Below, in pieces: positions 1 through 64,000 of a DNA stretch of 64,000 nt. This DNA comes from Torpedo marmorata. Taxonomy: Eukaryota. A program made the position numbers and the translations under genes. The notes beneath the pieces were generated by a model that saw nothing but the letters and a program-made list of their open reading frames with translations, was not told the DNA's origin and did not search any database. Positions within the stretch are counted from its first letter, which is position 1, and each line of letters begins with the position of its first letter. The stretch covers positions 90,458,001 through 90,522,000 of the forward strand of contig OZ360235.1 in the NCBI GenBank assembly GCA_977017645.1. Reading direction: 5' to 3'.

Positions 1-458
1 AGTGGTTCTATAGCTAGTATAAATAAAGCTGGTGACAATGGTCACCATTGTCTACTAGACCTTGTCAAACAAAACGGAGTTGATGTTTGTCCATTAGTCA
101 CTACTTTAGCTTTTGGAGCATTATATAATGCTTTAATCTAATTTATATAAGTCTGTCCAAATCCAAATTTCTCCAATACTTTAAACAAAAAATCCCATTC
201 CAATCTATCAAATGCTTTTTCTGCATCTAATGCCACCGCAACACTTAGTACTTTTCTTTTTTGAGCTAAATGAATAAAACTAAGTAACCTTGCTACATTG
301 TCAGCTGCTTGTCTTTTTTTTATAAAACTTGCCTGGTCCATGTTTACTAATTTAGGCAAAAATTTTGTTATCCTATTAGCCAAAATTTTAGCTACAATTT
401 TATAATCTGCATTTAATAATGAAATTGGTCTATAAGACGAAGGTTTCAATGGATCTCT
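1..458 (-). mobile_element. L1-clade LINE ORF2 (RT domain) fragment, continues beyond the window start; interrupted by a Gypsy provirus
   Basis: Translation PSSYRPISLLNADYKIVAKILANR...VALDAEKAFDRLEW is L1 RT; frameshifts and stops present; paralogous to the copy at 7239-10921. Confidence 0.93.
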
Positions 459-814
459 TGTAGCCGACTGCTACGAAGAAGCACACACACACAGTGTGGA
501 AGGTTAAGCTCTATCCTTTATTGAGGCTAGAAGTACTTCTTTTATACAGTTGGAGTTCCCGCCGATTGGTTGATTGGTTGACATCAGCCGCATGAATAAC
601 AATAGTGGGTGGGAATTCCCTTCTTCCCCAGCCTGGTATTGATCTGTTAGCTGGGCAGCTTGGCCAGCGCCATTTTAGGGCTGCTGGTCTTGTACTGCTC
701 CAGCTTTCAACTGCGTCGGTTCGCTATGCTAAGGGTCGCGTTACAGTGTGTTATGCCGCTGTTTACTACCGCGCGCGCCGTGCGGTGTGTCGGCTCAATC
801 TCCGGGCCGCCACA
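459..814 (-). repeat. 3' LTR of Gypsy element 1
   Basis: Direct repeat of 4572-4923, adjacent to the polypurine tract. Confidence 0.93.
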
Positions 815-849
815 TGACCTCCCTCCCCCCCAGAACCGGCGCTACAGTT

Positions 850-3800
850 CATAGTGTCCGTGGATGCAGTCCCCAATGTCTTTGGTGGTCTGCCTCTGCA
901 CCGAGGTGCTGGCGTCTCCACGGGTTGTGTCGAGTCCGTGTGTGCCGGCTTGAGCCTGTCTGCAGTGAAGACCTCTGGTTTGCCACTGATATCCAGTTCG
1001 AAGGTGGCCCCGTTGTTCCAAATGACTTGGAAGGGGCCTTCGTAGGGCTTTTGTAGCGGTGGATGGTGTGGCCCTCTGCGTACGAACACATACTCACAGT
1101 CTTGGAGTTCTTTAGGGATGTTGAACTTGGCTTGCCCGTGTCTGCAGGATGGGATCATGCCAGGTTACCGACCTTTTCCCGCAGCCTGTCCAGGAAGGTG
1201 GTTGTATCCTCCTGTTGACCTCTGACCGGTGGGACGAAATCGCCGGGGACCACGAGTGGAGCTCCGTAGACAAGCTCGGCGGAGGATGTGTGGAGATCTT
1301 TCTTCGGGGCTGTACGAATCTCCAGCAGTGCACACGGCAGTTCGTCAACCCAGTTGGGGCCCTTGAGTCTGGTCATAAGGGCGGCCTTGAGGTGCCTGTG
1401 GAAGCGATCAACCAGCCCATTAGACTGCAGGTGGTATGCTGTCGTGTGGTGTAGCTGAGCGCCCCACAGGTTGGCAACGTCGGTCCACAGGCTGGAGGTA
1501 AATTGTGCGCCTCTGTCGGAGGTTATGTGGCGTGGTAGCCCGAACCTTGCTACCCAGGATGAGACGAGTGCCTTGGCGCAGGACCTGGTGGATGTGTCGG
1601 CCAGGGGGATTGCTTCTGGCCACCGGGTGAAACGGTCGACCACCGTGAACAGGTAGCGGAAACCCTGTGAGACTGGTAAGGGTCCCACTATGTCCACGTG
1701 AATGTGGTCAAACCTTCGCTCCGTTGGCTCGAAAGACTGCGGGGGGACCTTGGTGTGCCGCTGTACCTTGGCTGTTTGGCACTGTGTGCATGTCTTGCCC
1801 CACTAGCTGACTTGTTTCCGCAATCCATGCCACGCGTACTTGCTGGCCACCAACCGGACCGTGGTCCTGATTGATGTATGTGCCAGCCCGTGGATGGAGT
1901 CGAAAAATCGTCGCCTCCATGCTGTTGGGACGATAGGTCAAACCTGCCCGGTGGCCACGTCGCACAGGAGGGTATTGTTACCTGTGCCGACTGGGATGTC
2001 CTGAAGCTGCAGCCCCGTGACGGCAGTCCTGTACTGAGGCATCTCGTCGTTCTGCTGCAGTGCCTCCGCCAGTGCCACGAAATCCAGTCCGTTAGCCAGA
2101 GAGTGGATGCTCTGTCTCGACAAGGCGTTTGCAACCACATTGTCTTTTCCCGAGATATGCCTTACATTGGTGGTGTACTCCGAGACGTAAGACAAGTGTC
2201 TCTGCTGGCGGGCTGACCAGGGATCGGAGATCTTGTCCAGGGCGAACGTCAGTGGCTTGTGGTCCGTGAAAGCCCTTCCCTCTAGGAAGTACCGGAAGTG
2301 GCGGATGGCTAAGTACAGCGCCAGTAGCTCTCTGTCGAAAGCACTGTACTTTAGCTCAGGGGGCCGCAGATGTTTGCTGAAGAAAGCTAGTGGACGCCAA
2401 ATTCCTTCTATCTTCTGCTCCAGAACTCCACCAATCATCGTTCCTGAGGCATCGACCGTGAGGGCTGTGGGTGCATCTGACCTGGGGTGGGCCAGGAGAG
2501 CGGCATTAGCCAGGGCTTCTTTCACTTCCACAAACGCTCGTGCGGAGTCATCGTCCCAGGTCAAGTCCTGAAGAGTGGGCGCATGGTTCGAGCAGCTGCG
2601 GGGATGAATCTGCGATAAAAGTTGACCAACTCTTGCAGTCCTTTGGTCATACTGGGCCTCGGGAAGTTGCGGATAGCCTCCACCTTGCTGGGTAGTGGCG
2701 AGGCCCTGCATTTGGTTATCCTGTGGCCCAGGAAGTCAATCGTGCTCAGCCCGAACTGGCATTTAGCCAGGTTGATAGTAAGGCCGAACTCACATAGGCG
2801 ACTGTAGAGGCTTCGGAGGTGTTGTAGATGTTCCTGCCGGGTTCTGCTCGCCACCAGGATATCGTCTAAGTAGACGAAGGAGCCGTCCAGGTCTCGGCCC
2901 ACCGCGTCCATCAGTCGCTGGAAGGTCTGTGCCGCGTTCTTGAGCCCGAATGGCATCCTCAGGAACTTGAACAGCCCGAATGGAGTGATGATGGCCGTCT
3001 TGGGGATGTCGTCAGGGTGCACCGCGATTTGGTGGTACCCTCGCACCAAGTCCACTTTGGAGAAGATCGTCACTCCGTGCAGGTTTGCTTCAAAGTCCTG
3101 GATATGCGGCACGGGGTAACGATCTGGAGTGGTGGTCTCGTTAAGCCGACGGTAGTCACCGCACGGTCTCCAGCTCCCAGATGCTTTGGGCACCATGTGC
3201 AGGAGAGAAGCCCATGGACTGTCCGACTGCCGAACGATGCCTAACTCCTCGAGCTTGCGGAACTCCTCCTTGGCCAGTTGAAGCTTCTCTGGGGGAAGTC
3301 GTCTCGCCCTTGCATGGAGAGGTGGACCCTTGGTAAGGATGTGATGCCTGACGCCGCGTCGGGGCACCTCCACCATGAACTGAGGGGAAAGGATTGCCGG
3401 GAACTCGGCCAGCGCTTTGGAGAACTCATCGTCCAAGCTGTGGATGGAGTCCAGGGGCAGTGCCAGGAGCCCGGCGCCCCTCAGTGCGAAGGTTTGGAAC
3501 GTTTCCGCGTGCACGAGTCTCTTGCCCTTGAGGTCCACTAGGAGGCTGAGGGCCCGCAGGAAGTCCGCTCCGAGGAGTGGCTGTTTCACTGCAGCCAGCG
3601 TGAACTCCCACGAGAAGTGACTGCCTCCGAACTGCAGCTCGGCCCTACGCTTGTCATAGGTCCGTATGCTGCTGTTGTTGGCAGCCCTCAACGTGGGGCC
3701 CGCTTGCCTGCATCTAGTGTCCAAACATGTCGGGGGCATAACGCTGACCTCCGCTCCTGTATTCACCAAGAATCGTCTACCGGAAAGGCGATCCCATACG

Positions 3801-3865
3801 TACAGGAGGCTCTCTCGATGGCTAGCCACCGTGGCCATCAGCGATGGCTGGCCTTGTCGTTTCCC
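850..3865 (-). pseudogene. pol: pol (protease, RT, RNase H, integrase) of Gypsy element 1, frameshifted
   Basis: Protease FLVNTGA (catalytic D mutated to N), [15 protein letters not shown] and YLDD, RNase H VDASG/DRELLA/DHKPL, integrase DIVGPLP...TSDRGAQF; split over several frames. Confidence 0.93.
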
Positions 3866-4530
3866 TGGAACTCGCAGGGCGACCGGCATCGGTGGGACTC
3901 GGAGCCCCATCTTTGGTGGTAGAAGCACCATCTCTCCTTGGACTCGTCCCTGCCTCTTGCCTGCCGCTCCTTTCCAGGGCCTGCCTTGGTCTGGTTGCGA
4001 GACTTCGTGACGAGCCCCACAGTAGCCAAGCACTTCTGTTTCTGCTTCCACAGAATATCTGCCCATACTGCGACTTTCCGGGGGTCGCTGAAATCCGCGT
4101 CAGCCAGGAGCAGTTGGATGTCCTCGGGCAGCTGCTCCAAGAACGCCTGCTCGAACATGACGCAGGACTCATGGTCTCCCAGGAGGGCTAGCATCTCGTT
4201 CATGAGCGCTGACGGGGATCTGTCCCCTAGCCCATCCAGGTGGAGCAGCCGTGCCCCTGTCTCTCACCGCGAGAGCCCGAAGGTCTCAGTCAATAGCTCT
4301 TTGAAGGCAGTGTAAGTGCCTTCTGATGGTGGCCTCTGGATGAAGTTAGCCACCCTGTCTGCAGTCTCTGGATCCAGTGCGCTGACCACATGGTAGTACC
4401 GTGTGGTCTTAGCTGTGATGCCCTGAATCTGGAACTGAGCCTCAGCCTGGTCGAACCACACGCCGGGTTGAACTGTCCAGAAGGTCGGGAGCTTGAGGCC
4501 GACTGCGCTGATCGCTGCTTCGCTATCCAT
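3838..4530 (-). pseudogene. gag: gag of Gypsy element 1, one premature stop near 4264
   Basis: LKLPTFWTVQPGVWFDQAEAQF N-terminus and [18 protein letters not shown] Cys/His motif; ORFs 4264-4530 and 3838-4203 are in the same frame. Confidence 0.9.
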
Positions 4531-4571
4531 CGCTGGGTTTAGATGCCGTCTAAACCGTCGGGGTCACCAAT

Positions 4572-4923
4572 TGTAGCCGACTGCTACGAAGAAACATACA
4601 CATGAAGTGTGGAAGGTTAAGCTCTCTCCTTTATTGAGGCTGGAAATGCTTCTTTTATACAGTTGGAGTTCCCGCCGTTTGGTTGATTGGTTGACATCAG
4701 CCGCATGAATAACAATAGCGGGCGGGAACGTTCTTGCATATGAATACCCTTCTTCCCCAGCCTGGTATTGATCTGTTAGCTGGGCAGCTTGGCCAGCGCC
4801 ATTTTAGGGCTGCTGGTTGGTTCGCTATGCTATGGGTCGCGTTACAGTGTGTTATGCCACTGTTTACTCCCGCGCGCGCTGCACGATGTGCCAGCTCGAT
4901 CTCCGTGGTGGCGGGCTGCCACA
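4572..4923 (-). repeat. 5' LTR of Gypsy element 1
   Basis: Direct repeat of 459-814, adjacent to the Trp PBS. Confidence 0.93.
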
Positions 4924-4927
4924 CTCT

Positions 4928-5578
4928 ATCCTTTTTTGGTATTACTGGAATTTTGCTGTTGAAAAAGATTCCAGGTGTGTATGAGTCACTGACGCCTGTT
5001 GTAACATATCCATAAAAACAGGAATTAATAATTCCTTAAACTCTTTATAAAACTCTGGTGGAAAACCATCCTCTCCCGGTGCTTTATTACTGTGTAATGA
5101 ACTCATTGCGTCTTTCACTTCTTTCTGTGTAAACTGGGTACTTAATTCTGACTGCTCTTGCATATTTAGTCTTGGTAAATTTATCTGTGATAAATATCCA
5201 TCAATTTTACTATCATCTTGCAAAGACTCCGATTTATATAATTTAGAATAAAATTTTTTGAAAGAGTCATTTTTTATTTGGGGTTTATAACTAATAACAT
5301 TAGCCTCACTTTTAACTGCATTAATTGTTCTTGACTCCTGTTCTGTTTTTAATTGTCATGCAAGTACTTTATGTGTTCGTTCATCTCGTTCATTATATCT
5401 TTGCTTGGTTCTTATAATAGTCTTCTCTGTTCTATAAGTCTGTAATACATTATTTTGAAGTTTTTTATTAATTAGTTGTCTCCATTTGTGTACAGAACTT
5501 CTCTTTTGTAAATCCTTTTCTAAAATTGTTATTTCTGTTTCTACTTGGTCTATTTCTCTCATATATTCCTTTTTATCC
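4928..5578 (-). mobile_element. L1 ORF2 segment upstream of RT (continuation of 1-458), 5'-truncated
   Basis: SNKAPGEDGFPPEFYKEF motif; rejoins 1-458 across the CTCT TSD. Confidence 0.88.
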
Positions 5579-7238
5579 TATCCATAATTATCTTGAAACT
5601 AATGGCATAATGATCAGTGAACCCAAAGTGTTCCCTTACACATACTTCTATCACCTGTCTTGTCTCGTTCCCTAATAGGAAATCCAGTATTGCACTCTCT
5701 CTAATTGGTACCTCGATATTATTGATTTAGAAAACTTTCCTGAACACATTTGACAAACTCTTTAAGCCATCCAGCTCTTTTATCGTGTGGGAGTCCCAGT
5801 CAATATGTGGAAAGTTAAAATCACCTACTATCGCAAGTTTATGTTTTCTGCAGTTGTCTACTATCTCTCTACAGATTTGCTCCTTCAATTCTCGCTGAAT
5901 ATTGGGCAGTCTAGAATACAACCCTATCAATGTCATCATATCCTACCCATTCCTCAGCTCCAACCATATAGTTTCAGTAGACGAGCCCTCTACTCTGTCC
6001 TGTCTGAGCACAGTTGTGATATTTTCCCTGATGAGCAATGCCACTCCTCCCTCCTTCATCCCTCCCGCTCTATCGTGTCTGAAACAACAGAAACCCAGAA
6101 CATTGAGCTGCCAGTCCTGCCCCTCCTGCAATCAAGTTCACTAATGGCCACAATGTCATAATTCCACATACCAATCCACGCTGTAAGCTAGTCTGCCTTT
6201 GCTACAATACTCCATGCATTAAAATAGATGCACCTGAGAATATTATTTCCACCACGCACAACCCTTTGATTTCTGTCTTTATATGCAGTTTTAACATAGT
6301 CTTTTTCCTTCTCCATTCCACTATCTGCTGTGACACTCTGGTTCCTATCCCCCTGTAAATCTAGTTTAAACCCCCAGAGCACCACAAGCAAACCTTCCCG
6401 CAAGGATATTAGTTCCCCTCCAGTTCAGATGCAAACCGTCCCGCTAGTATGGATCCCACCTTTCTTCGAAGAAAGCCCAATGATCCGAAATCTGAACTCC
6501 TCCCTCCTGCACCATGTCTTTAGCCACGTGTTAAGCTGCGTTATCCTCCTATTTCTAACCTCACTAGTAAGTGGCATAGGTTGCAATGCTGAGATCGAAA
6601 CCCTGGAGGTCCTGTCCTTCAACTTAGCACCCAACTCCCTAAGCTGTGCAGGACCTCATCACCCTTCCTACCCACATCATTGGTCTCCACATGGACCATG
6701 ACATCTGGCAGCTCACCCTCCCACTTGAGAATGCTGTGAACTTCATCTGAGATATCTCGGACCCTGGCACCTGGGAGGCAACTACCATCCAGGATTCTCG
6801 ATCTGTTCCACAGAACCTCTTATGTTCCCCTCTCTATTGAATCCTCCATCTCTTGCCTCTTCTCCTCCCTCCCTTTCTTAGCCACAGGGCCAGACTCTGT
6901 GCCAGAGACCGGACCTCCACAGCTTGTCCCTGGTAGGTCATACCCCTCAACAGTATCCAAACGGTATACATGTTATTGAGGGGAATGGCCACAGGGGTGC
7001 CCTGCACTGCCTGCCTGTTCTCTTTCCCTCTCCTGACTGTCACCCAGCTACCTTCTTCCTGCCTCCGAGGTGTGATTGCGTCCCTGTAACTTCTGTCTAT
7101 AGTCCACTCAGCCTCCCAAATGATCAGGAGTTCATCCAACTCCAAATCCCTAACACGGTTTCTAAGGAGCTGCAGCTGGATGCACTTCTCACAGATGAAG
7201 TCGTCAGGGATACTGCTGGCTTCCCTGACTATCCACTT
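5579..7238 (-). mobile_element. CR1-clade LINE 5' half: ORF1 (coiled coil plus SGNH esterase) and APE endonuclease, decayed
   Basis: CIYFNAWSIVAKAD, FRHDRAGGMKEGGVALL and IVGDFNFPHIDW (endonuclease); RITQLNTWLKTWCRREEFRF (esterase); CEKCIQLQLLRNRVRDLE (ORF1). Confidence 0.9.
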
Positions 7239-8759
7239 TTTTTTTTGGAATATTTTATTTAAATTTTTCGATACATGTAATATTCCCCCATCCCTTCTCC
7301 CCCTCCCCCCCAACCCACCCCCCCCTTAAAAAGTAGTACATTTATTTAACAGATATCTATGTATATAAAAAAAAATAAGAAAAAAGATTTTTTGGATTGC
7401 AAAGAGGAGCACCGCCCATGACATATCTCCAAATATCACAAACATACGTTTAGAGGATAATCTCGCAGTTCTAGAGGCATAGAAAATATATCATTACAAA
7501 TTTAATCCCATTACTTGGGTATACGGGCGCCATATTTGCAAAAATGTAGAGTATTTATTCCTCAAATTATATGTAATTTTTTCTAAAGGAATGCAACTTT
7601 GAATTTCAGCGTACCACCTTTCCATATCCAAAGATATATCAGGTTTCCAAGTCACTGCAACACATTTCCTCGCTACTGCTAATGCTAATTTAATGAAATT
7701 CAATTGATAATTTGATAATTTTAATTTAGGTCTGTACCCTCAATATTTCCTAATAAAACTAAATCAAGGGTTTGCGGAAATATAATTCCTGTGACTTGTT
7801 CTAAAAAATTCCGGATGTCTACCCAGAAGGTTTTTACCTTGGGGCAAGACCAAGTTGAATGTATAAAGGAGCCGACATCTTCACCACATCTAAAACATTG
7901 ATCAGATAAATCTGGTTTCATTCTATGTAACTTCTGTGGTGTAAAATATAGCTGATGCAAAAAGTTATATTGAACTAATCTATATCTTACGTTTGTAGTA
8001 TTAGTCATAGAATCTCTACATAAATTTTCCCATACTTGTTTTAATAATTGTAATATTTAGATCTATTTCCCATCTCTGTCTAGATCTATTTAGTCCTTGT
8101 TTAGGAGTTCCAGCTTGTAATAATACATATATCATAGAAGTAAATTTTTTAACAATTCCTTTCCTAGTCAAGAGCTCTACTTCATTACAACTGGGTAGAG
8201 ACATAGTTGGTCCCAGTTTATCTCTCAAATATGATTTTAATTGAAAATAACAAAAAAGAGTTTTATGTGGTATAGCGTATTTATTCCTCAACTGCACGAA
8301 CGACATTAATTGACCTCTTTCGTAACAATCTTCAACATTTACAATCCCGCTACGGTACCAAATATTCAAAAACTAATTATCCCTTGAAAATACTATAAGA
8401 TGATTTTGATTTAATGGCATTTTAGGCGATATGGATCCTCTCATTCCAATTTCATCTTTTATTTTATTCCAAATGTTAAGTAGATGTTTCAGTAATGGTG
8501 TATCTTTACCAGCAGTTATCAATTTTGATTCCCATTTATATATAAATTCTTCTGCTTTCTTTTCTCCTATCTTATTCAGTTCTATATTAACCCACGCTGG
8601 TTTTTTATTTTCGAAAAAAGAAGCAAGGAATCTCATTTGAGCGGCTCGATAATAATTTTTAAAATTAGGAAGTTGTAAACCACCTAATTCGTAATTCCAC
8701 ATTAATCTTTCCATAGAAACTCTTGACATTTTACCTTTTCAAAGAAATTTCCTTACATA

Positions 8760-9953
8760 CCGTATATTTCGGCGTATAAGTCGACCCTTGAAACCCTCAA
8801 AAATGTCTCAAAAAACGGGGGTCGACTTATACGCCGGATATACTTTTGAGACCTTAAATTCAGCTCAAAATCGAGTTCACGCCGATCCGGCGTATAGGTC
8901 GACCCCTGAAAACACGGTTCCGCGTATAGGTCGACCCCTGAAAACACGATTCGGCGTATAGGTCGACCCTGGAAGCGCCTCCCCACCGCCGGCGCCGCCG
9001 CTCCCCGACACCTCCCCACTGCCGGGCGCCGCCATAAACCACCCAGACATTCTACAATTGTAGAGCCCGAGGTCCCCGCTCCTGCCTGGGAGATCGAGCA
9101 CCCCGCTCCTGCCTGGGAGATCGAGCTCCCCGCTACTGCTCGGGAGAACGAGCTCCCCGCTCCTGCCTGGGAGATCGAGCACCCCGCTCCTGCCTGGGAG
9201 ATCAAGCTCCCCGCTACTGCTCGGGAGAACGAGCTCCCCGCTCCTGCCTGGGAGATCGAGCACCCCGCTCCTGCCTGGGAGATCGAGCTCCCCGCTCCTG
9301 CCTGGGAGAACGACGTCCCCGCTCCTGCCTGGGAGATCGAGCACCCCGCTCCTGCCTGGGAGATCGAGCTCCCCGCTCCTGCCTGGGAGAACGACGTCCC
9401 CGCTCCTGCTCGGGAGAACGAGCTCCCCGCTACTGCTCGGGAGAACGAGCTCCCCGCTCCTGCCTGGGAGAACGAGCTCCCCGCTCCTGCCTGGGAGAAC
9501 GAGCTCCCCGCTCCTGCCTGGGAGAACGAGCTCCCCGCTACTGCTCGGGAGAACGAGCTCCCCGCTCCTGCCCGGGAGAACGAGCTCCCCGCTCCTGCCC
9601 GGGAGAACGAGCTCCCCGTTCCTGCCTGGGAGAACGAGCTCCCCGCTACTGCTCGGGAGAATGAGTCCCCGCTCCTGCTCGGGAGAACGAGCTCCCCGCT
9701 CCTGCTCGGGAGAAAGACGTCGCCGCACCTGCATCTTCCCGGCCAGAAGCAAAGGTTTATTTTACTGTTTTTTTTACTTACCGGTACTTGCTTAATTTAC
9801 AGTCGACTTATACGCCGGTCAATGCGCAACATCTCAGGCATCGAGATTTTTGGGGTCGACTTATACGCCGGATATACCATAAAACCATTAAAATGAGGCT
9901 GAAAAAGGGGGGTCGACTTATACGCCGGTCGACTTATACGCCGAAATATACGG
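8760..9953. mobile_element. Non-autonomous Tc1/mariner (pogo/Tc2-like) DNA transposon (MITE) with an internal minisatellite
   Basis: Perfect 27-bp TIR CCGTATATTTCGGCGTATAAGTCGACC; TA duplication at 8758-8759 and 9954-9955; excision restores the L1 frame ELNKYVRKFL. Confidence 0.95.
9074..9715. repeat. 27-bp GC-rich minisatellite, about 24 copies
   Basis: Unit CCCCGCTCCTGCCTGGGAGAACGAGCT with variant types; explains the 9-aa repeat ORFs 8877-9752 and 8753-9205. Confidence 0.95.
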
Positions 9954-10921
9954 TATTTATTTAATTCTTGAAATTTTTTTTGAGGTATTAAGATAGGTAA
10001 TGTTTGGAAAAGGTATTGTATTCTTGGAAATATATTCATCTTTATACAATTAACTCTTCCAACTAAAGTTATAGGTAAATTAATCCATTTTTAAAGTCTT
10101 CGTCAATCTTTTTAAGTAATGGTAAATAATTCAATTTATATAATTTTTTCAAATTGCTATCTGTACGTATACCTAAGTATTTAATACCTTCTTTTGGCCA
10201 TTTAAACTGAGTACCTCTCTGACAATGTGTATAATCACCTTTCGTTAATAACATAATTTCACTTTTATCACAATTTATTTTATAGCCCGAGACTTTTCCA
10301 TATTCCTCCAATTGAATATATCGTCTTTCTAAAGATATCTCAGGGTCAGTCAAATATATTAGGACATCATCTGCAAATAAACTAATTTTATGTTCTTCTT
10401 GACCTGCACTAAATCCCTTAATTTGTAAATCAGAGCGAATTATCTGGGCAAGTGGTTCTATGGTTAGAACAAATAAAGCTGGGGATAAAGGACATCCTTG
10501 TCGACTAGATCTTGACAAATTAAATGGCATAGACATTTGTCCATTAGTTACTACTTTGGCTTTAGGGTTGTTATATAATGCTTTAATCCAATTTAAAAAA
10601 TTAATCCCAAATCCAAATTTCTCTAATACCTTAAAAAAAAATTCCACTCTAATCTATCAAATGCTTTTTCTGCATCAAGAGCAACTGCAACACTCAATTC
10701 ACCTCTTTTCTGAGCTAAATGAATAATACTTAATAGTCTAGCTACATTTTCTGAAGCTTGTTTTTTTTTTTACAAAGCCTGTTTGGTCCATATTTATTAA
10801 TTTAGGTAACAATTTATTCATTCTATTTGCCAAAATTTTTGCGACAATTTTATAGTCTGCATTTAATAATGAAATAGGTCTATAAGATGAAGGTTTTAAA
10901 GGATCTCTATCTTTTTTAGGG

Positions 10922-11170
10922 CCCTGACTATCCACTTACTGCAAGAGGAGCATTCCCCTGCCTTGGCTGCCATTCCCACTGTCTTTGAAATAGGAAAAAA
11001 AAGTTAGAAAACCTGCCCTTACCTGTGCTTATTATTTTGTTCCTTGATAAGGGTTGTCTTTTTACCTTACCTCAACTCCTGCACCACCACCTCAGCTCGC
11101 CAAAGCCTCAAAGTCCCACTCTTACATTGATCACTCCCTCAGTGGTTGTTTCACTTAAGCTCCCCTTTCC
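10922..11170 (-). mobile_element. CR1 ORF1 start and 5' leader
   Basis: ATG at 10973 gives MAAKAGECSSCSKWIVR, joining EASSIPDDFICEKC across the L1 insertion (CxxC..CxxC). Confidence 0.8.
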
Positions 11171-11174
11171 TTTA

Positions 11175-11431
11175 TTAAATTTAAATTTAGACATACAGCA
11201 CGGTAACAGCCCTTTCAGCCCACGAGCCCGTGCTGCCCAATTACACCCAATTGACCTCCAACCCCCAGTACGTTTCGAACGGTAGGAGGAAACCGGAGCT
11301 CCTGGAGGAAACCCACGCAGACACAGGGAGAATGTACAAACTCCTTACAGACAGCGCGGTATTCGAACCCCAGTCCCGATCACTGGCGCTGTAAAAACAT
11401 TGCGCTAACCACCTCGCTAACCGTGTCGCCC
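11175..11431 (-). mobile_element. HE1/V-SINE-type tRNA-derived SINE
   Basis: A/B boxes (GGTTAGC, GGTTCGAA), V-domain GGAGTTTGTAC.TTCTCCC.GTG..TGCGTGGGTTTCC, CR1-like tail. Confidence 0.9.
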
Positions 11432-11519
11432 TTACTGGCTGCAGCTAATTAGCCGATGGAGAAATTTAAACAAGTGCCTACCTTTCCCAGTGCTTGTTCC
11501 AAGTTCCGCTCTCACAAGC

Positions 11520-12160
11520 ACCCAATGAGAACAGGAAGGATATAACCGGTAGGGCTCCTCTCACTGCCAGCCAGGCCAAGTCCTAGTGCTTATTAGTGAG
11601 CATTGATGATGAAGCGCTCTGCGAGATGAACTGGACAGTCTGCTCAGGGAACCACCCCACAGTATCCATCGAGTCCTTGTCCCTCAGTGTCTGCAGGTCG
11701 TTCTGTGCTGAACACTGCCTGATGGCCCTGTGGTCAAAGGTGTTGGTCTGGAAAATTATTTCCACGAAGGATAGGTGATGTGGTAAAAGCCCATACTTCG
11801 CTACACCTGGGACAGGTAGAACCTCAGCACACAGCGGTACCTGGTGCCCTCGTACTTTGGCCTGAAGCAGCAGCAGCATTAGGATGAGGACGACGTTCGG
11901 TATTACCTTGCTTCCCGTTGCATGGTGATTTGTACTTGGCGACCCTTTGGACCCTTTCCATTTTGGATCCCCATATGAGCCGTAAGACTGCTCTGGTGAC
12001 CACCAGGATGGAGGTGCAGGGGATATGCCATACCAGCTCCACGAATAGCAGTACCGAGAGTACCTCGCACCTGATTACCAGATTCTTCCCTGTTATCGAG
12101 AGGGAGTTCCCACCCTCCTCCGCCTGGCAGAACTTGTTATCACCCTCAATAAATTTAACA
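11520..12160 (-). mobile_element. Tx1-like LINE ORF2 remnant (post-RT)
   Basis: SLSITGKNLVIRCEVLSVLLF...LIWGSKMERV; continues at 13395-13665. Confidence 0.7.
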
Positions 12161-12207
12161 CCGAATTTCATGACTTGTTCATGACAATAAATTCTGATTC
12201 TGATTCT

Positions 12208-12430
12208 GAACAGGCCAATTCGGCCCTACGAGTCCGTGCCGCCCAGTTTACACCCCATTAACCTGCACCCCGGTATGTTTTTGAAGGGTGGGAGGAAACC
12301 GGAGAAAACCCACGCAGACACGGGAAGAACGTACAAACTCCTTACAGACAGCGTGGGATTCGAACCCAGGTCCGGTCCCGATCGCTGGTGCTGTAAAGGC
12401 GTTGCGCTAACCGCTATGCCAACCGTGCTC
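12208..12430 (-). mobile_element. V-SINE copy
   Basis: Same consensus as 11175-11431. Confidence 0.9.
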
Positions 12431-12431
12431 A

Positions 12432-13392
12432 TCCCACTTTCTCCAAGTCAAAGGAATAGCCATGGATACACGTATGGGTCCCAGCTACGCCTGCTTTTTT
12501 GTTGGCTCTGTGGGCAATCCATGCTGCAAGCCTACACAGGCAAGGCTCCTTAACTCTTCCTCCGCTACATTCATGACTACATTGGTACTGCCTCCTGCAC
12601 CCATGATGAGCTCGTCAACTTTATTCACTTTGCAGCTAATTTTCACCCCGATCTCAAATTCGCAGTCCCTCTCTGGGAATTCTCTTCCCTTTCTAGATCT
12701 CTCTGTCTCCATCTTGGGAGACAAACTCTCTGAAGGTATTTTCTACAAACCTATGCACTCCCACAATTACCTCGACTACACTTCTTCACACCCTGTCCCC
12801 TATAATGATTCTATTCCTTTCTCTCAATTCCTCCACCTACATCGCATCTGTTTCCAGGATGAGGTCTTCCATTCCAGAACATCCGAGATCTCCTTCTTCA
12901 AAAATGTGGCTTCCCCTTCACTGCAATCAACTTAACCCTTACCCGAATCTCCTCTATTTCCTGCACTTCTGCCCTGGCCCCTCCCGCCCCAAGACGCAAC
13001 AAGGACAGGATTCCACTTGTCCTCACCTCCCATCCCACCAGCCTCAGCATCCAACATATTTTTGTCTGCAATTTTTGCCACCTACAACATGATCCCACCA
13101 CTAGACACATTTTCCCCTCTCCTCCTCTCTCCACTTTCCGCAGGAACCACTTGCTCTGGGACACTCTCAGCTTTTTTTTTCTGCCCTCCCACCCATTTTC
13201 ACCCATGACCTCACCTGTAGCCTGTACCCTTGCCCCTTCCTCCCTCCTCTCCTTTCCTCCCCCCATCTTTTTATTCTGGCACCTGCCTGCTTTTTGTTCA
13301 CATCTTGATAAAGAGCTCAGGCTCAAAATGTCGGTCACCCTTTACATTCTATCGATGCCACGTGACCTGCTGAGTTACTCCAGCACTTTTGG
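12432..13392 (+). mobile_element. Penelope-like element remnant (RT plus terminal repeat)
   Basis: MGPSYACFFVG, RYIHD (from RYIDD), LPFLDLSVSI, YLDYTSSHP; tail TGACCTGCTGAGTTACTCCAGCA. Confidence 0.88.
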
Positions 13393-13394
13393 GT

Positions 13395-13665
13395 ATGGCA
13401 CTTTGATCTGTGTGCCTCCACTGCCTGGCATATCACCCCTCTTATGCCCTCGTCCTTCCTGATGGATTCAGCAAGGTGCTCTTTGCAGCACACAAACAAG
13501 ACAGGACAGTGCAGGCAACCCTGCCTGACTCCAAACTTCATGGGGAAGCTATCTGTTTCCTACCCATTAATTTGGACTGCACTGAGGATTTCGCTGTAGA
13601 GCAGTTGAATCCAATTTCTCCCCAAAGCCCATTTTGGAGAGCACATCAATCATGTTGTTATGGAA
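13395..13665 (-). mobile_element. Tx1-like LINE RT remnant
   Basis: GVRQGCLHCPVLFVCCKEHLAESIRKDEGIRGV. Confidence 0.7.
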
Positions 13666-14228
13666 TATGCAGTTCAAGCTGAGCAGGCAGGTGTCCACCA
13701 TCGTGTCCTGCTTGTCCAGATGTTATTTTCACGCACTTAGGAATGCAGCTTATCTCATTATCAGTGACCCAATTAACACTTTTTAATTGCTTGTCTTCTG
13801 CAATACCTGGGGACAACATTGATATGCTGAGAGTAAGAAATTTGCTATCTTCACATTGTAAATTGAATACTTCAGGCAAAATTTTCCTGTTTGGCAATTG
13901 AATAAATATATCCTAATACATTTTTCTTTCATCTGTACAGCATTATTCCTCACTGAGTTTCACAGTTGTGTTTTTATGTTCATAAAAATGGTAATTTACC
14001 TCAATTTTATTTGTGATGTAATTGATCAGCTCAAAATACATTGTAATGGATCAAAATCTGACACAGCCTAATTCTAAAGTGAAATGTCACACACCGGCAG
14101 AATCTATAATAATAATCATAACTTTAGGAAAAGAAACTCAACAATGATTTCCTGTTTGTGAGGAATAAGTTGTGTTGTGCTCAGGAGAGCAAGATTTGAT
14201 GAGGCCATTGAGCCTGGTTTTGAATACC

Positions 14229-14700
14229 ACACTGCTTCTGATTACTTCGCTGCCATAGAAAAGTGGTTAGGGTTATCAAGGAGGATGAAGAAATGATGAT
14301 CTCTTGGCTCCGGCTTGAAATGTTTTTGTTGATTTAAACATCCCTCATTGAGCTAATGTCGGATTAAGGTACAGGATAATGGCTTGAGGAACCCGCAGAG
14401 TCTTCATTGAACAGCGGCCTTCCATCCAACACCACCTGCTCCAGGAAATCTCTCTCAATTAGTGCACTGGCCAACCAACCTCAGACAGATGCTTGAGCAT
14501 CAGATGACATAAAATCGTCAGTCCCTTCTGTGTATTATTTATCCACCATGATACATGGAAGAATTATTCCTGAGACAGTGCCCACGGCAGAGCTATGAAC
14601 GTCTTTTTTATTTCAAAAATTGCTGTTTATTTTTGAAAGGATATGCCCAGGTACAGTCTTGGAAAATTGGCTGTTGAAACAGCCATTAATTCCTTTAAAT
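14229..14700 (+). pseudogene. Eph ligand-binding domain and Cys-rich start remnant
   Basis: DYFAAIEKWL; QDNGLR at 14372 (Eph QDNWLR); RVFIE at 14397 (RIFIE/RVYIE); DA*AS..SV..VYYLSTMIHGRIIPETVPTAEL at 14488-14595 (QDxGAC..SVRVYY...FPETVP); KDMPRY..ENWLL (KDVPKMYC..GEWLVP). Large internal deletion and several frameshifts. Confidence 0.7.
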
Positions 14701-14847
14701 TGGAATCACATCTGATGTTAAGGCATTCCAATAATAGAAAGCAAATTTGCTTCTCACCCACTGGACTGGAATATATGAATACAGCACAGAATTGTCCTTT
14801 TTTCTTACGTTACGACCGTTAACTCTTCATTCAAGTTCTTTGTGTAG

Positions 14848-15012
14848 ATTTGTGCGAGTAACTTGGCTGAATGTTCAGTATAAGTCTTCCTGGACCACCC
14901 TACTGTTCATGTCGTACCAAACTTTACTATGGTCTGGGCACTTTGTTGTGAAAAGTATGTGCATTTTCTGGATCATTTATGGAAGATACTCTACGACCCA
15001 CCATGAGTCTTG
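14848..15012 (+). pseudogene. Eph EGF-like exon remnant
   Basis: Acceptor TTCTTTGTGTAG; YKSS, CCEKY and LYDPP resemble Eph YKA...CxCExxYFRAxxDPP. Weak alone, supported by position. Confidence 0.4.
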
Positions 15013-15489
15013 ATCAAAATTCACTCCAAAGGAGCACGATGAAGTGACCCTGCACATTGGGGTTGAGGGTGGGTTCTCCTGACAGTGCAGATATACCTGC
15101 TGGTTTTGTTGAAGCTTGCTGATGAATAATAATTCTCCAAATCAGATACTTGTGGAGGGAAGGAAACAAAATGATGTCATGCTTCACTTTGTCATCTTTT
15201 TTTTAATCTAAATCCGTGCTGTTTCAGTTAAGTGGTTTCCTGGGACTAGGCCCTTCCCAGATTCATTGAACTAATGACAATGTCTCATCAAGACTGTAAC
15301 AGTCCTCAACTTGTTGTCTGGCCTGGAAATATTGGTAACTGCGCACTGTGTCTTATCATACTCTAACTTGGCTAAAAACCATTCGTAAGAGGTGGCTGTG
15401 ATGTGTGTCCTCACTCTCAGTACAAATCTTTGTATTGTTACTGTGTTGATTGAACATTCATGCAGTGGGTCAGAGAGCTAAAATATTTT

Positions 15490-16010
15490 AGAACATAGAG
15501 AACATAGAACACTACACACAGTACAGGCCCTTCATCCCTCGATGTTGTGCCGACCCATATATTCCTTAAAAAATACTAAACCCTCCCTACCTCGTAACCC
15601 TCTATTTTTCTACCATCCATGTGTCTGTCTAAGAGTCTCTTAAATGCCCCCAATGTTTCAGCCTCCACCACCATCCTTGGCAAAGCATTCCAGGCACCCA
15701 CAACTCTGTGCAAAAAAACTTACCCCTGATGTCTCCCCTAAACTTTCCTCCCTTTACTTTGTACACATGTCCTCTGGTGTTTGCTATTCCTGCCCTGGGA
15801 AAAAAACACTGGCTGTCCACCCTATCTATGCCTCTCATAATCTTGTAGACCTCTATTAAGTCTCCTCTCATCCTTCTATGCTCCAAAGAGAAAAGTCCCA
15901 GCTCTGCTAACATTACCTCATAAGACTTATTTTCCAATCCAGGCAACATCTTGATAAATCTCCTCTGCACCCTCTCCATAGCTTCCACATCCTTCCTATA
16001 ATAAGGTGAA
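15490..16010 (-). mobile_element. CR1/HER1 LINE 3' fragment
   Basis: MERVQRRFIKMLPGL...LGLFSLEHRRMRGDLIEVYKI; (TTCTATG)n-type tail. Confidence 0.92.
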
Positions 16011-16316
16011 TTTTGAATCATGAACATGAAATTATAGAAAGCAGAATGTATGGTGTTATTTAGCGTTCTATTCTTTGGAAGTGATGTATTGGAGGGATTT
16101 GTATCAGCTCGTGGTCATATCATTTCCAATAAGGGTTTTGCAAACATCACAATGGCTGCCATTGTCAACCGACAATCCATTGCACATTCCAACATAACTG
16201 TCTGTACATTTAGGGCAGCTCCCATCTTTCGATACAATGCTTTGCAGTGTTTTCTGTTTGAGAATGTCGCCTTGTGGTCAATGTCCTTCGTTTCAATTTA
16301 ATAAAGTGAGAAATAG

Positions 16317-16690
16317 AACTATCTTCTCCATTGTGTCAACGCACCTCTGAATCAACAGTCTGGCAGACATTATGGCAACCTTCACCTCATCCGAAGCCTA
16401 TGAAGGAGGATTGATTGCTCTTCTGGGTTTGAGAAGACTGCTTGGAAAAGGATGCAACTTGTCAAGCCCAGAAATAATTTCTCAATGCAGTGATCAAAAT
16501 GTAAACAAAGAAGCAGAATTTTATTCAACAGACACTTGAACATGAGTTCCCTTCAGTTGCTTCTCTGACAGAGCATTGGTGCCAAATTAGTCACAGCCAT
16601 GCTGATCTGCATAGTTGTCAGTTCAACAGCAGCCAGGAGGGAATGTATTGTTTCATTGTCTTCATTGAGTCTTTGGAATGCTAAATGGTG
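16317..16690 (+). pseudogene. Eph first FN3 exon remnant
   Basis: After AAATAG (phase 1), one frame reads LSSPLCQRTSESTVWQTLWQPSPHPKPMKED*LLFWV*EDCLEKDATCQ; reading the second TGA as Cys gives C-x2-C-x6-C, as in EphA2 EDIVYSVTCEQCWPESGEC. Confidence 0.65.
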
Positions 16691-17802
16691 ACTATTGTTT
16701 TATTATGACTCCTGTTCCTGTGTTATTAGAGTATGAGATGTTGGTTAAAGGAGCAATACAGGTTGTGTTGATGAGCTGAATCCAAGTTTTGAGGGAGAGC
16801 TTTACTGTAACCAAAATCACCACAGCAGGAGAATAAAAGTCCAAGGTCTACATTTTGAAAAATGGTGGCGCGCACAGACGCAGTGGCTCGACGCTCTCCT
16901 TTTTGGTGCTTTTTATGTGTGTTTTCGTCTATATGTTTGTTTGCCGATGTTAAGTTTAGTGAAGCGAATTCCATCTACAGCTGCCAGGACCTTTTGATCA
17001 TAGGATTACAGTGTAACCAGGCCATTACGAGTGAATTCCTGCACTCACGCAATATAGCCAGGACACCGGGCTCTCCCTGGATTGTTGTCGGCTCCGGCAG
17101 GTGTCGGAGGCAGAGGAGACACAGGAAGCAGAAGCGTGGACGCAGGTCTGGCCTAATTGCTAGGCTAAGGAGACAACCACACAAACCACCGCTACCCAGT
17201 ATTTTTCTCACTAACGCCAGATCCATTACCAATAAAATGGACGAATTGAATCTACAGATCTCCGTGAACAAACTCATTGAGGACTATTGTATTCTCTTAA
17301 TACAGAGACGTGTCTACACCCACTTATCCCAGACGTAGCCATTGAGCTAGCAGGCCGCACAGCATTTCGCTGGGATAGAAACAAAGACTGCGGTAAGAGC
17401 AAGGGAGGGGGGGGTTATGCATTTACATACACAACAACTGGTGCACTAATACCAAGGTCATAGACAGACACTGTTCTTCTGACTTGGAGTACCTGACAGT
17501 TAAATGCAGGCCTATTTACCTTCCACGTGAGCTTACCGTTGTTATAGTCACAGCAGTTTACATTCCACCGGATGCTAACGCTAGCATAGCTTTCAGCTAC
17601 CTGCTCAGTGCTATAAATTCACAACAGTGCACCTATCCCGAAGCAGCCCATATCATAGCCGGTGATTTTAACCATGCAGATCTAAGGGCAGTTCTCCCGA
17701 AATTTGAACAACACATCAAATGTGCTACTAGGGAGAAAAACACAAGATGAAGTTTATTCAAATATTAGGAACGGTTTTAGGTCAACATCACTACCACACT
17801 TA

Positions 17803-19457
17803 AGAGTAAACTGTATTAAAATGAATGTTTTTCCAAGAATTCAATATCTTTTTCAATCGATTCCTTATGGTATCCCAAATAAATTTTTTAAGGATTTAAA
17901 ATTTGTTATTAGGAAATTTTTATGGAAAGGAATGTTGGCAAGAGTAAGTATAGATAAATTAACATGGAATTATGAGATGGGAGGATTGCAACTTCCCAAT
18001 TTTCAGTATTATTACAAAGTAGCTCAATTAAAATTTATTAATGAATTTTTTGATTCAACTAAATCTTCTGCTTGGATTAATATAGAATTGAATAATATAG
18101 GAGAAATACATAAAGAAGAGATTATTTATAAGTGGAATTCTAAACTGTTATCAGTTAAAAAGAAAAATTCACCAATCATTAAACATTTGTTGGAAATTTG
18201 GTCACAGGTAGATAAAGAGATAGGTCGAAAAGGATCAATTTCTTTAAATACACCAATATACCAAAATCCGCTTATACCATTTTCTATTGACAATCAGTTA
18301 CTTAAATTATGGTTTCAAAAGGGAATTAAGACCTTAAAAGATTGTTTTGAAGCTGGTAGATTCATTACTTTTCAAAGGTTAAAAGAAAACTTTAATATAT
18401 TAGACAATACAATGTTAGTTTATTTTCAAGTTAAAGCCTTTTTGACTGAGAGATTAGGGAATGAATTAATAGCACCAAGACAAAATGAATTGGAATTGTT
18501 AATTACTAAAGTTAATATTAATAAGTTTATATCACAAATGTATAAATTATTTCAGAGAAAGATGTCTAAAGTAGGGTTACATAAATCTAGATTAAAATGG
18601 GAATTAGACTTAAATGTTAATATAGATGAAAATCATTGGAAAGAGTTGTGTAAATTAAGTATGACTAAAGTTATTAATGTTAGATATAGATTAGTACAAT
18701 ATAATTTTTTTTCATCAATTATATTTAACACCTAAAAAATTGAAGAAATTTAATCCAGCGTTATCAGATATGTGTTTTAGATGTAAAAGTGAAATAGGTT
18801 CTTTTGTACATTGTACATGGTTATGTTCAAAAATTCAAGATTTTTGGTTGAAAGTTAAGAATTTTTTAGAGAGAATTTTTAATGTTGAGTTTACAATGGA
18901 TCCTATGTTATTTTTATTTGGAGACATTAAAAAATTTAGTATTAGAAATAGATTAAATATGTACCAAGTAGAATTTCTACGTATAGTATTAGCAGTTTCG
19001 AAAAAGTGTATAGCTATTACTTGGAAGTCGGATGTGGATTTAAATTTAGAACGATGGCATGCAGAGTTACGTTCATGTATACCATTAGAAAAAATTACTT
19101 ACAATTTGCGAAATAAATATCATTTTTTCTTGAAAATTTGGGGCCCATACATGAGAATTATGGGTTTAACAATTTAAATTCTCTAGATATCGGATCCACT
19201 GGCGAAAATAACCTCTATGGTAAATTAGTTTGAAGTTTGTTGTCTCCTCACCCTATTTTTTCTATCTTTCTTTTTTCTTTTTCTCTTTCACTATATTTTT
19301 ATTTTTAGAGTAGTGGGGATATAGGGGTTAGGGAGGGGAGGGTGGGAAGGGGGGGAGAAAATGTATATCACATGTATTTTTGAAATATATGCAAAATTAT
19401 TTTATGTATTCTGTGATTTAAAAATTTAAATAAAATATAAAAAAAACAAAAAAAAAC
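17803..19457 (+). mobile_element. 5'-truncated L1 (ORF2 C-terminal part, G-rich 3' UTR, polyA) inside Rex1
   Basis: 17-bp TSD CATCACTACCACACTTA at 17786-17802 and 19458-19474; CFRCKSEIGSFVHCTWLC; A-tail at 19439-19456. Confidence 0.95.
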
Positions 19458-21167
19458 CATCACTACCACACTTAGGCCAGTCAGACCATCTATCCATATT
19501 CTTAACCCCATCATACACCCCCCTCAGGAGAAAAGTTCAACCCATCACAAAGACTGTCAAGACGTGGCCTGAAGGATCTTCCTTGCAGCGGCAGGATTGC
19601 TTTGAAAGGACTACTTGGGACATTTTTGAGGACCAGGACTTGGAGGAGTACACATCAACTGTACTCTGCTACATACAGATCTGTGTTGACAATGTCATCG
19701 TCGATACACACATCCGGGTGTACTCCAACCAGAAGCCCTGGATGACAAAGGAAGTTAAAACTCTCCTCAAGGACCGTAACACTGCCTTCAGGTCTGGTGA
19801 CAGAGCCCTATACAGCGCTGCTAGAGTTAACCTGAGGAGAGACATCAGGGATGCTAAATCGGCCTACAAGAGGGAGATCGAGGACCACTTCACCAATAAC
19901 GACCCACGGCGGGTGTGGAAGGGCATCCAGCACATCACTAACTACAAGATGAGCAATCGTACGACTGTCGACGGTGATGCCTCGCTGGCAGAGGAACTTA
20001 ACTGTTTCTTTGCTCGCTTGGAGGTGAAAGCAGCGGAGACGGACGTAACACGTCCACCAGCCTCCAACAGTCACACCCTCACTGTGCAAGAGCATGACGT
20101 GCGGCGGGTACTTAGAGCGGTGAATCCGAGAAAAGCTGCCGGCCCAGATGGTGTGACAGAAAGGGTGCTGAAGGAATGTGCAAACCAGCTCTCCGAGATC
20201 TTCACAAAGATCTTCAACCTGTCCCTGTCTACATTCACCATCCCACCTTGCCTGAAGTCTGCCACAATCATTCCACTGCCAAAAAAGACAGTCATCAGCG
20301 GCCTCAACGATTACTGTCCGGTAGCGCTCACACCGGTCATCATGAAGTGCTTCGAGAGGCTGGTCTTGCAGCACATCAAAGCTAGCCTCCCACCCACCTT
20401 TGACCCATACCAGTTTACCTACAGAGCAAATAGGTCCACAGAGGACGCCATTGCCACTGCTCTTCACACTGCACTGACTCACCTTGAACATCAGGGGAGC
20501 TATATGAGGATGCTTTTTATAGACTTTAGCTCTACCTTTAACACCGTCATCCCGGGAAAACTGGTTACCAAAGTTAATGACTTCAGATTTTCCCAACCCA
20601 TCTGTCACTGGATCAAGGACTTTCTGACCAATCGCCCCAGACTGTGCGATTAGGCCCTCACCTTTCCTCCACTCTTAAACTCAGCACCGGCTCTCCGCAG
20701 GGCTGTGCGTTGAGCCCCATTCTCTATGTCCTCTCCACTCATGACTGTGCCCCCACCCATTCCACCAACACCATCATCAAGTTCGCGGATGACACGACTG
20801 TGGTTGGACTTATCTCAGGAGGAGACGAGACAGCCTACAGGGATGAAGTCCAAAGACTGACAGCGTGGTGTTCAGAGAACAATCTCGTCCTGAACTTCTC
20901 AAAGATAAAAGAACTCATAATAGACTTCCGGAAGAACAGTGCAGACCCTGACCCACTAAACATGAATGGGGACTGTGTGGAAAGGGTCACTGCTTTCAGG
21001 TTTCTGGGTACGCACATCACAGAAGACCTCTCCTGGTCTGCCAACACCACCTCAGTAGTCAAGAAGGCACAGCAGCGACTCCACTTCCTGAGGATTCTCA
21101 GGAAAATCAACCTGCAGGAGAAGCTGCTGATGTCCTTCTACCGCTGCTCCATCGAGGGTGTTCTGGC

Positions 21168-21265
21168 ATACTGTATTCCTGCGTGGTATGCCAGCTGTTC
21201 ATACTGTATTCCTGCGTGGTATGCCAGCTGCTCATACTGTATTCCTGCGTGGTATGCCAGCTGCT
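21168..21265 (+). repeat. 33-bp tandem triplication in the Rex1 ORF
   Basis: CATACTGTATTCCTGCGTGGTATGCCAGCTGYT x3, encoding YCIPAWYASC x3. Confidence 0.95.
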
Positions 21266-21984
21266 TAGCAGCGGACAGGAGAGTTCTTCAGAGGGTCATC
21301 AATATTGCTCAGAAGATCATCGCCTGCTCACTGCCCTCTTTGGAGGATTTATTCAGCACTCGCTGCCTCAGTAGAGCAGCCAACATACTGAAAGACCCAT
21401 CCCACCTTGGACATCATCTGTTTGAGCTGCTTCCCTCTGGTAGATGCTTCAGGTCCATTAAATCACGGACAAACAGACTTAAGAACAGCTTCTATCCCAG
21501 AGCCATACAAGAACTGAACACTGCCAAGCACTGACACCGATTGGTTGGGATCTGTGTGACTATCAGCACTACAATACTACAGTCACACCTATAGAACAGT
21601 TATATACAATTACAACTGTACCTTTTTATGTATATATTCCGGACTGCATTATTTGTATATAGAGCCACTACATTACAACTGCACTTTGTATGTAAATATT
21701 CCCAACTGCACTACTTGTATTGAGGGCCACTGCAATTTTTAATTCCAGTAAATGTGCAATATCCAGAAGTGCAATATCTCAATATCTCAGTTGCTTTCGT
21801 ATTGTTTTATTGCTATTGTATTGTTTTATATCTTTTTGTTTTCTTTTTTTAATTGCTGTTTGATTGTGTGAATGCACCGTTAGGATTGCTAATTAATTTT
21901 GTTGTACTCTGTGCAATGACAATAAAGGAATATCTATCTATTTAAATTAAAATCATTTGACTTGTAGAATTTTTTTTTGAGAGA

Positions 21985-22218
21985 CTGTATAGCATGGTAA
22001 CGGCCGTCTGGCCCACAATCCCGTACCGCCTAAATGTGCCCATGTGACCAATCAATCTCCCAACCCCGTTCATTTTTTGGAATGTGAGAGGAAACTGGAG
22101 CACCTGGAGGACACCCACAGGGAGAACGTGCAAACTCCTCACAGACGGCGGTAGATTCAAACCTGGGTCACTGGCGCTCTAATAGTGTTGCACTAACCGC
22201 TACGCGATTGTGCTGCCC
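21985..22218 (-). mobile_element. V-SINE copy (diverged)
   Basis: Reverse-complement match to the SINE consensus. Confidence 0.85.
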
Positions 22219-22308
22219 TCTATTAATTTAAAAATGGACTTGTTTTTCTACCTCTTACATAAAATAGAGACCATGAAGACGTTTTAAAACTGTACTTTTG
22301 CTACTAAT

Positions 22309-22935
22309 GTGTCAGTTATAAGTAAAGAAAAGGACAAAGTAAATAAGGTAAAGGAAAGTTTGCCTAATGAAAAGAGTTGTTTGTTCTGTAAAGGTGGACA
22401 TACTTTGGAAATGTGTTTACGATTGGAAAAGAAGGAACATAAGGAAAAGATCGCTTTCTTAAAGGAAAATGGAATATGTTTTAGCTGTTTGTGTAAAGGA
22501 CACATCAGTAAAAACTGCGAGAAGCGAATTAATTGTAACATATGTAATTTGAAACATCCTAGAATTTTGCATATCCATAACAGAAACAAGGAATTGGGAA
22601 AAGAGCAAACAGAAACAAAGGAAACAACAGAAAATAATGTTATAACCTCGGTTCAGACAAGTGGTCTTACTGGGGCTGGTGTGGATAACTGCAAACTTTC
22701 AATAGTGCCTGTACAAGTCAAGGCCAAGAAAGGGGATGTAATAGTAAAAACATATGCATTTTTAGACCCAGGCAGCACTGCATCCTTTTGCACGGAAGGA
22801 CTAATGAATAAACTTAATATTCAAGGAAGAAGAACAAGAATTATGTTAAAAACCATGGGACAAGAAAAGGTTGTTGAAACTAACATTATAACAGGCTTAG
22901 AGGTTGCTGGATTGGATGACAAAACATTTACCTGA
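22309..22935 (+). CDS. gag: BEL/Pao gag Zn knuckles and aspartic protease (partial)
   Basis: 208-aa ORF with three CCHC/CCHH knuckles and a DPGS active site. Confidence 0.85.
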
Positions 22936-24211
22936 AATTAATTCTGAGATAGAAATGCTGATTGGTTCAGATGTGCCAAAGATTTTGGAACCACTAGAAG
23001 TAATACAGAGTAAAAGGAATGGACCTTACGCTATTAGAACCAAGCTTGGTTGGACAATCAGTGGACCACTGGAAAGAAATAATGATATTGCTCAGGAACA
23101 GTTAGCAATAAATATTAATAGAATTTCGGTTGTGAAAGTTGAAGAGTTAAGCGAAGAGCAAAAAACTGTGAATAAGAAAATCACTTTTGAAGAAAAGAAA
23201 ACAGATCAATGTGAAAATAAATCAAGGGTATTTAAAACAACATTGAAGGAATTGTTTTCACCAAAAATGAATGAAAGTGAAGTATTAGAAAATGTTGCAA
23301 ATAATACTATTGATCATTCATGTGTAATTGAATCCAATACAGGAATAAAACAAGTGACTGAAAACAAATCTGAATGTAGATTTTGTAGTTCAGAGATTAC
23401 AACAGATAAAGCTAACGAAGAAAGATTACAATGTGATGTAAAACTGGAAAACACAAAAAACTGTACTGATGGAATAAAGAATAATGTGAATGATAATTTA
23501 ATGCAATTGAATTCAGAGAACAAAATGTTGAAAGGGGAATTGGAAATATTAGATAATCAAGAAAACAGTAAACAGAAAGATTTAATTGTAAGTAAAACTC
23601 GCAAAGTCAGAAAGCAGAAGAAAAGAATAACTGCTGAAGAAATGAATACAGTTATCGAGGAAAGAGATTCAGCATTATCAAAATGTAAAAGGTTGGAGGA
23701 AGAGATTAATGTTTTGAAAGAGAACAAGTTATTGATTAATAACACAAAACAATTAACAATGCAGAAAGAATGTGATATTGCATTGCAGAAATGTAACAAG
23801 CAAGACGAAGAAATTAAAAAATTTCAAGTTTGTCGCAACAGGATTGACAATGGAAATATCAACGTATCACATGATATTTTGACTTCAGATCAAATTATTA
23901 ATTTCTCAGAAAGAACTGAGACTGAATTGAAAGTTGCAAAATTGGATTTGGAATTGCAGGAAAAGGCAATAGAAACCAGAGTGGTTAAACAGACCTGTTT
24001 AAAATCGAAAAGATCAAATAAATATTCAAATTCCAGTTCTAAGAGTTTAAATTCTTCACATGAGAAGTGGAATACTGAAAAAAGAAATAAAGTGAAACGA
24101 CATGTTGAAGAAGTGCCTTGTGTTAAATTCAAAAGGAAAGCTGTGTCTATTCTGTGTGAGGAAGATCTGAGGTTTGCTGGTCAATGGTTTGGCTCATGGA
24201 TTCTACAGTAG
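22904..24211 (+). CDS. MIPOL1: BEL post-protease segment fused to a MIPOL1-like coiled coil
   Basis: 435-aa ORF; [28 protein letters not shown] matches remembered vertebrate MIPOL1 [28 protein letters not shown]. This is a captured fragment, not the host locus. Confidence 0.75.
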
Positions 24212-24423
24212 ACAGAGGAACTTTAATAAGTACAAACTGACTTTATTTTGTTGGATTTTTGTGTTTTGTACTTTGCCCACTACACGGACTTCAGAGTGGA
24301 AGTGAAGATGAAAAGAGACCTGTGTAACGTTCGAATGTTATGAAGTTAATTGTTATATAATGGATTATAGTTATGTAATTATTATTAGAGACGTTACATC
24401 TCATTATAATAATTAGGGGCCGG

Positions 24424-25199
24424 TGTAAGAGCCATAGGCTCACTACTTACCTGCTGTTTTGGCCACGGGCGCCGGCGGTGTCCCGGGGTCCGTAGGCCTC
24501 TTCCCGTAGGCTGCATGCGCGAATGCCGCCACCGCTTACGGAGCTGGAGCGTGGCGGCGTATGCATGGTTGGCTCGGCAGCGGCGGCTTCAGCCGGGGCC
24601 GGCATGTCCATCAGTGCACATGCGCCATGGACTAGGTCGATGCATGCGCGGTTGGCTCAGCCCCAGCAGTGAACGGTTGGAGCCGGGGCCAGCGCGTGCA
24701 CAACGGAGCATGCGCGGGTGGGATCTTCATTAATTTAAATATAGGTTCCCCCGCGCGAGTCGTCAGTTGGAAATCTGAGGAGGGTGAGTTAGGTGTCGAC
24801 AATTTCTGTCGACCGTTTTATAACACGATTAATAACATTGAACAACGTTTAATACTCGTTTAAGCATCGTTAAAGAAAGTTAAGCATCCTAAAAGAACAT
24901 TAAAGATCATTGAACTTTGTTAATCATCGTTAAGACGTTGAATATCGTTGAACATCGCTAAAGATCGTTAAGCATCGTTAACTTTTATATGAATATTTTG
25001 TTATTAAGAATTCAGCCACATAGAACGTTACTTAAAGACTTTTCATAGAACATTAAAGAAGATGGTTACAAGTTTTGTGTTTTAAAAATAAAGAATTTAA
25101 ATACAACTGAACTTGTATTGGAAATAAATGAAAACGCGTCGCAGACAAACACCTAACTTAGCCTCCAAGCGACTATTTTTATTGGTCGAAGTCGCTACA
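24424..25199 (+). repeat. 3' LTR of the BEL/Pao element
   Basis: TGTAAG...GCTACA termini after the PPT; AATAAA signals; GCATGCGC repeats and ~10-bp (A)GCATCGTTA-type repeats at 24830-24980. Confidence 0.8.
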
Positions 25200-25340
25200 G
25201 ACACCAAGATGGCTTGATTGATGTAATTCCAATATTCTGTCAAAGAGCCAATTGAAGGTAATTCCTGTTATGGTAAATTCAGCTCTCTGTTAACTAAAAC
25301 TTTGCTGATGTTTTGGCAAAGAACAATTAATCCTGGTCAG

Positions 25341-25462
25341 CGGAATTGAAAGTTTTTGGCATTTCTTCCACTGGATATAATTTTACATCCATTCTTGAAC
25401 AGCCTCCAAATAGTGACTGCATTATTTGGATCTCAGGAGAGTTCCACTTCCAAATGGAAAAT
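25341..25462 (+). pseudogene. Eph second FN3, first-half exon remnant
   Basis: CAG acceptor (phase 1), ELKVFGISSTGYNFTSILEQPPNSDCIIWISGEFHFQMEN, GTAAGG donor (phase 0); same split and phases as in Eph genes. Confidence 0.55.
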
Positions 25463-25619
25463 GTAAGGAAGCTGCACATTATAACCTGGGCCATCTTACG
25501 TCTAACTTCGCCCAGTAGTCCATTGCTGAAGTTTTTATATGGCTCAGATCTGTGGAAACTTGCAGTTGAGATATTGTCGGCTGGATTTGATGTGCTTTAA
25601 ACAAATAACGTCAGTGCAG

Positions 25620-25790
25620 TCCCGAAAATCAAGCTTGTGAAGTGTTTTGGAATTGTGGTCACCACTGAAACTGTGCAGTTTCAGCAGCCTACTTGTGCAC
25701 AGCACGATCCCTACAAAATCACTGTGTTTGCAATGAATAATGTAGGCTTGGGGGGCGAACGGTGTATTGACCATGATACTAGGGACTGTG
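25620..25790 (+). pseudogene. Eph second FN3, second-half exon remnant
   Basis: YKITVFAMNNVGLGGERCIDHDT fits the FN3 signature YxxxVxAxNxxGxG...T. Confidence 0.65.
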
Positions 25791-25944
25791 GTGTATATTC
25801 GTGGCATCAACGTGTTGAACTTTTGGAGCGTGGTTTCAAAAAATAGTTTTTCACTGAGCAACAGCAAATACCTGACTTCTGAAAGCTTCCAATGCTGCAC
25901 ACTCTCATTCCATTCACTTGCAGGAACTGAAGGAGGTCCAGTTT

Positions 25945-26055
25945 AACCAACTGCTTGCACGAAGGGCTCAGGCCTGAAACGTTGGATACCCTTTACTTCC
26001 AATGGATGCTGCATGACCTGCTGAGTTTCTCCAGCACGTTTGTGTGTTGCAGCTT
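25945..26055 (+). mobile_element. Penelope terminal-repeat fragment with degenerate hammerhead
   Basis: ACGAAGGGCTCAGGCCTGAAACGTTGG...TGACCTGCTGAGTTTCTCCAGCA. Confidence 0.75.
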
Positions 26056-26599
26056 CCACTTCATGCAGAATCTCTTGCATCTTGCCACATGCTTTGCAGA
26101 TTGTAGTTGGGGAGAAAAAAAATGAAGTCCTGATTGACTGACAAGAATTTCAATAAATTGTGCAGTTAAATTTTGATTTAAATTGAGCATGATGTCCTCC
26201 CCACATGTAAGTCTTCCTTGGCTCTGCATATCTTGATTTATGTGTGTTTATATTTTCTTGTATATGAGAACATTAAAAATAAAAACTGCAGTCAACCTGC
26301 TGCTTTATAAGGACACCCTGACCTTCCCGAACACCAACTCTTAATCTTTCATCATTTGAAAAATATTCTGCTTTTCTATTTTTCTACTGAGTGGTGTACT
26401 TCACAATGTTCTACTTGAAAGTTTATTTGTTCGTTCATTTTGGCATCTGTGTCAACTTGAAGACTTTCTGCATCCTCCTCATATATTATTCTGTTGAACT
26501 AGCTGAAGATCTACAAGGTTGGATATGTTTCGCATGGTCCTGACATCCAAGTCACTGAAACAGACTGTAAACTAGGGAACTTGGCACTGATCCCATGAA

Positions 26600-27295
26600 A
26601 AAAAATGGTGGTGCTGCCAGAGCTGCTGTGCTGGTGCGGACCCGGACCCAGGGAGCAGAGACGCAGCACTGCTCCGAAGGGTTCAATTGCCTGGTCCTAA
26701 TTCCGACGGTTCCGTACAGCTTTAACTGGCTTGTTAAAGGAGCCGACTGTGTTTTCATTAAAATCCTGCAACCGCAGGGTCTGTGCCCAAGATGACGGAG
26801 TCTGAGCTCGTCAGCGGCCACGAAGGGTTGCAGACTGCGGGGGGGGTGGGGGTGTAGCAGACCGATGCAGGGCACCAGAAATGGGGAGAACATCCCCCAT
26901 TGAGAAGGAGAAGCAGAGGAGAAGACCCGTCAGGATGGTGACCACAGTGGCTGACCAGCGAGGGGCTCAGCGGCTGAGCGACCCACACAGGTTTTGGGCG
27001 ACTTGCGATCGGGGGACCTGCAAGGACTGCAGGCTGCTGGAGACTGGTTCATGGGAACCAGGTATCGGAGCCAGGATTCGACGGGGAGCTGAGGGCAAGA
27101 AGAGCTTCCTGTTTTGGATCTGGAGCTCGGGTTGCCAATGAATCTAACTGGAGTCTGTGCAGCTCAGAGTCTGCGGGAGCACTGGAGGCGAGACCACAGA
27201 TACTCATTGTCTCTAAAGGGACTCTCTTTTGCTTTTCTTTCTCTCACTGTAAGGGGCGCCGGGTGACACTAATGGAGACTCTTCTATGTTTTTTA
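26600..27295 (+). mobile_element. Non-coding interspersed repeat, same family as 63873-64000
   Basis: 27208-27290 matches the reverse complement of 63915-63995. Confidence 0.6.
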
Positions 27296-27948
27296 CACAG
27301 CCGTTGAGTTCCAGAATTTTATTTCCAAAATTCCGGAACGCAGGCTGTGTAACAAGATCGGAATGGAAAAAGTGACTAATTTCCGTTCCAACATTTTACC
27401 TCCTGGACCTCTGGAAAGTTTTGTGGATCGCCTGCAGTCTAAACACAACTACAGGCGATCGGCAGCAAGGGGCTAATGAATATGACGCTTGATGACGTTT
27501 AAGCCGCGCGATGTTGCAGCGCGGGATTTTTAAATGTGCAGCCTGCAGACACAGATGATACACGTCACTGACGACGTTGACGCAGTGATGCTGTACGTCG
27601 CACGCAGGGTCTACGTCACGGTCGACGTCGACGCAGTGGCGTCCCACGTCCAGCCTACATAAATACCGCAACTCAGGTATTTAGTGTAAACGCGCGGTGA
27701 TATCCCAAATTTTGGAGTTTTGGTCATTCCTGTGTGAACGGCCACTCCGGAAGGTAAGTGTGAAACTTGTCGACAGAAAAATATCGTTAGTTATATGTAA
27801 AAAACATATTTGTCTTCCTTACAACGCAGGAGGCGGTTTCTGCAATTTGACATGTTCAGTACTATTACATAACAATGATGGAATCTTGAATCTAGTTACT
27901 GGTTCCCAACCTGGAAATAATCAATTTGTTCCTCCTCTTTGTTTTCAG

Positions 27949-28050
27949 TCAGTTAACCATTTGTCAGCCCATGCTAATCTAAATCTGACCTCTTGTGCTT
28001 TGTTTGTATTTCCATGCAAAGTGTCCATGCTGTTGGTCTTCCATAATGAG
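27949..28050 (+). pseudogene. Possible Eph transmembrane exon remnant
   Basis: Strong acceptor CTCTTTGTTTTCAG, hydrophobic LTSCALFVFPCKVSMLLVF, AG/GTGAC donor; lies between FN3 and kinase remnants. Confidence 0.4.
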
Positions 28051-28113
28051 GTGACAGTGTAAAGCCTTATGAAGATCATTTCATTGAAGTAATTGCTTTT
28101 AAGAAGTCTACAG

Positions 28114-28475
28114 TACATTGGATCCGAGTTGTTCACTTGCCATCATGAACTATTACAGACCAAAGGACTCATTGAAAGAAATTGATCCCTGTGAAATTCA
28201 CTATGATTCACTGACTGGGTCAAGCTTTCGTAATGGGACGTTCCTGCATTTCAAACCCGCCCAACTGAGGAAATTGGAATGCAGACCTCTAGGATTTTAT
28301 GATAAAAAGTTCACAGAAAAAGACAGTGCATACACTTATTGGGAGAGATTCACCAGAGAAGTTACTTGTGTATCTTGCTCACAGTACTAATCTAAAATAC
28401 ATCCTCAGCAGTGCAGGTCTCACTAGGTGTCAGTGTACGCCAATCCACAGCAACAATAATTGTGCCATGGACCAG
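28114..28475 (+). pseudogene. Eph juxtamembrane and kinase N-lobe remnant
   Basis: TAC ATT g GAT CCG (YIDP with a 1-nt insertion), KEIDPCEIHYDSLTGS, ERFTREV, GLTRC, NNCAMDQ then GTGAGT donor. Confidence 0.65.
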
Positions 28476-28664
28476 GTGAGTTGATGACTGTTCCTGCCGA
28501 ACTCCAGGGAACTATGCCATGGAGATGCCATTGTTATTATATCAAGTGACTGCATTATGGTGCCAGTCTAACCATTCTAGGCTCCACACTGCACTCTGCC
28601 AGCATTGAAGGCTTGTGTAATGAGAAATGCTATTACTACAATTATTGATAAGATGTCAGTGTAA

Positions 28665-28852
28665 AGTTCATCAACAATGATCAGATTTAGTTTCAATGGA
28701 CGCAGAATATTCCGACAAGGAATGAATATACATGTTGCAGCATCGTAGCAGCTGGTCATGTCTGCATGTGTCTTTGTTTGCTGCAAACTGGCTCGTGCAG
28801 CTCAGCTTCCAAAAGGATTGGAGACAACCGTATACATTTCTCTTTAATCTTG
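28665..28852 (+). pseudogene. Kinase subdomains VI-VII remnant
   Basis: DLVSM / QNI / GM in shifting frames, then HVAAS*QLVMSACVFVCCKL...ETTVY (compare AARNILVNSNLVCKV...EATY); HRD and DFG are lost. Confidence 0.45.
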
Positions 28853-29057
28853 TGAGTAAATTCTGTGTGTCTTGCAGCAGCATAAATCAGTTTTAAGGTT
28901 CCAAGTTCTTCAGAAGCTGCCGTCCCATCATTTTTGAGCAAGTAAAACAGTAAAATGAAGTACATTTGCCACTCATGCCATGTTAAGACCATGTGCATTA
29001 GCCCTTTTTAATAAGCCATAATGAAATGAGAAATAGTTGAAGGAAACTATCATTTAG

Positions 29058-29200
29058 GCTCTGAGCAGTGAGCTGATGTCTCCAAACCATAAACAAGAAC
29101 TGGGGAAGCTGATATAAATTTCACAAGATGCTTGACATCTCACACAGTGCTTTGTGAAATTGCCATGGGGATTGTTTGTATTTCCGATACCACCCCACTT
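29058..29200 (+). pseudogene. Kinase subdomains VIII-IX remnant
   Basis: After TTTAG: AVS(W)MSP...SQDA*HL / VLCEIAMG, compare PxRWxxPE...SDVWSFGIVxWExxxxG. Confidence 0.5.
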
Positions 29201-29204
29201 GAGG

Positions 29205-29700
29205 GTCATTGAGCACGGAACAGGCCCTTCGTCCCAACTCATGCATGCCGACCAAGTTGGCAACCTGGACTGGTCCCATTTGCCTGCATGTGGTCCATAT
29301 CCTTCTAAAGCCCTTCCATAGAACCATAAAATGCTACAGCACAGAAAACAGGCCATTCGGCCCTTCTAGTCTGTGCCGACCATTATTCCGCTAGTTCCAT
29401 TGACCTGTTCCCATTCCATAACCCTCCAGACCTCTCCCATCCATGTATCAAATCCACAAATCTGTCCAAATGTCTTACAAATGTCAAAACTATGCTCGAT
29501 TCTACAGTTTCCTCTGGCAGCTCATTCCAGATACCAACCACCCTCTGAGTGAAGAAAATTGCCCCTCTCATCTAAATCTATGCCTTCCAGTTCTAGAATC
29601 ATCTACCCTGGTGAAAAGACTGTGAGCATTCACTTTATCCTTGCTCTCATGGTTTTATAAACCTCTATAAGGTCAGCCATTAGTCTCCTTCACTCTTGGC
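29205..29700 (-). mobile_element. CR1 3' fragments
   Basis: FFTQRVVGIWNELPEE; two CR1 tails; continues at 30798-30985. Confidence 0.8.
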
Positions 29701-29704
29701 AATA

Positions 29705-30797
29705 AATTTTTAAATTTAGACATACAGGTACAGAATATTTTATCCGAAACCCTTGGGACCAGACACTTTACGGAATTCGGAAAGTGTCTGCTGATTTCAG
29801 ATTCGCGCAAAACAAAGACACACTCCAACTAGAAGGGTCTCTGGACCGGGGGGGGGGTTGCTGCGGTGGCGCTGGTCAGGGGGGTTTGCGGCGGCGCTGG
29901 ACGGGGGGTGTTTGCGGTGGCCATCTGAGCTCCTGACGCCCCGACAGTGACAGCGACCCTCGCCCCAGCAGTCCGCCAACCGTAGCTCCCGATTCCCAAG
30001 CCGCCCGCCTACTGGAGCTCCCGGCGTCCCTTCAGAGGACCCTCGCCCCAGCCGTCTGCCCACCGGAGCCCGCCCATCCGAGCTCCTGGCTGCGGATCCT
30101 CGCCCCGGACGCCCGCCCATCTGAGCCACCGACGCCCCGGTTGCCCGCCCATCCAAACTCCCAACCGCGGATCCTCGCCCCAACCTACCGCCCATCCGAG
30201 CTCCCGATTCAGACGCTGGACGGGTTGGGGTTTGCGGCGGTGCTGGACGGGGGTGTTTGTGGCAGCGCTGGACGGGGTGGGGCGTCCGGGCGTCGGGCCG
30301 TCTACAATGAATCGGGCGTCCGTATATGGCGAATTGGAGGCGCTGGACTCTGTTTTTCCGCTGGCACCTATAAAGTAAGGATTCCCTACGGTTCCACTAA
30401 TTACCGACATGGACCTACACAGGATATTCAAGTGTGAGTTGAGCGTGGGTCGCATCAGGTTATGTTTGGCGCCAAACGCGAGCTTTGGTGTGCAGATGAC
30501 ATCCATGGAAAAAATGTTCGGTTTTCTGAGGTTTTCGGTTTTAGAATTTCGGATAAAAGATTATGTACCTGTACAGCACGGTAACAGGCCCTTTCGGCCC
30601 ATGAGCCCGTGCCGCCCAATTACACCCAATTAACCTACAACACTGGTACATTTTGAACATGGGAGGAAACTGGAGCACCCAGAGGAAACTACGCAGACAT
30701 GGGGAGAATGTACAAAGTCCTTACAGATAGCGCCGTAACAGCATTGCGCTAACCGCTACACTAAAGGTGCCACCCCTAGGCTAACTGTGCCGCCCCA
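29705..30797 (-). mobile_element. V-SINE split by a MITE
   Basis: AAATTTAGACATA|CAGCACGGTAACAGG tail is restored when 29725-30573 is removed. Confidence 0.85.
29725..30571. mobile_element. Tc1/mariner (Tigger/pogo-like) MITE
   Basis: 25-bp TIR CAGGTACAGAATATTTTATCCGAAA (2 mismatches), TA duplication at 29723-29724 and 30572-30573; GC-rich internal repeats; no transposase. Confidence 0.9.
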
Positions 30798-31009
30798 GAT
30801 AAAGACCCAGCTTCACCTTGTAACTCAAGTCCTTTTGTCTTTGTAACATCTTGGTGAATCTTCCCTGCACCCCTTCCAAATTATTAAGGACCTTCCTCTA
30901 GCTGGGCAACTAGAACTGAACACAGTACTCCAAGTGTGGTTTCACCAATGCCTTGTACAGCTGAATCATGAAGTCCTGATGTTTGTACTCATCTTCTCTG
31001 TGCAAACAG

Positions 31010-31200
31010 ACCCCTGGGTGGTCAGATGTTATACAAGGTTCCAAAATCATACTCGTGCTGCAAATTGTGAAAGTGCCCACCACTGAACTATCCCTGATGT
31101 CTTTCAGCCCCACTGAATGTAAGGTCAGATTCAAAACTCTCAGCACAGTAGCACCAAAATGCTCAGGTCTCTGAACAACCTGAATTCAATGTATTGCTCA
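31010..31200 (+). pseudogene. Kinase subdomains X-XI remnant
   Basis: Acceptor CTCTGTGCAAACAG; DVIQGSKI, ANCESAHH*TIPDVFQ (DCPSALHQLMLDCWQ), VRFKTL, KMLRSLNNLNSM (Eph DKMIRNPNSLK). Confidence 0.6.
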
Positions 31201-31280
31201 AACACCGAGACATTGAGCTGAATTCAATAAAGTTACATTTCTGGAATGACCTCTGGTCATTTTGTTTCGTCTCTGCTCAG

Positions 31281-31410
31281 TAAACTTAACCAGGACAACA
31301 CTTTGGGAGTTCACTTCCTGATCTTGGAAGATGAAACAGTGTTCCTATTGTTGACTGTGATTCAGTGATCAATGAAGAACAAATGAATTTGCGTGCTATT
31401 GTTCGCCAAC
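31281..31410 (+). pseudogene. SAM domain first exon remnant
   Basis: TLGVHFLIL/KMKQC (TVxEWLxxIKMxQY) and DSV..QMN. Confidence 0.4.
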
Positions 31411-31429
31411 CACAGCACTCACCCTGAAG

Positions 31430-31815
31430 TTGGAAGGTGATGGGTTCAAGTCCTGTCCAAGCTGACTCTAAGCTGGCACTCTTTGCAGCGTTGAGAAAGC
31501 TTGAACAACCAGAGCTGTTGTCCTTCAGACAAGACCTCTAATGTCATCTTGTGAATGTAAAAGGTTCCATGACGCAGCTGAAGAAAGTTGGGAGGTTTCT
31601 CCCTTTCTCCTGACCGATCTTTGGCCCTTGACCAGCTTCTCTGAAAACCAGTAAACTGATAGCAACACAGTGATGCTTGTCCAACCCTGCTGCCTGAGAG
31701 ATCGTTTGCCATGTTGCTGCATCACTGCAGCGTCGACGCTTCAGAAGCATTTAATGTATTGCAGTGTGTGTTGGAATAAGCAAAGGACACGCGAGATTGC
31801 TACATGAACACGGTG
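31430..31815 (+). mobile_element. Old Deu-domain SINE (SacSINE/AmnSINE-like), highly diverged
   Basis: GGGTTCAAGTCC B box and Deu-like 3' part; similar remnants at 31880-32030, 33190-33300 and 56240-56540 (-). Confidence 0.55.
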
Positions 31816-32805
31816 CTATTTTTCATGACCTCTGGGTGAAATATTAACTTTGCTCTCTCAGTTGTCCTCTGACCCTTTTTCGAAGAAGAATGGTGTGGAT
31901 TTCCTGCACAATCTTGGAATATATTCATTGCTCAGTCAACATTAGTAAAGCATTGATTCTGTAGTCATGATCATATTGTTGTATGTGTGAACTTACTCTG
32001 GGGAAAATTTGCTTCTGCATAACGACATTGAGTCATCCTACGTACATGGTTGTTGCTCAATCATCTTGGGCTCAAGACGTGGCCACAAGAGCTCCTCAGG
32101 GAGTCCCCGAGAGCCAAAAAACTTCCTCCTTCTCAACGGGGGATGTTCTCCTCCTTCCATCACACTGAAGTGGAGATGTTTGCTGTTGATTGCACAACAT
32201 TCAAGTCTATTTGCTAATTAAGCAGTCCATGTCCAAACAACATGCAGGTTTGCGTTTGCCAGTGGCAAGTCACATTTGCGCCAGGCAGTAGCCTTCACTG
32301 ACAAGAGAGCCCAATCACCCTTTGATATTGAACAGATCCAGATTCTCACACCAGAGTTAAGAGTTCTTTATGTAATCTCGTTCAGGTTTGCAGTTGTTAA
32401 TTCTTCAGCCAGTTGGTCACATCACGGTGTTCATCAGCCAAAATTCGATAAAATGACTGATACCAGCATCTGACGTAATGAGGAGGAGTTGTGGGATATC
32501 AATGTAGCATCATCCTCCACCTCTCCCCAACTCCTCAATGGGTTTCTTCCATGGAGTCTTCCTCTCTGGCCTCCCACACTCCAGGTGAACACATGATCTC
32601 ACTGGGACGGGTGTAGTTAGTGAACACCACCCACTGATGCCAAGGTCGAGTGATCCTTGCTCCTTGCGGGAACAAAGAGTGGGTGACTTGGAAGGTCCCA
32701 GCTCACTGAGCAGAGGGAGACTCCAACCTGATAACGTCACTTTTGGCATGTTGGATACTCTGGCCCATTGAATGAGGGGAACGTTCAGGTGCGTTGGTTT
32801 GGACA

Positions 32806-32903
32806 GTGTTGGTTTACTGATTGCTGGTTTATTTGTGTTGGTTTACTGATTGCTGGTTTATTTGTGTTGGTTTACTGATTGCTGGTTTATTTGTGTTGGT
32901 TTA
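32806..32903. repeat. 29-bp tandem repeat, about 3.3 copies
   Basis: GTGTTGGTTTACTGATTGCTGGTTTATTT. Confidence 0.92.
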
Positions 32904-33476
32904 TTCACTTTGGTTAACTCATATTTAACAGTGTTGGTTTACCAGTGCTAGCTTACAAATGCTTGCATGTTTTCAGACAGTATGATTCACCCAATCTGTG
33001 ATGCAAGAATAATTTTCATTCCAAGACTAAAATAATTTATTTTAATGATGTTATAAGCTATGGCTGATCTTTGCTCATGTTCTGAGCCCTTGTACCTGTT
33101 ACTAGACAGACATAAACTCTCCCGTGCACTTTCAAACTATGACATGATGTTTTCTTCCAGATTCTCTCTCAACCAGCACACCATATACAGATCAGCTTCA
33201 TTGCTGTTTGTGAAAGCTCTCTGTGCACAATTTGGCTGTGTTCCAACAGTGCTTCACTTCAAGAAGTGTTTCATGGTTGTTGAATGCTTTGGACTGCTAC
33301 GTTACTCAGCATATTGCAGCCCAGAAACAAGCCATTCACCCCAACCAGTCCCTGTGTAATTTTGCTCCTCCCCTGATTTAGTAATCAGCAAAGCTCGGTC
33401 CCCCGTTGCTTCATGTTCTTGTCCAGTTTCCTCTCATTACACTGTTTGTCTCATCTATTACCCTTCACATTATCAT

Positions 33477-33674
33477 AGGGGCAGCACGGTTAGCGTAGCG
33501 GTTAGCGCAACACCGTTACAGCGCCAGCAATCGGAACCGGGGTTTGAATCCCGCACTGTCTGTAAGGAGTTTGTACGTTCTCATACCGGGGGTTGTAGGT
33601 TAATTGGGTGTAATTGGGTGGCACGGGCTCGAGGGCCGAAATGGCCTGTTACTGTGCTGTATGTCTAAAAAAAA
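33477..33674 (+). mobile_element. V-SINE with internal deletion
   Basis: Head and tail intact, core of the V domain missing. Confidence 0.88.
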
Positions 33675-35757
33675 TCACCACTTTAGATGAAGATCTTCTT
33701 CTGAATTGCTTTAGCAACTCCCTCATCCTATTGGCCTCCCACACTTTTGTCTGTAAAAATCCTGTCTAATTTTAGCAACTTTGGTTAGGCTAAGCCTCTG
33801 TCCTCTTTAAAAAATAAAGTCTGTTCATTGCTTTCTGCTGGTTATAATCTTACGATTCTGGTCCATCCTTGTTTATATACGCACTACACCCTTCTACTAT
33901 TCATTTCTGCCATCCAGCAGTAAACTCATGGTTATTTTTGTGGTCTTATTGTCATGATGCACATTCAAACATTTGTACTCCCACATCCCTCGAGTCTTCT
34001 GCACGATTTACATTGATTTGTCAACTGACCTGTCATTTTCTTTCCAAAATGCAACACCTCACATTTGCCTGCATTGAAAGTGACTTGCCAATTACAGATG
34101 CATTGTGTAGGATTATTTATCTTCTCATTCATTCGTTCTCTGTCACTGTCAATTTCATGTTGTCTCCAATTTTAAGATTTTGTTTCTAATTTCCAAATAT
34201 TATTGGACATCAGTGGGCTTCAAAGTAGCAGTGCTGCGAGTATTTACAATGTATTGCAAAACCAGTTGAAGGAAACAACAGTGAATGAATGGTGTTCATT
34301 AATGCCCCCTCCCCACTCCTAATATTGCCCTCAAATTTGAGATTTTGTTTCTTTAATTTCTAAATCTGAATTATTGATATAAATCATAAATACTCAGGAT
34401 TCGAGTGTTGAAACTTGCAGGGCCACTTCCCATTTTCTGCCACTCCAGAATATAGGAACACAAACAATCAGAGGGAGAGGAGGTCACAAACCTCAGTATC
34501 TAGAAAGCAGATGTGACATGTTTCCCCCCCCCCCCCCGGCCACAGTCCCCTATTTGTGAGCCTTCAAGGTGGGTGGGGGTGGTTTCTGGGCACATGGGAG
34601 CTTCCACTGGACACCGGCGTCCACCACTTTTTGAGCCCATGCAGAGGAGGCGAATAAAATCAGTGGATCATTCATCTCAAGCAATGCTTCCTGGATTGCT
34701 CAGGAGGCAGTTTATAGTTTTCAGCCCAATACACGCAGAAGGTCTACAACCTGCCAATAATGGTGGTTGGGTCCCTTGCCTGGTGACGATCAGCAGGTGA
34801 GGGAAGAGGAGAAGCAGTCAGCTGATTTGGTGGGACATCTGATGACATCACGCCTTCCATTGCCAGTTCCTCCAGTTGTTGTCACACCTTCAACCTCCCT
34901 TTGCAGGCCTTATCACCGTTGATTTGCCCACAATTGCTGAATGCAAGGCCACATCACGTCAACATTCAGAGAGCTTCACAGCATGAAAACAGGCCCTTCG
35001 GCCCAATCCATCCATGCGAACTAACTTGTCCAGTCCCATTTGCCTGCCTTTGGTCCGTATCCCTATGAACCTTTCCTATCCATGTACCTGTCCAAATGTC
35101 TTTCGAGCATTGGAATGTTTCGTTCAGCGAGAGAGTAAAAGATACAAATATCTTTCTCTCACTCTCTGACTGCTCCCATGCAGGACTGCACAAAAGTTGG
35201 TGGACAGCTGCATTCCTGCATTGGAAGAGGAGTTGGCCTTCAGCAACTCTGCAGCTAGAAGGCGCAGCTTCACATTGCATGCAGTCACTATGACCTGGGC
35301 CCACTGACCTGCAGCAGCAAGGGAATTCGCTGTCAACTGCTCTGGGACCACCAGAGAACTGTCTGCACTATTTTCTTGCACTAAAAGCAATTGTGAATAT
35401 TTGTTTATATCTTCTTCTGTCTTGGAATATTGTGGTGATTTAATTTATACTATTGTAGTTAGTGTATCTTATCTTACTGATTTGGCTGCAACATGTAAAG
35501 ATTTCGGTGCATCTGCACATATGTAATGACTATAAACTCTCAACTCAACATCTCATCTCATTGCCATAGTGACAGGTGTGGGATCACAACTGCTCTCTGT
35601 CATCTTGAAACAAGACAGCAGATGTATTCCTCAGAGCCATTGACCCAAATTGGTGCCTTGACAATCCTCCTCATCTGTTGGAGTCAAGCCACAAAGCATC
35701 TTTTAACATGTGTGCACAAAGTCCTGCTGTTGGACTAGTTTTTGGACTAGTTGGACA

Positions 35758-35990
35758 CAGGCAGCATGGTTAGCATAGCGGTTAGCGCAACGCTGCTGCA
35801 GCACCAGCGATCGGGAATAGAGTTCGAATCCCGCGCTGTCTGTAAGGAGTTTGTACGTTCTCCCCGTGTCTGCGTGGGTTTTCCCCGGGGGCTCCGGTTT
35901 CCTCCCATCATTCAAAACGTACTGGGGGTGTAGGTTAATTGGGTTCGTGGGCTGAAATGGCCTGTACCGTGCTATATGTCTAAATATTTT
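35758..35990 (+). mobile_element. V-SINE copy
   Basis: Consensus match. Confidence 0.9.
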
Positions 35991-36290
35991 TTTAAAATTA
36001 AAAAAATATTCCCTTATAGCAAACAAAGAATTGCTGGAGGAACTCAGCAGGTCAGACAGCATCCATGGGTAGAAATGGTCAGTCAACATTTCAGGGTGAT
36101 GAAGTCTCAATAAGGGGTCCAATGTAAAGATAAAGGCAACTCGTCTCTTGCCTATCAGCTCAGAGAGCACCACCTTGAGGGAAGGTGAGAAGGGACCCGA
36201 CACATTGACTGACCATTTCTACCCATGAATTGTTGTCTGACCTGCTGCATTCCTCCAGCAAAGCTTTTGTTTCCCCAAGAAATTGTAATT

Positions 36291-36550
36291 GGGCGGCACG
36301 GTTGGCATAGCGGTTAGCGCAACGCCTTTACAGCGACAGCGATCGAACCGGACCTGGGTTCGAATCCCACGCTGTCAGTAAGGAGTTTGTACGTTCTCCC
36401 CGTGTCTGCGTGGGTTTTCCCCGGGGGCTCCGTTTTCCTCCCACCCTTCAAAATCGTACCGGGGGTGTAGGTTAATGGGGTGTAAATTGGGAGGCACAGA
36501 CTCGTGGGCTGAAATGGCCTGTTACCGTGCTGTATGTCTAAATTTAATTT
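36291..36550 (+). mobile_element. V-SINE copy (full length)
   Basis: GGGCGGCACGG start, B box, V domain, TGTATGTCTAAAT tail. Confidence 0.92.
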
Positions 36551-36884
36551 TTTTTTAAAAGATTCCAGCATCTGCAGTATTTGTGTTTCTCTTTCCCCAA
36601 TAACCTGGCAGCATTTCCCTTCTCACCTTCCCTCAAGGTGGTGCTCTCTGAGCTGATGGGCAAGAGTATCAGATGGAGTGACAGGTTGCCTTTATCTTCA
36701 CATTGGCTTCCCAGCATTTTATGCGTGGCCGGATATCAATCAAGCAAAAATGTCAGATGCTGGAAATCTAAAATAAAAGCAGAAAATGTTTGATATACTT
36801 AGCAGGTCAGGCTGTGTCCGTGGGAAGAGAAACAGAGTAAACGCGACAGGTCAATGACTCTCTGTCAGAACAGTGAAGGAGGAA

Positions 36885-37760
36885 ACCTGCAGGTTGAGTC
36901 GGTAGTAAGGAAGGCAAATGCAATGTTAGCAATCATTTCAGTTGGACTAGAATATAGTGGGGCAGCACGGTTAGCATAGCAGTTAGCGCAACGCTGTTAC
37001 AGCGTCAGTAACCCGGGTTCAAATCCGGTGCTGTCTGTAAGGAGTTTGTTCGTTCTCCCCGTGTCGGCGTGGATTTCCTCCGGGTGCTCCAGTTTCCTCC
37101 CACCCTTCAAAACGTACCGGGGTTGTAGGTCAATTGGGTTTAATTGGGCGGCATGGGCAGGTGGGCCGAAAGGGCCTGTTACCGTGCTGTATGTCTAAAT
37201 TTATAAAGGCAAAGATGTAATGCTGAGGCTTTGTGAGGCATATTGGTCAGAACACATTGGGACCTTTGCAAGCAGTTTTGGGCCCCATATCTGGAGAAGG
37301 ATGTGGTGGCATTGCAGAGGCTCCAGAAGAGGTTTACGAGAATGATCCATGGGATGAAAGGGTTAACGCGTGAGGAGTGTTTGATAGCTCTGGACGTTAC
37401 TCGCTGCAGTTGGGGGTTCTCATCGAAACGGCCCGAGTATTGAAAGGGCTGAATAGAGTGGACGTGGAGAAGATTCAGCAGTGGGAAAGTCCAGGACCAG
37501 AGTGCACAGCCTCAAAGTAAAAGGATGTCCCTTTAGCCAGAGGGTGGTGAATCTGTGGAATTCGTTGCCACAGACGGCTGTGGGCCAGGTCACTGAGAAG
37601 ATTTGAAGCAGAGGTTGATTGATTAATGAGGGTGTCAAAGGTTACGGGGAGAAGGCAGGAGAATGGTGTTGAGAGGAAAAGTACATCAGCCATGATTTGA
37701 ATGTCAGAGCAGCGTCGATGGGCTGAATGGCCTAATTCTTCTCCAAACTCTTATGGTCTA
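36885..37760 (+). mobile_element. CR1 3' fragment with a V-SINE inserted at 36959-37203
   Basis: QFWAPYLEKDVVALQRLQKRFTRMI; CR1 tail; SINE consensus inside. Confidence 0.88.
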
Positions 37761-38149
37761 GTTGCTTCTCCCATCGAGCAATGAATCTGTGGAATTCTCT
37801 GCCCAGAGAAGTAGGAGAGGCTGCCTCATAATTCCCCTCATTTAAAGGTTGATGGTGAGCAGGTGTGTAAGTGGAGCAGAGTGCACAGCCAGTTCTGCCA
37901 ACATCTCATTGATGGCCGACTCTGGCTCCTACTTTTTCTGGTCTTATGTCCCGTGTCAGATCAGATTGGGGTCATGTTAATCACACAATGCAATCTCAGA
38001 GCTCCCTCCACCCCATTTAATAGATCTACTCATCTTGTTGAACACCAGTGCAGGCTCAATGAGGCAATTTGGCCAACTCCTGTTCTTATTTCCCACCGGC
38101 TAAACAGGAAAGTATGCAGACGCTTGCAGTGCAATACACAAAGTATCTG

Positions 38150-38420
38150 ACCGCTTCCATCTCCAGTGACCTGGGTTCAACCCGAACCTCTTGGTGCTCA
38201 CTGTGTGGAGTTTTCATGTTCTGCCTGTGACCTCGTGGGTTTCCCTGGCCACTCCAATTTTCCTCCCCCATCCCAAAGACGTGTAGGTTAGGAAGTTAAT
38301 TGGCTGCTGTCAATTGTCCCCAGTGTGCAGGTGGACGGTAGATGATGAGGATGTGTGGAGAATATGACACAAGGAAAATTACTGGGTGAGCTAGCATAAA
38401 CTTGATGGGCCAAATGACCT
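38150..38420 (+). mobile_element. Older HE1-like V-SINE
   Basis: TGTGTGGAGTTTTCATGTTCT...CATCCCAAAGACGTG. Confidence 0.75.
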
Positions 38421-39410
38421 CCAAGTGTCATTGAAATGATGGAAATTGTATGTGTAAAATGGCAGTAGTTTAGGTCACTGTAGGAGAGGAACTGTGATTA
38501 ACCAGCCAGTGTTGTCACAACTGCACATTGAATGGAAGTCAGGAGATCCATTGAAACTTTAATGAGCTAAATGCGCCCAAGGAGGGCAAAATTAATCTTT
38601 GTCTGATTTTTAAAATGCATTCATACATTCCATGCTGTTCGAGGGTATATCCAGTTGTTTTTATTGGAGTGTGTCGTAAACTCCTCATTATAACTGGCTC
38701 CTGGAACCCAGCCAAGTGCCAGCTTTTAACGAGGCACGACTATTAGGGCTCATTTAGAATTAACTTGAGTGCAGGAGCAGCAGTGCTGGAATCATTTTGA
38801 ATGGAGCTGTTGTCCAATGTTTTTGGCTTGGCCTATTGAGTTAAATATGTCTGCTCGCAAACACGTTCATTGTTTTTGCCACGACAGTCTCCCTTTTATC
38901 CCCTCTGTCTCACTCAGTACCCGTGATGTAATGTTTTGTCAGTAAAGTAAATTGGGCTGACGACCATTCGTCCAAAAAAGAAGCCAGTGATTTTGGCGTC
39001 AGGACAGAGCTTTTGATTAAGTGAAAAAATATCGAAATGTCACTGAAGAAATTGGCTAATCACTTTGTGCAAAGACCTTTCCACTGTCTGTACCGTCATT
39101 TGAAGTCCACTAACTGGTGTGAAGTAGTTCCAGGTATGAACGGAACTTTCTACAAAATGCTGAACTTTCTCTGTTACAGACAAAAAATGTGACAGCTGCA
39201 ATGAATTGCCAGACTCTCTGGCACTGAATATTTGCTGCAGTGGGTGGATTCACTTTCCTTGAGCTTCTAGTGGTTTTGCAGTCATGAACAACGGCAAATT
39301 TAATTTCTTTCCATTAATGTTTCCGTACTGTCCCGTCCTTCCTTGCACAGTCGTGTCCTTTCTATCATCACTGCATCTTCAGTTTAACACAATTAATTCA
39401 CCCATTTTAG

Positions 39411-39535
39411 TTCATGCTTCCTCTGAGACGTTATACTGTGTTATCAATGGGCAGAAGGAAATTCTATTGGGTTCTTCCCAATTACGAAGATTAGTTCTGA
39501 TGATGTGGCAGCAAAGCAACCACAGTGAGGTGTAA
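39411..39535 (+). pseudogene. Eph terminal exon remnant (SAM helix 5 and PDZ-binding end)
   Basis: Acceptor CCCATTTTAG; NGQKEILLGSSQLRR...QQSNHSEV* resembles GHQKKILNSIQxMR..MNQIQSVEV*. Confidence 0.5.
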
Positions 39536-39852
39536 CATCATGGCCGAAAAAGTAACAGGAGCATTGCTTCTCAACCTTTCTCCATCCACAGATCATCTGC
39601 AATATTTTCCTCGACTTCCTGCCATCCACCTGTAACACATCCATGGTCCACCAGCACGGAGCCCTGTTGATTCAAGCCCCTTCTGAGACCAACAATGGAC
39701 ATTTTTTGTTTTGCTTTGGTGGAACATTTTTTGAGACTGTTACGTACTCAGAGAGCAGCAATAGAAATTAGCCAAGACAGTGTTATATTTAAAATAATAT
39801 TTTTATTATTAATTACCATAATATAACACCTTATCTAACTTATCTAAACTTA

Positions 39853-40104
39853 TCAGAATCAGAATTTATTGTCCTGAACAAGTCATGAGATTCGGAGTTT
39901 TGCGGCAGCATCATAGTGCAAACATTCATATTATAACCATCTTACAACATTACTATAAAAAAATGTAAATAATAGTGCACGAAAAGTAAGGCAGTTCATT
40001 GATTATTCAGGAATCTGATGGCAGCGGGGAAGAAGCTGTCCTTGTGCCGTTGAGTGCTTGTCTTTAGGCTCCTGTACCTTTTTCCCGATGGTAGCAGAGT
40101 GAAA
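39853..40104 (-). mobile_element. Rex1-type LINE 3' end
   Basis: (TCAGAA)n tail; 11-bp TSD ATCTAAACTTA at 39842-39852 and 40105-40115. Confidence 0.85.
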
Positions 40105-40295
40105 ATCTAAACTTAACCCCCAACTATGCGCGAATATACTTATGTGGGTGTGGTTATGTGTGTGTGTTGCATATCCAAAACTATTACAGCTCAGGCACGA
40201 TTCTGGAACGTCAGTTCAAAGTTCAGTCTCAGAAAATCCAGTGTTAACATGCAGGCTTTAAATTGATGCAACGAAGTGGTCACGAATTAGTTGGG

Positions 40296-41966
40296 GACCC
40301 TGGTCTAATGTGACGGAAAGACTGAGGGAAATAAATCTAAGTCATGAGGTTATGTTAGATAAATTGAAGGGATTAAAGGCAGACAAATCCCCAGGGCGAG
40401 ATAGTCTGCATCCCAGAGTGCTTAAGGAAGTAGCCCATGAAATAGTGGATGCATTAGTGATAATTTTTCAAAACTCTTTAGATTCTGGAGTAGTTCCTGA
40501 GGACTGGAGGGTGGCTAATGTGACTCCTCTTTTTAAAAAGGGAGGGAGAGAGAAAACAGGGAATTATAGACCGGTTAGCCTGACATCGGTAGTGGGGAAA
40601 ATGCAAGAGTTAGTTATTAAAGATGTGATTGCGGCACATCTGGAAAGTGGTGGAGTCATTGGACAGAGCCAGCATGGTTTTATGAAGGGAAAATCGTGTC
40701 TGACGAATCTTATTGAATTTTTTGAGGATGTAACTAGTAGAGTGGATAGGGGAGAACCAGTGGATGTGGTATACATGGATTTTCAGAAGGCTTTTGATAA
40801 GGTCCCACACAGGAGATTGGTGTACAAACTTAAGGCACACGGTATAGGGGGTATGGTATTGAGGTGGATAGAAAATTGGTTGACAGATAGGAAGCAAAGA
40901 ATAGGAATAAACGGGTACTTTTCGGAATGGCGGACAGTAACTAATGGGGTACCACAAGGCTCAGTGGTAGGACCCCAGTTATTTACAATATATATATTAA
41001 TGATCTAGATGAGGTAATAGAAAACAGCATTTCCAAGTTTGCAGATGACGCAAAGCTGGGTGGCAGTGTTAGCTGTGTGGAGGATGTTAAGAGGGTGCAG
41101 GGAGACTTGGACAGGTTGGGTGAGTGGGCAAATGCATGGCAGATGCAATATAATGTGGATAAGTGTGAGGTTATCCACTTTGGTGGCAAGAATGGGAGGG
41201 CTGAGTATTATCTTAATGGTATCCGATTAGGAAAAGGAGAGATGCAAAGAGACCTGGGTGTCGCTGTGCATCAGCCATTGAAAGTGGGCATGCAGGTGCA
41301 GCAAGCAGTAAAAAAAGCGAATGGTATGTTGGCGTTCATATCAAGAGGATTCGAGTACAGGAGCAGAGAGGTATTGATGCAGTTGTATCGGGCCTTGGTG
41401 AGACCTCACCTGGAGTATTGTGTTCAGTTTTGGTCTCCTTATCTGAGGAAAGACATCATTGCCATAGAGAGAGTGCAGAAAAGGTTTACTAGATTGATAC
41501 CAGGGATGGCAGGACTTGCATATGAAGAGAGGCTGGATCGACTAGGCTTATTCTCGCTGGAATTTAGAAGATTAAAAGGAGATCTAATAGAAACGTACAG
41601 AATTCTTAAGGGATTGGACAGGCTAGATGCAGTAAGGTTGTTCCCGATGTTGGGGAAGTCGAGAACCAGGGGTCACAGTTTAAGGATAAAGGGGAAGTCT
41701 TTTAGGACTGAGATGAGAAAAAAAATTTCACTCAGAGGGTGGTGAATTTGTGGAATTCTCTGCCACAGGAAGTAGTTGAGGCCGATTCCTTAGCTATATT
41801 TAAGAGGGAGTTAGATTTGGCACTTGTGACTAAAGGGATCAGGGGATATGGAGAGAGAGCTGGTACTGGGTACTGAGTGGATGATCAGCCATGATCAAAA
41901 CGAATGGCAGTGTAGGCTTAAAGGGCCAAATGGCCTACTCCAACATCTATTTTGTATGTTTCTATG
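40296..41966 (+). mobile_element. 5'-truncated CR1/HER1 LINE (RT domain), young with few frameshifts
   Basis: NYRPVSLTSVVGK, DFQKAFDKVPH, GVPQGSV, SKFADD, YCVQFWSP; CR1 3' tail. Confidence 0.96.
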
Positions 41967-43596
41967 AGAGACCGGGCGACAGACAGTTGTAAACTCACGA
42001 AATCCTTGTCGAGGTGCTTCCAGCGAAATGTACTTTCAGACGAGTGGTAGTCAAAATTCCCCTTTTTCTGGCGTAGGGGAAACGAAGTGAGTGACTTTCA
42101 CGATGCTTCCAGAACCCTTTCATGGGTCAGCCAAAATGACCATCATAATGGTCACGATGGGATTTAAACAATTTCCCTTCAAAGTGACCTTCCCTTTTGG
42201 TCGCGGTGTGGTACACTAATCCCCCTTCAAAAGTGACCTTTCCTTTGGCCACGGTGGGGTATACTCATTCTCCTTACAGGGAGAAATCAGACAAATTGTC
42301 CATGACCACACGAAGCCACTTCAGCACAGTATTACTTCAAAGAGCTGCTGCTCCTATGCTGCTTCCTTAAAATGGCCTCTGATCAAACAGTGTACTGTTT
42401 CTTTAATATGTTGGTCACATGGTCTCTGCACCTGTGTTCCAGGGACACTTCCTCTCTCTTCAGAAGTAGCGAAAATGAGTACACGCTGTCCCAACCTGTC
42501 AACTCACAGTCAATCTCCAAAGCTTGCAGGGCTTGCAGCTTGATTTGTTCTCTTAAAGTGACAGTCCCACTCAAATGAAAATGAACTGGGAGCACGTAAT
42601 AAGACATTTGTTCTTTGTCATCAAATTTACAACCTTGTTTTACATATTACTTGTTTATTACATCAATAATATTTGCCTTCGCTGCGCTTCACCGCAGATC
42701 ACCTATAACAGTGTTGTAAGAAGCCAGAGTCCCACATGTCTCCTGCACCATGACTCATGGTTTACCTTCTTGCCACTTTTCTGTACCAAGCCCTTACCCT
42801 TTGATTAATATATAACAGTACATCAATCCTTTTCATCAGCTGAGCTTGGCTGGAGAATTACTCCATGCTCAGGATGTCTCTGCCTTCTGGGTTGAGAAGT
42901 AAAACACGAAAATCTGTAGACACCTTGGTTGAAGTAAAAAACACAAATACTGGTTTCTTCTCTCCGTTCTGAATGGCTAAATTGTAGTTTGGAGTTTGGG
43001 GTGTCTTGACAAGATAATTGCAGTGATGATGTTTTCCCCTGGCCTGGAGAGTCTCAAACAAGGCGTCAGAGGCTTGCCATTCAGGACCGAAATAAGCAGA
43101 AATGTCTTCACCCAGCCGATGGTGAATCTTTGGAATTCTCTCCCCAAGAGGGTTGTGCAGGCACAATAGGAGAACTAGCCCACTCCTGCTTCTATTCCTT
43201 CTCTCAAAAACACTGGGGAAAAAATTCAAGGGAAAAAAAAGGTGAAACGATATTAAAAGACCGGTTCTGCTCACTGGAAGTAAAGAGAGCATTGGAGTAA
43301 AGATGCATTCAAATCCTGGAAGAGTGCCACCGATGCTGTCTCCATATCCTTCACATTTCACAGGAAGAATAAGCAAGCCAATGTTGGTGTCCTCTCCCAT
43401 GCCAACATCCCCACTATAGAGCTTACAAAAATCGGCTCCTTTGGCCCTCACTTTCCATCCCAAACATCAAACTCCGGAAACATTCCATTCCAAGCTCCGC
43501 ACAGGAGGAGGTGACAGGCCGGCAGGGAGAGAGGTGCAATGCACAATCGTGCTGGAGAAGCTCAGCAGGTCATTCAGCATCCACGGGAAGTGAAGG

Positions 43597-43636
43597 GTCA
43601 CCAACATTTCGGGCCTGGGCCCTTCATCAGGGTTAA
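43597..43636 (-). ncRNA. Minimal hammerhead ribozyme motif (Penelope)
   Basis: CTGATGA-A-GGGC-CCAG-GCCC-GAAA-TGTT. Confidence 0.65.
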
Positions 43637-44239
43637 GCAGGTGCCTGAACAGAAAAGTAGGGAGGTGGGGTGGGGGAGAGGAGGGAGGAAGGAGCGGGGG
43701 TGGGGGGGGGGGGGTGGGGAAGCACAGTCTAACAGCTAATAGGTGGATTTAAGTGGGAGGGTAGAAGAGAGAGGGCCGAGGGTAGCTTTCTGATAGGAGA
43801 AGAAAGAGGTGAGAATGGGGGATCATTTCGTTGAGCACCTTTGCTCTGTCCGCTGAAACAGCAAGGACCTCCCAGGGGCCAACTATTTCAATTCCACACA
43901 CTGTTGCCACGCTGACATGTCTGTCCATGGCCTCAAGTACTGCCAAACCAAGACCACTCGCAAATTGGAGGAACAACGCATTATGTTCTGTCTCGGCAGT
44001 CTCCAACCAGACGGCATTAATATCAACCTCCAGTTTCCGTTAACTCCTCCCTAGAGTTTCTCCTTTCCTCCAGATCTCCATCCCCTTCCCTCCCTCCTCC
44101 TATCCCTCGCCCTTGACCCTCTCCCCTTATCACCTCAGCATTTTTTCTCTTCTACCCTCCCACCTCTTACCTGTTAGCCTGTGCTCCTCCGCCTGCCCTT
44201 TCCTCCCTTTTCATTTCAGGCGCCTGCTTGTTTTTGCTT

Positions 44240-44278
44240 CTAGCTGACGAAGGGCCCAGGCCCGAAACATTGGTTACC
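44240..44278 (+). ncRNA. Minimal hammerhead ribozyme motif (Penelope)
   Basis: CTGACGA-A-GGGC-CCAG-GCCC-GAAA-CATT. Confidence 0.65.
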
Positions 44279-44466
44279 CTTTACTTCCTATGGATGCTGT
44301 GTGACCTGCTGAGTTTCTCCAGCACATTTGTGTATTGCACTCGACCCCAGCATCTGCAGACTTTTTTGTTTAACTCTAAAAGGCGGAGAGAAAGGTTCAA
44401 GAATGTGTTCGTCAACTCCTTGAAGAAATACAGTGTCCCCCCCTGCCTCCTGGAAATCTCTAGCCT

Positions 44467-44727
44467 TGATGTACCTATCAATGACAGACGCGAGTCTAGA
44501 AGTGCAGGAATTAATAGGCTTTTAATACCAGAATCAAGGCCAGGGCTAAGCTACACCTTGACCTGGTGATCCCTGCTGGATTGTCCCGGAACTGAGGGAG
44601 GAGTCAATGGCTCAAGGCCTTTATTCCAGGGAAAGGGGGGAGGAGTCACCGGGACAGACAGACAGGTCATGGTCATACTCGCCTCAGGCCACAATACCTA
44701 TATACATACTAAAAGTGGTTTACCACA
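44467..44727 (-). mobile_element. Solo LTR related to Gypsy element 2
   Basis: TGAT..CCTATCAAT ... AGTGGTTTACCACA termini as in 47694-47946; TSD AGCCT at 44462-44466 and 44728-44732. Confidence 0.9.
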
Positions 44728-46459
44728 AGCCTATGACCGCTCAAAGTAAGGAAAGCATTCAGGATAATGCATCGAGAGCCCAAGGGACAGAGATATGGTG
44801 GATGGTGAGAAACTTTTGTCACAAGAGTGATGCCCAAAATTAAATGATATAAATTCAAAGTGAGGAGTAAGAGGGGCTCTCACCACGAGGGTGGTTGTAA
44901 TTCTGGACGCACTGCCTGAGAAGGTAGTAGAGGTGGGCACTCCCACAACTTTTAACAAGTGTCCAGATGTCCACTTAAATCACCAAGGCTTGTGAATGGG
45001 ACAAGTGCAGACGGGTACTTGTGGTCAGCATGGATATAGTGAGCTGAAGGCTATGTTTCAGCGCTGTATAGTTCGATGACTTTGACACAGGTATAGATCC
45101 ACAATAACCATCTGATATCCATTGAAGTACAGGGACACCGTTCAGGGTATTTAAAAGGGGTAACGGTGAACTCTGGATCTTAAGGCAGAAACTGTTAAAA
45201 TGCCCAAAATACTGGAAAACTGTTTCCTTTGAAACCGTTTATTTTTGGTGATTTCTATTGTGCAACGATGTGGCGTGACATTGAACTATCAGAATTGAAC
45301 TTCTGGATTATTTTATAATACCGATCATTTTCCTTTGCCCAGAAGTTTGAGTGAGCAGTTATTTTCCACAGTGCATCGTGATCCAGCTTCAGTTTTACAC
45401 TGAGAGTAAATCGCCTTTTAATTGTTCCTGAGTGAAATCATGGCAAACAGAAAATTGGACAGGGTACTTTTGATCCCCATCCATGTGAGTACATTGCTCC
45501 AGAGAGAACAATCCAAGTTTGTCCAACCTCTCAAGTGGGTCGAGTGTGGGTGGGACATTTTGGTCAGCATGGGTAAGTTGGGCTGAAGGGCCTGTTTCCA
45601 CACTGTATGACACTTTGACCTGACCTTCTCTGTTGTCAGATCCATTTGCAGCATTCCAACGTAGATTGGAGCCCAAAGCTCGAAGCTGGCGTGATCTGAC
45701 TCCGTCTCGGAGCATGTTGCCCCTCCTTTGTTGCGGAGGGGCACACAGCTGACAGTGGGAGAGCCGATGACCACTCTGGCAGGGTCAGGGATCTCGGTGC
45801 AGGAGCATGGATGTGCCAGCAAAGAGCCCAATGCCGCAGGGGTACCGCTTGCTACACCTGGCTCCCCCCGATGTACAATGGATGAGCAGGCTCAGGTGTT
45901 CCGGGTTTGAATCCGTTGCCTGTAGGAAGACCTTTAGTTGCACTCTTGCATCTGGACTGCCCCTTCCATGAAGGTCAAAGTCACTTTGCTGCAGAATTTT
46001 TCCAAGCGACTGCGACAGATCCCTGCGTGCTTCCAATTCATCGCTTGCTGCCACATCGGAGAGGTCACCAAGCATGGTAGTCATATAAAGAAATGGCTTC
46101 ATTTAGTTTCATTTCAGTGAGGAGCAGATATCCAACTTAGTTTCCGTGTAGCACACGAATCTTGGTCATACTGAGGAAATCCAGACTGCTGCGCCCTTTC
46201 AGTGATTCGAACTGCCTTGAGAGATGGATCATGGGAGACGAGGTTTGCCCTCTCCCTCCGTGGCTCCTCACACCACTCTGTCTCCAGTGACAGAACTCCA
46301 ACATAAGAGCCATCCGAGCTCCAGGATCATACACCAGAGATCTCCCATTCAATAGTAAAACACGAAAATCTGTGGACACCGTGGTTGAAGTAAAAAACAC
46401 AAATGCTGGAGAAACTCAGCAGGTTAAACAGTGTATTTTATGTAGCAAAGGTAGAAATA

Positions 46460-46500
46460 CATAACCGACGTTTCGGGCTTGAGCCCTTCATCAAAGTATG
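46460..46500 (-). ncRNA. Minimal hammerhead ribozyme, U3 variant
   Basis: TTGATGA-A-GGGC-TCAA-GCCC-GAAA-CG-TC-GGTTATG. Confidence 0.7.
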
Positions 46501-46677
46501 AGAAAATGCCGGTAGGCGTCCGAACAAAAGAGTGAGGGGGGAAGGGGGATGGCAAAGGCAGGAGATGATAGGTGGAGAAAGGAGGGAGGGGACAACAGCA
46601 AAGAGGGGGAGGAGGGATGGCTAGGTAGCTGGAGAAAAACAGGAAGGACAGGTGAGGGGGGAGGGGAAGGGAACGAC

Positions 46678-47619
46678 AAGACTCTCCCCTTCCTGGATCT
46701 CTCTGTCTCCATCTCGGGAGACAAGCTTTCCACCGACATTTACTACAAACCCTCCAACTCCCACAACTATCTGGACTACACATCCTCACACCCTGTCCCC
46801 TGCAAGGACTCCATCCCCTTCTCTCAATTTCTCCGCCTACGCCGCATCTGTTCCCAAGATGAGGTGTTCCACTCCAGATCTTCTGAAATGTCTGCCTTTT
46901 TCCACAAACGTGGCTTCCCCTCCACCACCATCAACTCAGCCCTCACCCGCATCTCCTCCATTTCCCACTCATCTGCCCTGGCACCCTCTGCCCCCAGACG
47001 CAAAAAACATAGAATCCCCCTCATCCTCATGTACCACCCCACCAGCCACCGCATCCAACACATTATCCACCGGAATTTCCGGCACTTACTACAGGATCCC
47101 ACCACCAGACACATTTTTCCTTCTCCTCCCCTCTCGGCCTTCCGTAGGGACCGCTCCCTCCGCGATTCACTCGTGCACTCATCCCTCCCCACCCATCGCA
47201 CCCCCGGCACCTTCCCCTGTGCCCGCAGGAGGTGCAACACCTGTGCCCACACCTCCCCCCTCACCACGGTCCATGGCCCCAAACAGGCCTTCCAAGTGAA
47301 ACTACACTTCACTTGTACATCCAGAGAACTTATTTACTGCATCCGGTGCTCCCTTTGTGGCTTTCTCTACATTGGAGAGACCGGTCGTAGATTTGGAGAC
47401 CGCTTTGCTGAGCACCTCATCTCCGTCCGCAACAACAGCGACCTCCCAGTAGCCAACCATTTCGATTCCGGATCACACTCCCACACTCACATGTCTGTCC
47501 ATGGCCACATGTACTATCCCACCCAGACTACCCGCAAATTGGAGGAACAACATCTCATATTCCGTCTCGGCACTCTCCAGCCAGATGGCATTAACATTGA
47601 CTTTTCTGCTTTCCACTAA
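46678..47619 (+). CDS. Penelope RT thumb and GIY-YIG endonuclease (partial, open)
   Basis: LPFLDL, YLDYTSSHP, CARRRCNTC, LIYCIRCSLCGFLYIGETGRRFGDRFAEH, LQPDGIN. Confidence 0.92.
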   Translation, partial: KTLPFLDLSVSISGDKLSTDIYYKPSNSHNYLDYTSSHPVPCKDSIPFSQFLRLRRICSQDEVFHSRSSEMSAFFHKRGFPSTTINSALTRISSISHSSALAPSAPRRKKHRIPLILMYHPTSHRIQHIIHRNFRHLLQDPTTRHIFPSPPLSAFRRDRSLRDSLVHSSLPTHRTPGTFPCARRRCNTCAHTSPLTTVHGPKQAFQVKLHFTCTSRELIYCIRCSLCGFLYIGETGRRFGDRFAEHLISVRNNSDLPVANHFDSGSHSHTHMSVHGHMYYPTQTTRKLEEQHLIFRLGTLQPDGINIDFSAFH

Positions 47620-48029
47620 ACCTGCTTGTCGTTCCCTTCCCCTCCCCCCTCACCTGTCCTTCCTATTTTTCTCCAGCTACCTAGCCATCCCTCTGATAGG
47701 CCTATCAATAAGCACTCAAAAGACTATGAGTGGAAACGAACCATAGGCTTTTATTATCATTAAACACAGCTACAGTCGACCTGCAGATCTGATCCCGGAC
47801 TGTGGGCGGGACGGTGGCACAATGGCCTTTATTCAGGTGAGGAAGGGGGAGGGATTACCGGGACACCCAGGGGAGGGGGAGGAGACACCGGGACAGACCG
47901 CAGGACATACTCATACTACACAATACCTAAACAGTGGTTTACCACATTCACCCCTCCTTTTAAAAGAGTCCAGCGGGGTGACGTGACCACAGTGACTATT
48001 TTACAGAAAACATATATTTACATTTAATT

Positions 48030-51000
48030 TTACAGGTCAAGGCGATCCGGTGGTCTGATTCGCCGCTGCGACCTGCGCAGTCCCCGTGGTGACGGGGCGG
48101 GTTGTGGTGATGGGGGAGATGGCAGGATTGTCTGTGAGGTCGCCTCCTGCCTGGCTTCTTGGTGTGTACTCGGTCCCGGCGAGGGTGCTGGGTCTGATGT
48201 GCTGGAAGGGGGATTAGGGAGGGGTTGCAGCAAGTGGTCTTGCCCGTCGAGGGTTTCTTCCGGTGCTCCAGCGGGCGCCAGGTCACGAATTGACACCGTG
48301 TCCTCTCGCCCATCAGGGAAGACCACGTAGGCATACTGCGGGTTAGCGTGCGCTAACTGCACCCTCTGGACCGTCGGCTCATATTTGCTGCTCCGAAGGT
48401 GGTTGCGGAGCAGCACAGGACCCGGGGACGTCAGCCAGGCAGGTAGGGTGGTTCCGGTGTTCGACTTCCTGGGGAAGGAGAAAAGTCGTTCGTGAGGGGT
48501 TGCATTCGTGGACGTGCACAGCAGGGACCGGATAGAGTGGAGGGCTTCGGGGAGGACATCCTGCCAGCGGGAGACCAGCAGTCCCCTGGACTTGAGAGCC
48601 AGGAGCGCGGCCTTCCAGACAGTAGCGTTCTCCCTTTCCACCTGTCCATTTCCCCGGGGGTTGTACCCTGTGGTCCTGCTAGTGGCGATGCCTCGGGTCA
48701 GTAGGTACTGTCGCAGCTCCTCACTCATAAAAGCTGATCCCCAGTCGCTATGTATATAGTTCGGGAAACCAAATAGCGTAAATACCTGGTGAAGAGCTTT
48801 TATGGTTGAGGTAGCCGACGTGTCGGGGCAGGGGATGGCGAAGGGGAACCGCGAGTACTCATCAATAATGTTCAGAAAATACACATTGCGGTTCGTGGAG
48901 GGAAGGGGGCCCTTGAAGTCAATGCTGAGACGTTCAAAAGGGCGGGTGGCTTTGACCAGCTGTGCCTTGTCGGGGCGGTAGAACTGAGGTTTGCACTCCG
49001 CGCAAACCCGACAACTGCTGATCATTGTCCTGACCTCTTCCAGGGAGTATGGCAGGTTCCGTGACTTCACGAAGTGAAAGAGCCTGGTAACTCCCGGGTG
49101 GCAGAGGGCGTCATGTAGGGCGTGTAACCGGTCGATCTGCGCGCTGGCGCATGATCCCCGGGATAGAGCATCGGAGGGCTCATTGAGCTTCCCGGGCCGG
49201 TAAAGGATGTTGTAATTGTAGGTGGAGAGTTCTATTCTCCACCTCATGATCTTGTCATTTTTGATCTTACCCCACTGCTGATTGTTGAACATAAACGCCA
49301 CAGAGCGTTGATCTGTCAGCAGGGTAAAATGCTTACCGGCGAGATAGTGCCTCCAGTGCCTGATGGCTTCCACTTTGGCCTGGGCTTCCTTCTCCACCGC
49401 GGAGTGCCGAATTTCGGGGCCTTGGAGGGTCCGTGAGAAAAACGCCACCGGCCTTCCTGCCTGGTTGAGGGTAGCAGCCAGCGCGAAGTCCGATGCGTCG
49501 CTCTCTACCTGAAAAGGTGTCTCTTCATCCACCGCGTGCATTGTTGCTCGTGCAATGTCCCCTTTTATAAGGTCAAACGCCTTACGCGCCTCCGAAGCAA
49601 GGGGAAATGCGGTGGATTTCACAAGGGGTCGGGCCTTATCAGCATAATTGGGAACCCACTGTGCATAGTATGAGAAGAACCCGAGGCATCGTTTAAGGGC
49701 TTTGGGGGTGGAGGGAAGTGGAAGTTCCAGCAGGGGCCGCATGCGGTCGGGGTCGGGTCCAATCACCCCGTTCTCTACCACATACCCCAAAATGGCGAGG
49801 CGAGTGGTACCAAACACGCATTTGTCTTTATTATACGTGAGGTTTAATGCTTTGGCCGCCTGCAGGAACCTCCGGAGGTTGTTGTCGTGGTCCTGACGAT
49901 CATGACCACAGAAGGTAATGTCGTCCAGGTATGGGAAAATGGCCTTGAGTTTATAGTGATCCACAATCCTGTCCATCTCCCGCTGGAATACTGACACACC
50001 ATTAGTGACCCCGAAAGGGACACGCAGGAAATGGAACAGCCTGCCATCCGCCTCGAACGCAGTGTATGGACGGTCCTCCCTTCGGATAGGGAGCTGATGG
50101 TATGCCGATTTTAGGTCTATCGTCGAGAAAAACCTATACTGAGCAATTTGATTTACTATATCCGCTATTCGTGGTAGCGGATATGCGTCCAGCTGCGTGA
50201 ATCGGTTGATGGTTTGGCTGTAGTCCACCACCATCCTACTCTTGGCCCCTTTTACTACGACTACCTGGGCTCTCCAGGGACTATTACTTCTCTCAATAAT
50301 CCCTCCCTGTAATAATCTCTGCACCTCCGTCTTGATAAACGCCCTGTCCCCCGCACTGTATCGCCTGCTCTTGGTTGCCACCGGTTTACAGTCAGGGGTC
50401 AGGTTGGCGAATAGCGACGGGGGTGAGATCTTAAGGGTGGAGAGGCCACAGGTAGTCTGGGGCGTGTTGTTCAGGAACTGGTGGTTCGCTACAGTGATCG
50501 CAGGGTGGGGACCGTCATACCGCATCGTGACACTCCGTAAGTGGCTCTGAAAGTCAAGACCCAGTAATACTGGCGCACATAAACGATTCATAATAAATAA
50601 GGAGAATTGCCGATACTCTGTCCCTTGTACCACAATATTCGCCACACAAGTCCCCCGGATGTCTGTTGTGTGTGACCCAGACGCCATGGCCACCCTCTGG
50701 CTTACCGGTATGGTAGTCAGGCCACAGCGCTGAACAGTGTCCGGGTGAATAAAACTCTCCATGCTGCCAGTATCAAAAAGACAAGTGGTTTTGTGCCCCT
50801 CCACCAGGATGTCCATCATGGATCGCGACAGCTGGTGGGGAACTCTCTGGTCGAGGGTGACTGATGCTAAGGTCGGGATGTAGTCGTCTTGATCCGCAGT
50901 TACTAAAGATGGCCGCTCCCGTGGGTTGCACATGTCGCTGCTGCTCGCGCTGCAAGATGGCAGCGGTGGAAGTGCCGGAAGTACCGACGTAGGGCTATAA

Positions 51001-51329
51001 GATGGTGGCGCCGGAAGTGCCAGCATCAAAGATGGCCACCTCCACTCTTCGCACGAGGTCTTCGCCGGAAGTGACAGCAGGTAAGATGGCCGCTCCCGCA
51101 TCTCGCACGCGGCGCTGCTCGGACCCGCGCGCGACTTGGAGCGGCAGGCCTTCACATAATGGCCTTTCTTGCCGCAGCTGGAGCAAGTCGCGTTGCGGGT
51201 CGGGCAGCGTTTCCTTTGGTGCTTATCGAGCCCGCAGAAGTAGCACTTCTCGGGCTCGCGGTTAACAACTGCGGCGGTGAGAATAGCGGCGGTAGCGATC
51301 GGGTTGCGGCAAACGGCGGCGGCAGTCAA
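48030..51329 (-). CDS. pol: Gag C-terminus and Pol polyprotein
   Basis: 1099-aa ORF: CSSCGKKGHYVKAC, LFDTGS, YLDD, SDASD..EKEAQA..TDQ, HDALCH..CRVC, D-D-E (SIDFKG, HSDWG, VERE). Confidence 0.95.
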   Translation of the reverse strand: MTAAAVCRNPIATAAILTAAVVNREPEKCYFCGLDKHQRKRCPTRNATCSSCGKKGHYVKACRSKSRAGPSSAACEMRERPSYLLSLPAKTSCEEWRWPSLMLALPAPPSYSPTSVLPALPPLPSCSASSSDMCNPRERPSLVTADQDDYIPTLASVTLDQRVPHQLSRSMMDILVEGHKTTCLFDTGSMESFIHPDTVQRCGLTTIPVSQRVAMASGSHTTDIRGTCVANIVVQGTEYRQFSLFIMNRLCAPVLLGLDFQSHLRSVTMRYDGPHPAITVANHQFLNNTPQTTCGLSTLKISPPSLFANLTPDCKPVATKSRRYSAGDRAFIKTEVQRLLQGGIIERSNSPWRAQVVVVKGAKSRMVVDYSQTINRFTQLDAYPLPRIADIVNQIAQYRFFSTIDLKSAYHQLPIRREDRPYTAFEADGRLFHFLRVPFGVTNGVSVFQREMDRIVDHYKLKAIFPYLDDITFCGHDRQDHDNNLRRFLQAAKALNLTYNKDKCVFGTTRLAILGYVVENGVIGPDPDRMRPLLELPLPSTPKALKRCLGFFSYYAQWVPNYADKARPLVKSTAFPLASEARKAFDLIKGDIARATMHAVDEETPFQVESDASDFALAATLNQAGRPVAFFSRTLQGPEIRHSAVEKEAQAKVEAIRHWRHYLAGKHFTLLTDQRSVAFMFNNQQWGKIKNDKIMRWRIELSTYNYNILYRPGKLNEPSDALSRGSCASAQIDRLHALHDALCHPGVTRLFHFVKSRNLPYSLEEVRTMISSCRVCAECKPQFYRPDKAQLVKATRPFERLSIDFKGPLPSTNRNVYFLNIIDEYSRFPFAIPCPDTSATSTIKALHQVFTLFGFPNYIHSDWGSAFMSEELRQYLLTRGIATSRTTGYNPRGNGQVERENATVWKAALLALKSRGLLVSRWQDVLPEALHSIRSLLCTSTNATPHERLFSFPRKSNTGTTLPAWLTSPGPVLLRNHLRSSKYEPTVQRVQLAHANPQYAYVVFPDGREDTVSIRDLAPAGAPEETLDGQDHLLQPLPNPPSSTSDPAPSPGPSTHQEARQEATSQTILPSPPSPQPAPSPRGLRRSQRRIRPPDRLDL

Positions 51330-51888
51330 ATCGCTGGCAGGGCTGGGGGACGGGGCTGACCATGGCGTCCGAGTTCCGCAGCGCGGCCTCCAGCGTGTGG
51401 GCCATTGAGACAGCAGTACGGAGGTTCAGGTCGGCGTGCTCCAGCAGCCGCTGGCGCACGTATACCGACCTGATCCCCATGATGAACGTGTCCCACTCCA
51501 GCAATTCGACGTGTTCCTCTGCAGTCAGCGCCTTACAGTCGCACGCTCGTACCAGCGACTGTATGTCCCTGACATACTCCACGATCGACTCCCCGGCCCG
51601 CTGTTTTCGCATTAATAGTCTGTACCTTGCGTAGACCGCGTTAACAGGCATCACGTAGATTCTCTTCAGCGCATCCATCGCCTCCGTGTAGGTTTTACAG
51701 TCCCGAACTGTCGAGAATAACAGAGGGCTTACCCTGGACACGAGGACCCTCAGTTTCTGCTCCTCGCTTTCCGCTTTGATCGTCATCATAAAGGACTCGA
51801 GACAGCGTAGCCAGTGTTCAAAAGAGTTACCGGCATCAGGAGCTAGATGATCGATGTCCAGTCGGTCCGGTCTTAGAGAGCTCTCCAT
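51262..51888 (-). CDS. gag: Gag N-terminal part
   Basis: ATG 23 nt after the 5' LTR; VYARYRLLMRKQRAGESIVEY motif; frameshifted relative to the pol ORF. Confidence 0.88.
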   Translation of the reverse strand: MESSLRPDRLDIDHLAPDAGNSFEHWLRCLESFMMTIKAESEEQKLRVLVSRVSPLLFSTVRDCKTYTEAMDALKRIYVMPVNAVYARYRLLMRKQRAGESIVEYVRDIQSLVRACDCKALTAEEHVELLEWDTFIMGIRSVYVRQRLLEHADLNLRTAVSMAHTLEAALRNSDAMVSPVPQPCQRFDCRRRLPQPDRYRRYSHRRSC

Positions 51889-52280
51889 CAGATTTTAAAT
51901 GATAATAAAATTGATAGGCCTATCAATAAGCACTCAAAAGACTATGAGTGGAAACGAACCATAGGCTTTTATTATCATTAAACACAGCTACAGTCGACCT
52001 GCAGATCTGATCCCGGACTGTGGGCGGGACGGTGGCACAATGGCCTTTATTCAGGTGAGGAAGGGGGAGGGATTATCGGGACACCCAGGGGAGGGGGAGG
52101 AGACACCGGGACAGACCGCAGGACATACTCATACTACACAATACCTAAACAGTGGTTTACCACACCCTCCTCCCCCTCTTTGCTGCTGTCCCCTCCCTCC
52201 TTTCTCCACCTATCATCTCCTGCCTTTGCCATCCCCCTTCCCCCCTCACTCTTTTGTTCGGACGCCTACCGGCATTTTCT

Positions 52281-52321
52281 CATACTTTGATGAAGGGCTC
52301 AAGCCCGAAACGTCGGTTATG
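52281..52321 (+). ncRNA. Minimal hammerhead ribozyme, U3 variant
   Basis: Same sequence as 46460-46500 in the opposite orientation. Confidence 0.7.
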
Positions 52322-52592
52322 TATTTCTACCTTTGCTACATAAAATACACTGTTTGACCTGCTGAGTTTCTCCAGTATTTGTGTTTTTTACATCTCCCAT
52401 TCAATGTCTGCTCGGTTCAGGGGCACCTTGCAGTCCAAGACGAGCAGATGTGTAGATGGCATTGCGGTTGATGGAGTGCTGCCCTACCATGCCAATGAAA
52501 TGCAGCATCACTACCAGAGTAAAATCAATGCCCAGACCCTGAACGAAAAGAACTGGCATGGAGAGAAGGAGAGAGAATTTTCATCAGCTTTC

Positions 52593-53005
52593 NNNNNNNN
52601 NNNNNNNNNNNNNNNNNNNNNNNNNNNNNNNNNNNNNNNNNNNNNNNNNNNNNNNNNNNNNNNNNNNNNNNNNNNNNNNNNNNNNNNNNNNNNNNNNNNN
52701 NNNNNNNNNNNNNNNNNNNNNNNNNNNNNNNNNNNNNNNNNNNNNNNNNNNNNNNNNNNNNNNNNNNNNNNNNNNNNNNNNNNNNNNNNNNNNNNNNNNN
52801 NNNNNNNNNNNNNNNNNNNNNNNNNNNNNNNNNNNNNNNNNNNNNNNNNNNNNNNNNNNNNNNNNNNNNNNNNNNNNNNNNNNNNNNNNNNNNNNNNNNN
52901 NNNNNNNNNNNNNNNNNNNNNNNNNNNNNNNNNNNNNNNNNNNNNNNNNNNNNNNNNNNNNNNNNNNNNNNNNNNNNNNNNNNNNNNNNNNNNNNNNNNN
53001 NNNNN
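52593..53005. other. Assembly gap (413 N)
   Basis: Run of N. Confidence 1.
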
Positions 53006-53074
53006 TCCAGCCATGATGTGTTGCCATGGAGAGTGTGCATTTGAGGGCTGATGCTTCTCAGGATAAGAGTAAGG

Positions 53075-53610
53075 AAGTCATGTTGTAGCTGTATAAAACT
53101 TTCGTGAAGCCGCATTTGTGTATTGTGTACAATTCGGCTTGCCCCATTGCAGGAAAGATGTGGTAACTTTGGAACGTGGATCAGAGATGAACCTGGATTG
53201 GAGGGTATGAGTGAGAAGGAGCGTTTGGACGAACTTGGATTCTTTTCTCTGGCGTATGGACACCTGATAGAAGTTTATAAAATCGTAAGAGGCACAGTAA
53301 AGAGTAAACAGAGTCTTTTTCCCAGGGTTAAGATACCACATGCCAGAGAACATGTGTTTAAGGTAAGGGGGAGAGGTTTAAAGGAGATGTGTGGGGCAAA
53401 TGTTTTTGCACAGAGAGTGGTAGGTGCCTGATACCGGCTGCCGGCAGTAGTGGTGGAAGCAGACAGGGTAGCAGCATTTAAGAGGCTTCGAAACAAACAT
53501 GTGAAATGCAGAGAATGGAGGATTCTGTACCATGAGCAAGTAGCAGAGATTTAGTTGAATCTGGCATTATGTTTGGTGCAGAAGGGCCTGTTCCTGTGCT
53601 GTACTGTTCT
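53075..53610 (+). mobile_element. CR1 3' fragment
   Basis: ERLDELGFFSL..LIEVYKIVRG; CR1 tail. Confidence 0.85.
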
Positions 53611-53902
53611 ACGACCTAAAGCAGTGCCACGTGCAGAACTGAGTACAGTCCTGCCAGGAACCGCACAGTTTTGCCTCATACTGTGTGAAACCTGTGGCTG
53701 ACCAACTTCACAGTGTATTTTGGAGTGACCTAATTTCATACAAGCGCTAAGTCGATGGTGTTTGAGCACAGTAGCAGAAGGTGTAAGTCTGTTGTTAATT
53801 TGCTCTGTCAGAATTGCCGTGAATAGGTGTAGTCTTAAAAATACATTGGAAACACAATAATGAAGCACATGGCTCTTCAGAATTTCACAATTTTAATAGG
53901 AA

Positions 53903-54128
53903 GTACGGTTAGCATAATGATTAGTGCAATGTGATTGCAGTGCCAGCGACCCAGGTTTGAATCAGCTGCTGTCTGTAAGGAGTTTGTACGTTCTCCCTGT
54001 GACCTGCGTGGATTTTCTCTGGGTGCTTCAGTTTCCTCCCAAGTTCCAAAGACGTACAGGGTTGGTAGGTCAATTAGGCAGCACGGGTTTCATGTGCCGG
54101 AAGGGCTTTTTACCTTGCTGTATCGTTG
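53903..54128 (+). mobile_element. V-SINE copy (diverged)
   Basis: CTGTCTGTAAGGAGTTTGTACGTTCTCCC core. Confidence 0.85.
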
Positions 54129-55294
54129 AAAAAAATGAAGCCAATACAAAAACTATACACAGCTTCAAATTATATATTTACTTGAAAAAAATCATGTCAC
54201 TTGCAAACAACATTTAAATATTATATTGAGTACAGATAAACCTCATTTAACTATTGTCCAAATTTAACCATATTCCAAATATTGCTCAGTTTCAAGATAT
54301 GTGCATTGGGGAATCTGGATCTGGAATCCCTTGATTTGCTTTGTAAACCTTCAGTCTTCCACTTCTGAGTCCCAAGTCGCAGTGCAGCAGTCAAACCTGA
54401 AGCTAACACTGTTCAACTTGAAGGACAGAATGGCAGGCGGGCTCAGTTGGATGGCTGGATGGAAGAGACAAACTGAGTGAGTGTTTCAAATCAGGGAGCT
54501 CTCATCAGAGCCGACAGTTAGTTTGCTCTGATTAAAGACCATCAATCTGAAATGGTGACCCTGTCTCTCGCTCCACAGTGACTGCCTGCCCCACTGAGTA
54601 TCTCCAGCATTTTCTGATTTCAGATTTACAGCACTTCCAGCATGCCTACTTCTTTCAGTAGGTTGCTTGTGCTGGGGGTAGGAATAGAGCCTCAAGACCT
54701 CAGAATAAAGTTGTGGTCAAACTCTGTTCAGTCTTTGTGAATTTACCACAGTGCAGTTGTGTTAGAACTGACCCAAAGGCAATGGTGTGGGTATCATCTC
54801 AGACAGTATTCTTCGAATTTGCCTTTGTACACGCGTGGGTTTCTGATGAATGAAACTCCAACAAACTGTGGCCCATTCTCAGCTTGGTTAAAAGGTTTAA
54901 TGTGTGTTCCAAGTGCAGTGAGTTGGAGCACTGCCCTCCATGCCCTCTGCCAGCCGTTGGCTAATGTTGATATTTCTCCATTATTCTGCTGCCACTTTCC
55001 TCCCCAGTGGTGACCAGGCGACATGAAAACCATCAAGGCCACTACCCCAGCACAGCCGCTGCTCAAACCGCACAGGGACACTGCCCAACACACGAGACAT
55101 TTTTCTCACTACCAAAATTCCTGTTGTTGTTTCAAAAAAGTTGCTATTTAGAGGCGAAAGTATGCTTTCAAATTTGAACGATCCCAGCTCAATGCATTCC
55201 AGCACTCTTCATTGGTGTAGAATCCGTACTACCGAGTGATTACATGCCTTAGAAAATCACGGTTGCAAACTTTCCCTAAACTGGGTATTTATCA

Positions 55295-55845
55295 TTATTA
55301 TCTGGTTAGACCATACATGGAGTATTGTGTTCAGTTTTGGTCAGCTCATTACAGGAAGCATATAGATGCTTTGGAGAGGATGCAGAGGAGATTTACCAGG
55401 ATGTTGCTTGGATTGAAGAACATGTCTTATGAAGGAACGTTGATCGAACTCGGGCTTTTCTCTTCAGAGTGACGGAGGATGAGAGCTGACTTAATTGAGG
55501 TACATAGGATTATGAGAGACTTAGATAGAATTGACAGCCAGCACCTTTTTCCCGGGGTAGCAACGGCCAATACCAGAGGACTTCTGTTTAGCATGAGTGG
55601 AGGAGGGAGGCCTCAGAGGTAACCTTTGTACTCAGAGTGGTGGATGCCTGGAATGCATTGCTGGAGGTGGTGGTGGAGGCTGATACAATGGGACATTCAA
55701 AAGACTCTTAGATAGGCTCATGGATGTAAGAAAAATAGAGGGTTATGGGTGAGGTCGGAAGGGTTAGACTGTTGTGCAGTAGGTTGACATTGATCAGCAT
55801 AACATCATGGGCTGAAGGGCCTGTTCTGTGCTGGAATGTTCTATT
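55295..55845 (+). mobile_element. CR1 3' fragment
   Basis: LVRPYMEYCVQFWSAHYRK. Confidence 0.9.
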
Positions 55846-56554
55846 ATCATGTGGCTGGATGGAGTGCCCAATGTGAAGTAACATTCAATGCCATCAGCTC
55901 AGTTTAAAGCCTTTCACAATTCAGTGATAGAGCTGCAACAAGGGGTCACTGTGCTTTCTTGGCATGGTTTGAGCAAGTTAAAACCCAACTGAAGTCACTT
56001 CCCGCAGTGCCACTAATTGAAGGAGTTGAAATGCTGGAAATTTGGTACCACTGTTGAGATTGTGCCAGAAAATTGCCTTGGAGCTGTGGAGTTTAAACTT
56101 TCTTTCTTGACTGAACTTGCTCTTTTTCTCCATTAAATTTGGTGAATACAAACCTTTACAACTTTCAAATTAAATAGACAAACACAATTGTTCTGATAAA
56201 TAAGCCATCAACAAATTTTGCACATATTGAAATTCGAAGAGAAAATTTATACTGCCTTTCTTGCAATAGCTTTCTTATGTCTTATGTGTTGTCACTGACA
56301 GAAGCACAAAATGCAATCTGTGAGCACAAAGACCTCAGAAATGGTGATGATCAGATCATCATTTTTATCTCAGTGCAAAGATTGAAAGATAAATATTGTC
56401 CAGGACACTTGCCTCCTTTTACACCCACCTGAAAGGGCGAATGGACTTTGGTTTAACCGTATTGAAAGTCGCAATGTCCAACAAACCAGTGATTCCACAT
56501 TGATCGATTTTATGCTATACTCTCTAAACCTGAACCTGTACCTTCGGAATCTAG

Positions 56555-56865
56555 AATCAGGAGAATGTTCCTGATGTCGAAGAAGTCCAGGACACAGTCG
56601 AGGGATAAGGGGAAGCCATTTAGGACTGAGATGAGAAGAAGCTTCTTCACACGGAGTTCTGAACTTGTGGAACCATAGAAGGTTGTTGAGGCCGTTCACT
56701 GGATATATTCAAAAGGGAGTTGGATGTGGCTCTTCTGGCTGAAGGGATCAAGGGGTATGGAGAGAAAGCAGGAATCGGGTACTTGCATGATCAGCTGCCA
56801 TCACATTGAATAGCAATGCAGGCAGGACGGGCTGAATGGCCTATCCTACGCCTATTTTCTCATAT
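56555..56865 (+). mobile_element. CR1 3' fragment
   Basis: Similar to 41640-41960. Confidence 0.8.
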
Positions 56866-57749
56866 TCAATCATACTGGTGGAATTTAATGTATACTATTG
56901 CATTTTTTAGCAAAATTACCTGTTTGGCTGCATGTGTACATTGTGTATGACAGCAAACTCATTGTCACTATCATTCAGAGATCAGAGTTCTGTCCACTGA
57001 GCCTGCTAATGCCAGAAGTCAGAACTTCGCAGTTCATTGTTTGTCACCTGGGTCTTAGGGAAGCTGCTGCCATGTATGCCACTCCATTGTCGCCGCACGA
57101 ACTGAGATCACGCGACTTCATCCTGATTTGGGATTGAACCCGTAACTTGTTCTGTGCAGCTCCGTAATGCAGTCTCATCCTTGGACACAAATGCTTTGGC
57201 CTTTCTAACATCCCCATCTGGAAACAGTGGCCGATGGAATGACTGAAGTAAGGATCAATGGTTTGTGAGACTGCCTTCATTCATTGTGGTCTTCCCAGGA
57301 AACTGGCTGCAACTTCAAGATCTCAATGAACGGGTAGTTTAACACTGCAGCACTTAATTACCATTGAGAGTACACCCACCACCCACCTACAAACGCCACT
57401 CCACAAGCTGTGTACTTTGCAGTCTGAACCTATTTTATCAACATCAGGAATCTGAGAAGAAGGTGAAGATGATGAGAGTTGATTGTCTAATACATTAGTA
57501 CAATGTACAGATGCACTGATATTCTTACTTGCTGCATCCTTGCAGTTACTTAAGATACACCAACTACAATTTGCCAAGACAGAAAAAGAGAGAATAAATA
57601 TAAATAATAGATAAATATATATTGATGAAGGTGGTGCAAGAAAAAAGTGTATTGTCTCTTTTTTCCACAATAGATGAGTTACATTTTGTTGCATGAGAGG
57701 TAAGATAGTTTATTATTCATCATCACTGCTCAGCAAATGCCAAAAAACA

Positions 57750-58255
57750 TCAAGTTCAAGTTTATTATCATCTGACTGAACATATACAACCAGATGAAAC
57801 AGCGTTCCTCCGGACTGCGGTGCAAACACAGGCACACACAATACACATCACTAATAATCATGAAGATATAATTTAAAATAACTACATAAATATTTTGGGA
57901 TGATTTACTCGGTTCCAGGGTACTGCTCATCAATCTCACAGTCTGCGGGAAGAAGCTATTTCCCAGCCTGGCAGTCCTGATTTTGACGCTCCTTCTTGAT
58001 GGTAGTGGGTCAAAGATATTGTGTGCTGGTTGGAAAGGGTCCTCAATAATTCTTTGAGTCCTAATTATGAATGCTCCCAGTGAATGTTGTCAATAGAGGA
58101 AAGGGAGACCCCAGTGATCTTCTTGGCCGTTTTCATGATCCTTTGTATTGGCTTCCAGTCCAATGCTTTGCAGCTACCGTACCACACAATGATGCAGCCA
58201 GGCAGGACACTTTGAATTGTGCTCCTGTAAAATGTTGTGTAGTTTGCATACATGA
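57750..58255 (-). mobile_element. Rex1-type LINE 3' fragment
   Basis: FYRSTIQSVLPGCIIVWYGSC; (TTGAAC)n-like tail. Confidence 0.8.
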
Positions 58256-58369
58256 ATTATCATTCTCTTGGATAAATATTTTGAAGTGTAACAATTTTAA
58301 AACAGTACAGGTGCTTACATTTTGGTTTGATACTCCGTAATCTCAAAACAGTTCAAAATATTAACTGTT

Positions 58370-58545
58370 AATGGTTAGTGTAGCAGTTAGTGCAACACTA
58401 TTACAGCACCAATGACCTGGGTTCAAATCCGGCACTGTCTGTAAGAAGTTTGTACGTTCTCCCCGTGTCTGTGTTGGTTTCCCCGGGTGCTCTGGTTTCC
58501 TCCCACCTTCCAAAATGTACGGGGTTGTAGTTTAATTTGGGTGAA
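58370..58545 (+). mobile_element. V-SINE copy (truncated)
   Basis: Consensus match. Confidence 0.82.
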
Positions 58546-59619
58546 ATTTGGTGGTAAGGATTTAAATGACTGGAATCGGCTTCTAGCATGCTGCATCCAG
58601 ATGCTTTGACTGCCTTTGCCAGCCAGATGACATTCACATTGCTGGATACCAGGAATGTTGATGAACTGTGGCCAGACAGCAGTTGATATCATGGAGATCC
58701 CCAGAACTTTCTCATTTGCTCCATTCAGGGTTTGTTGATTTGCTTCCAAATCCAGGCAGATTAACTTCTCTCAAAGTGACATCCTAATACCATGATATCG
58801 GCTTCATTTTCTGGTTTGTTGCCTTCTTTTGATACCTCAATCTGCCAAGGGAATAAGGAGAAAACCTTCTAAATGTATCATCAAGCCCTTTCTCTCACTG
58901 TTGCAAGCACCAATCTGGTAATGATTCCTTGTAGGCCAGTTGTCAGAAACTCCTAACTTCTACCACATGTTTGGTTGAAAAATCAATTATTTTGTTTCCA
59001 GGGATTTTCTCTTTCAGGAAACATTAGCCCGCCTCCTGTCAGTAATGCAGATCCATTTCCTTTCAAGTCCATTCCATGGAGCAACGTTGCCTTCTTGATT
59101 TCCTTTTCCCTTCCCCAACACCTGCATCAGAATGTCTGAAGCCGTTCCCTTGGGCCGACCCTCCCATCTGATCCTCACGCAATCCCGCACTGCAGAGAGA
59201 TCGGCCGTGAATTACAATTGGACAAGAGGTTTTTGGGTTTCATCTTTCGAGGTGCGAAAGGTAAACCAGGAACAGCAAAGAGCAAAAATAAAAACTGAAG
59301 ATATTCAAAGCACTCAGCACTCCACCCTCTCTGTCTGAGGGTTTTGGGTTCAAACAACAGCCGAGAGGTTTCCACACTGAGCGTGCGCTCGCACCTCTGC
59401 ACAGCATCAGGCTATTTCTCAGGTGTGAAGAAGAAAGGCAGCAAACCTCTCCCAAAATCTGCTAATTATCCACTCTCAAGGGACATTAGTGTCCATAGAA
59501 AGAAGAGCAGGGTGACAAATTTGGGTCAAAACTTTTTCATTTTTCGTTCAGATTTCGGATATCTGCATCATTTTTAATTATTATTGGTATGGATTAGCAA
59601 GTGCACCAAGGATACATTT

Positions 59620-62035
59620 CAAGGATGGATCAAGGAAAAGCATAGGAGATAGAAGAGGAAATCTTTGCAGTGACTGAGAATTAAAAATCTGTGCTGACCA
59701 ACTTACCAATGAATTCATGGATATCTTCAACATCTCACTCCGGCAGGGCGTGGTACCCACCTGTTTCAAACAGGCCTCAATCATAGAATCAAGAAGAGTG
59801 TAGTAACCTGCCTTAATGACTATCAACCAGTAGCACTTACATCAACAGTGATGAAGTATTTTAAAAGGCTGGTGTTGTAGCACATCAGCTCCTGTCTGAG
59901 TGGCGACAGGGATACATCCCAGTTCACCTATCGCAGCAACAGGTCTACGGCGGATGCCATCTCACTGGCTCTACACAAAGCCCTGGAAAACCTGGACAGC
60001 AAAGATCCCACTACTAGACACATCTTCCCCGCTCCTCCCCTCTCTGCCTTCCATAGGGACCGCTCCCTCCGTGACTCCCTCGTGCACTCATCCCTCCCCA
60101 CCAATCACCTCCCTGGCACCTTCCCCTGTGGCCGCAGGAGGTGCCACACTTGCGCCCACACCTCCTCCCTCACCACGGTCCGGGGCCCCAAAGAGACCTT
60201 TCAAGTGAAGCAACACTTCACCTCTGTATCCGCAGGACTGATTTAGTGCATCCGGTGCTCCCTTTGTGGCCTTCTCTACATCGGAGAGACTGGGCGCAGA
60301 TTGGGAGATCGCTTCGCTGAGCACCTTCGCTCCGTCCGCCACAGTGACAGAGACCTCCCAGTAGCCAACCCTTTCAGTTCTGTGTCACACTCCCATACTC
60401 ACATGTCTGTCCATGGCCGTATGTACTATCCCACCCAGACCACCCGCAAATTGGAGGAACAACACCTAATTTTTCCGTCTGGGCACTCTCCAGCCAGATG
60501 GCATTAACATCGACTTTTCTGGTTTCTGTTAACCTGCCCCCTCCCCCCTTCCCTTCCCCCTTTCCAGTTATCCTCCCTCCCTTCTCCCTCTATTCACCCA
60601 GCCATCCCTCTTCCCCTTGATCGCTGCTATCCCCTCCCTCCCTTCTCCACCTATCACCTCCAGCCTTTGCGACCACACCTCCCCCCCTACTTTTTTGTTC
60701 GGACACCGGCCGACATTTTTCCATACATTGATGAAGGGCTCTAACCCGGAACGTCGGTTATGTATTTATACCTTTGCTATATAAAGGACACTGCTTAACC
60801 TGCTGAGTTTCTCCACAATTGTGTTTTTACTGCATTCATTAGGATGCTCTTTAGCGACTACAGTTCGGCATTTAACACCATCATCCCCTCAAAACTGATC
60901 AGCAAACTTCAAGACCTGGGACTCAACACCCCACTGCGTAATTGGTTCATGGATTTCCTCACCTCTAGTCCACAATCAGTGAGGATTGGTAAGAAAATCT
61001 CCTCCACAATCTCCATCAGTACTGGAGCACCACAGGGCTGCGTTCTTAGCCCCCTGCTCTACTCACTTTACACCTACAACTGTGTGGCTCGGTACGACAA
61101 TAACACCATCTACAAATTTGCTGACGATACAACGGAAATGGGTTGTATAAAGAAAGGCGATGAGTCAGCATACAGGAGGGAGATTGAAAACTTGGCTGAA
61201 TGGTGCACTAACAATAACTTCGCACTCAATGTCACCAAAACCAAGGAGCTGATTGTTGACTTCAGGAAGGGAAAACCAGAGGTGTACAATCCAGTGATCA
61301 TTGGGGGATCAGAGGTTGAGAATGTGAGCAAATTTAAGTTCTTGGGAATCACTATCTCAGAGGATCTTTCCTGGACCCAATGCACTAATGGCATCATGAA
61401 GAAAGCACGTCAGCGCCTCTACTTCCTCAGGAGTTTGCGGAGGTTTGGTATGACATCGTAAACCCTCGCAAATTTCTACCGATGTGTGATGGAAAGTGTG
61501 CTGACCGGCTGCATCACAGTCTGGTATGGGGACACCAATACCCCTGAGAGTAAACTCTCCAAAAGGTAGTTGACACAGCCCAGGACATCACAGGCAAAAT
61601 CCTCCCCACTATCGAGAACATCTACAGGGAACGCTGCCGTCGGAGAGCAACAGCAATCATCAAGGATCCACCCAGCACACGCTCTGTTCTTGCTGCTGCC
61701 ATCAGGAAAGAGGTATAGGTGCCACAAGACTCACACCACCAGGTTCAGGAACAGCTGCTTCCGCTCCACCATCAGACTCCTCAACAACAAACTCAATCAG
61801 AGACTCATTTAAGGACTCTTACTTGTGCACTTTATTGATTTTTTTATTCTCTTTGTATTGCACAGTCAGTTTGTTTACATTCGTTATCTGTTTACAGTTC
61901 TTTATTTGTTTACATGTTTACATTGTGTACAGTTTTGTTTGCACTACCGATAAGTGGTAATTCTGCCTTGCCTCTCGGAAAAAGAATCTCAGGGTTGTAT
62001 GTGATGTCATGTACATATGTACTCTGACAAAAAAT
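59620..62035 (+). mobile_element. Rex1-type LINE RT fragment interrupted by Penelope
   Basis: [31 protein letters not shown]; LDSKD|AFIRMLF is restored across the insertion. Confidence 0.9.
60006..60831 (+). mobile_element. Penelope 3' fragment (GIY-YIG, tail, mutated hammerhead at 60722-60762)
   Basis: Close paralog of 47095-47690 and 52165-52391. Confidence 0.92.
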
Positions 62036-62247
62036 TGGAAATCTGATAAGCTGGAACTGGTTGGTAAGAATGATGGTTGGGGTGAGCAAAAAATGGAGGG
62101 TTATGCTGTGGGGAAATTCGAGGCAGTTGTTAGAGTAGGTTATCAGGTCGGCACAACACTGGGTCGAAGGGCCTGTGCTGTGCTGTAGATATCTCTTTTT
62201 GATATAATAGTCTTTCACACATAAAACTACATGTTGAAAGTTAAATT

Positions 62248-63070
62248 GAGTTAAACAAGAAAGTTGGCAGACGCTGGGGTCGAGTGCAATACACAAACGT
62301 GCTGGAGAAACTCAGCAGGTCACGCAGCATCCACAGGAAGTAAAGGGTAACCAATGCTTCGGGCCTGGGCCCTGTGTCAGGTATGATCAAAAACAGGCAT
62401 GCACCTGAATAAATTAGTGGGGGGAGGGGGAGGAGAAGAAGAGAGAAGGGGCAAGGGGAAGAGCACAGACTAATAGGTGAGAGGTGATAGGTGGGTACAA
62501 AAGCTGAGAAGTGATCAGGGAGCGGATCGAGCACAGCTCTCTTACAGGAGAAGGAAGGGAAGATGGTGGGGAGCTGGAGAAAAGGAGACAGGGATAGGGA
62601 AAGGGGGAGACATGGGTAGAGAGAGGTTCACAGAAATTGGAAAAGATTATGTTAATGCCGTTTGGTTGGAGAGTGCCAAGACAAGAATATATGGAGTTGT
62701 TCCTCCAATTTGCAGGTGGGCTCGGTTTGACAGTACTTGAGGCCATGGACAGACATATCAGTGTGGGAATGGTGTGTGGAATTGAAGTGGTTTACCACTG
62801 GGAGGCAGTTGTAGTGGACAAAACGAAGGTGCTCAACGAAACGATCTCCCAGTCTGTGTCATGTCTCCCCGATGTAGAGGAGGCCGGATCGGGAGTACTG
62901 GATGCAGTAAATGATCCCTACAGATTCAAAAAGTGTTGCTTAACTTAGAAGGACTGCTTGGGACCCTAAATAATAGTGAAGGAGGAGATGTAGGTGCACG
63001 TGTAACACTTCTTGCGATCACAGGTCCTAGGTACCGAGGGAAGGGATGAGTGGATGAGGGAGCGGCATTG
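62248..63070 (-). mobile_element. Penelope 3' fragment, older
   Basis: LGTLQPNGIN; tail as at 44220-44375. Confidence 0.85.
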
Positions 63071-63394
63071 TCCAGAGGTCTTGACCAACAATCCAAAGAT
63101 GTGTGATTAAACCCCACCATGGCAGATTTGAACCTCAATTCAGTTTATCAACTGAAATTGAAATAAATAGATTTCTGGAAGGCTTGAAGAACGGCCTGCC
63201 CCTGTTTTCTTGTGTTCTTGCAATATGAAGTAAGAAAATAAATAGCGTGTATTCTTCTGCATCACAGAGGTGTAGACTGAACATCAACCATATGTGAAGT
63301 GTTGTTACTGTTGTACTGTGGGAACACAGAGGTCTGCTTCCTTCACACAGCAGTGTCTTGCAAATGACAAGATTTGTTTCAACCATGTTTAAGA

Positions 63395-63635
63395 GAGATG
63401 CCAGAGGTAAGTTTTTGCACACAGAGTGGTAGGTGCCTGGAATGTATTGGGGGTGATGGTGGAGGCTGGTACAAAAGGATCATTCAAAAGACCCTCAGAT
63501 GGGCACAAGGATGTACGAAAAATAGAGGGTTATGGGTGTGAGGTGTGGAACGATTAGATTGTTGTGGAGTAGGTTGACATAGGTCGGCACAACATTGTGG
63601 GCTGAAAGGCCTGCACTGTGCTGTGATGTTCTGTG
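63395..63635 (+). mobile_element. CR1 3' fragment
   Basis: CACAGAGTGGTAGGTGCCTGGAATG...GGGCTGAAAGGCCTG tail. Confidence 0.85.
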
Positions 63636-63872
63636 ATCATGTTCCTTGAGACTGGACGTTGAGCAGAACACTGAGGACTTTCTTGCTCCTCATCATCACA
63701 GCTGCAAGGCATCGCTTGTTTGGCACTGCTCATGGGGGAGCACACATCACGTGTGCTAGAATACAGTTTGTGTCTGAGGTCACCACCGACAGTCTTGTAC
63801 CAATGGCAGAACCAAACCCCTCATCCACGAGTGATTTTTGGGCAGCACAGTGGCACACAGCTGCTGCCTCAC

Positions 63873-64000
63873 TCAAGATTCAAGATTCCTTTATTGTAAT
63901 ATTACACGTAAGGCAGACAAAGAGTCGTCATTTGTGTCACCTGGCACCCCTTACTGTAAGAGAGAAAGAAGCAAAAGAGAGTCCCTTCAGAGACTTTCAT
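63873..64000 (-). mobile_element. 3' end of a non-coding retroelement with (TCTTGAA)n tail
   Basis: CAATAAAGGAATCTTGAATCTTGA tail; body matches 27208-27290. Confidence 0.7.

Follow-up and report, generated by a model that had tools for sequence, protein, structure and literature searches.

Vertebrate Eph receptors (EphA1-8 and A10; EphB1-4 and B6) are built in the order ligand-binding domain, cysteine-rich region, two FN3 domains, membrane segment, juxtamembrane region, kinase, SAM domain and PDZ-binding end, as described in passages of two papers (PMC6993872, PMC8454701), and their kinases carry the motifs VAIK, HRD and DFG (in a passage of PMC6993872). According to parts of PMC4898815, an extra phase-1 kinase intron is confined to EphA genes and is lacking from EphB genes. 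Parts of the same paper and of PMC6993872 give EphA1 as missing from cartilaginous and ray-finned fishes and place its origin at the base of the lobe-finned fishes; a passage in one of the two allows that it may have been lost in both of the former groups.

The candidate remnants described here follow the same domain order on the + strand of a 64-kb window (the whole stretch of DNA that was analysed), and a YIDP-like word lies upstream of EIDP, as in Ephs. Unlike those receptors, the window offers no open frame, no profile match and no VAIK, HRD or DFG, and the ligand-domain words lie far too close together. The locus may be the remnant of a dead, intron-containing + strand Eph-family receptor gene that would make no protein. 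We hold this reading at an even probability, and the Eph resemblance is so faint that chance is nearly as likely. Unprocessed pseudogenes, whether unitary or duplicated, likewise consist of exon-like remnants, transposon-filled introns, stops and frameshifts; those typically reported are within reach of single-exon searches, whereas the decay here would be beyond detection by such searches. The features are listed below, with start positions in brackets for words found as the sequence-only reading had quoted them.

13403..39851, + strand: T-rich non-repeat DNA span, transcription-unit-like (T-A skew)
14372..14595, + strand: candidate ligand-binding-domain remnants QDNGLR (14372), RVFIE (14397), VYY (14530) and PETVPTAEL (14569), in three different frames; the weakest region
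14995..15003, + strand: DPP (14995), proposed end of the cysteine-rich region, at chance level
16317..16462, + strand: candidate first FN3 exon start, with a weak AG and W..P..ED..(TGA)xxC..C in one frame, including EDCLEKDATC (16433)
25341..25462, + strand: candidate for the initial half of the second FN3, an open segment of 122 nt running from phase 1 to phase 0, donor AAT|GTAAGG
25634..25790, + strand: candidate second half of the second FN3 with YKITVFAMNNVGLG (25712-25753), weak splice sites
27700..28050, + strand: membrane-segment region with two mutually exclusive parses
28114..28221, + strand: juxtamembrane-like pair, YIDP (one inserted base) and then KEIDP..I......G, KEIDP (28175); the best Eph-specific feature
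28293..29204, + strand: candidate kinase exons, with donor CAG|GTGAGT at 28476, DLVSM (28684), donor at 28852, and MSP (29076), D-A-TGA and VLCEIA (29147) in 29058-29204; catalytic motifs missing
within 31010..31436, + strand: candidate kinase C-lobe, YKVP....C and KMLRSLNNL (31156)
31281-31436, + strand: 156-nt AG..GT segment holding KMKQ (31328)
39449..39535, + strand: candidate last exon, GQKEIL (39449) to SEV-stop (39524)

The sequence-only reading had proposed an ordered set of Eph words, each weak and in need of frameshifts. When the translated frames of the window were searched, 15 of 16 words were found on the + strand in the stated order; the exception is YIDP, which has no occurrence as an uninterrupted word in any frame of the window and can be read at 28114-28126 only on skipping one extra G. 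The words are indeed weak, with a BLOSUM62 score of at most 30 for 10 of the 15 even given identity to an Eph, and they are spread over all three frames with stops between them, so that disabling stops and frameshifts are present; every candidate domain contains one or the other. A live protein-coding Eph was rejected on account of the stops and frame shifts throughout. Several words recur in the six frames of the window (VYY 8, DPP 7, MSP 16, SEV-stop 3 and KEIDP 2 copies), and the second KEIDP copy lies on the - strand inside a LINE.

Collinearity, put forward as the main evidence in that reading, did not survive comparison with decoys. Three unrelated proteins of ~1000 aa gave 213-280 segments scoring at least 25 on the same islands, and their collinear chains of 17-23 segments were equally long, with segments equally weak. 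Because unrelated decoys give comparable chains, the order of words alone is not above chance. There may be no Eph gene at all, a reading that we consider somewhat less than evenly probable: the islands would be old non-coding DNA of some + strand transcription unit, such as another gene's intron-rich end or a long non-coding RNA, and the words would be the best that chance offers when ~11 kb is read in three frames and frameshifts are allowed freely. The decoy chains speak for this, as do the commonness of short words in the window, the KEIDP copy on the - strand, an HRD within the kinase island on its - strand, and an out-of-order look-alike, the SAM-start-like TTVNEW near 34275. If chance is the answer, ordered short words in three frames are no evidence. 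Set against it are four rare patterns, each unique in the window, which lie on one strand and in Eph domain order; they were defined post hoc, after inspection of the data. A few longer patterns and the strand skew do exceed simple chance.

Two of the four patterns lie in the FN3 candidates. The cysteine pattern at 16317..16462, unique in the window and again post hoc, was reached in 1 of 5000 simulations, and the top PDB matches of this piece were unrelated. At 25634..25790 a generic FN3 strand pattern is matched at 7 of 7 positions, the sole match in the window, and in none of 4000 simulations, also post hoc. Taken singly it is the strongest pattern, and it marks FN3 strands in general rather than Ephs. 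The second-half piece went unrecognised by Pfam, PDB, the atlas or 1.84 billion representatives, and the first-half piece (25341..25462) had neither a PDB match nor a relevant Pfam match; an AlphaFold single-sequence model was uninformative (pLDDT 35.5). Upstream, the ligand-domain words QDNGLR, RVFIE, VYY and PETVPTAEL are separated by 25, 133 and 39 nt, too close together for an Eph, in which we take the RVFIE-to-VYY distance to be roughly 300 nt against 133 nt here. An ephrin ligand-binding domain was not recognised either: no frame of 14101-15302 gave a match in the Pfam copy used, which had no Eph positive control.

The fossil could also be different or partial, either another FN3-containing membrane gene or only the Eph stretch from the second FN3 to the juxtamembrane region, with the ligand-domain, kinase and SAM words due to chance. 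We regard this as unlikely. It would accommodate the generic nature of the FN3 signature, the failed ligand-domain spacing and the lack of retained kinase motifs, but the juxtamembrane pair downstream resembles published Eph words, and the 297 ORFs examined revealed no other family.

That pair, 2.4 kb downstream of the FN3 strand pattern, is unique in the window and arose in none of 5000 simulations, though its definition was post hoc; KEIDP..I......G was reached in 2 of 4000. The YIDP-like word and EIDP stand two codons further apart than their counterparts in the published peptides of EphA2 and EphB6, and the YEDP of the Eph juxtamembrane region is not present in the window candidate. From KEID to FTEK the spacing is exactly the intron-free one that we assume for Ephs, which would imply no intron at that single junction. 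In the membrane region, one parse joins donor 27754 to acceptor 27830 and yields a basic run, such as follows the single membrane segment of Ephs, and the other, from acceptor 27949/27953 to donor 28051, is the hydrophobic stretch noted earlier. The stretch leaves no room for the two introns that presumably separate the membrane segment from the juxtamembrane word in Ephs. Both incompatible parses look right by eye, as they would if no Eph gene were present.

VAIK and HRD..DFG are not retained among the proposed kinase remnants: the closest matches reach 3 of 4 and 4 of 6 positions and lie outside the expected zone. The observed matches for these two motifs and for the SAM-end word, the last at 3 of 6 positions, were reached in 3966, 931 and 4000 of 4000 simulations, which is chance level. 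The kinase-exon pieces gave no kinase match in PDB, the kinase-start piece gave none in a homolog search at longer lengths, and the pieces of 31010..31436 had no Pfam match. The C-terminal pattern, a looser one and post hoc, is unique in the window yet was reached in 62 of 5000 simulations, and its piece matched neither PDB nor Pfam.

Splice sites were scored with our own generic weight matrix. The two strongest + strand donors of the 64-kb window, 27754 and 28476, both fall in the membrane-to-kinase island. The exon lengths that we take to be those of Eph genes did not outperform permuted or shifted sets in a low-power chain test run at three settings. At the laxest setting, scores as high came from 38 of 60 permuted architectures and from 36 of 60 shifted ones.

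Strand composition gives evidence of another kind. The T-A skew is 0.073 inside 13403..39851 and 0.001 downstream, and it is positive in all 8 of the islands that the span contains and fades just past the proposed stop. Mean skew came to 0.071 for the 51 blocks inside, compared with 0.010 for 40 blocks from 11 islands downstream (reached in 81 of 20000 permutations; p 4e-4 by island). G+T is 51.7% inside the span and 49.4% outside, and a G+T excess on the forward strand of genes is described in a passage of PMC1391917; no G>C skew was seen over the span. The 13 proposed exon segments lack the T>A skew (-0.005 vs 0.095), a loss reached by 12 of 5000 random placements and by 31 of 5000 after removal of the anchor words; the contrast is weaker in narrower backgrounds (146 and 312 of 5000), and the proposed exons show no GC enrichment (2021 of 5000). 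A T>A skew requires only a transcription unit and so would also suit the absence of an Eph gene; the skew loss in the proposed exons that holds without anchor words, and the fading of skew just beyond the proposed stop, speak against that absence. Our own mask assigns to repeats ~15 of the 25 kb that separate the first word from the last, and retroelements occupy the gaps between islands.

Database searches were negative throughout, as expected if the words are chance picks. In Pfam, none of 98 frame pieces (21 long, 48 exon-sized and 29 short) matched a family of the Eph architecture, and 289 island ORFs of at least 48 aa with 8 repeat ORFs gave only retroelement-associated families and two weak matches below cut-off; no non-transposon gene was recognised among these 297 ORFs of the window. 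None of nine pieces matched an Eph, kinase, FN3 or SAM in PDB, where only unrelated chains were returned. Homolog searches returned nothing for three queries (the second FN3 piece and the kinase-start piece at longer lengths; the 125-aa frame of the membrane region, near). The representatives, searched with the second FN3 piece only, gave 0 matches, two pieces had no usable match in the atlas, and Rfam and tRNA scans found none. The proposed loss of an unprocessed Eph gene keeps the four rare patterns in Eph order and a skew that matches the span, and has lost collinearity as an argument and gained no database recognition.

The assignment to an EphA2/EphA1-like gene is not favoured over EphB6. 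Published EphA2 has YVDP and EIHP and published EphB6 peptides have YIDP and EVDP; the YIDP-like word and EIDP of the window are as close to EphB6 as to EphA2; taken singly, the EphB6 words are the closest to those of the window. RVFIE, VYY, the Cys-Glu-x-Cys spacing and KMKQ may resemble what we take to be EphA2 words, and SEV-stop resembles a C-terminal Glu-Val that we assume for EphB6. For an EphA1 or EphA2, the donor at 28476, in phase 1, could mark the kinase intron that EphA genes alone carry; EphB genes, and so EphB6, are without it. Nor can pseudokinase status explain the missing catalytic motifs, because EphB6 is kinase-active outside mammals (in a passage of PMC6993872). We consider it improbable that this is a vestige of an EphA1 lost in cartilaginous fishes, and a limited look at the literature on EphA1 in cartilaginous fish, short of a full survey, found no such fossil reported. 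If it were, EphA1 would go back to the ancestor of jawed vertebrates, with two losses in place of an origin in lobe-finned fishes, and the locus would rank as a gene fossil of exceptional age that can still be read. An Eph fossil that synteny could assign would directly test the origin of EphA1 and show how long dead genes remain readable in slowly evolving genomes; if it belonged to a different paralog, it would add modestly to the record of gene loss.

If the Eph reading is right, a compact intron-containing gene would first have been inactivated. Neutral decay would have followed, by roughly 0.35 substitutions per site or more (a range of 0.35-0.5 is proposed), together with small indels and the deletion of >150 nt from the exon of the ligand domain. 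LINE, SINE and LTR elements would then have expanded the introns, and the T-rich intron signature would partly have persisted. Speculatively, two consensus donors may persist through residual non-coding transcription. A processed pseudogene was rejected as the origin of the whole because the pieces extend over 25 kb. At a rate of 7e-10 per site per generation (PMC10587355), 0.4 substitutions per site takes ~6e8 generations, which we infer to be too many for a shark or ray host with a similar rate. Donors that match the consensus perfectly, and motifs matched at 7 of 7 positions, sit uneasily with decay as heavy as the negative searches demand. The power of frameshift-aware alignment was simulated (null 112 +/- 12, with a maximum of 140 in 25). 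At 0.45 substitutions per site, all six runs with a 60%-identical reference rose above the null maximum; at 0.6, none of six did so with the 60% reference and five of six with an 85% reference.

The + strand is T-rich in all eight non-repeat islands of the candidate Eph region (13403..39851) and not in the 11 downstream islands (block means 0.071 versus 0.010). This difference was reached in 81 of 20,000 permutations, in which blocks are not fully independent, with an island-level p of 4e-4, and was unchanged after dropping tandem and homopolymer runs. The comparison covers the span against downstream islands, the sequence 5' of 13.4 kb being nearly all repeat; the eight islands (11,092 nt in total, within 13,403-39,851) were drawn by hand from ORF-domain and self-repeat results, a mask that underlies all controls. 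G+T is 51.7% inside and 49.4% outside the span, and a forward-strand G+T excess is described as a transcription footprint (PMC1391917); there is no G>C skew within the span. The T skew is missing from the 13 proposed exon segments (12/5000 random placements, 31/5000 with anchor words removed), with 146/5000 in the narrower background of exon-bearing parts and 312/5000 in the kinase and SAM cluster, and their GC is not raised. Because the T skew covers the span and the proposed exons lack it, composition points to a + strand intron-exon unit ending near the proposed stop, and gives no Eph identity.

The sequence-only reading had placed an unprocessed fossil Eph gene here from short peptide words in Eph domain order. 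Fifteen of the 16 words searched are present on the + strand, in the places and order claimed; YIDP as quoted is absent, 28114-28126 giving it with one G skipped. The words are spread over all three frames, short ones are frequent in the window (VYY 8, DPP 7, MSP 16, SEV-stop 3, KEIDP 2), and Eph look-alikes also occur out of place. Three decoy proteins (948-1022 aa), assembled from retroelement ORFs of the window itself, were compared with the same islands and produced 213-280 ungapped segments of at least 25 BLOSUM62 units and collinear chains of 17-23, or 8-12 with segments of at least 30 units; for 10 of the 15 quoted words, perfect identity with an Eph would still bring no more than 30 units. 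Since decoys yield comparable collinear chains, word order alone is not evidence for an Eph gene. A SAM-start look-alike, TTVNEW (34272-34325, + strand), is as good a match as the quoted KMKQ, lies 3 kb from it and has no Pfam match.

Pfam found an Eph-architecture family in 0/21, 0/48 and 0/29 frame pieces. PDB sequence searches gave nothing relevant for nine pieces, homolog searches nothing for three, the atlas search nothing for two and the representatives search nothing for the candidate second FN3 piece; an AlphaFold model had a pLDDT of 35.5. Sensitivity was gauged by simulated decay of a stand-in coding sequence (not an Eph) against one reference protein, which resembles rather than copies the actual searches. 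With decay of 0.25 substitutions per site or less, 21-30 of 30 runs had a match at E<=10 from one or more of the 12 frame pieces; the count fell to 5-23, 0-11 and 0-2 at 0.35, 0.45 and 0.6. Since the simulation detects moderate decay and every database test was negative, an Eph pseudogene of moderate age is excluded, which leaves one that is strongly decayed or highly divergent. A second simulation indicates that spliced alignment with Eph proteins would be decisive for decay as high as roughly 0.45 substitutions per site. At 7e-10 mutations per site per generation (PMC10587355), the required decay takes about 6e8 generations, so either the lineage is faster, or the paralog was already divergent, or the Eph reading is wrong.

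Four patterns (FN3, Cys, juxtamembrane pair and C-terminal) are each unique in the window, on one strand and in Eph order. Compared with order-2 Markov simulations of the islands (4000 or 5000), a generic FN3 strand pattern matches 7/7 positions at 25712 (0/4000), W-P-ED-Cys occurs at 16373 (1/5000), KEID..I..G at 28175 (2/4000), a YIDP-like word 61 nt 5' of KEID (0/5000), and the C-terminal pattern had 62/5000. These patterns were composed post hoc, after viewing the sequence, from general knowledge of Eph motifs, so each count exaggerates significance, by a factor that is unknown but plausibly 10-1000. A fossil that is partial, or of a non-Eph FN3 gene, would fit the generic FN3 match, with the juxtamembrane pair against it, and is improbable. 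Among motifs not retained, VAIK was matched as well in 3966/4000 simulations, HRD..DFG in 931/4000 (its best match lying beyond the kinase zone), and the SAM-end word in 4000/4000. In Eph ligand domains RVFIE lies about 300 nt from VYY; here the distance is 133 nt, and the ligand-binding words proposed earlier fail on spacing. The kinase motifs were tested as named in PMC6993872. In the published EphA2 (bioRxiv 10.1101/2025.01.07.631553) and EphB6 (PMC8454701) peptides, the first Tyr precedes the second word's Glu by 19 residues, compared with 21 here, and YEDP, the second conserved juxtamembrane word, is missing from the candidate. Because two defining Eph features were tested and not found, the candidate is not classed as Eph.

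Under a generic splice-site weight matrix of our own, the two highest-scoring + strand donors of the 64 kb are 27754 and 28476, which lie 722 nt apart in the membrane-to-kinase island, with good acceptors nearby at 27830 and 27949. Consensus donors should not come through heavy decay intact if splicing at the locus has ceased, and these could belong to exons of a live non-coding transcript. As to the claim that splice sites fall near Eph intron positions, several AG..GT segments (122, 157, 183, 192, 147 and 156 nt) approach Eph exon lengths, but a chain test on such lengths scored no better than its controls at three settings (permuted 38, 51 and 29/60; shifted 36, 36 and 20/60). The membrane segment has two mutually incompatible parses. 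Two Eph introns precede the juxtamembrane word, and the hydrophobic segment first proposed leaves no space for them.

Chance Eph-like words within another transcription unit would agree with the decoy chains and the negative searches, and sit less easily with four unique patterns in Eph order; this reading has a somewhat less than even chance. The remnant of a compact, long-dead Eph gene, now encoding nothing, is the best reading, at about even chances. Such a gene would have died long ago and decayed neutrally, its introns being expanded by retroelements. The candidate gene is broken and repeats are present; we infer its Eph origin, its age and any residual transcription. If real, it is an unprocessed pseudogene, a known type of object. 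An EphA2/EphA1-like assignment is not favoured over EphB6, the juxtamembrane words fitting EphB6 and EphA2 equally. The donor at 28476, in phase 1, may correspond to the EphA-only intron (PMC4898815). That the remnant is a lost EphA1 of cartilaginous fishes is improbable; if true, it would bear on where EphA1 arose, a matter that PMC4898815 leaves open and PMC6993872 answers differently.

Transposons are abundant in the window, with reverse transcriptase, integrase and endonuclease domains across many ORFs, and self-repeats cover 16 kb. Pfam recognised no non-transposon gene among 289 island ORFs of at least 48 aa on both strands (two weak matches fell below cut-offs), and Rfam and tRNA scans of the window gave no match. 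The following elements stand out:

48033-51894 (-): LTR retroelement of Gypsy type whose 1131-aa frame is unbroken and covers protease, reverse transcriptase, RNase H and integrase
766-4563 (-): another gypsy-type element, split over several frames, with DUF7041, protease and reverse transcriptase
22288-25200 (+): two ORFs of 215 and 436 aa, neither with a Pfam match

The first looks young and has a separate gag-like frame matching PNMA. The 215-aa ORF is presumably a BEL/Pao gag-protease from its appearance, and the 436-aa ORF has an unexplained Lys/Glu/Asn-rich tail; 3' of the two lies an LTR-like stretch that contains a tandem repeat of a degenerate 10-nt unit (24860-24981). At 9068-9732, a GC-rich tandem array keeps several frames open over 200-350 codons. 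Directly 5' of the 27754 donor, a CpG-rich stretch (27284-27690) with a short direct repeat (27562-27638) is possibly a DNA-transposon remnant. An assembly gap of 413 N occupies 52593-53005. LINE ORF ends at 20581-21531 and 60799-61458 match Pfam ALKBH8_N alongside reverse transcriptase; probably this Pfam model itself derives from a transposon, and no gene is marked.

What the first reader, a model, noticed from the sequence alone, without database searches (positions are those of the whole stretch)
51891..51979. No tRNA primer-binding site: LTR-complementary leader and 18-bp palindrome suggest self-priming
Seen: the 5' LTR is followed (element sense) by ATTTTATTATCATTTAAAATCTG then the gag ATG, with no TGG. 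TTTTATTATCATT (51898-51910) is the exact 13-nt complement of AATGATAATAAAA in the LTR (51967-51979), which contains the polyA signal. The LTR end and junction form the perfect palindrome ATTGATAGGCCTATCAAT (51910-51927). Known: Tf1/sushi elements self-prime by pairing the PBS with their own 5' RNA, but this element looks Mag-like. Inference: tRNA-independent priming, and/or masking of AATAAA in the 5' LTR.
Basis: partly seen in the sequence, partly recalled or inferred. Interest (0 to 1): 0.7.

Follow-up and report, generated by a model that had tools for sequence, protein, structure and literature searches.

The report
Self-priming animal Gypsy retrotransposon clade
This jumping gene has no landing site for a host tRNA; that site instead pairs with a stretch of the element's own terminal repeat, and dozens of related families keep the pairing with different letters, so the whole group likely starts copying itself with a piece of its own RNA, a trick proven in the yeast element Tf1.

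Summary
The element is a young Gypsy LTR retrotransposon (LTRs 252/253 identical, 5-bp target duplication). Its leader has no TGG and pairs over 13 bases with the LTR stretch that carries AATAAA. The pairing is clade-wide: 119 of 127 junctions read in this genome and 40 of 46 related loci from elsewhere have 11 or more perfect pairs. In 34 representative families the duplex starts one base after the LTR's terminal CA, with 31 different 11-mers. Compensation appears even between copies about 1% apart. The perfect 18-bp palindrome is specific to one family. Best reading (0.72, inferred): Tf1-like self-priming with a cut at AAA|RCC; hiding the poly(A) signal is a likely second role. Differences from Tf1/sushi: no chromodomain (0 of 17 proteins), no 'pretzel' U5-leader helix, and a TATA-like/initiator pair suggesting transcription starts 40-63 bases upstream, so the primer may be internal. 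The RT tree puts the clade beside Mag, but grouping with chromoviruses is not rejected (AU p 0.24). No RNA evidence. Not found in the papers searched; this scan noted the same lineage in another ray genome (e1-8031584).

The parts
51912..52164 (-). 5' LTR, 253 bp, TG...CA
47694..47946 (-). 3' LTR, one difference from the 5' LTR
52165..52169 (-). 5-bp target-site duplication (GAGGG), 5' side
47689..47693 (-). 5-bp target-site duplication, 3' side
52044..52051 (-). TATA-like AATAAAGG; 32 nt before the CAGT motif in 124 of 129 junctions that have both (function inferred)
52017..52020 (-). initiator-like CAGT; A at 52019 is the predicted transcription start, 53 nt before the predicted cut
   Evidence: inference
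51967..51979 (-). LTR arm complementary to the leader (predicted self-primer 3' part); contains AATAAA at 51973-51968; predicted cut between 51967 and 51966
51961..51966 (-). 5' strand (GCCTAT) of a second helix next to the main duplex
51918..51923 (-). 3' strand (ATAGGC) of the second helix
51910..51927 (.). 18-bp palindrome over the LTR end; perfect only in this family, 6-7 bp hairpin in other families of this genome
51898..51910 (-). primer-binding position: 13 nt complementary to the LTR arm, starting one base after the terminal CA
51262..51888 (-). gag N-terminal frame (weak PNMA hit); in this copy out of frame with the rest of gag-pol
48030..51425 (-). open frame with zinc knuckle, protease, RT, RNase H, integrase (Gypsy order); no chromodomain
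47947..47961 (-). polypurine tract
44467..44727 (-). solo LTR of a sister family (target duplication AGGCT); full-length members of that family carry the compensated leader

Best explanation
The leader of this Gypsy element pairs on paper with its own LTR exactly where a tRNA would bind, and the element likely primes reverse transcription with its own RNA, which is predicted to be cut at the end of that duplex. Shown: 11-18 perfect pairs starting one base after the LTR's terminal CA across the clade, with changing letters. Inferred: the transcript folds so that the AATAAA-bearing arm anneals to the primer-binding position; the RT's RNase H domain cuts at AAA|RCC (51967/51966), next to a short second helix, as Tf1 RT cuts after base 11; RT extends the new 3' end over U5; the bases between the cut and the poly(A) site allow the first strand transfer; plus-strand synthesis copies the primer back into the leader, which would explain the fast compensation. 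Also inferred: in the families of this genome transcription starts 40-63 nt upstream of the 11-nt core, so the primer would be a longer capped fragment or be cut out at both ends (about 55% against a Tf1-type 5'-terminal primer). The same duplex would hide the 5' poly(A) signal.
For: Position: the duplex begins one base after CA in 34 of 34 representative families; the LTR end is confirmed by a second LTR copy in 9 of them. Covariation: 31 distinct 11-mers; at positions 4-11 own-family pairing is 8.0 of 8, swapped-family 4.26, perfect in 6 of 1122 swaps. Before picking representatives: 40 of 46 outside loci and 119 of 127 junctions of this genome have 11 or more pairs; TGG in 0 of 127. Fast compensation: in the solo-LTR family a C-G to A-T swap at position 12 in 5 of 67 copies about 1% apart, with no copy changed only in the LTR. 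Control: 7 Mag-type copies of the same genome have only 5-7 bp duplexes, and 5 of 7 have TGG. Tf1 precedent: 11-nt primer and RNase H cut (PMC7175516, passages). Second helix longer than its shuffle mean in 28 of 34 families, 4.6 against 3.1 bp (weak family by family).
Against: No transcript end, cut product or primer was observed. The Tf1 'pretzel' U5-leader helix is absent (5.79 against 5.81 in shuffles) and a U5 hairpin is not general. The duplex's far edge has no start-site signature (pyrimidine-purine step in 7 of 34), and pairing runs past 11 nt in 32 of 34, which does not fit a plain 5'-terminal 11-nt primer. A long primer raises an unsolved problem for the second strand transfer. A clear TATA-initiator pair was found in only 3 of 27 outside families. 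8 of 127 junctions have broken pairing, and 2 copies of the solo-LTR family changed only the leader at position 12. The direct tRNA scan was incomplete.
Confidence: 0.72

Rival explanations
1. Self-priming, but the primer comes from the 3' R copy of the arm, or from the partner RNA of the dimer, after a cut at the same AAA|RCC site; the 5' end stays whole as template.
For: It explains the same covariation and needs no start site at the arm. It would be the only workable route if the upstream AATAAAGG were the poly(A) signal: a CA lies 27 nt after it and G/T-rich sequence follows.
Against: The local 5' hairpin is stable and would compete. The fixed 32-nt spacing while neighbouring intervals vary fits TATA-initiator geometry better than a poly(A) signal. 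The AWTAAA in the arm is the clade-wide signal (23 of 34).
Confidence: 0.12
2. The duplex only hides the 5' poly(A) signal or controls gag translation, like the HIV-1 poly(A) hairpin (recalled), and some other RNA such as a tRNA fragment is the primer.
For: AATAAA/ATTAAA lies inside the arm in 23 of 34 families. The duplex reaches the ATG in 5 of 34. The predicted start is upstream of the arm. The tRNA scan covered only 9 anticodons and its positive control failed.
Against: 11 of 34 families have no canonical signal in the arm yet keep perfect pairing. Masking does not need the duplex to start exactly one base after CA in 34 of 34. Leaders are only 16-47 nt and vary freely, with all four pair types at positions 5, 8 and 9, so no fixed host RNA could bind them all.
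Confidence: 0.12
3. The complement is chance in A/T-rich sequence, or a one-off inverted duplication without function.
For: Both arms are A/T-rich in the window's family.
Against: 0 of 40 shuffles reach the observed length in each of 40 outside loci. Compensated G-C pairs are common. The junction pattern has 29,664 matches against 1 for the reversed control.
Confidence: 0.01

Closest known systems
Tf1/Tf2/Tj1 and the Tf1/sushi group (Ty3/gypsy chromoviruses): experimentally shown self-priming
   Same: No tRNA site; the position after the 5' LTR is complementary to the element's own LTR; minimum duplex 11 nt, the Tf1 primer length (PMC7175516); loop of similar size with an adjacent helix.
   Different: No chromodomain (0 of 17 proteins), whereas the seven fission-yeast elements all have one (PMC10085805). 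No 'pretzel' U5-leader helix. Duplex 11-18 bp that usually holds the poly(A) signal. Start site predicted upstream of the arm. RT falls beside Mag in the best tree.
Cigr-1 clade of Gypsy (Ciona; listed under the Mag lineage in a supplement of PMC6238403)
   Same: Recalled, not from a call: Cigr-1 has LTRs of about 245 bp and one ORF of about 1,210 codons. This clade has a 253-bp LTR and ORFs of about 1,190 aa, and is sister to Mag.
   Different: No Cigr-1 sequence was available, so identity is a lead only. The passages on Cigr clades that I saw say nothing on priming.
Mag lineage (A/B and C clades)
   Same: Nearest group in the RT-RNase H tree (SH-aLRT 87); short LTRs; one gag-pol frame in relatives; no chromodomain.
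   Different: Only about 28-31% RT-RNase H identity and a long stem. Mag-type copies in this genome mostly have a TGG primer site and have no LTR-leader duplex.
Predicted self-priming plant elements (Tcn1 Gypsy; TAR Copia with Houba and Osr-1)
   Same: Self-priming predicted from LTR-PBS complementarity outside yeast (PMC6317226, passages); shows that the mechanism is already proposed outside Tf1/sushi.
   Different: Plant lineages; Tcn1 is Tf1/sushi-related and TAR is Copia.

Membership tests
Ty3/Gypsy LTR retrotransposons | LTRs TG...CA, target duplication, PPT, pol order PR-RT-RH-IN | tested here: met
Tf1/sushi group | No tRNA site; PBS position complementary to own LTR | tested here: met
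Tf1/sushi group | Chromodomain at the integrase C-terminus | tested here: not met
   No Chromo or SH3_Tf2-1 hit in 17 of 17 clade polyproteins; both ring on control P0303
Tf1/sushi group | RT groups with chromoviruses | tested here: inconclusive
   The best tree separates them, but holding them together is not rejected, p-AU 0.238; only one of four chromovirus rows is confirmed by a chromodomain
Tf1/sushi group | Three-duplex 'pretzel' (both PBS flanks pair with LTR sequence downstream of the primer) | tested here: not met
   U5-leader helix equals shuffles (16 of 34 above mean); U5 hairpin 6-7 bp in the 7 families of this genome but 18 of 34 overall
Tf1/sushi group | Primer is the first 11 nt of the transcript | tested here: inconclusive
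   No RNA data. Sequence points to a start 40-63 nt upstream in this genome, but an A/T-G step 11-10 nt before the predicted cut is conserved (G in 30 of 34)
Tf1/sushi group | RNase H cleavage of the RNA duplex makes the primer | not testable with these tools
   needs biochemistry
Mag lineage | RT nested in Mag A/B/C | tested here: not met
   Own clade SH-aLRT 100, outside Mag A plus C (95), sister at 87; Mag labels assigned by me from motifs and 'K02A2.6-like' names
tRNA-primed Gypsy elements | PBS starting with TGG, complementary to a tRNA 3' end | tested here: not met
   0 of 127 junctions
tRNA-primed Gypsy elements | PBS complementary to an internal tRNA fragment | tested here: inconclusive
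   Longest match 5-8 nt for 30 leaders against 32 tRNA genes of only 9 anticodons; positive control did not ring
Cigr-1 clade | RT groups with Ciona Cigr-1 | not testable with these tools
   No reference sequence or paper held

The most novel reading that the evidence does not exclude
A widespread animal Gypsy clade evolved self-priming independently of Tf1/sushi and does it differently. The primer is an internal piece of R that carries the poly(A) signal, so one duplex both blocks premature polyadenylation in the 5' LTR and, once cut at AAA|RCC, primes reverse transcription. Copying of this longer primer rewrites the leader as far as the gag start codon allows.
Probability: 0.35. Interest if true: 0.75.

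Novelty: new variant of a known kind. Interest (0 to 1): 0.58.

Why it matters
Self-priming in Gypsy elements is treated as a mark of the Tf1/sushi chromoviruses (PMC10085805, PMC6317226). A second, non-chromodomain animal clade that does it, with about 30,000 junction matches in one vertebrate genome, means tRNA independence either arose again or is older than thought. Such elements would escape silencing by tRNA fragments aimed at the PBS (inference), and annotation tools that require a tRNA site would miss or mislabel them. The many natural compensated variants give a ready rule set for how an RT picks a cut site in an RNA duplex. If the primer is internal and overlaps the poly(A) signal, it would be a priming geometry not described for Tf1.

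Tried and rejected
RNA evidence: no RNA holder listed; run X1 is contigs only and gave the empty-site joint; contig ends of the short outside loci showed no clear poly(A) tail by eye. A DNA search of the genome with the solo LTR found nothing; a pattern search did. Viral contigs held no relative of the clade or of the CsRN1-like RT; one search gave only other lineages. No sushi-type element was found in this genome: PF16297 empty with an empty control, PF24626 gave Gmr1-type loci, PF03732 gave Mag-type loci and one own-clade locus. Perfect palindrome as the functional element: rejected. Pretzel: not found. Start site at the duplex edge: no support. An intron joining the start site to the arm (lead from e1-7809694): no consistent splice sites by eye in the 5 families of this genome that I compared. 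Saci2 clade: has 4-bp duplications and tRNA sites, not this. ESM Atlas gave only unnamed arthropod Gag clusters. The tree is the quick tree (the careful search did not finish) and has no chromovirus row.

Full report
The element. The finding lies at the 5' end of a minus-strand Gypsy LTR retrotransposon: LTRs 52164-51912 and 47946-47694 (253 bp, one difference), GAGGG target duplication, polypurine tract at 47961-47947. Pfam gives protease, RT, RNase H and integrase in Gypsy order and no chromodomain. In this copy gag and the rest are in different frames. The genome is 6.2 Gb and the closest named proteins are from rays and sharks. More distant named relatives at 58-64% are from Trichuris, Trichinella, Actinostola and Ischnura; their leaders were not read.

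Observation. The 13-bp LTR-leader duplex was reached by 0 of 40 shuffles. The predicted fold pairs it, puts a 6-bp helix GCCTAT/ATAGGC next to it, and leaves a 7-nt bulge at the LTR end (z -3.85). The leader arm is unchanged in 30 of 30 family copies; one has a mismatch in the LTR arm.

Covariation in this genome. Full-length members of the solo-LTR family (1,605 pattern matches) differ at three arm positions and their leaders match. A general junction pattern has 29,664 matches against 1 for the reversed control. Of 136 loci examined, 131 parsed and 4 of these were not 5' junctions. Of the remaining 127, 119 have 11 or more contiguous pairs and none has TGG. The search patterns fixed the AAA/TTT end, so the informative part is positions 5-13; pairing falls off sharply after 13-14. 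In a tree of 67 copies of the solo-LTR family, about 1% apart, five share a C-G to A-T swap at position 12 (two may be one duplication) and none has only the LTR change; two copies changed only the leader there. Compensation this fast suggests copying of one arm from the other, as priming would give (inference). Seven Mag-type copies serve as control: 5-7 bp only, TGG in five.

Covariation elsewhere. 87 loci came from metagenomes and from animal-like contigs inside bacterial bins; their hosts are unknown. 49 had a gag start and 46 were scored; three were left out for too little upstream DNA or no ATG. 40 of 46 have an 11-18 bp duplex; of the six misses, four look decayed, one has its LTR arm at the other contig end (by eye) and one I cannot explain (L061). 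I then chose one intact representative per family by eye: 37 rows, three dropped (two mis-parsed, one duplicate family), leaving 27 outside and 7 of this genome. Perfect pairing at positions 1-11 in 34 of 34 is therefore partly by selection. Independent of it are the start one base after CA in all 34, the 31 different 11-mers, and the swap control (6 of 1122 perfect). The arm usually ends in AAA followed by RCC and has G ten bases before that junction (30 of 34).

The palindrome. It is perfect in 37 of 131 parsed junctions; other families of this genome keep 6-7 bp arms, and outside families do not have it. It may be a lineage-specific U5 hairpin, but it is not the core feature.

Mechanism. 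The duplex sits at the only place where a primer can bind, in leaders of 16-47 nt, so self-priming is the best reading. The cut site and the enzyme are inferred from Tf1 (11-nt primer, RNase H cut; PMC7175516). The 5' end of the primer is open. In this genome AATAAAGG and CAGT are 32 nt apart in 124 of 129 junctions that have both, while the intervals on either side vary (83-124 and 51-74 nt). That is TATA-initiator geometry (a similar TATA variant in MLV is recalled) and would put the start 40-63 nt before the 11-nt core. Pairing also continues past 11 nt (positions 12-15: 3.15 of 4 against 1.51 swapped), reaches the ATG in 5 of 34, and the far edge shows no start signature. Against this: the pair is clear in only 3 of 27 outside families, one outside LTR appears to have only about 40 nt upstream of the arm (L086, by eye), and the conserved A/T-G step could itself be a start. 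The families of this genome share one LTR ancestor, so the spacing is not independent evidence many times over. AATAAA or ATTAAA lies in the arm in 23 of 34 families, so masking is a plausible second role but cannot be the only one.

Placement. RT-RNase H is 27-33% identical to Mag-, Gmr1- and CsRN1-type elements. The clade is supported at 100 on a long stem (quick trees, SH-aLRT only) and is sister to Mag at 87. Forcing it together with four chromovirus-type rows costs 11.9 log units and is not rejected (p-AU 0.238), so an independent origin is not shown. Outgroup labels are mine, from domain order, source names and recalled motifs; only P0303 has a Pfam chromodomain. Identity with the Cigr-1 clade is a recalled lead, untested.

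Literature. Ten searches showed no paper describing self-priming in a non-chromovirus animal Gypsy clade. I saw search listings, and passages of PMC3601003, PMC6317226, PMC4600332, PMC11042837, PMC6238403 (plus supplement rows; one PDF and one slide file unreadable), PMC5341516, PMC10085805, PMC7175516, PMC9873768, PMC6934838, PMC12471100 (plus half of its figure and table section and a supplement search), PMC8556966, PMC5006619 and PMC13524379; PMC2774666 had no matching passage. The Levin papers, the Cigr-1 paper and a Repbase-based review were not held, and Butler 2001 was not looked up. Repbase, Dfam and GyDB could not be searched. I recall, without a source, that some Repbase entries mention self-primed Gypsy families, so earlier informal notice is possible. 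Earlier notes of this scan report the same kind of lineage in another ray genome and similar signatures in BEL/Pao and diatom Copia elements; these are unchecked and are not counted as evidence.

Verdict. A real, clade-wide feature that works like Tf1 self-priming but is not a member of Tf1/sushi by the chromodomain and pretzel tests. New variant of a known kind, interest 0.58.

Noticed in passing
G000, pattern: This Gypsy clade has 29,664 5'-junction matches in the genome, in many young families; it is a major repeat of this genome.
   Followed up: partly
window 46382-46680 and 47625-47693 plus 52165-52399: The element inserted into one arm of an inverted repeat of about 300 bp (97-99% complementary) that flanks about 950 bp. 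It looks like a Penelope-type element with inverted terminal repeats (recalled); Pfam found nothing in two frames there.
   Followed up: partly
window 52106-52114 and 52007-52016: An inverted motif (CTGTCCCGG ... CCGGGACAG-like) flanks the TATA-like box in this LTR and, by eye, in two sister families; possibly paired factor sites or an RNA helix.
   Followed up: no
window 1155-4099 (-): Broken Gypsy pol of CsRN1 type (RT and integrase hits; groups with CsRN1-like rows).
   Followed up: partly
window 22288-24211 (+): Frame with a CCHC-like knuckle and a protease-like motif resembling a BEL/Pao gag-protease fragment (recalled); no Pfam hit for the first part.
   Followed up: partly
window 17686-18735, 19430-21534 and 40262-41745 (+): Fragments of non-LTR retrotransposons; RT hit for 20581-21531; the L1/Tx1-, Rex1- and CR1-type labels are recalled.
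   Followed up: no
window 8753-9896: Tandem repeat with a unit of about 30 bp, open in several frames.
   Followed up: no
L086 1-4168: The contig holds two versions of the LTR-leader junction, one with a second copy of the primer-binding stretch about 50 nt downstream.
   Followed up: no
L125-L132: Eight loci of this eukaryotic retrotransposon clade lie in contigs of bacterial genome bins, probably host contamination.
   Followed up: no
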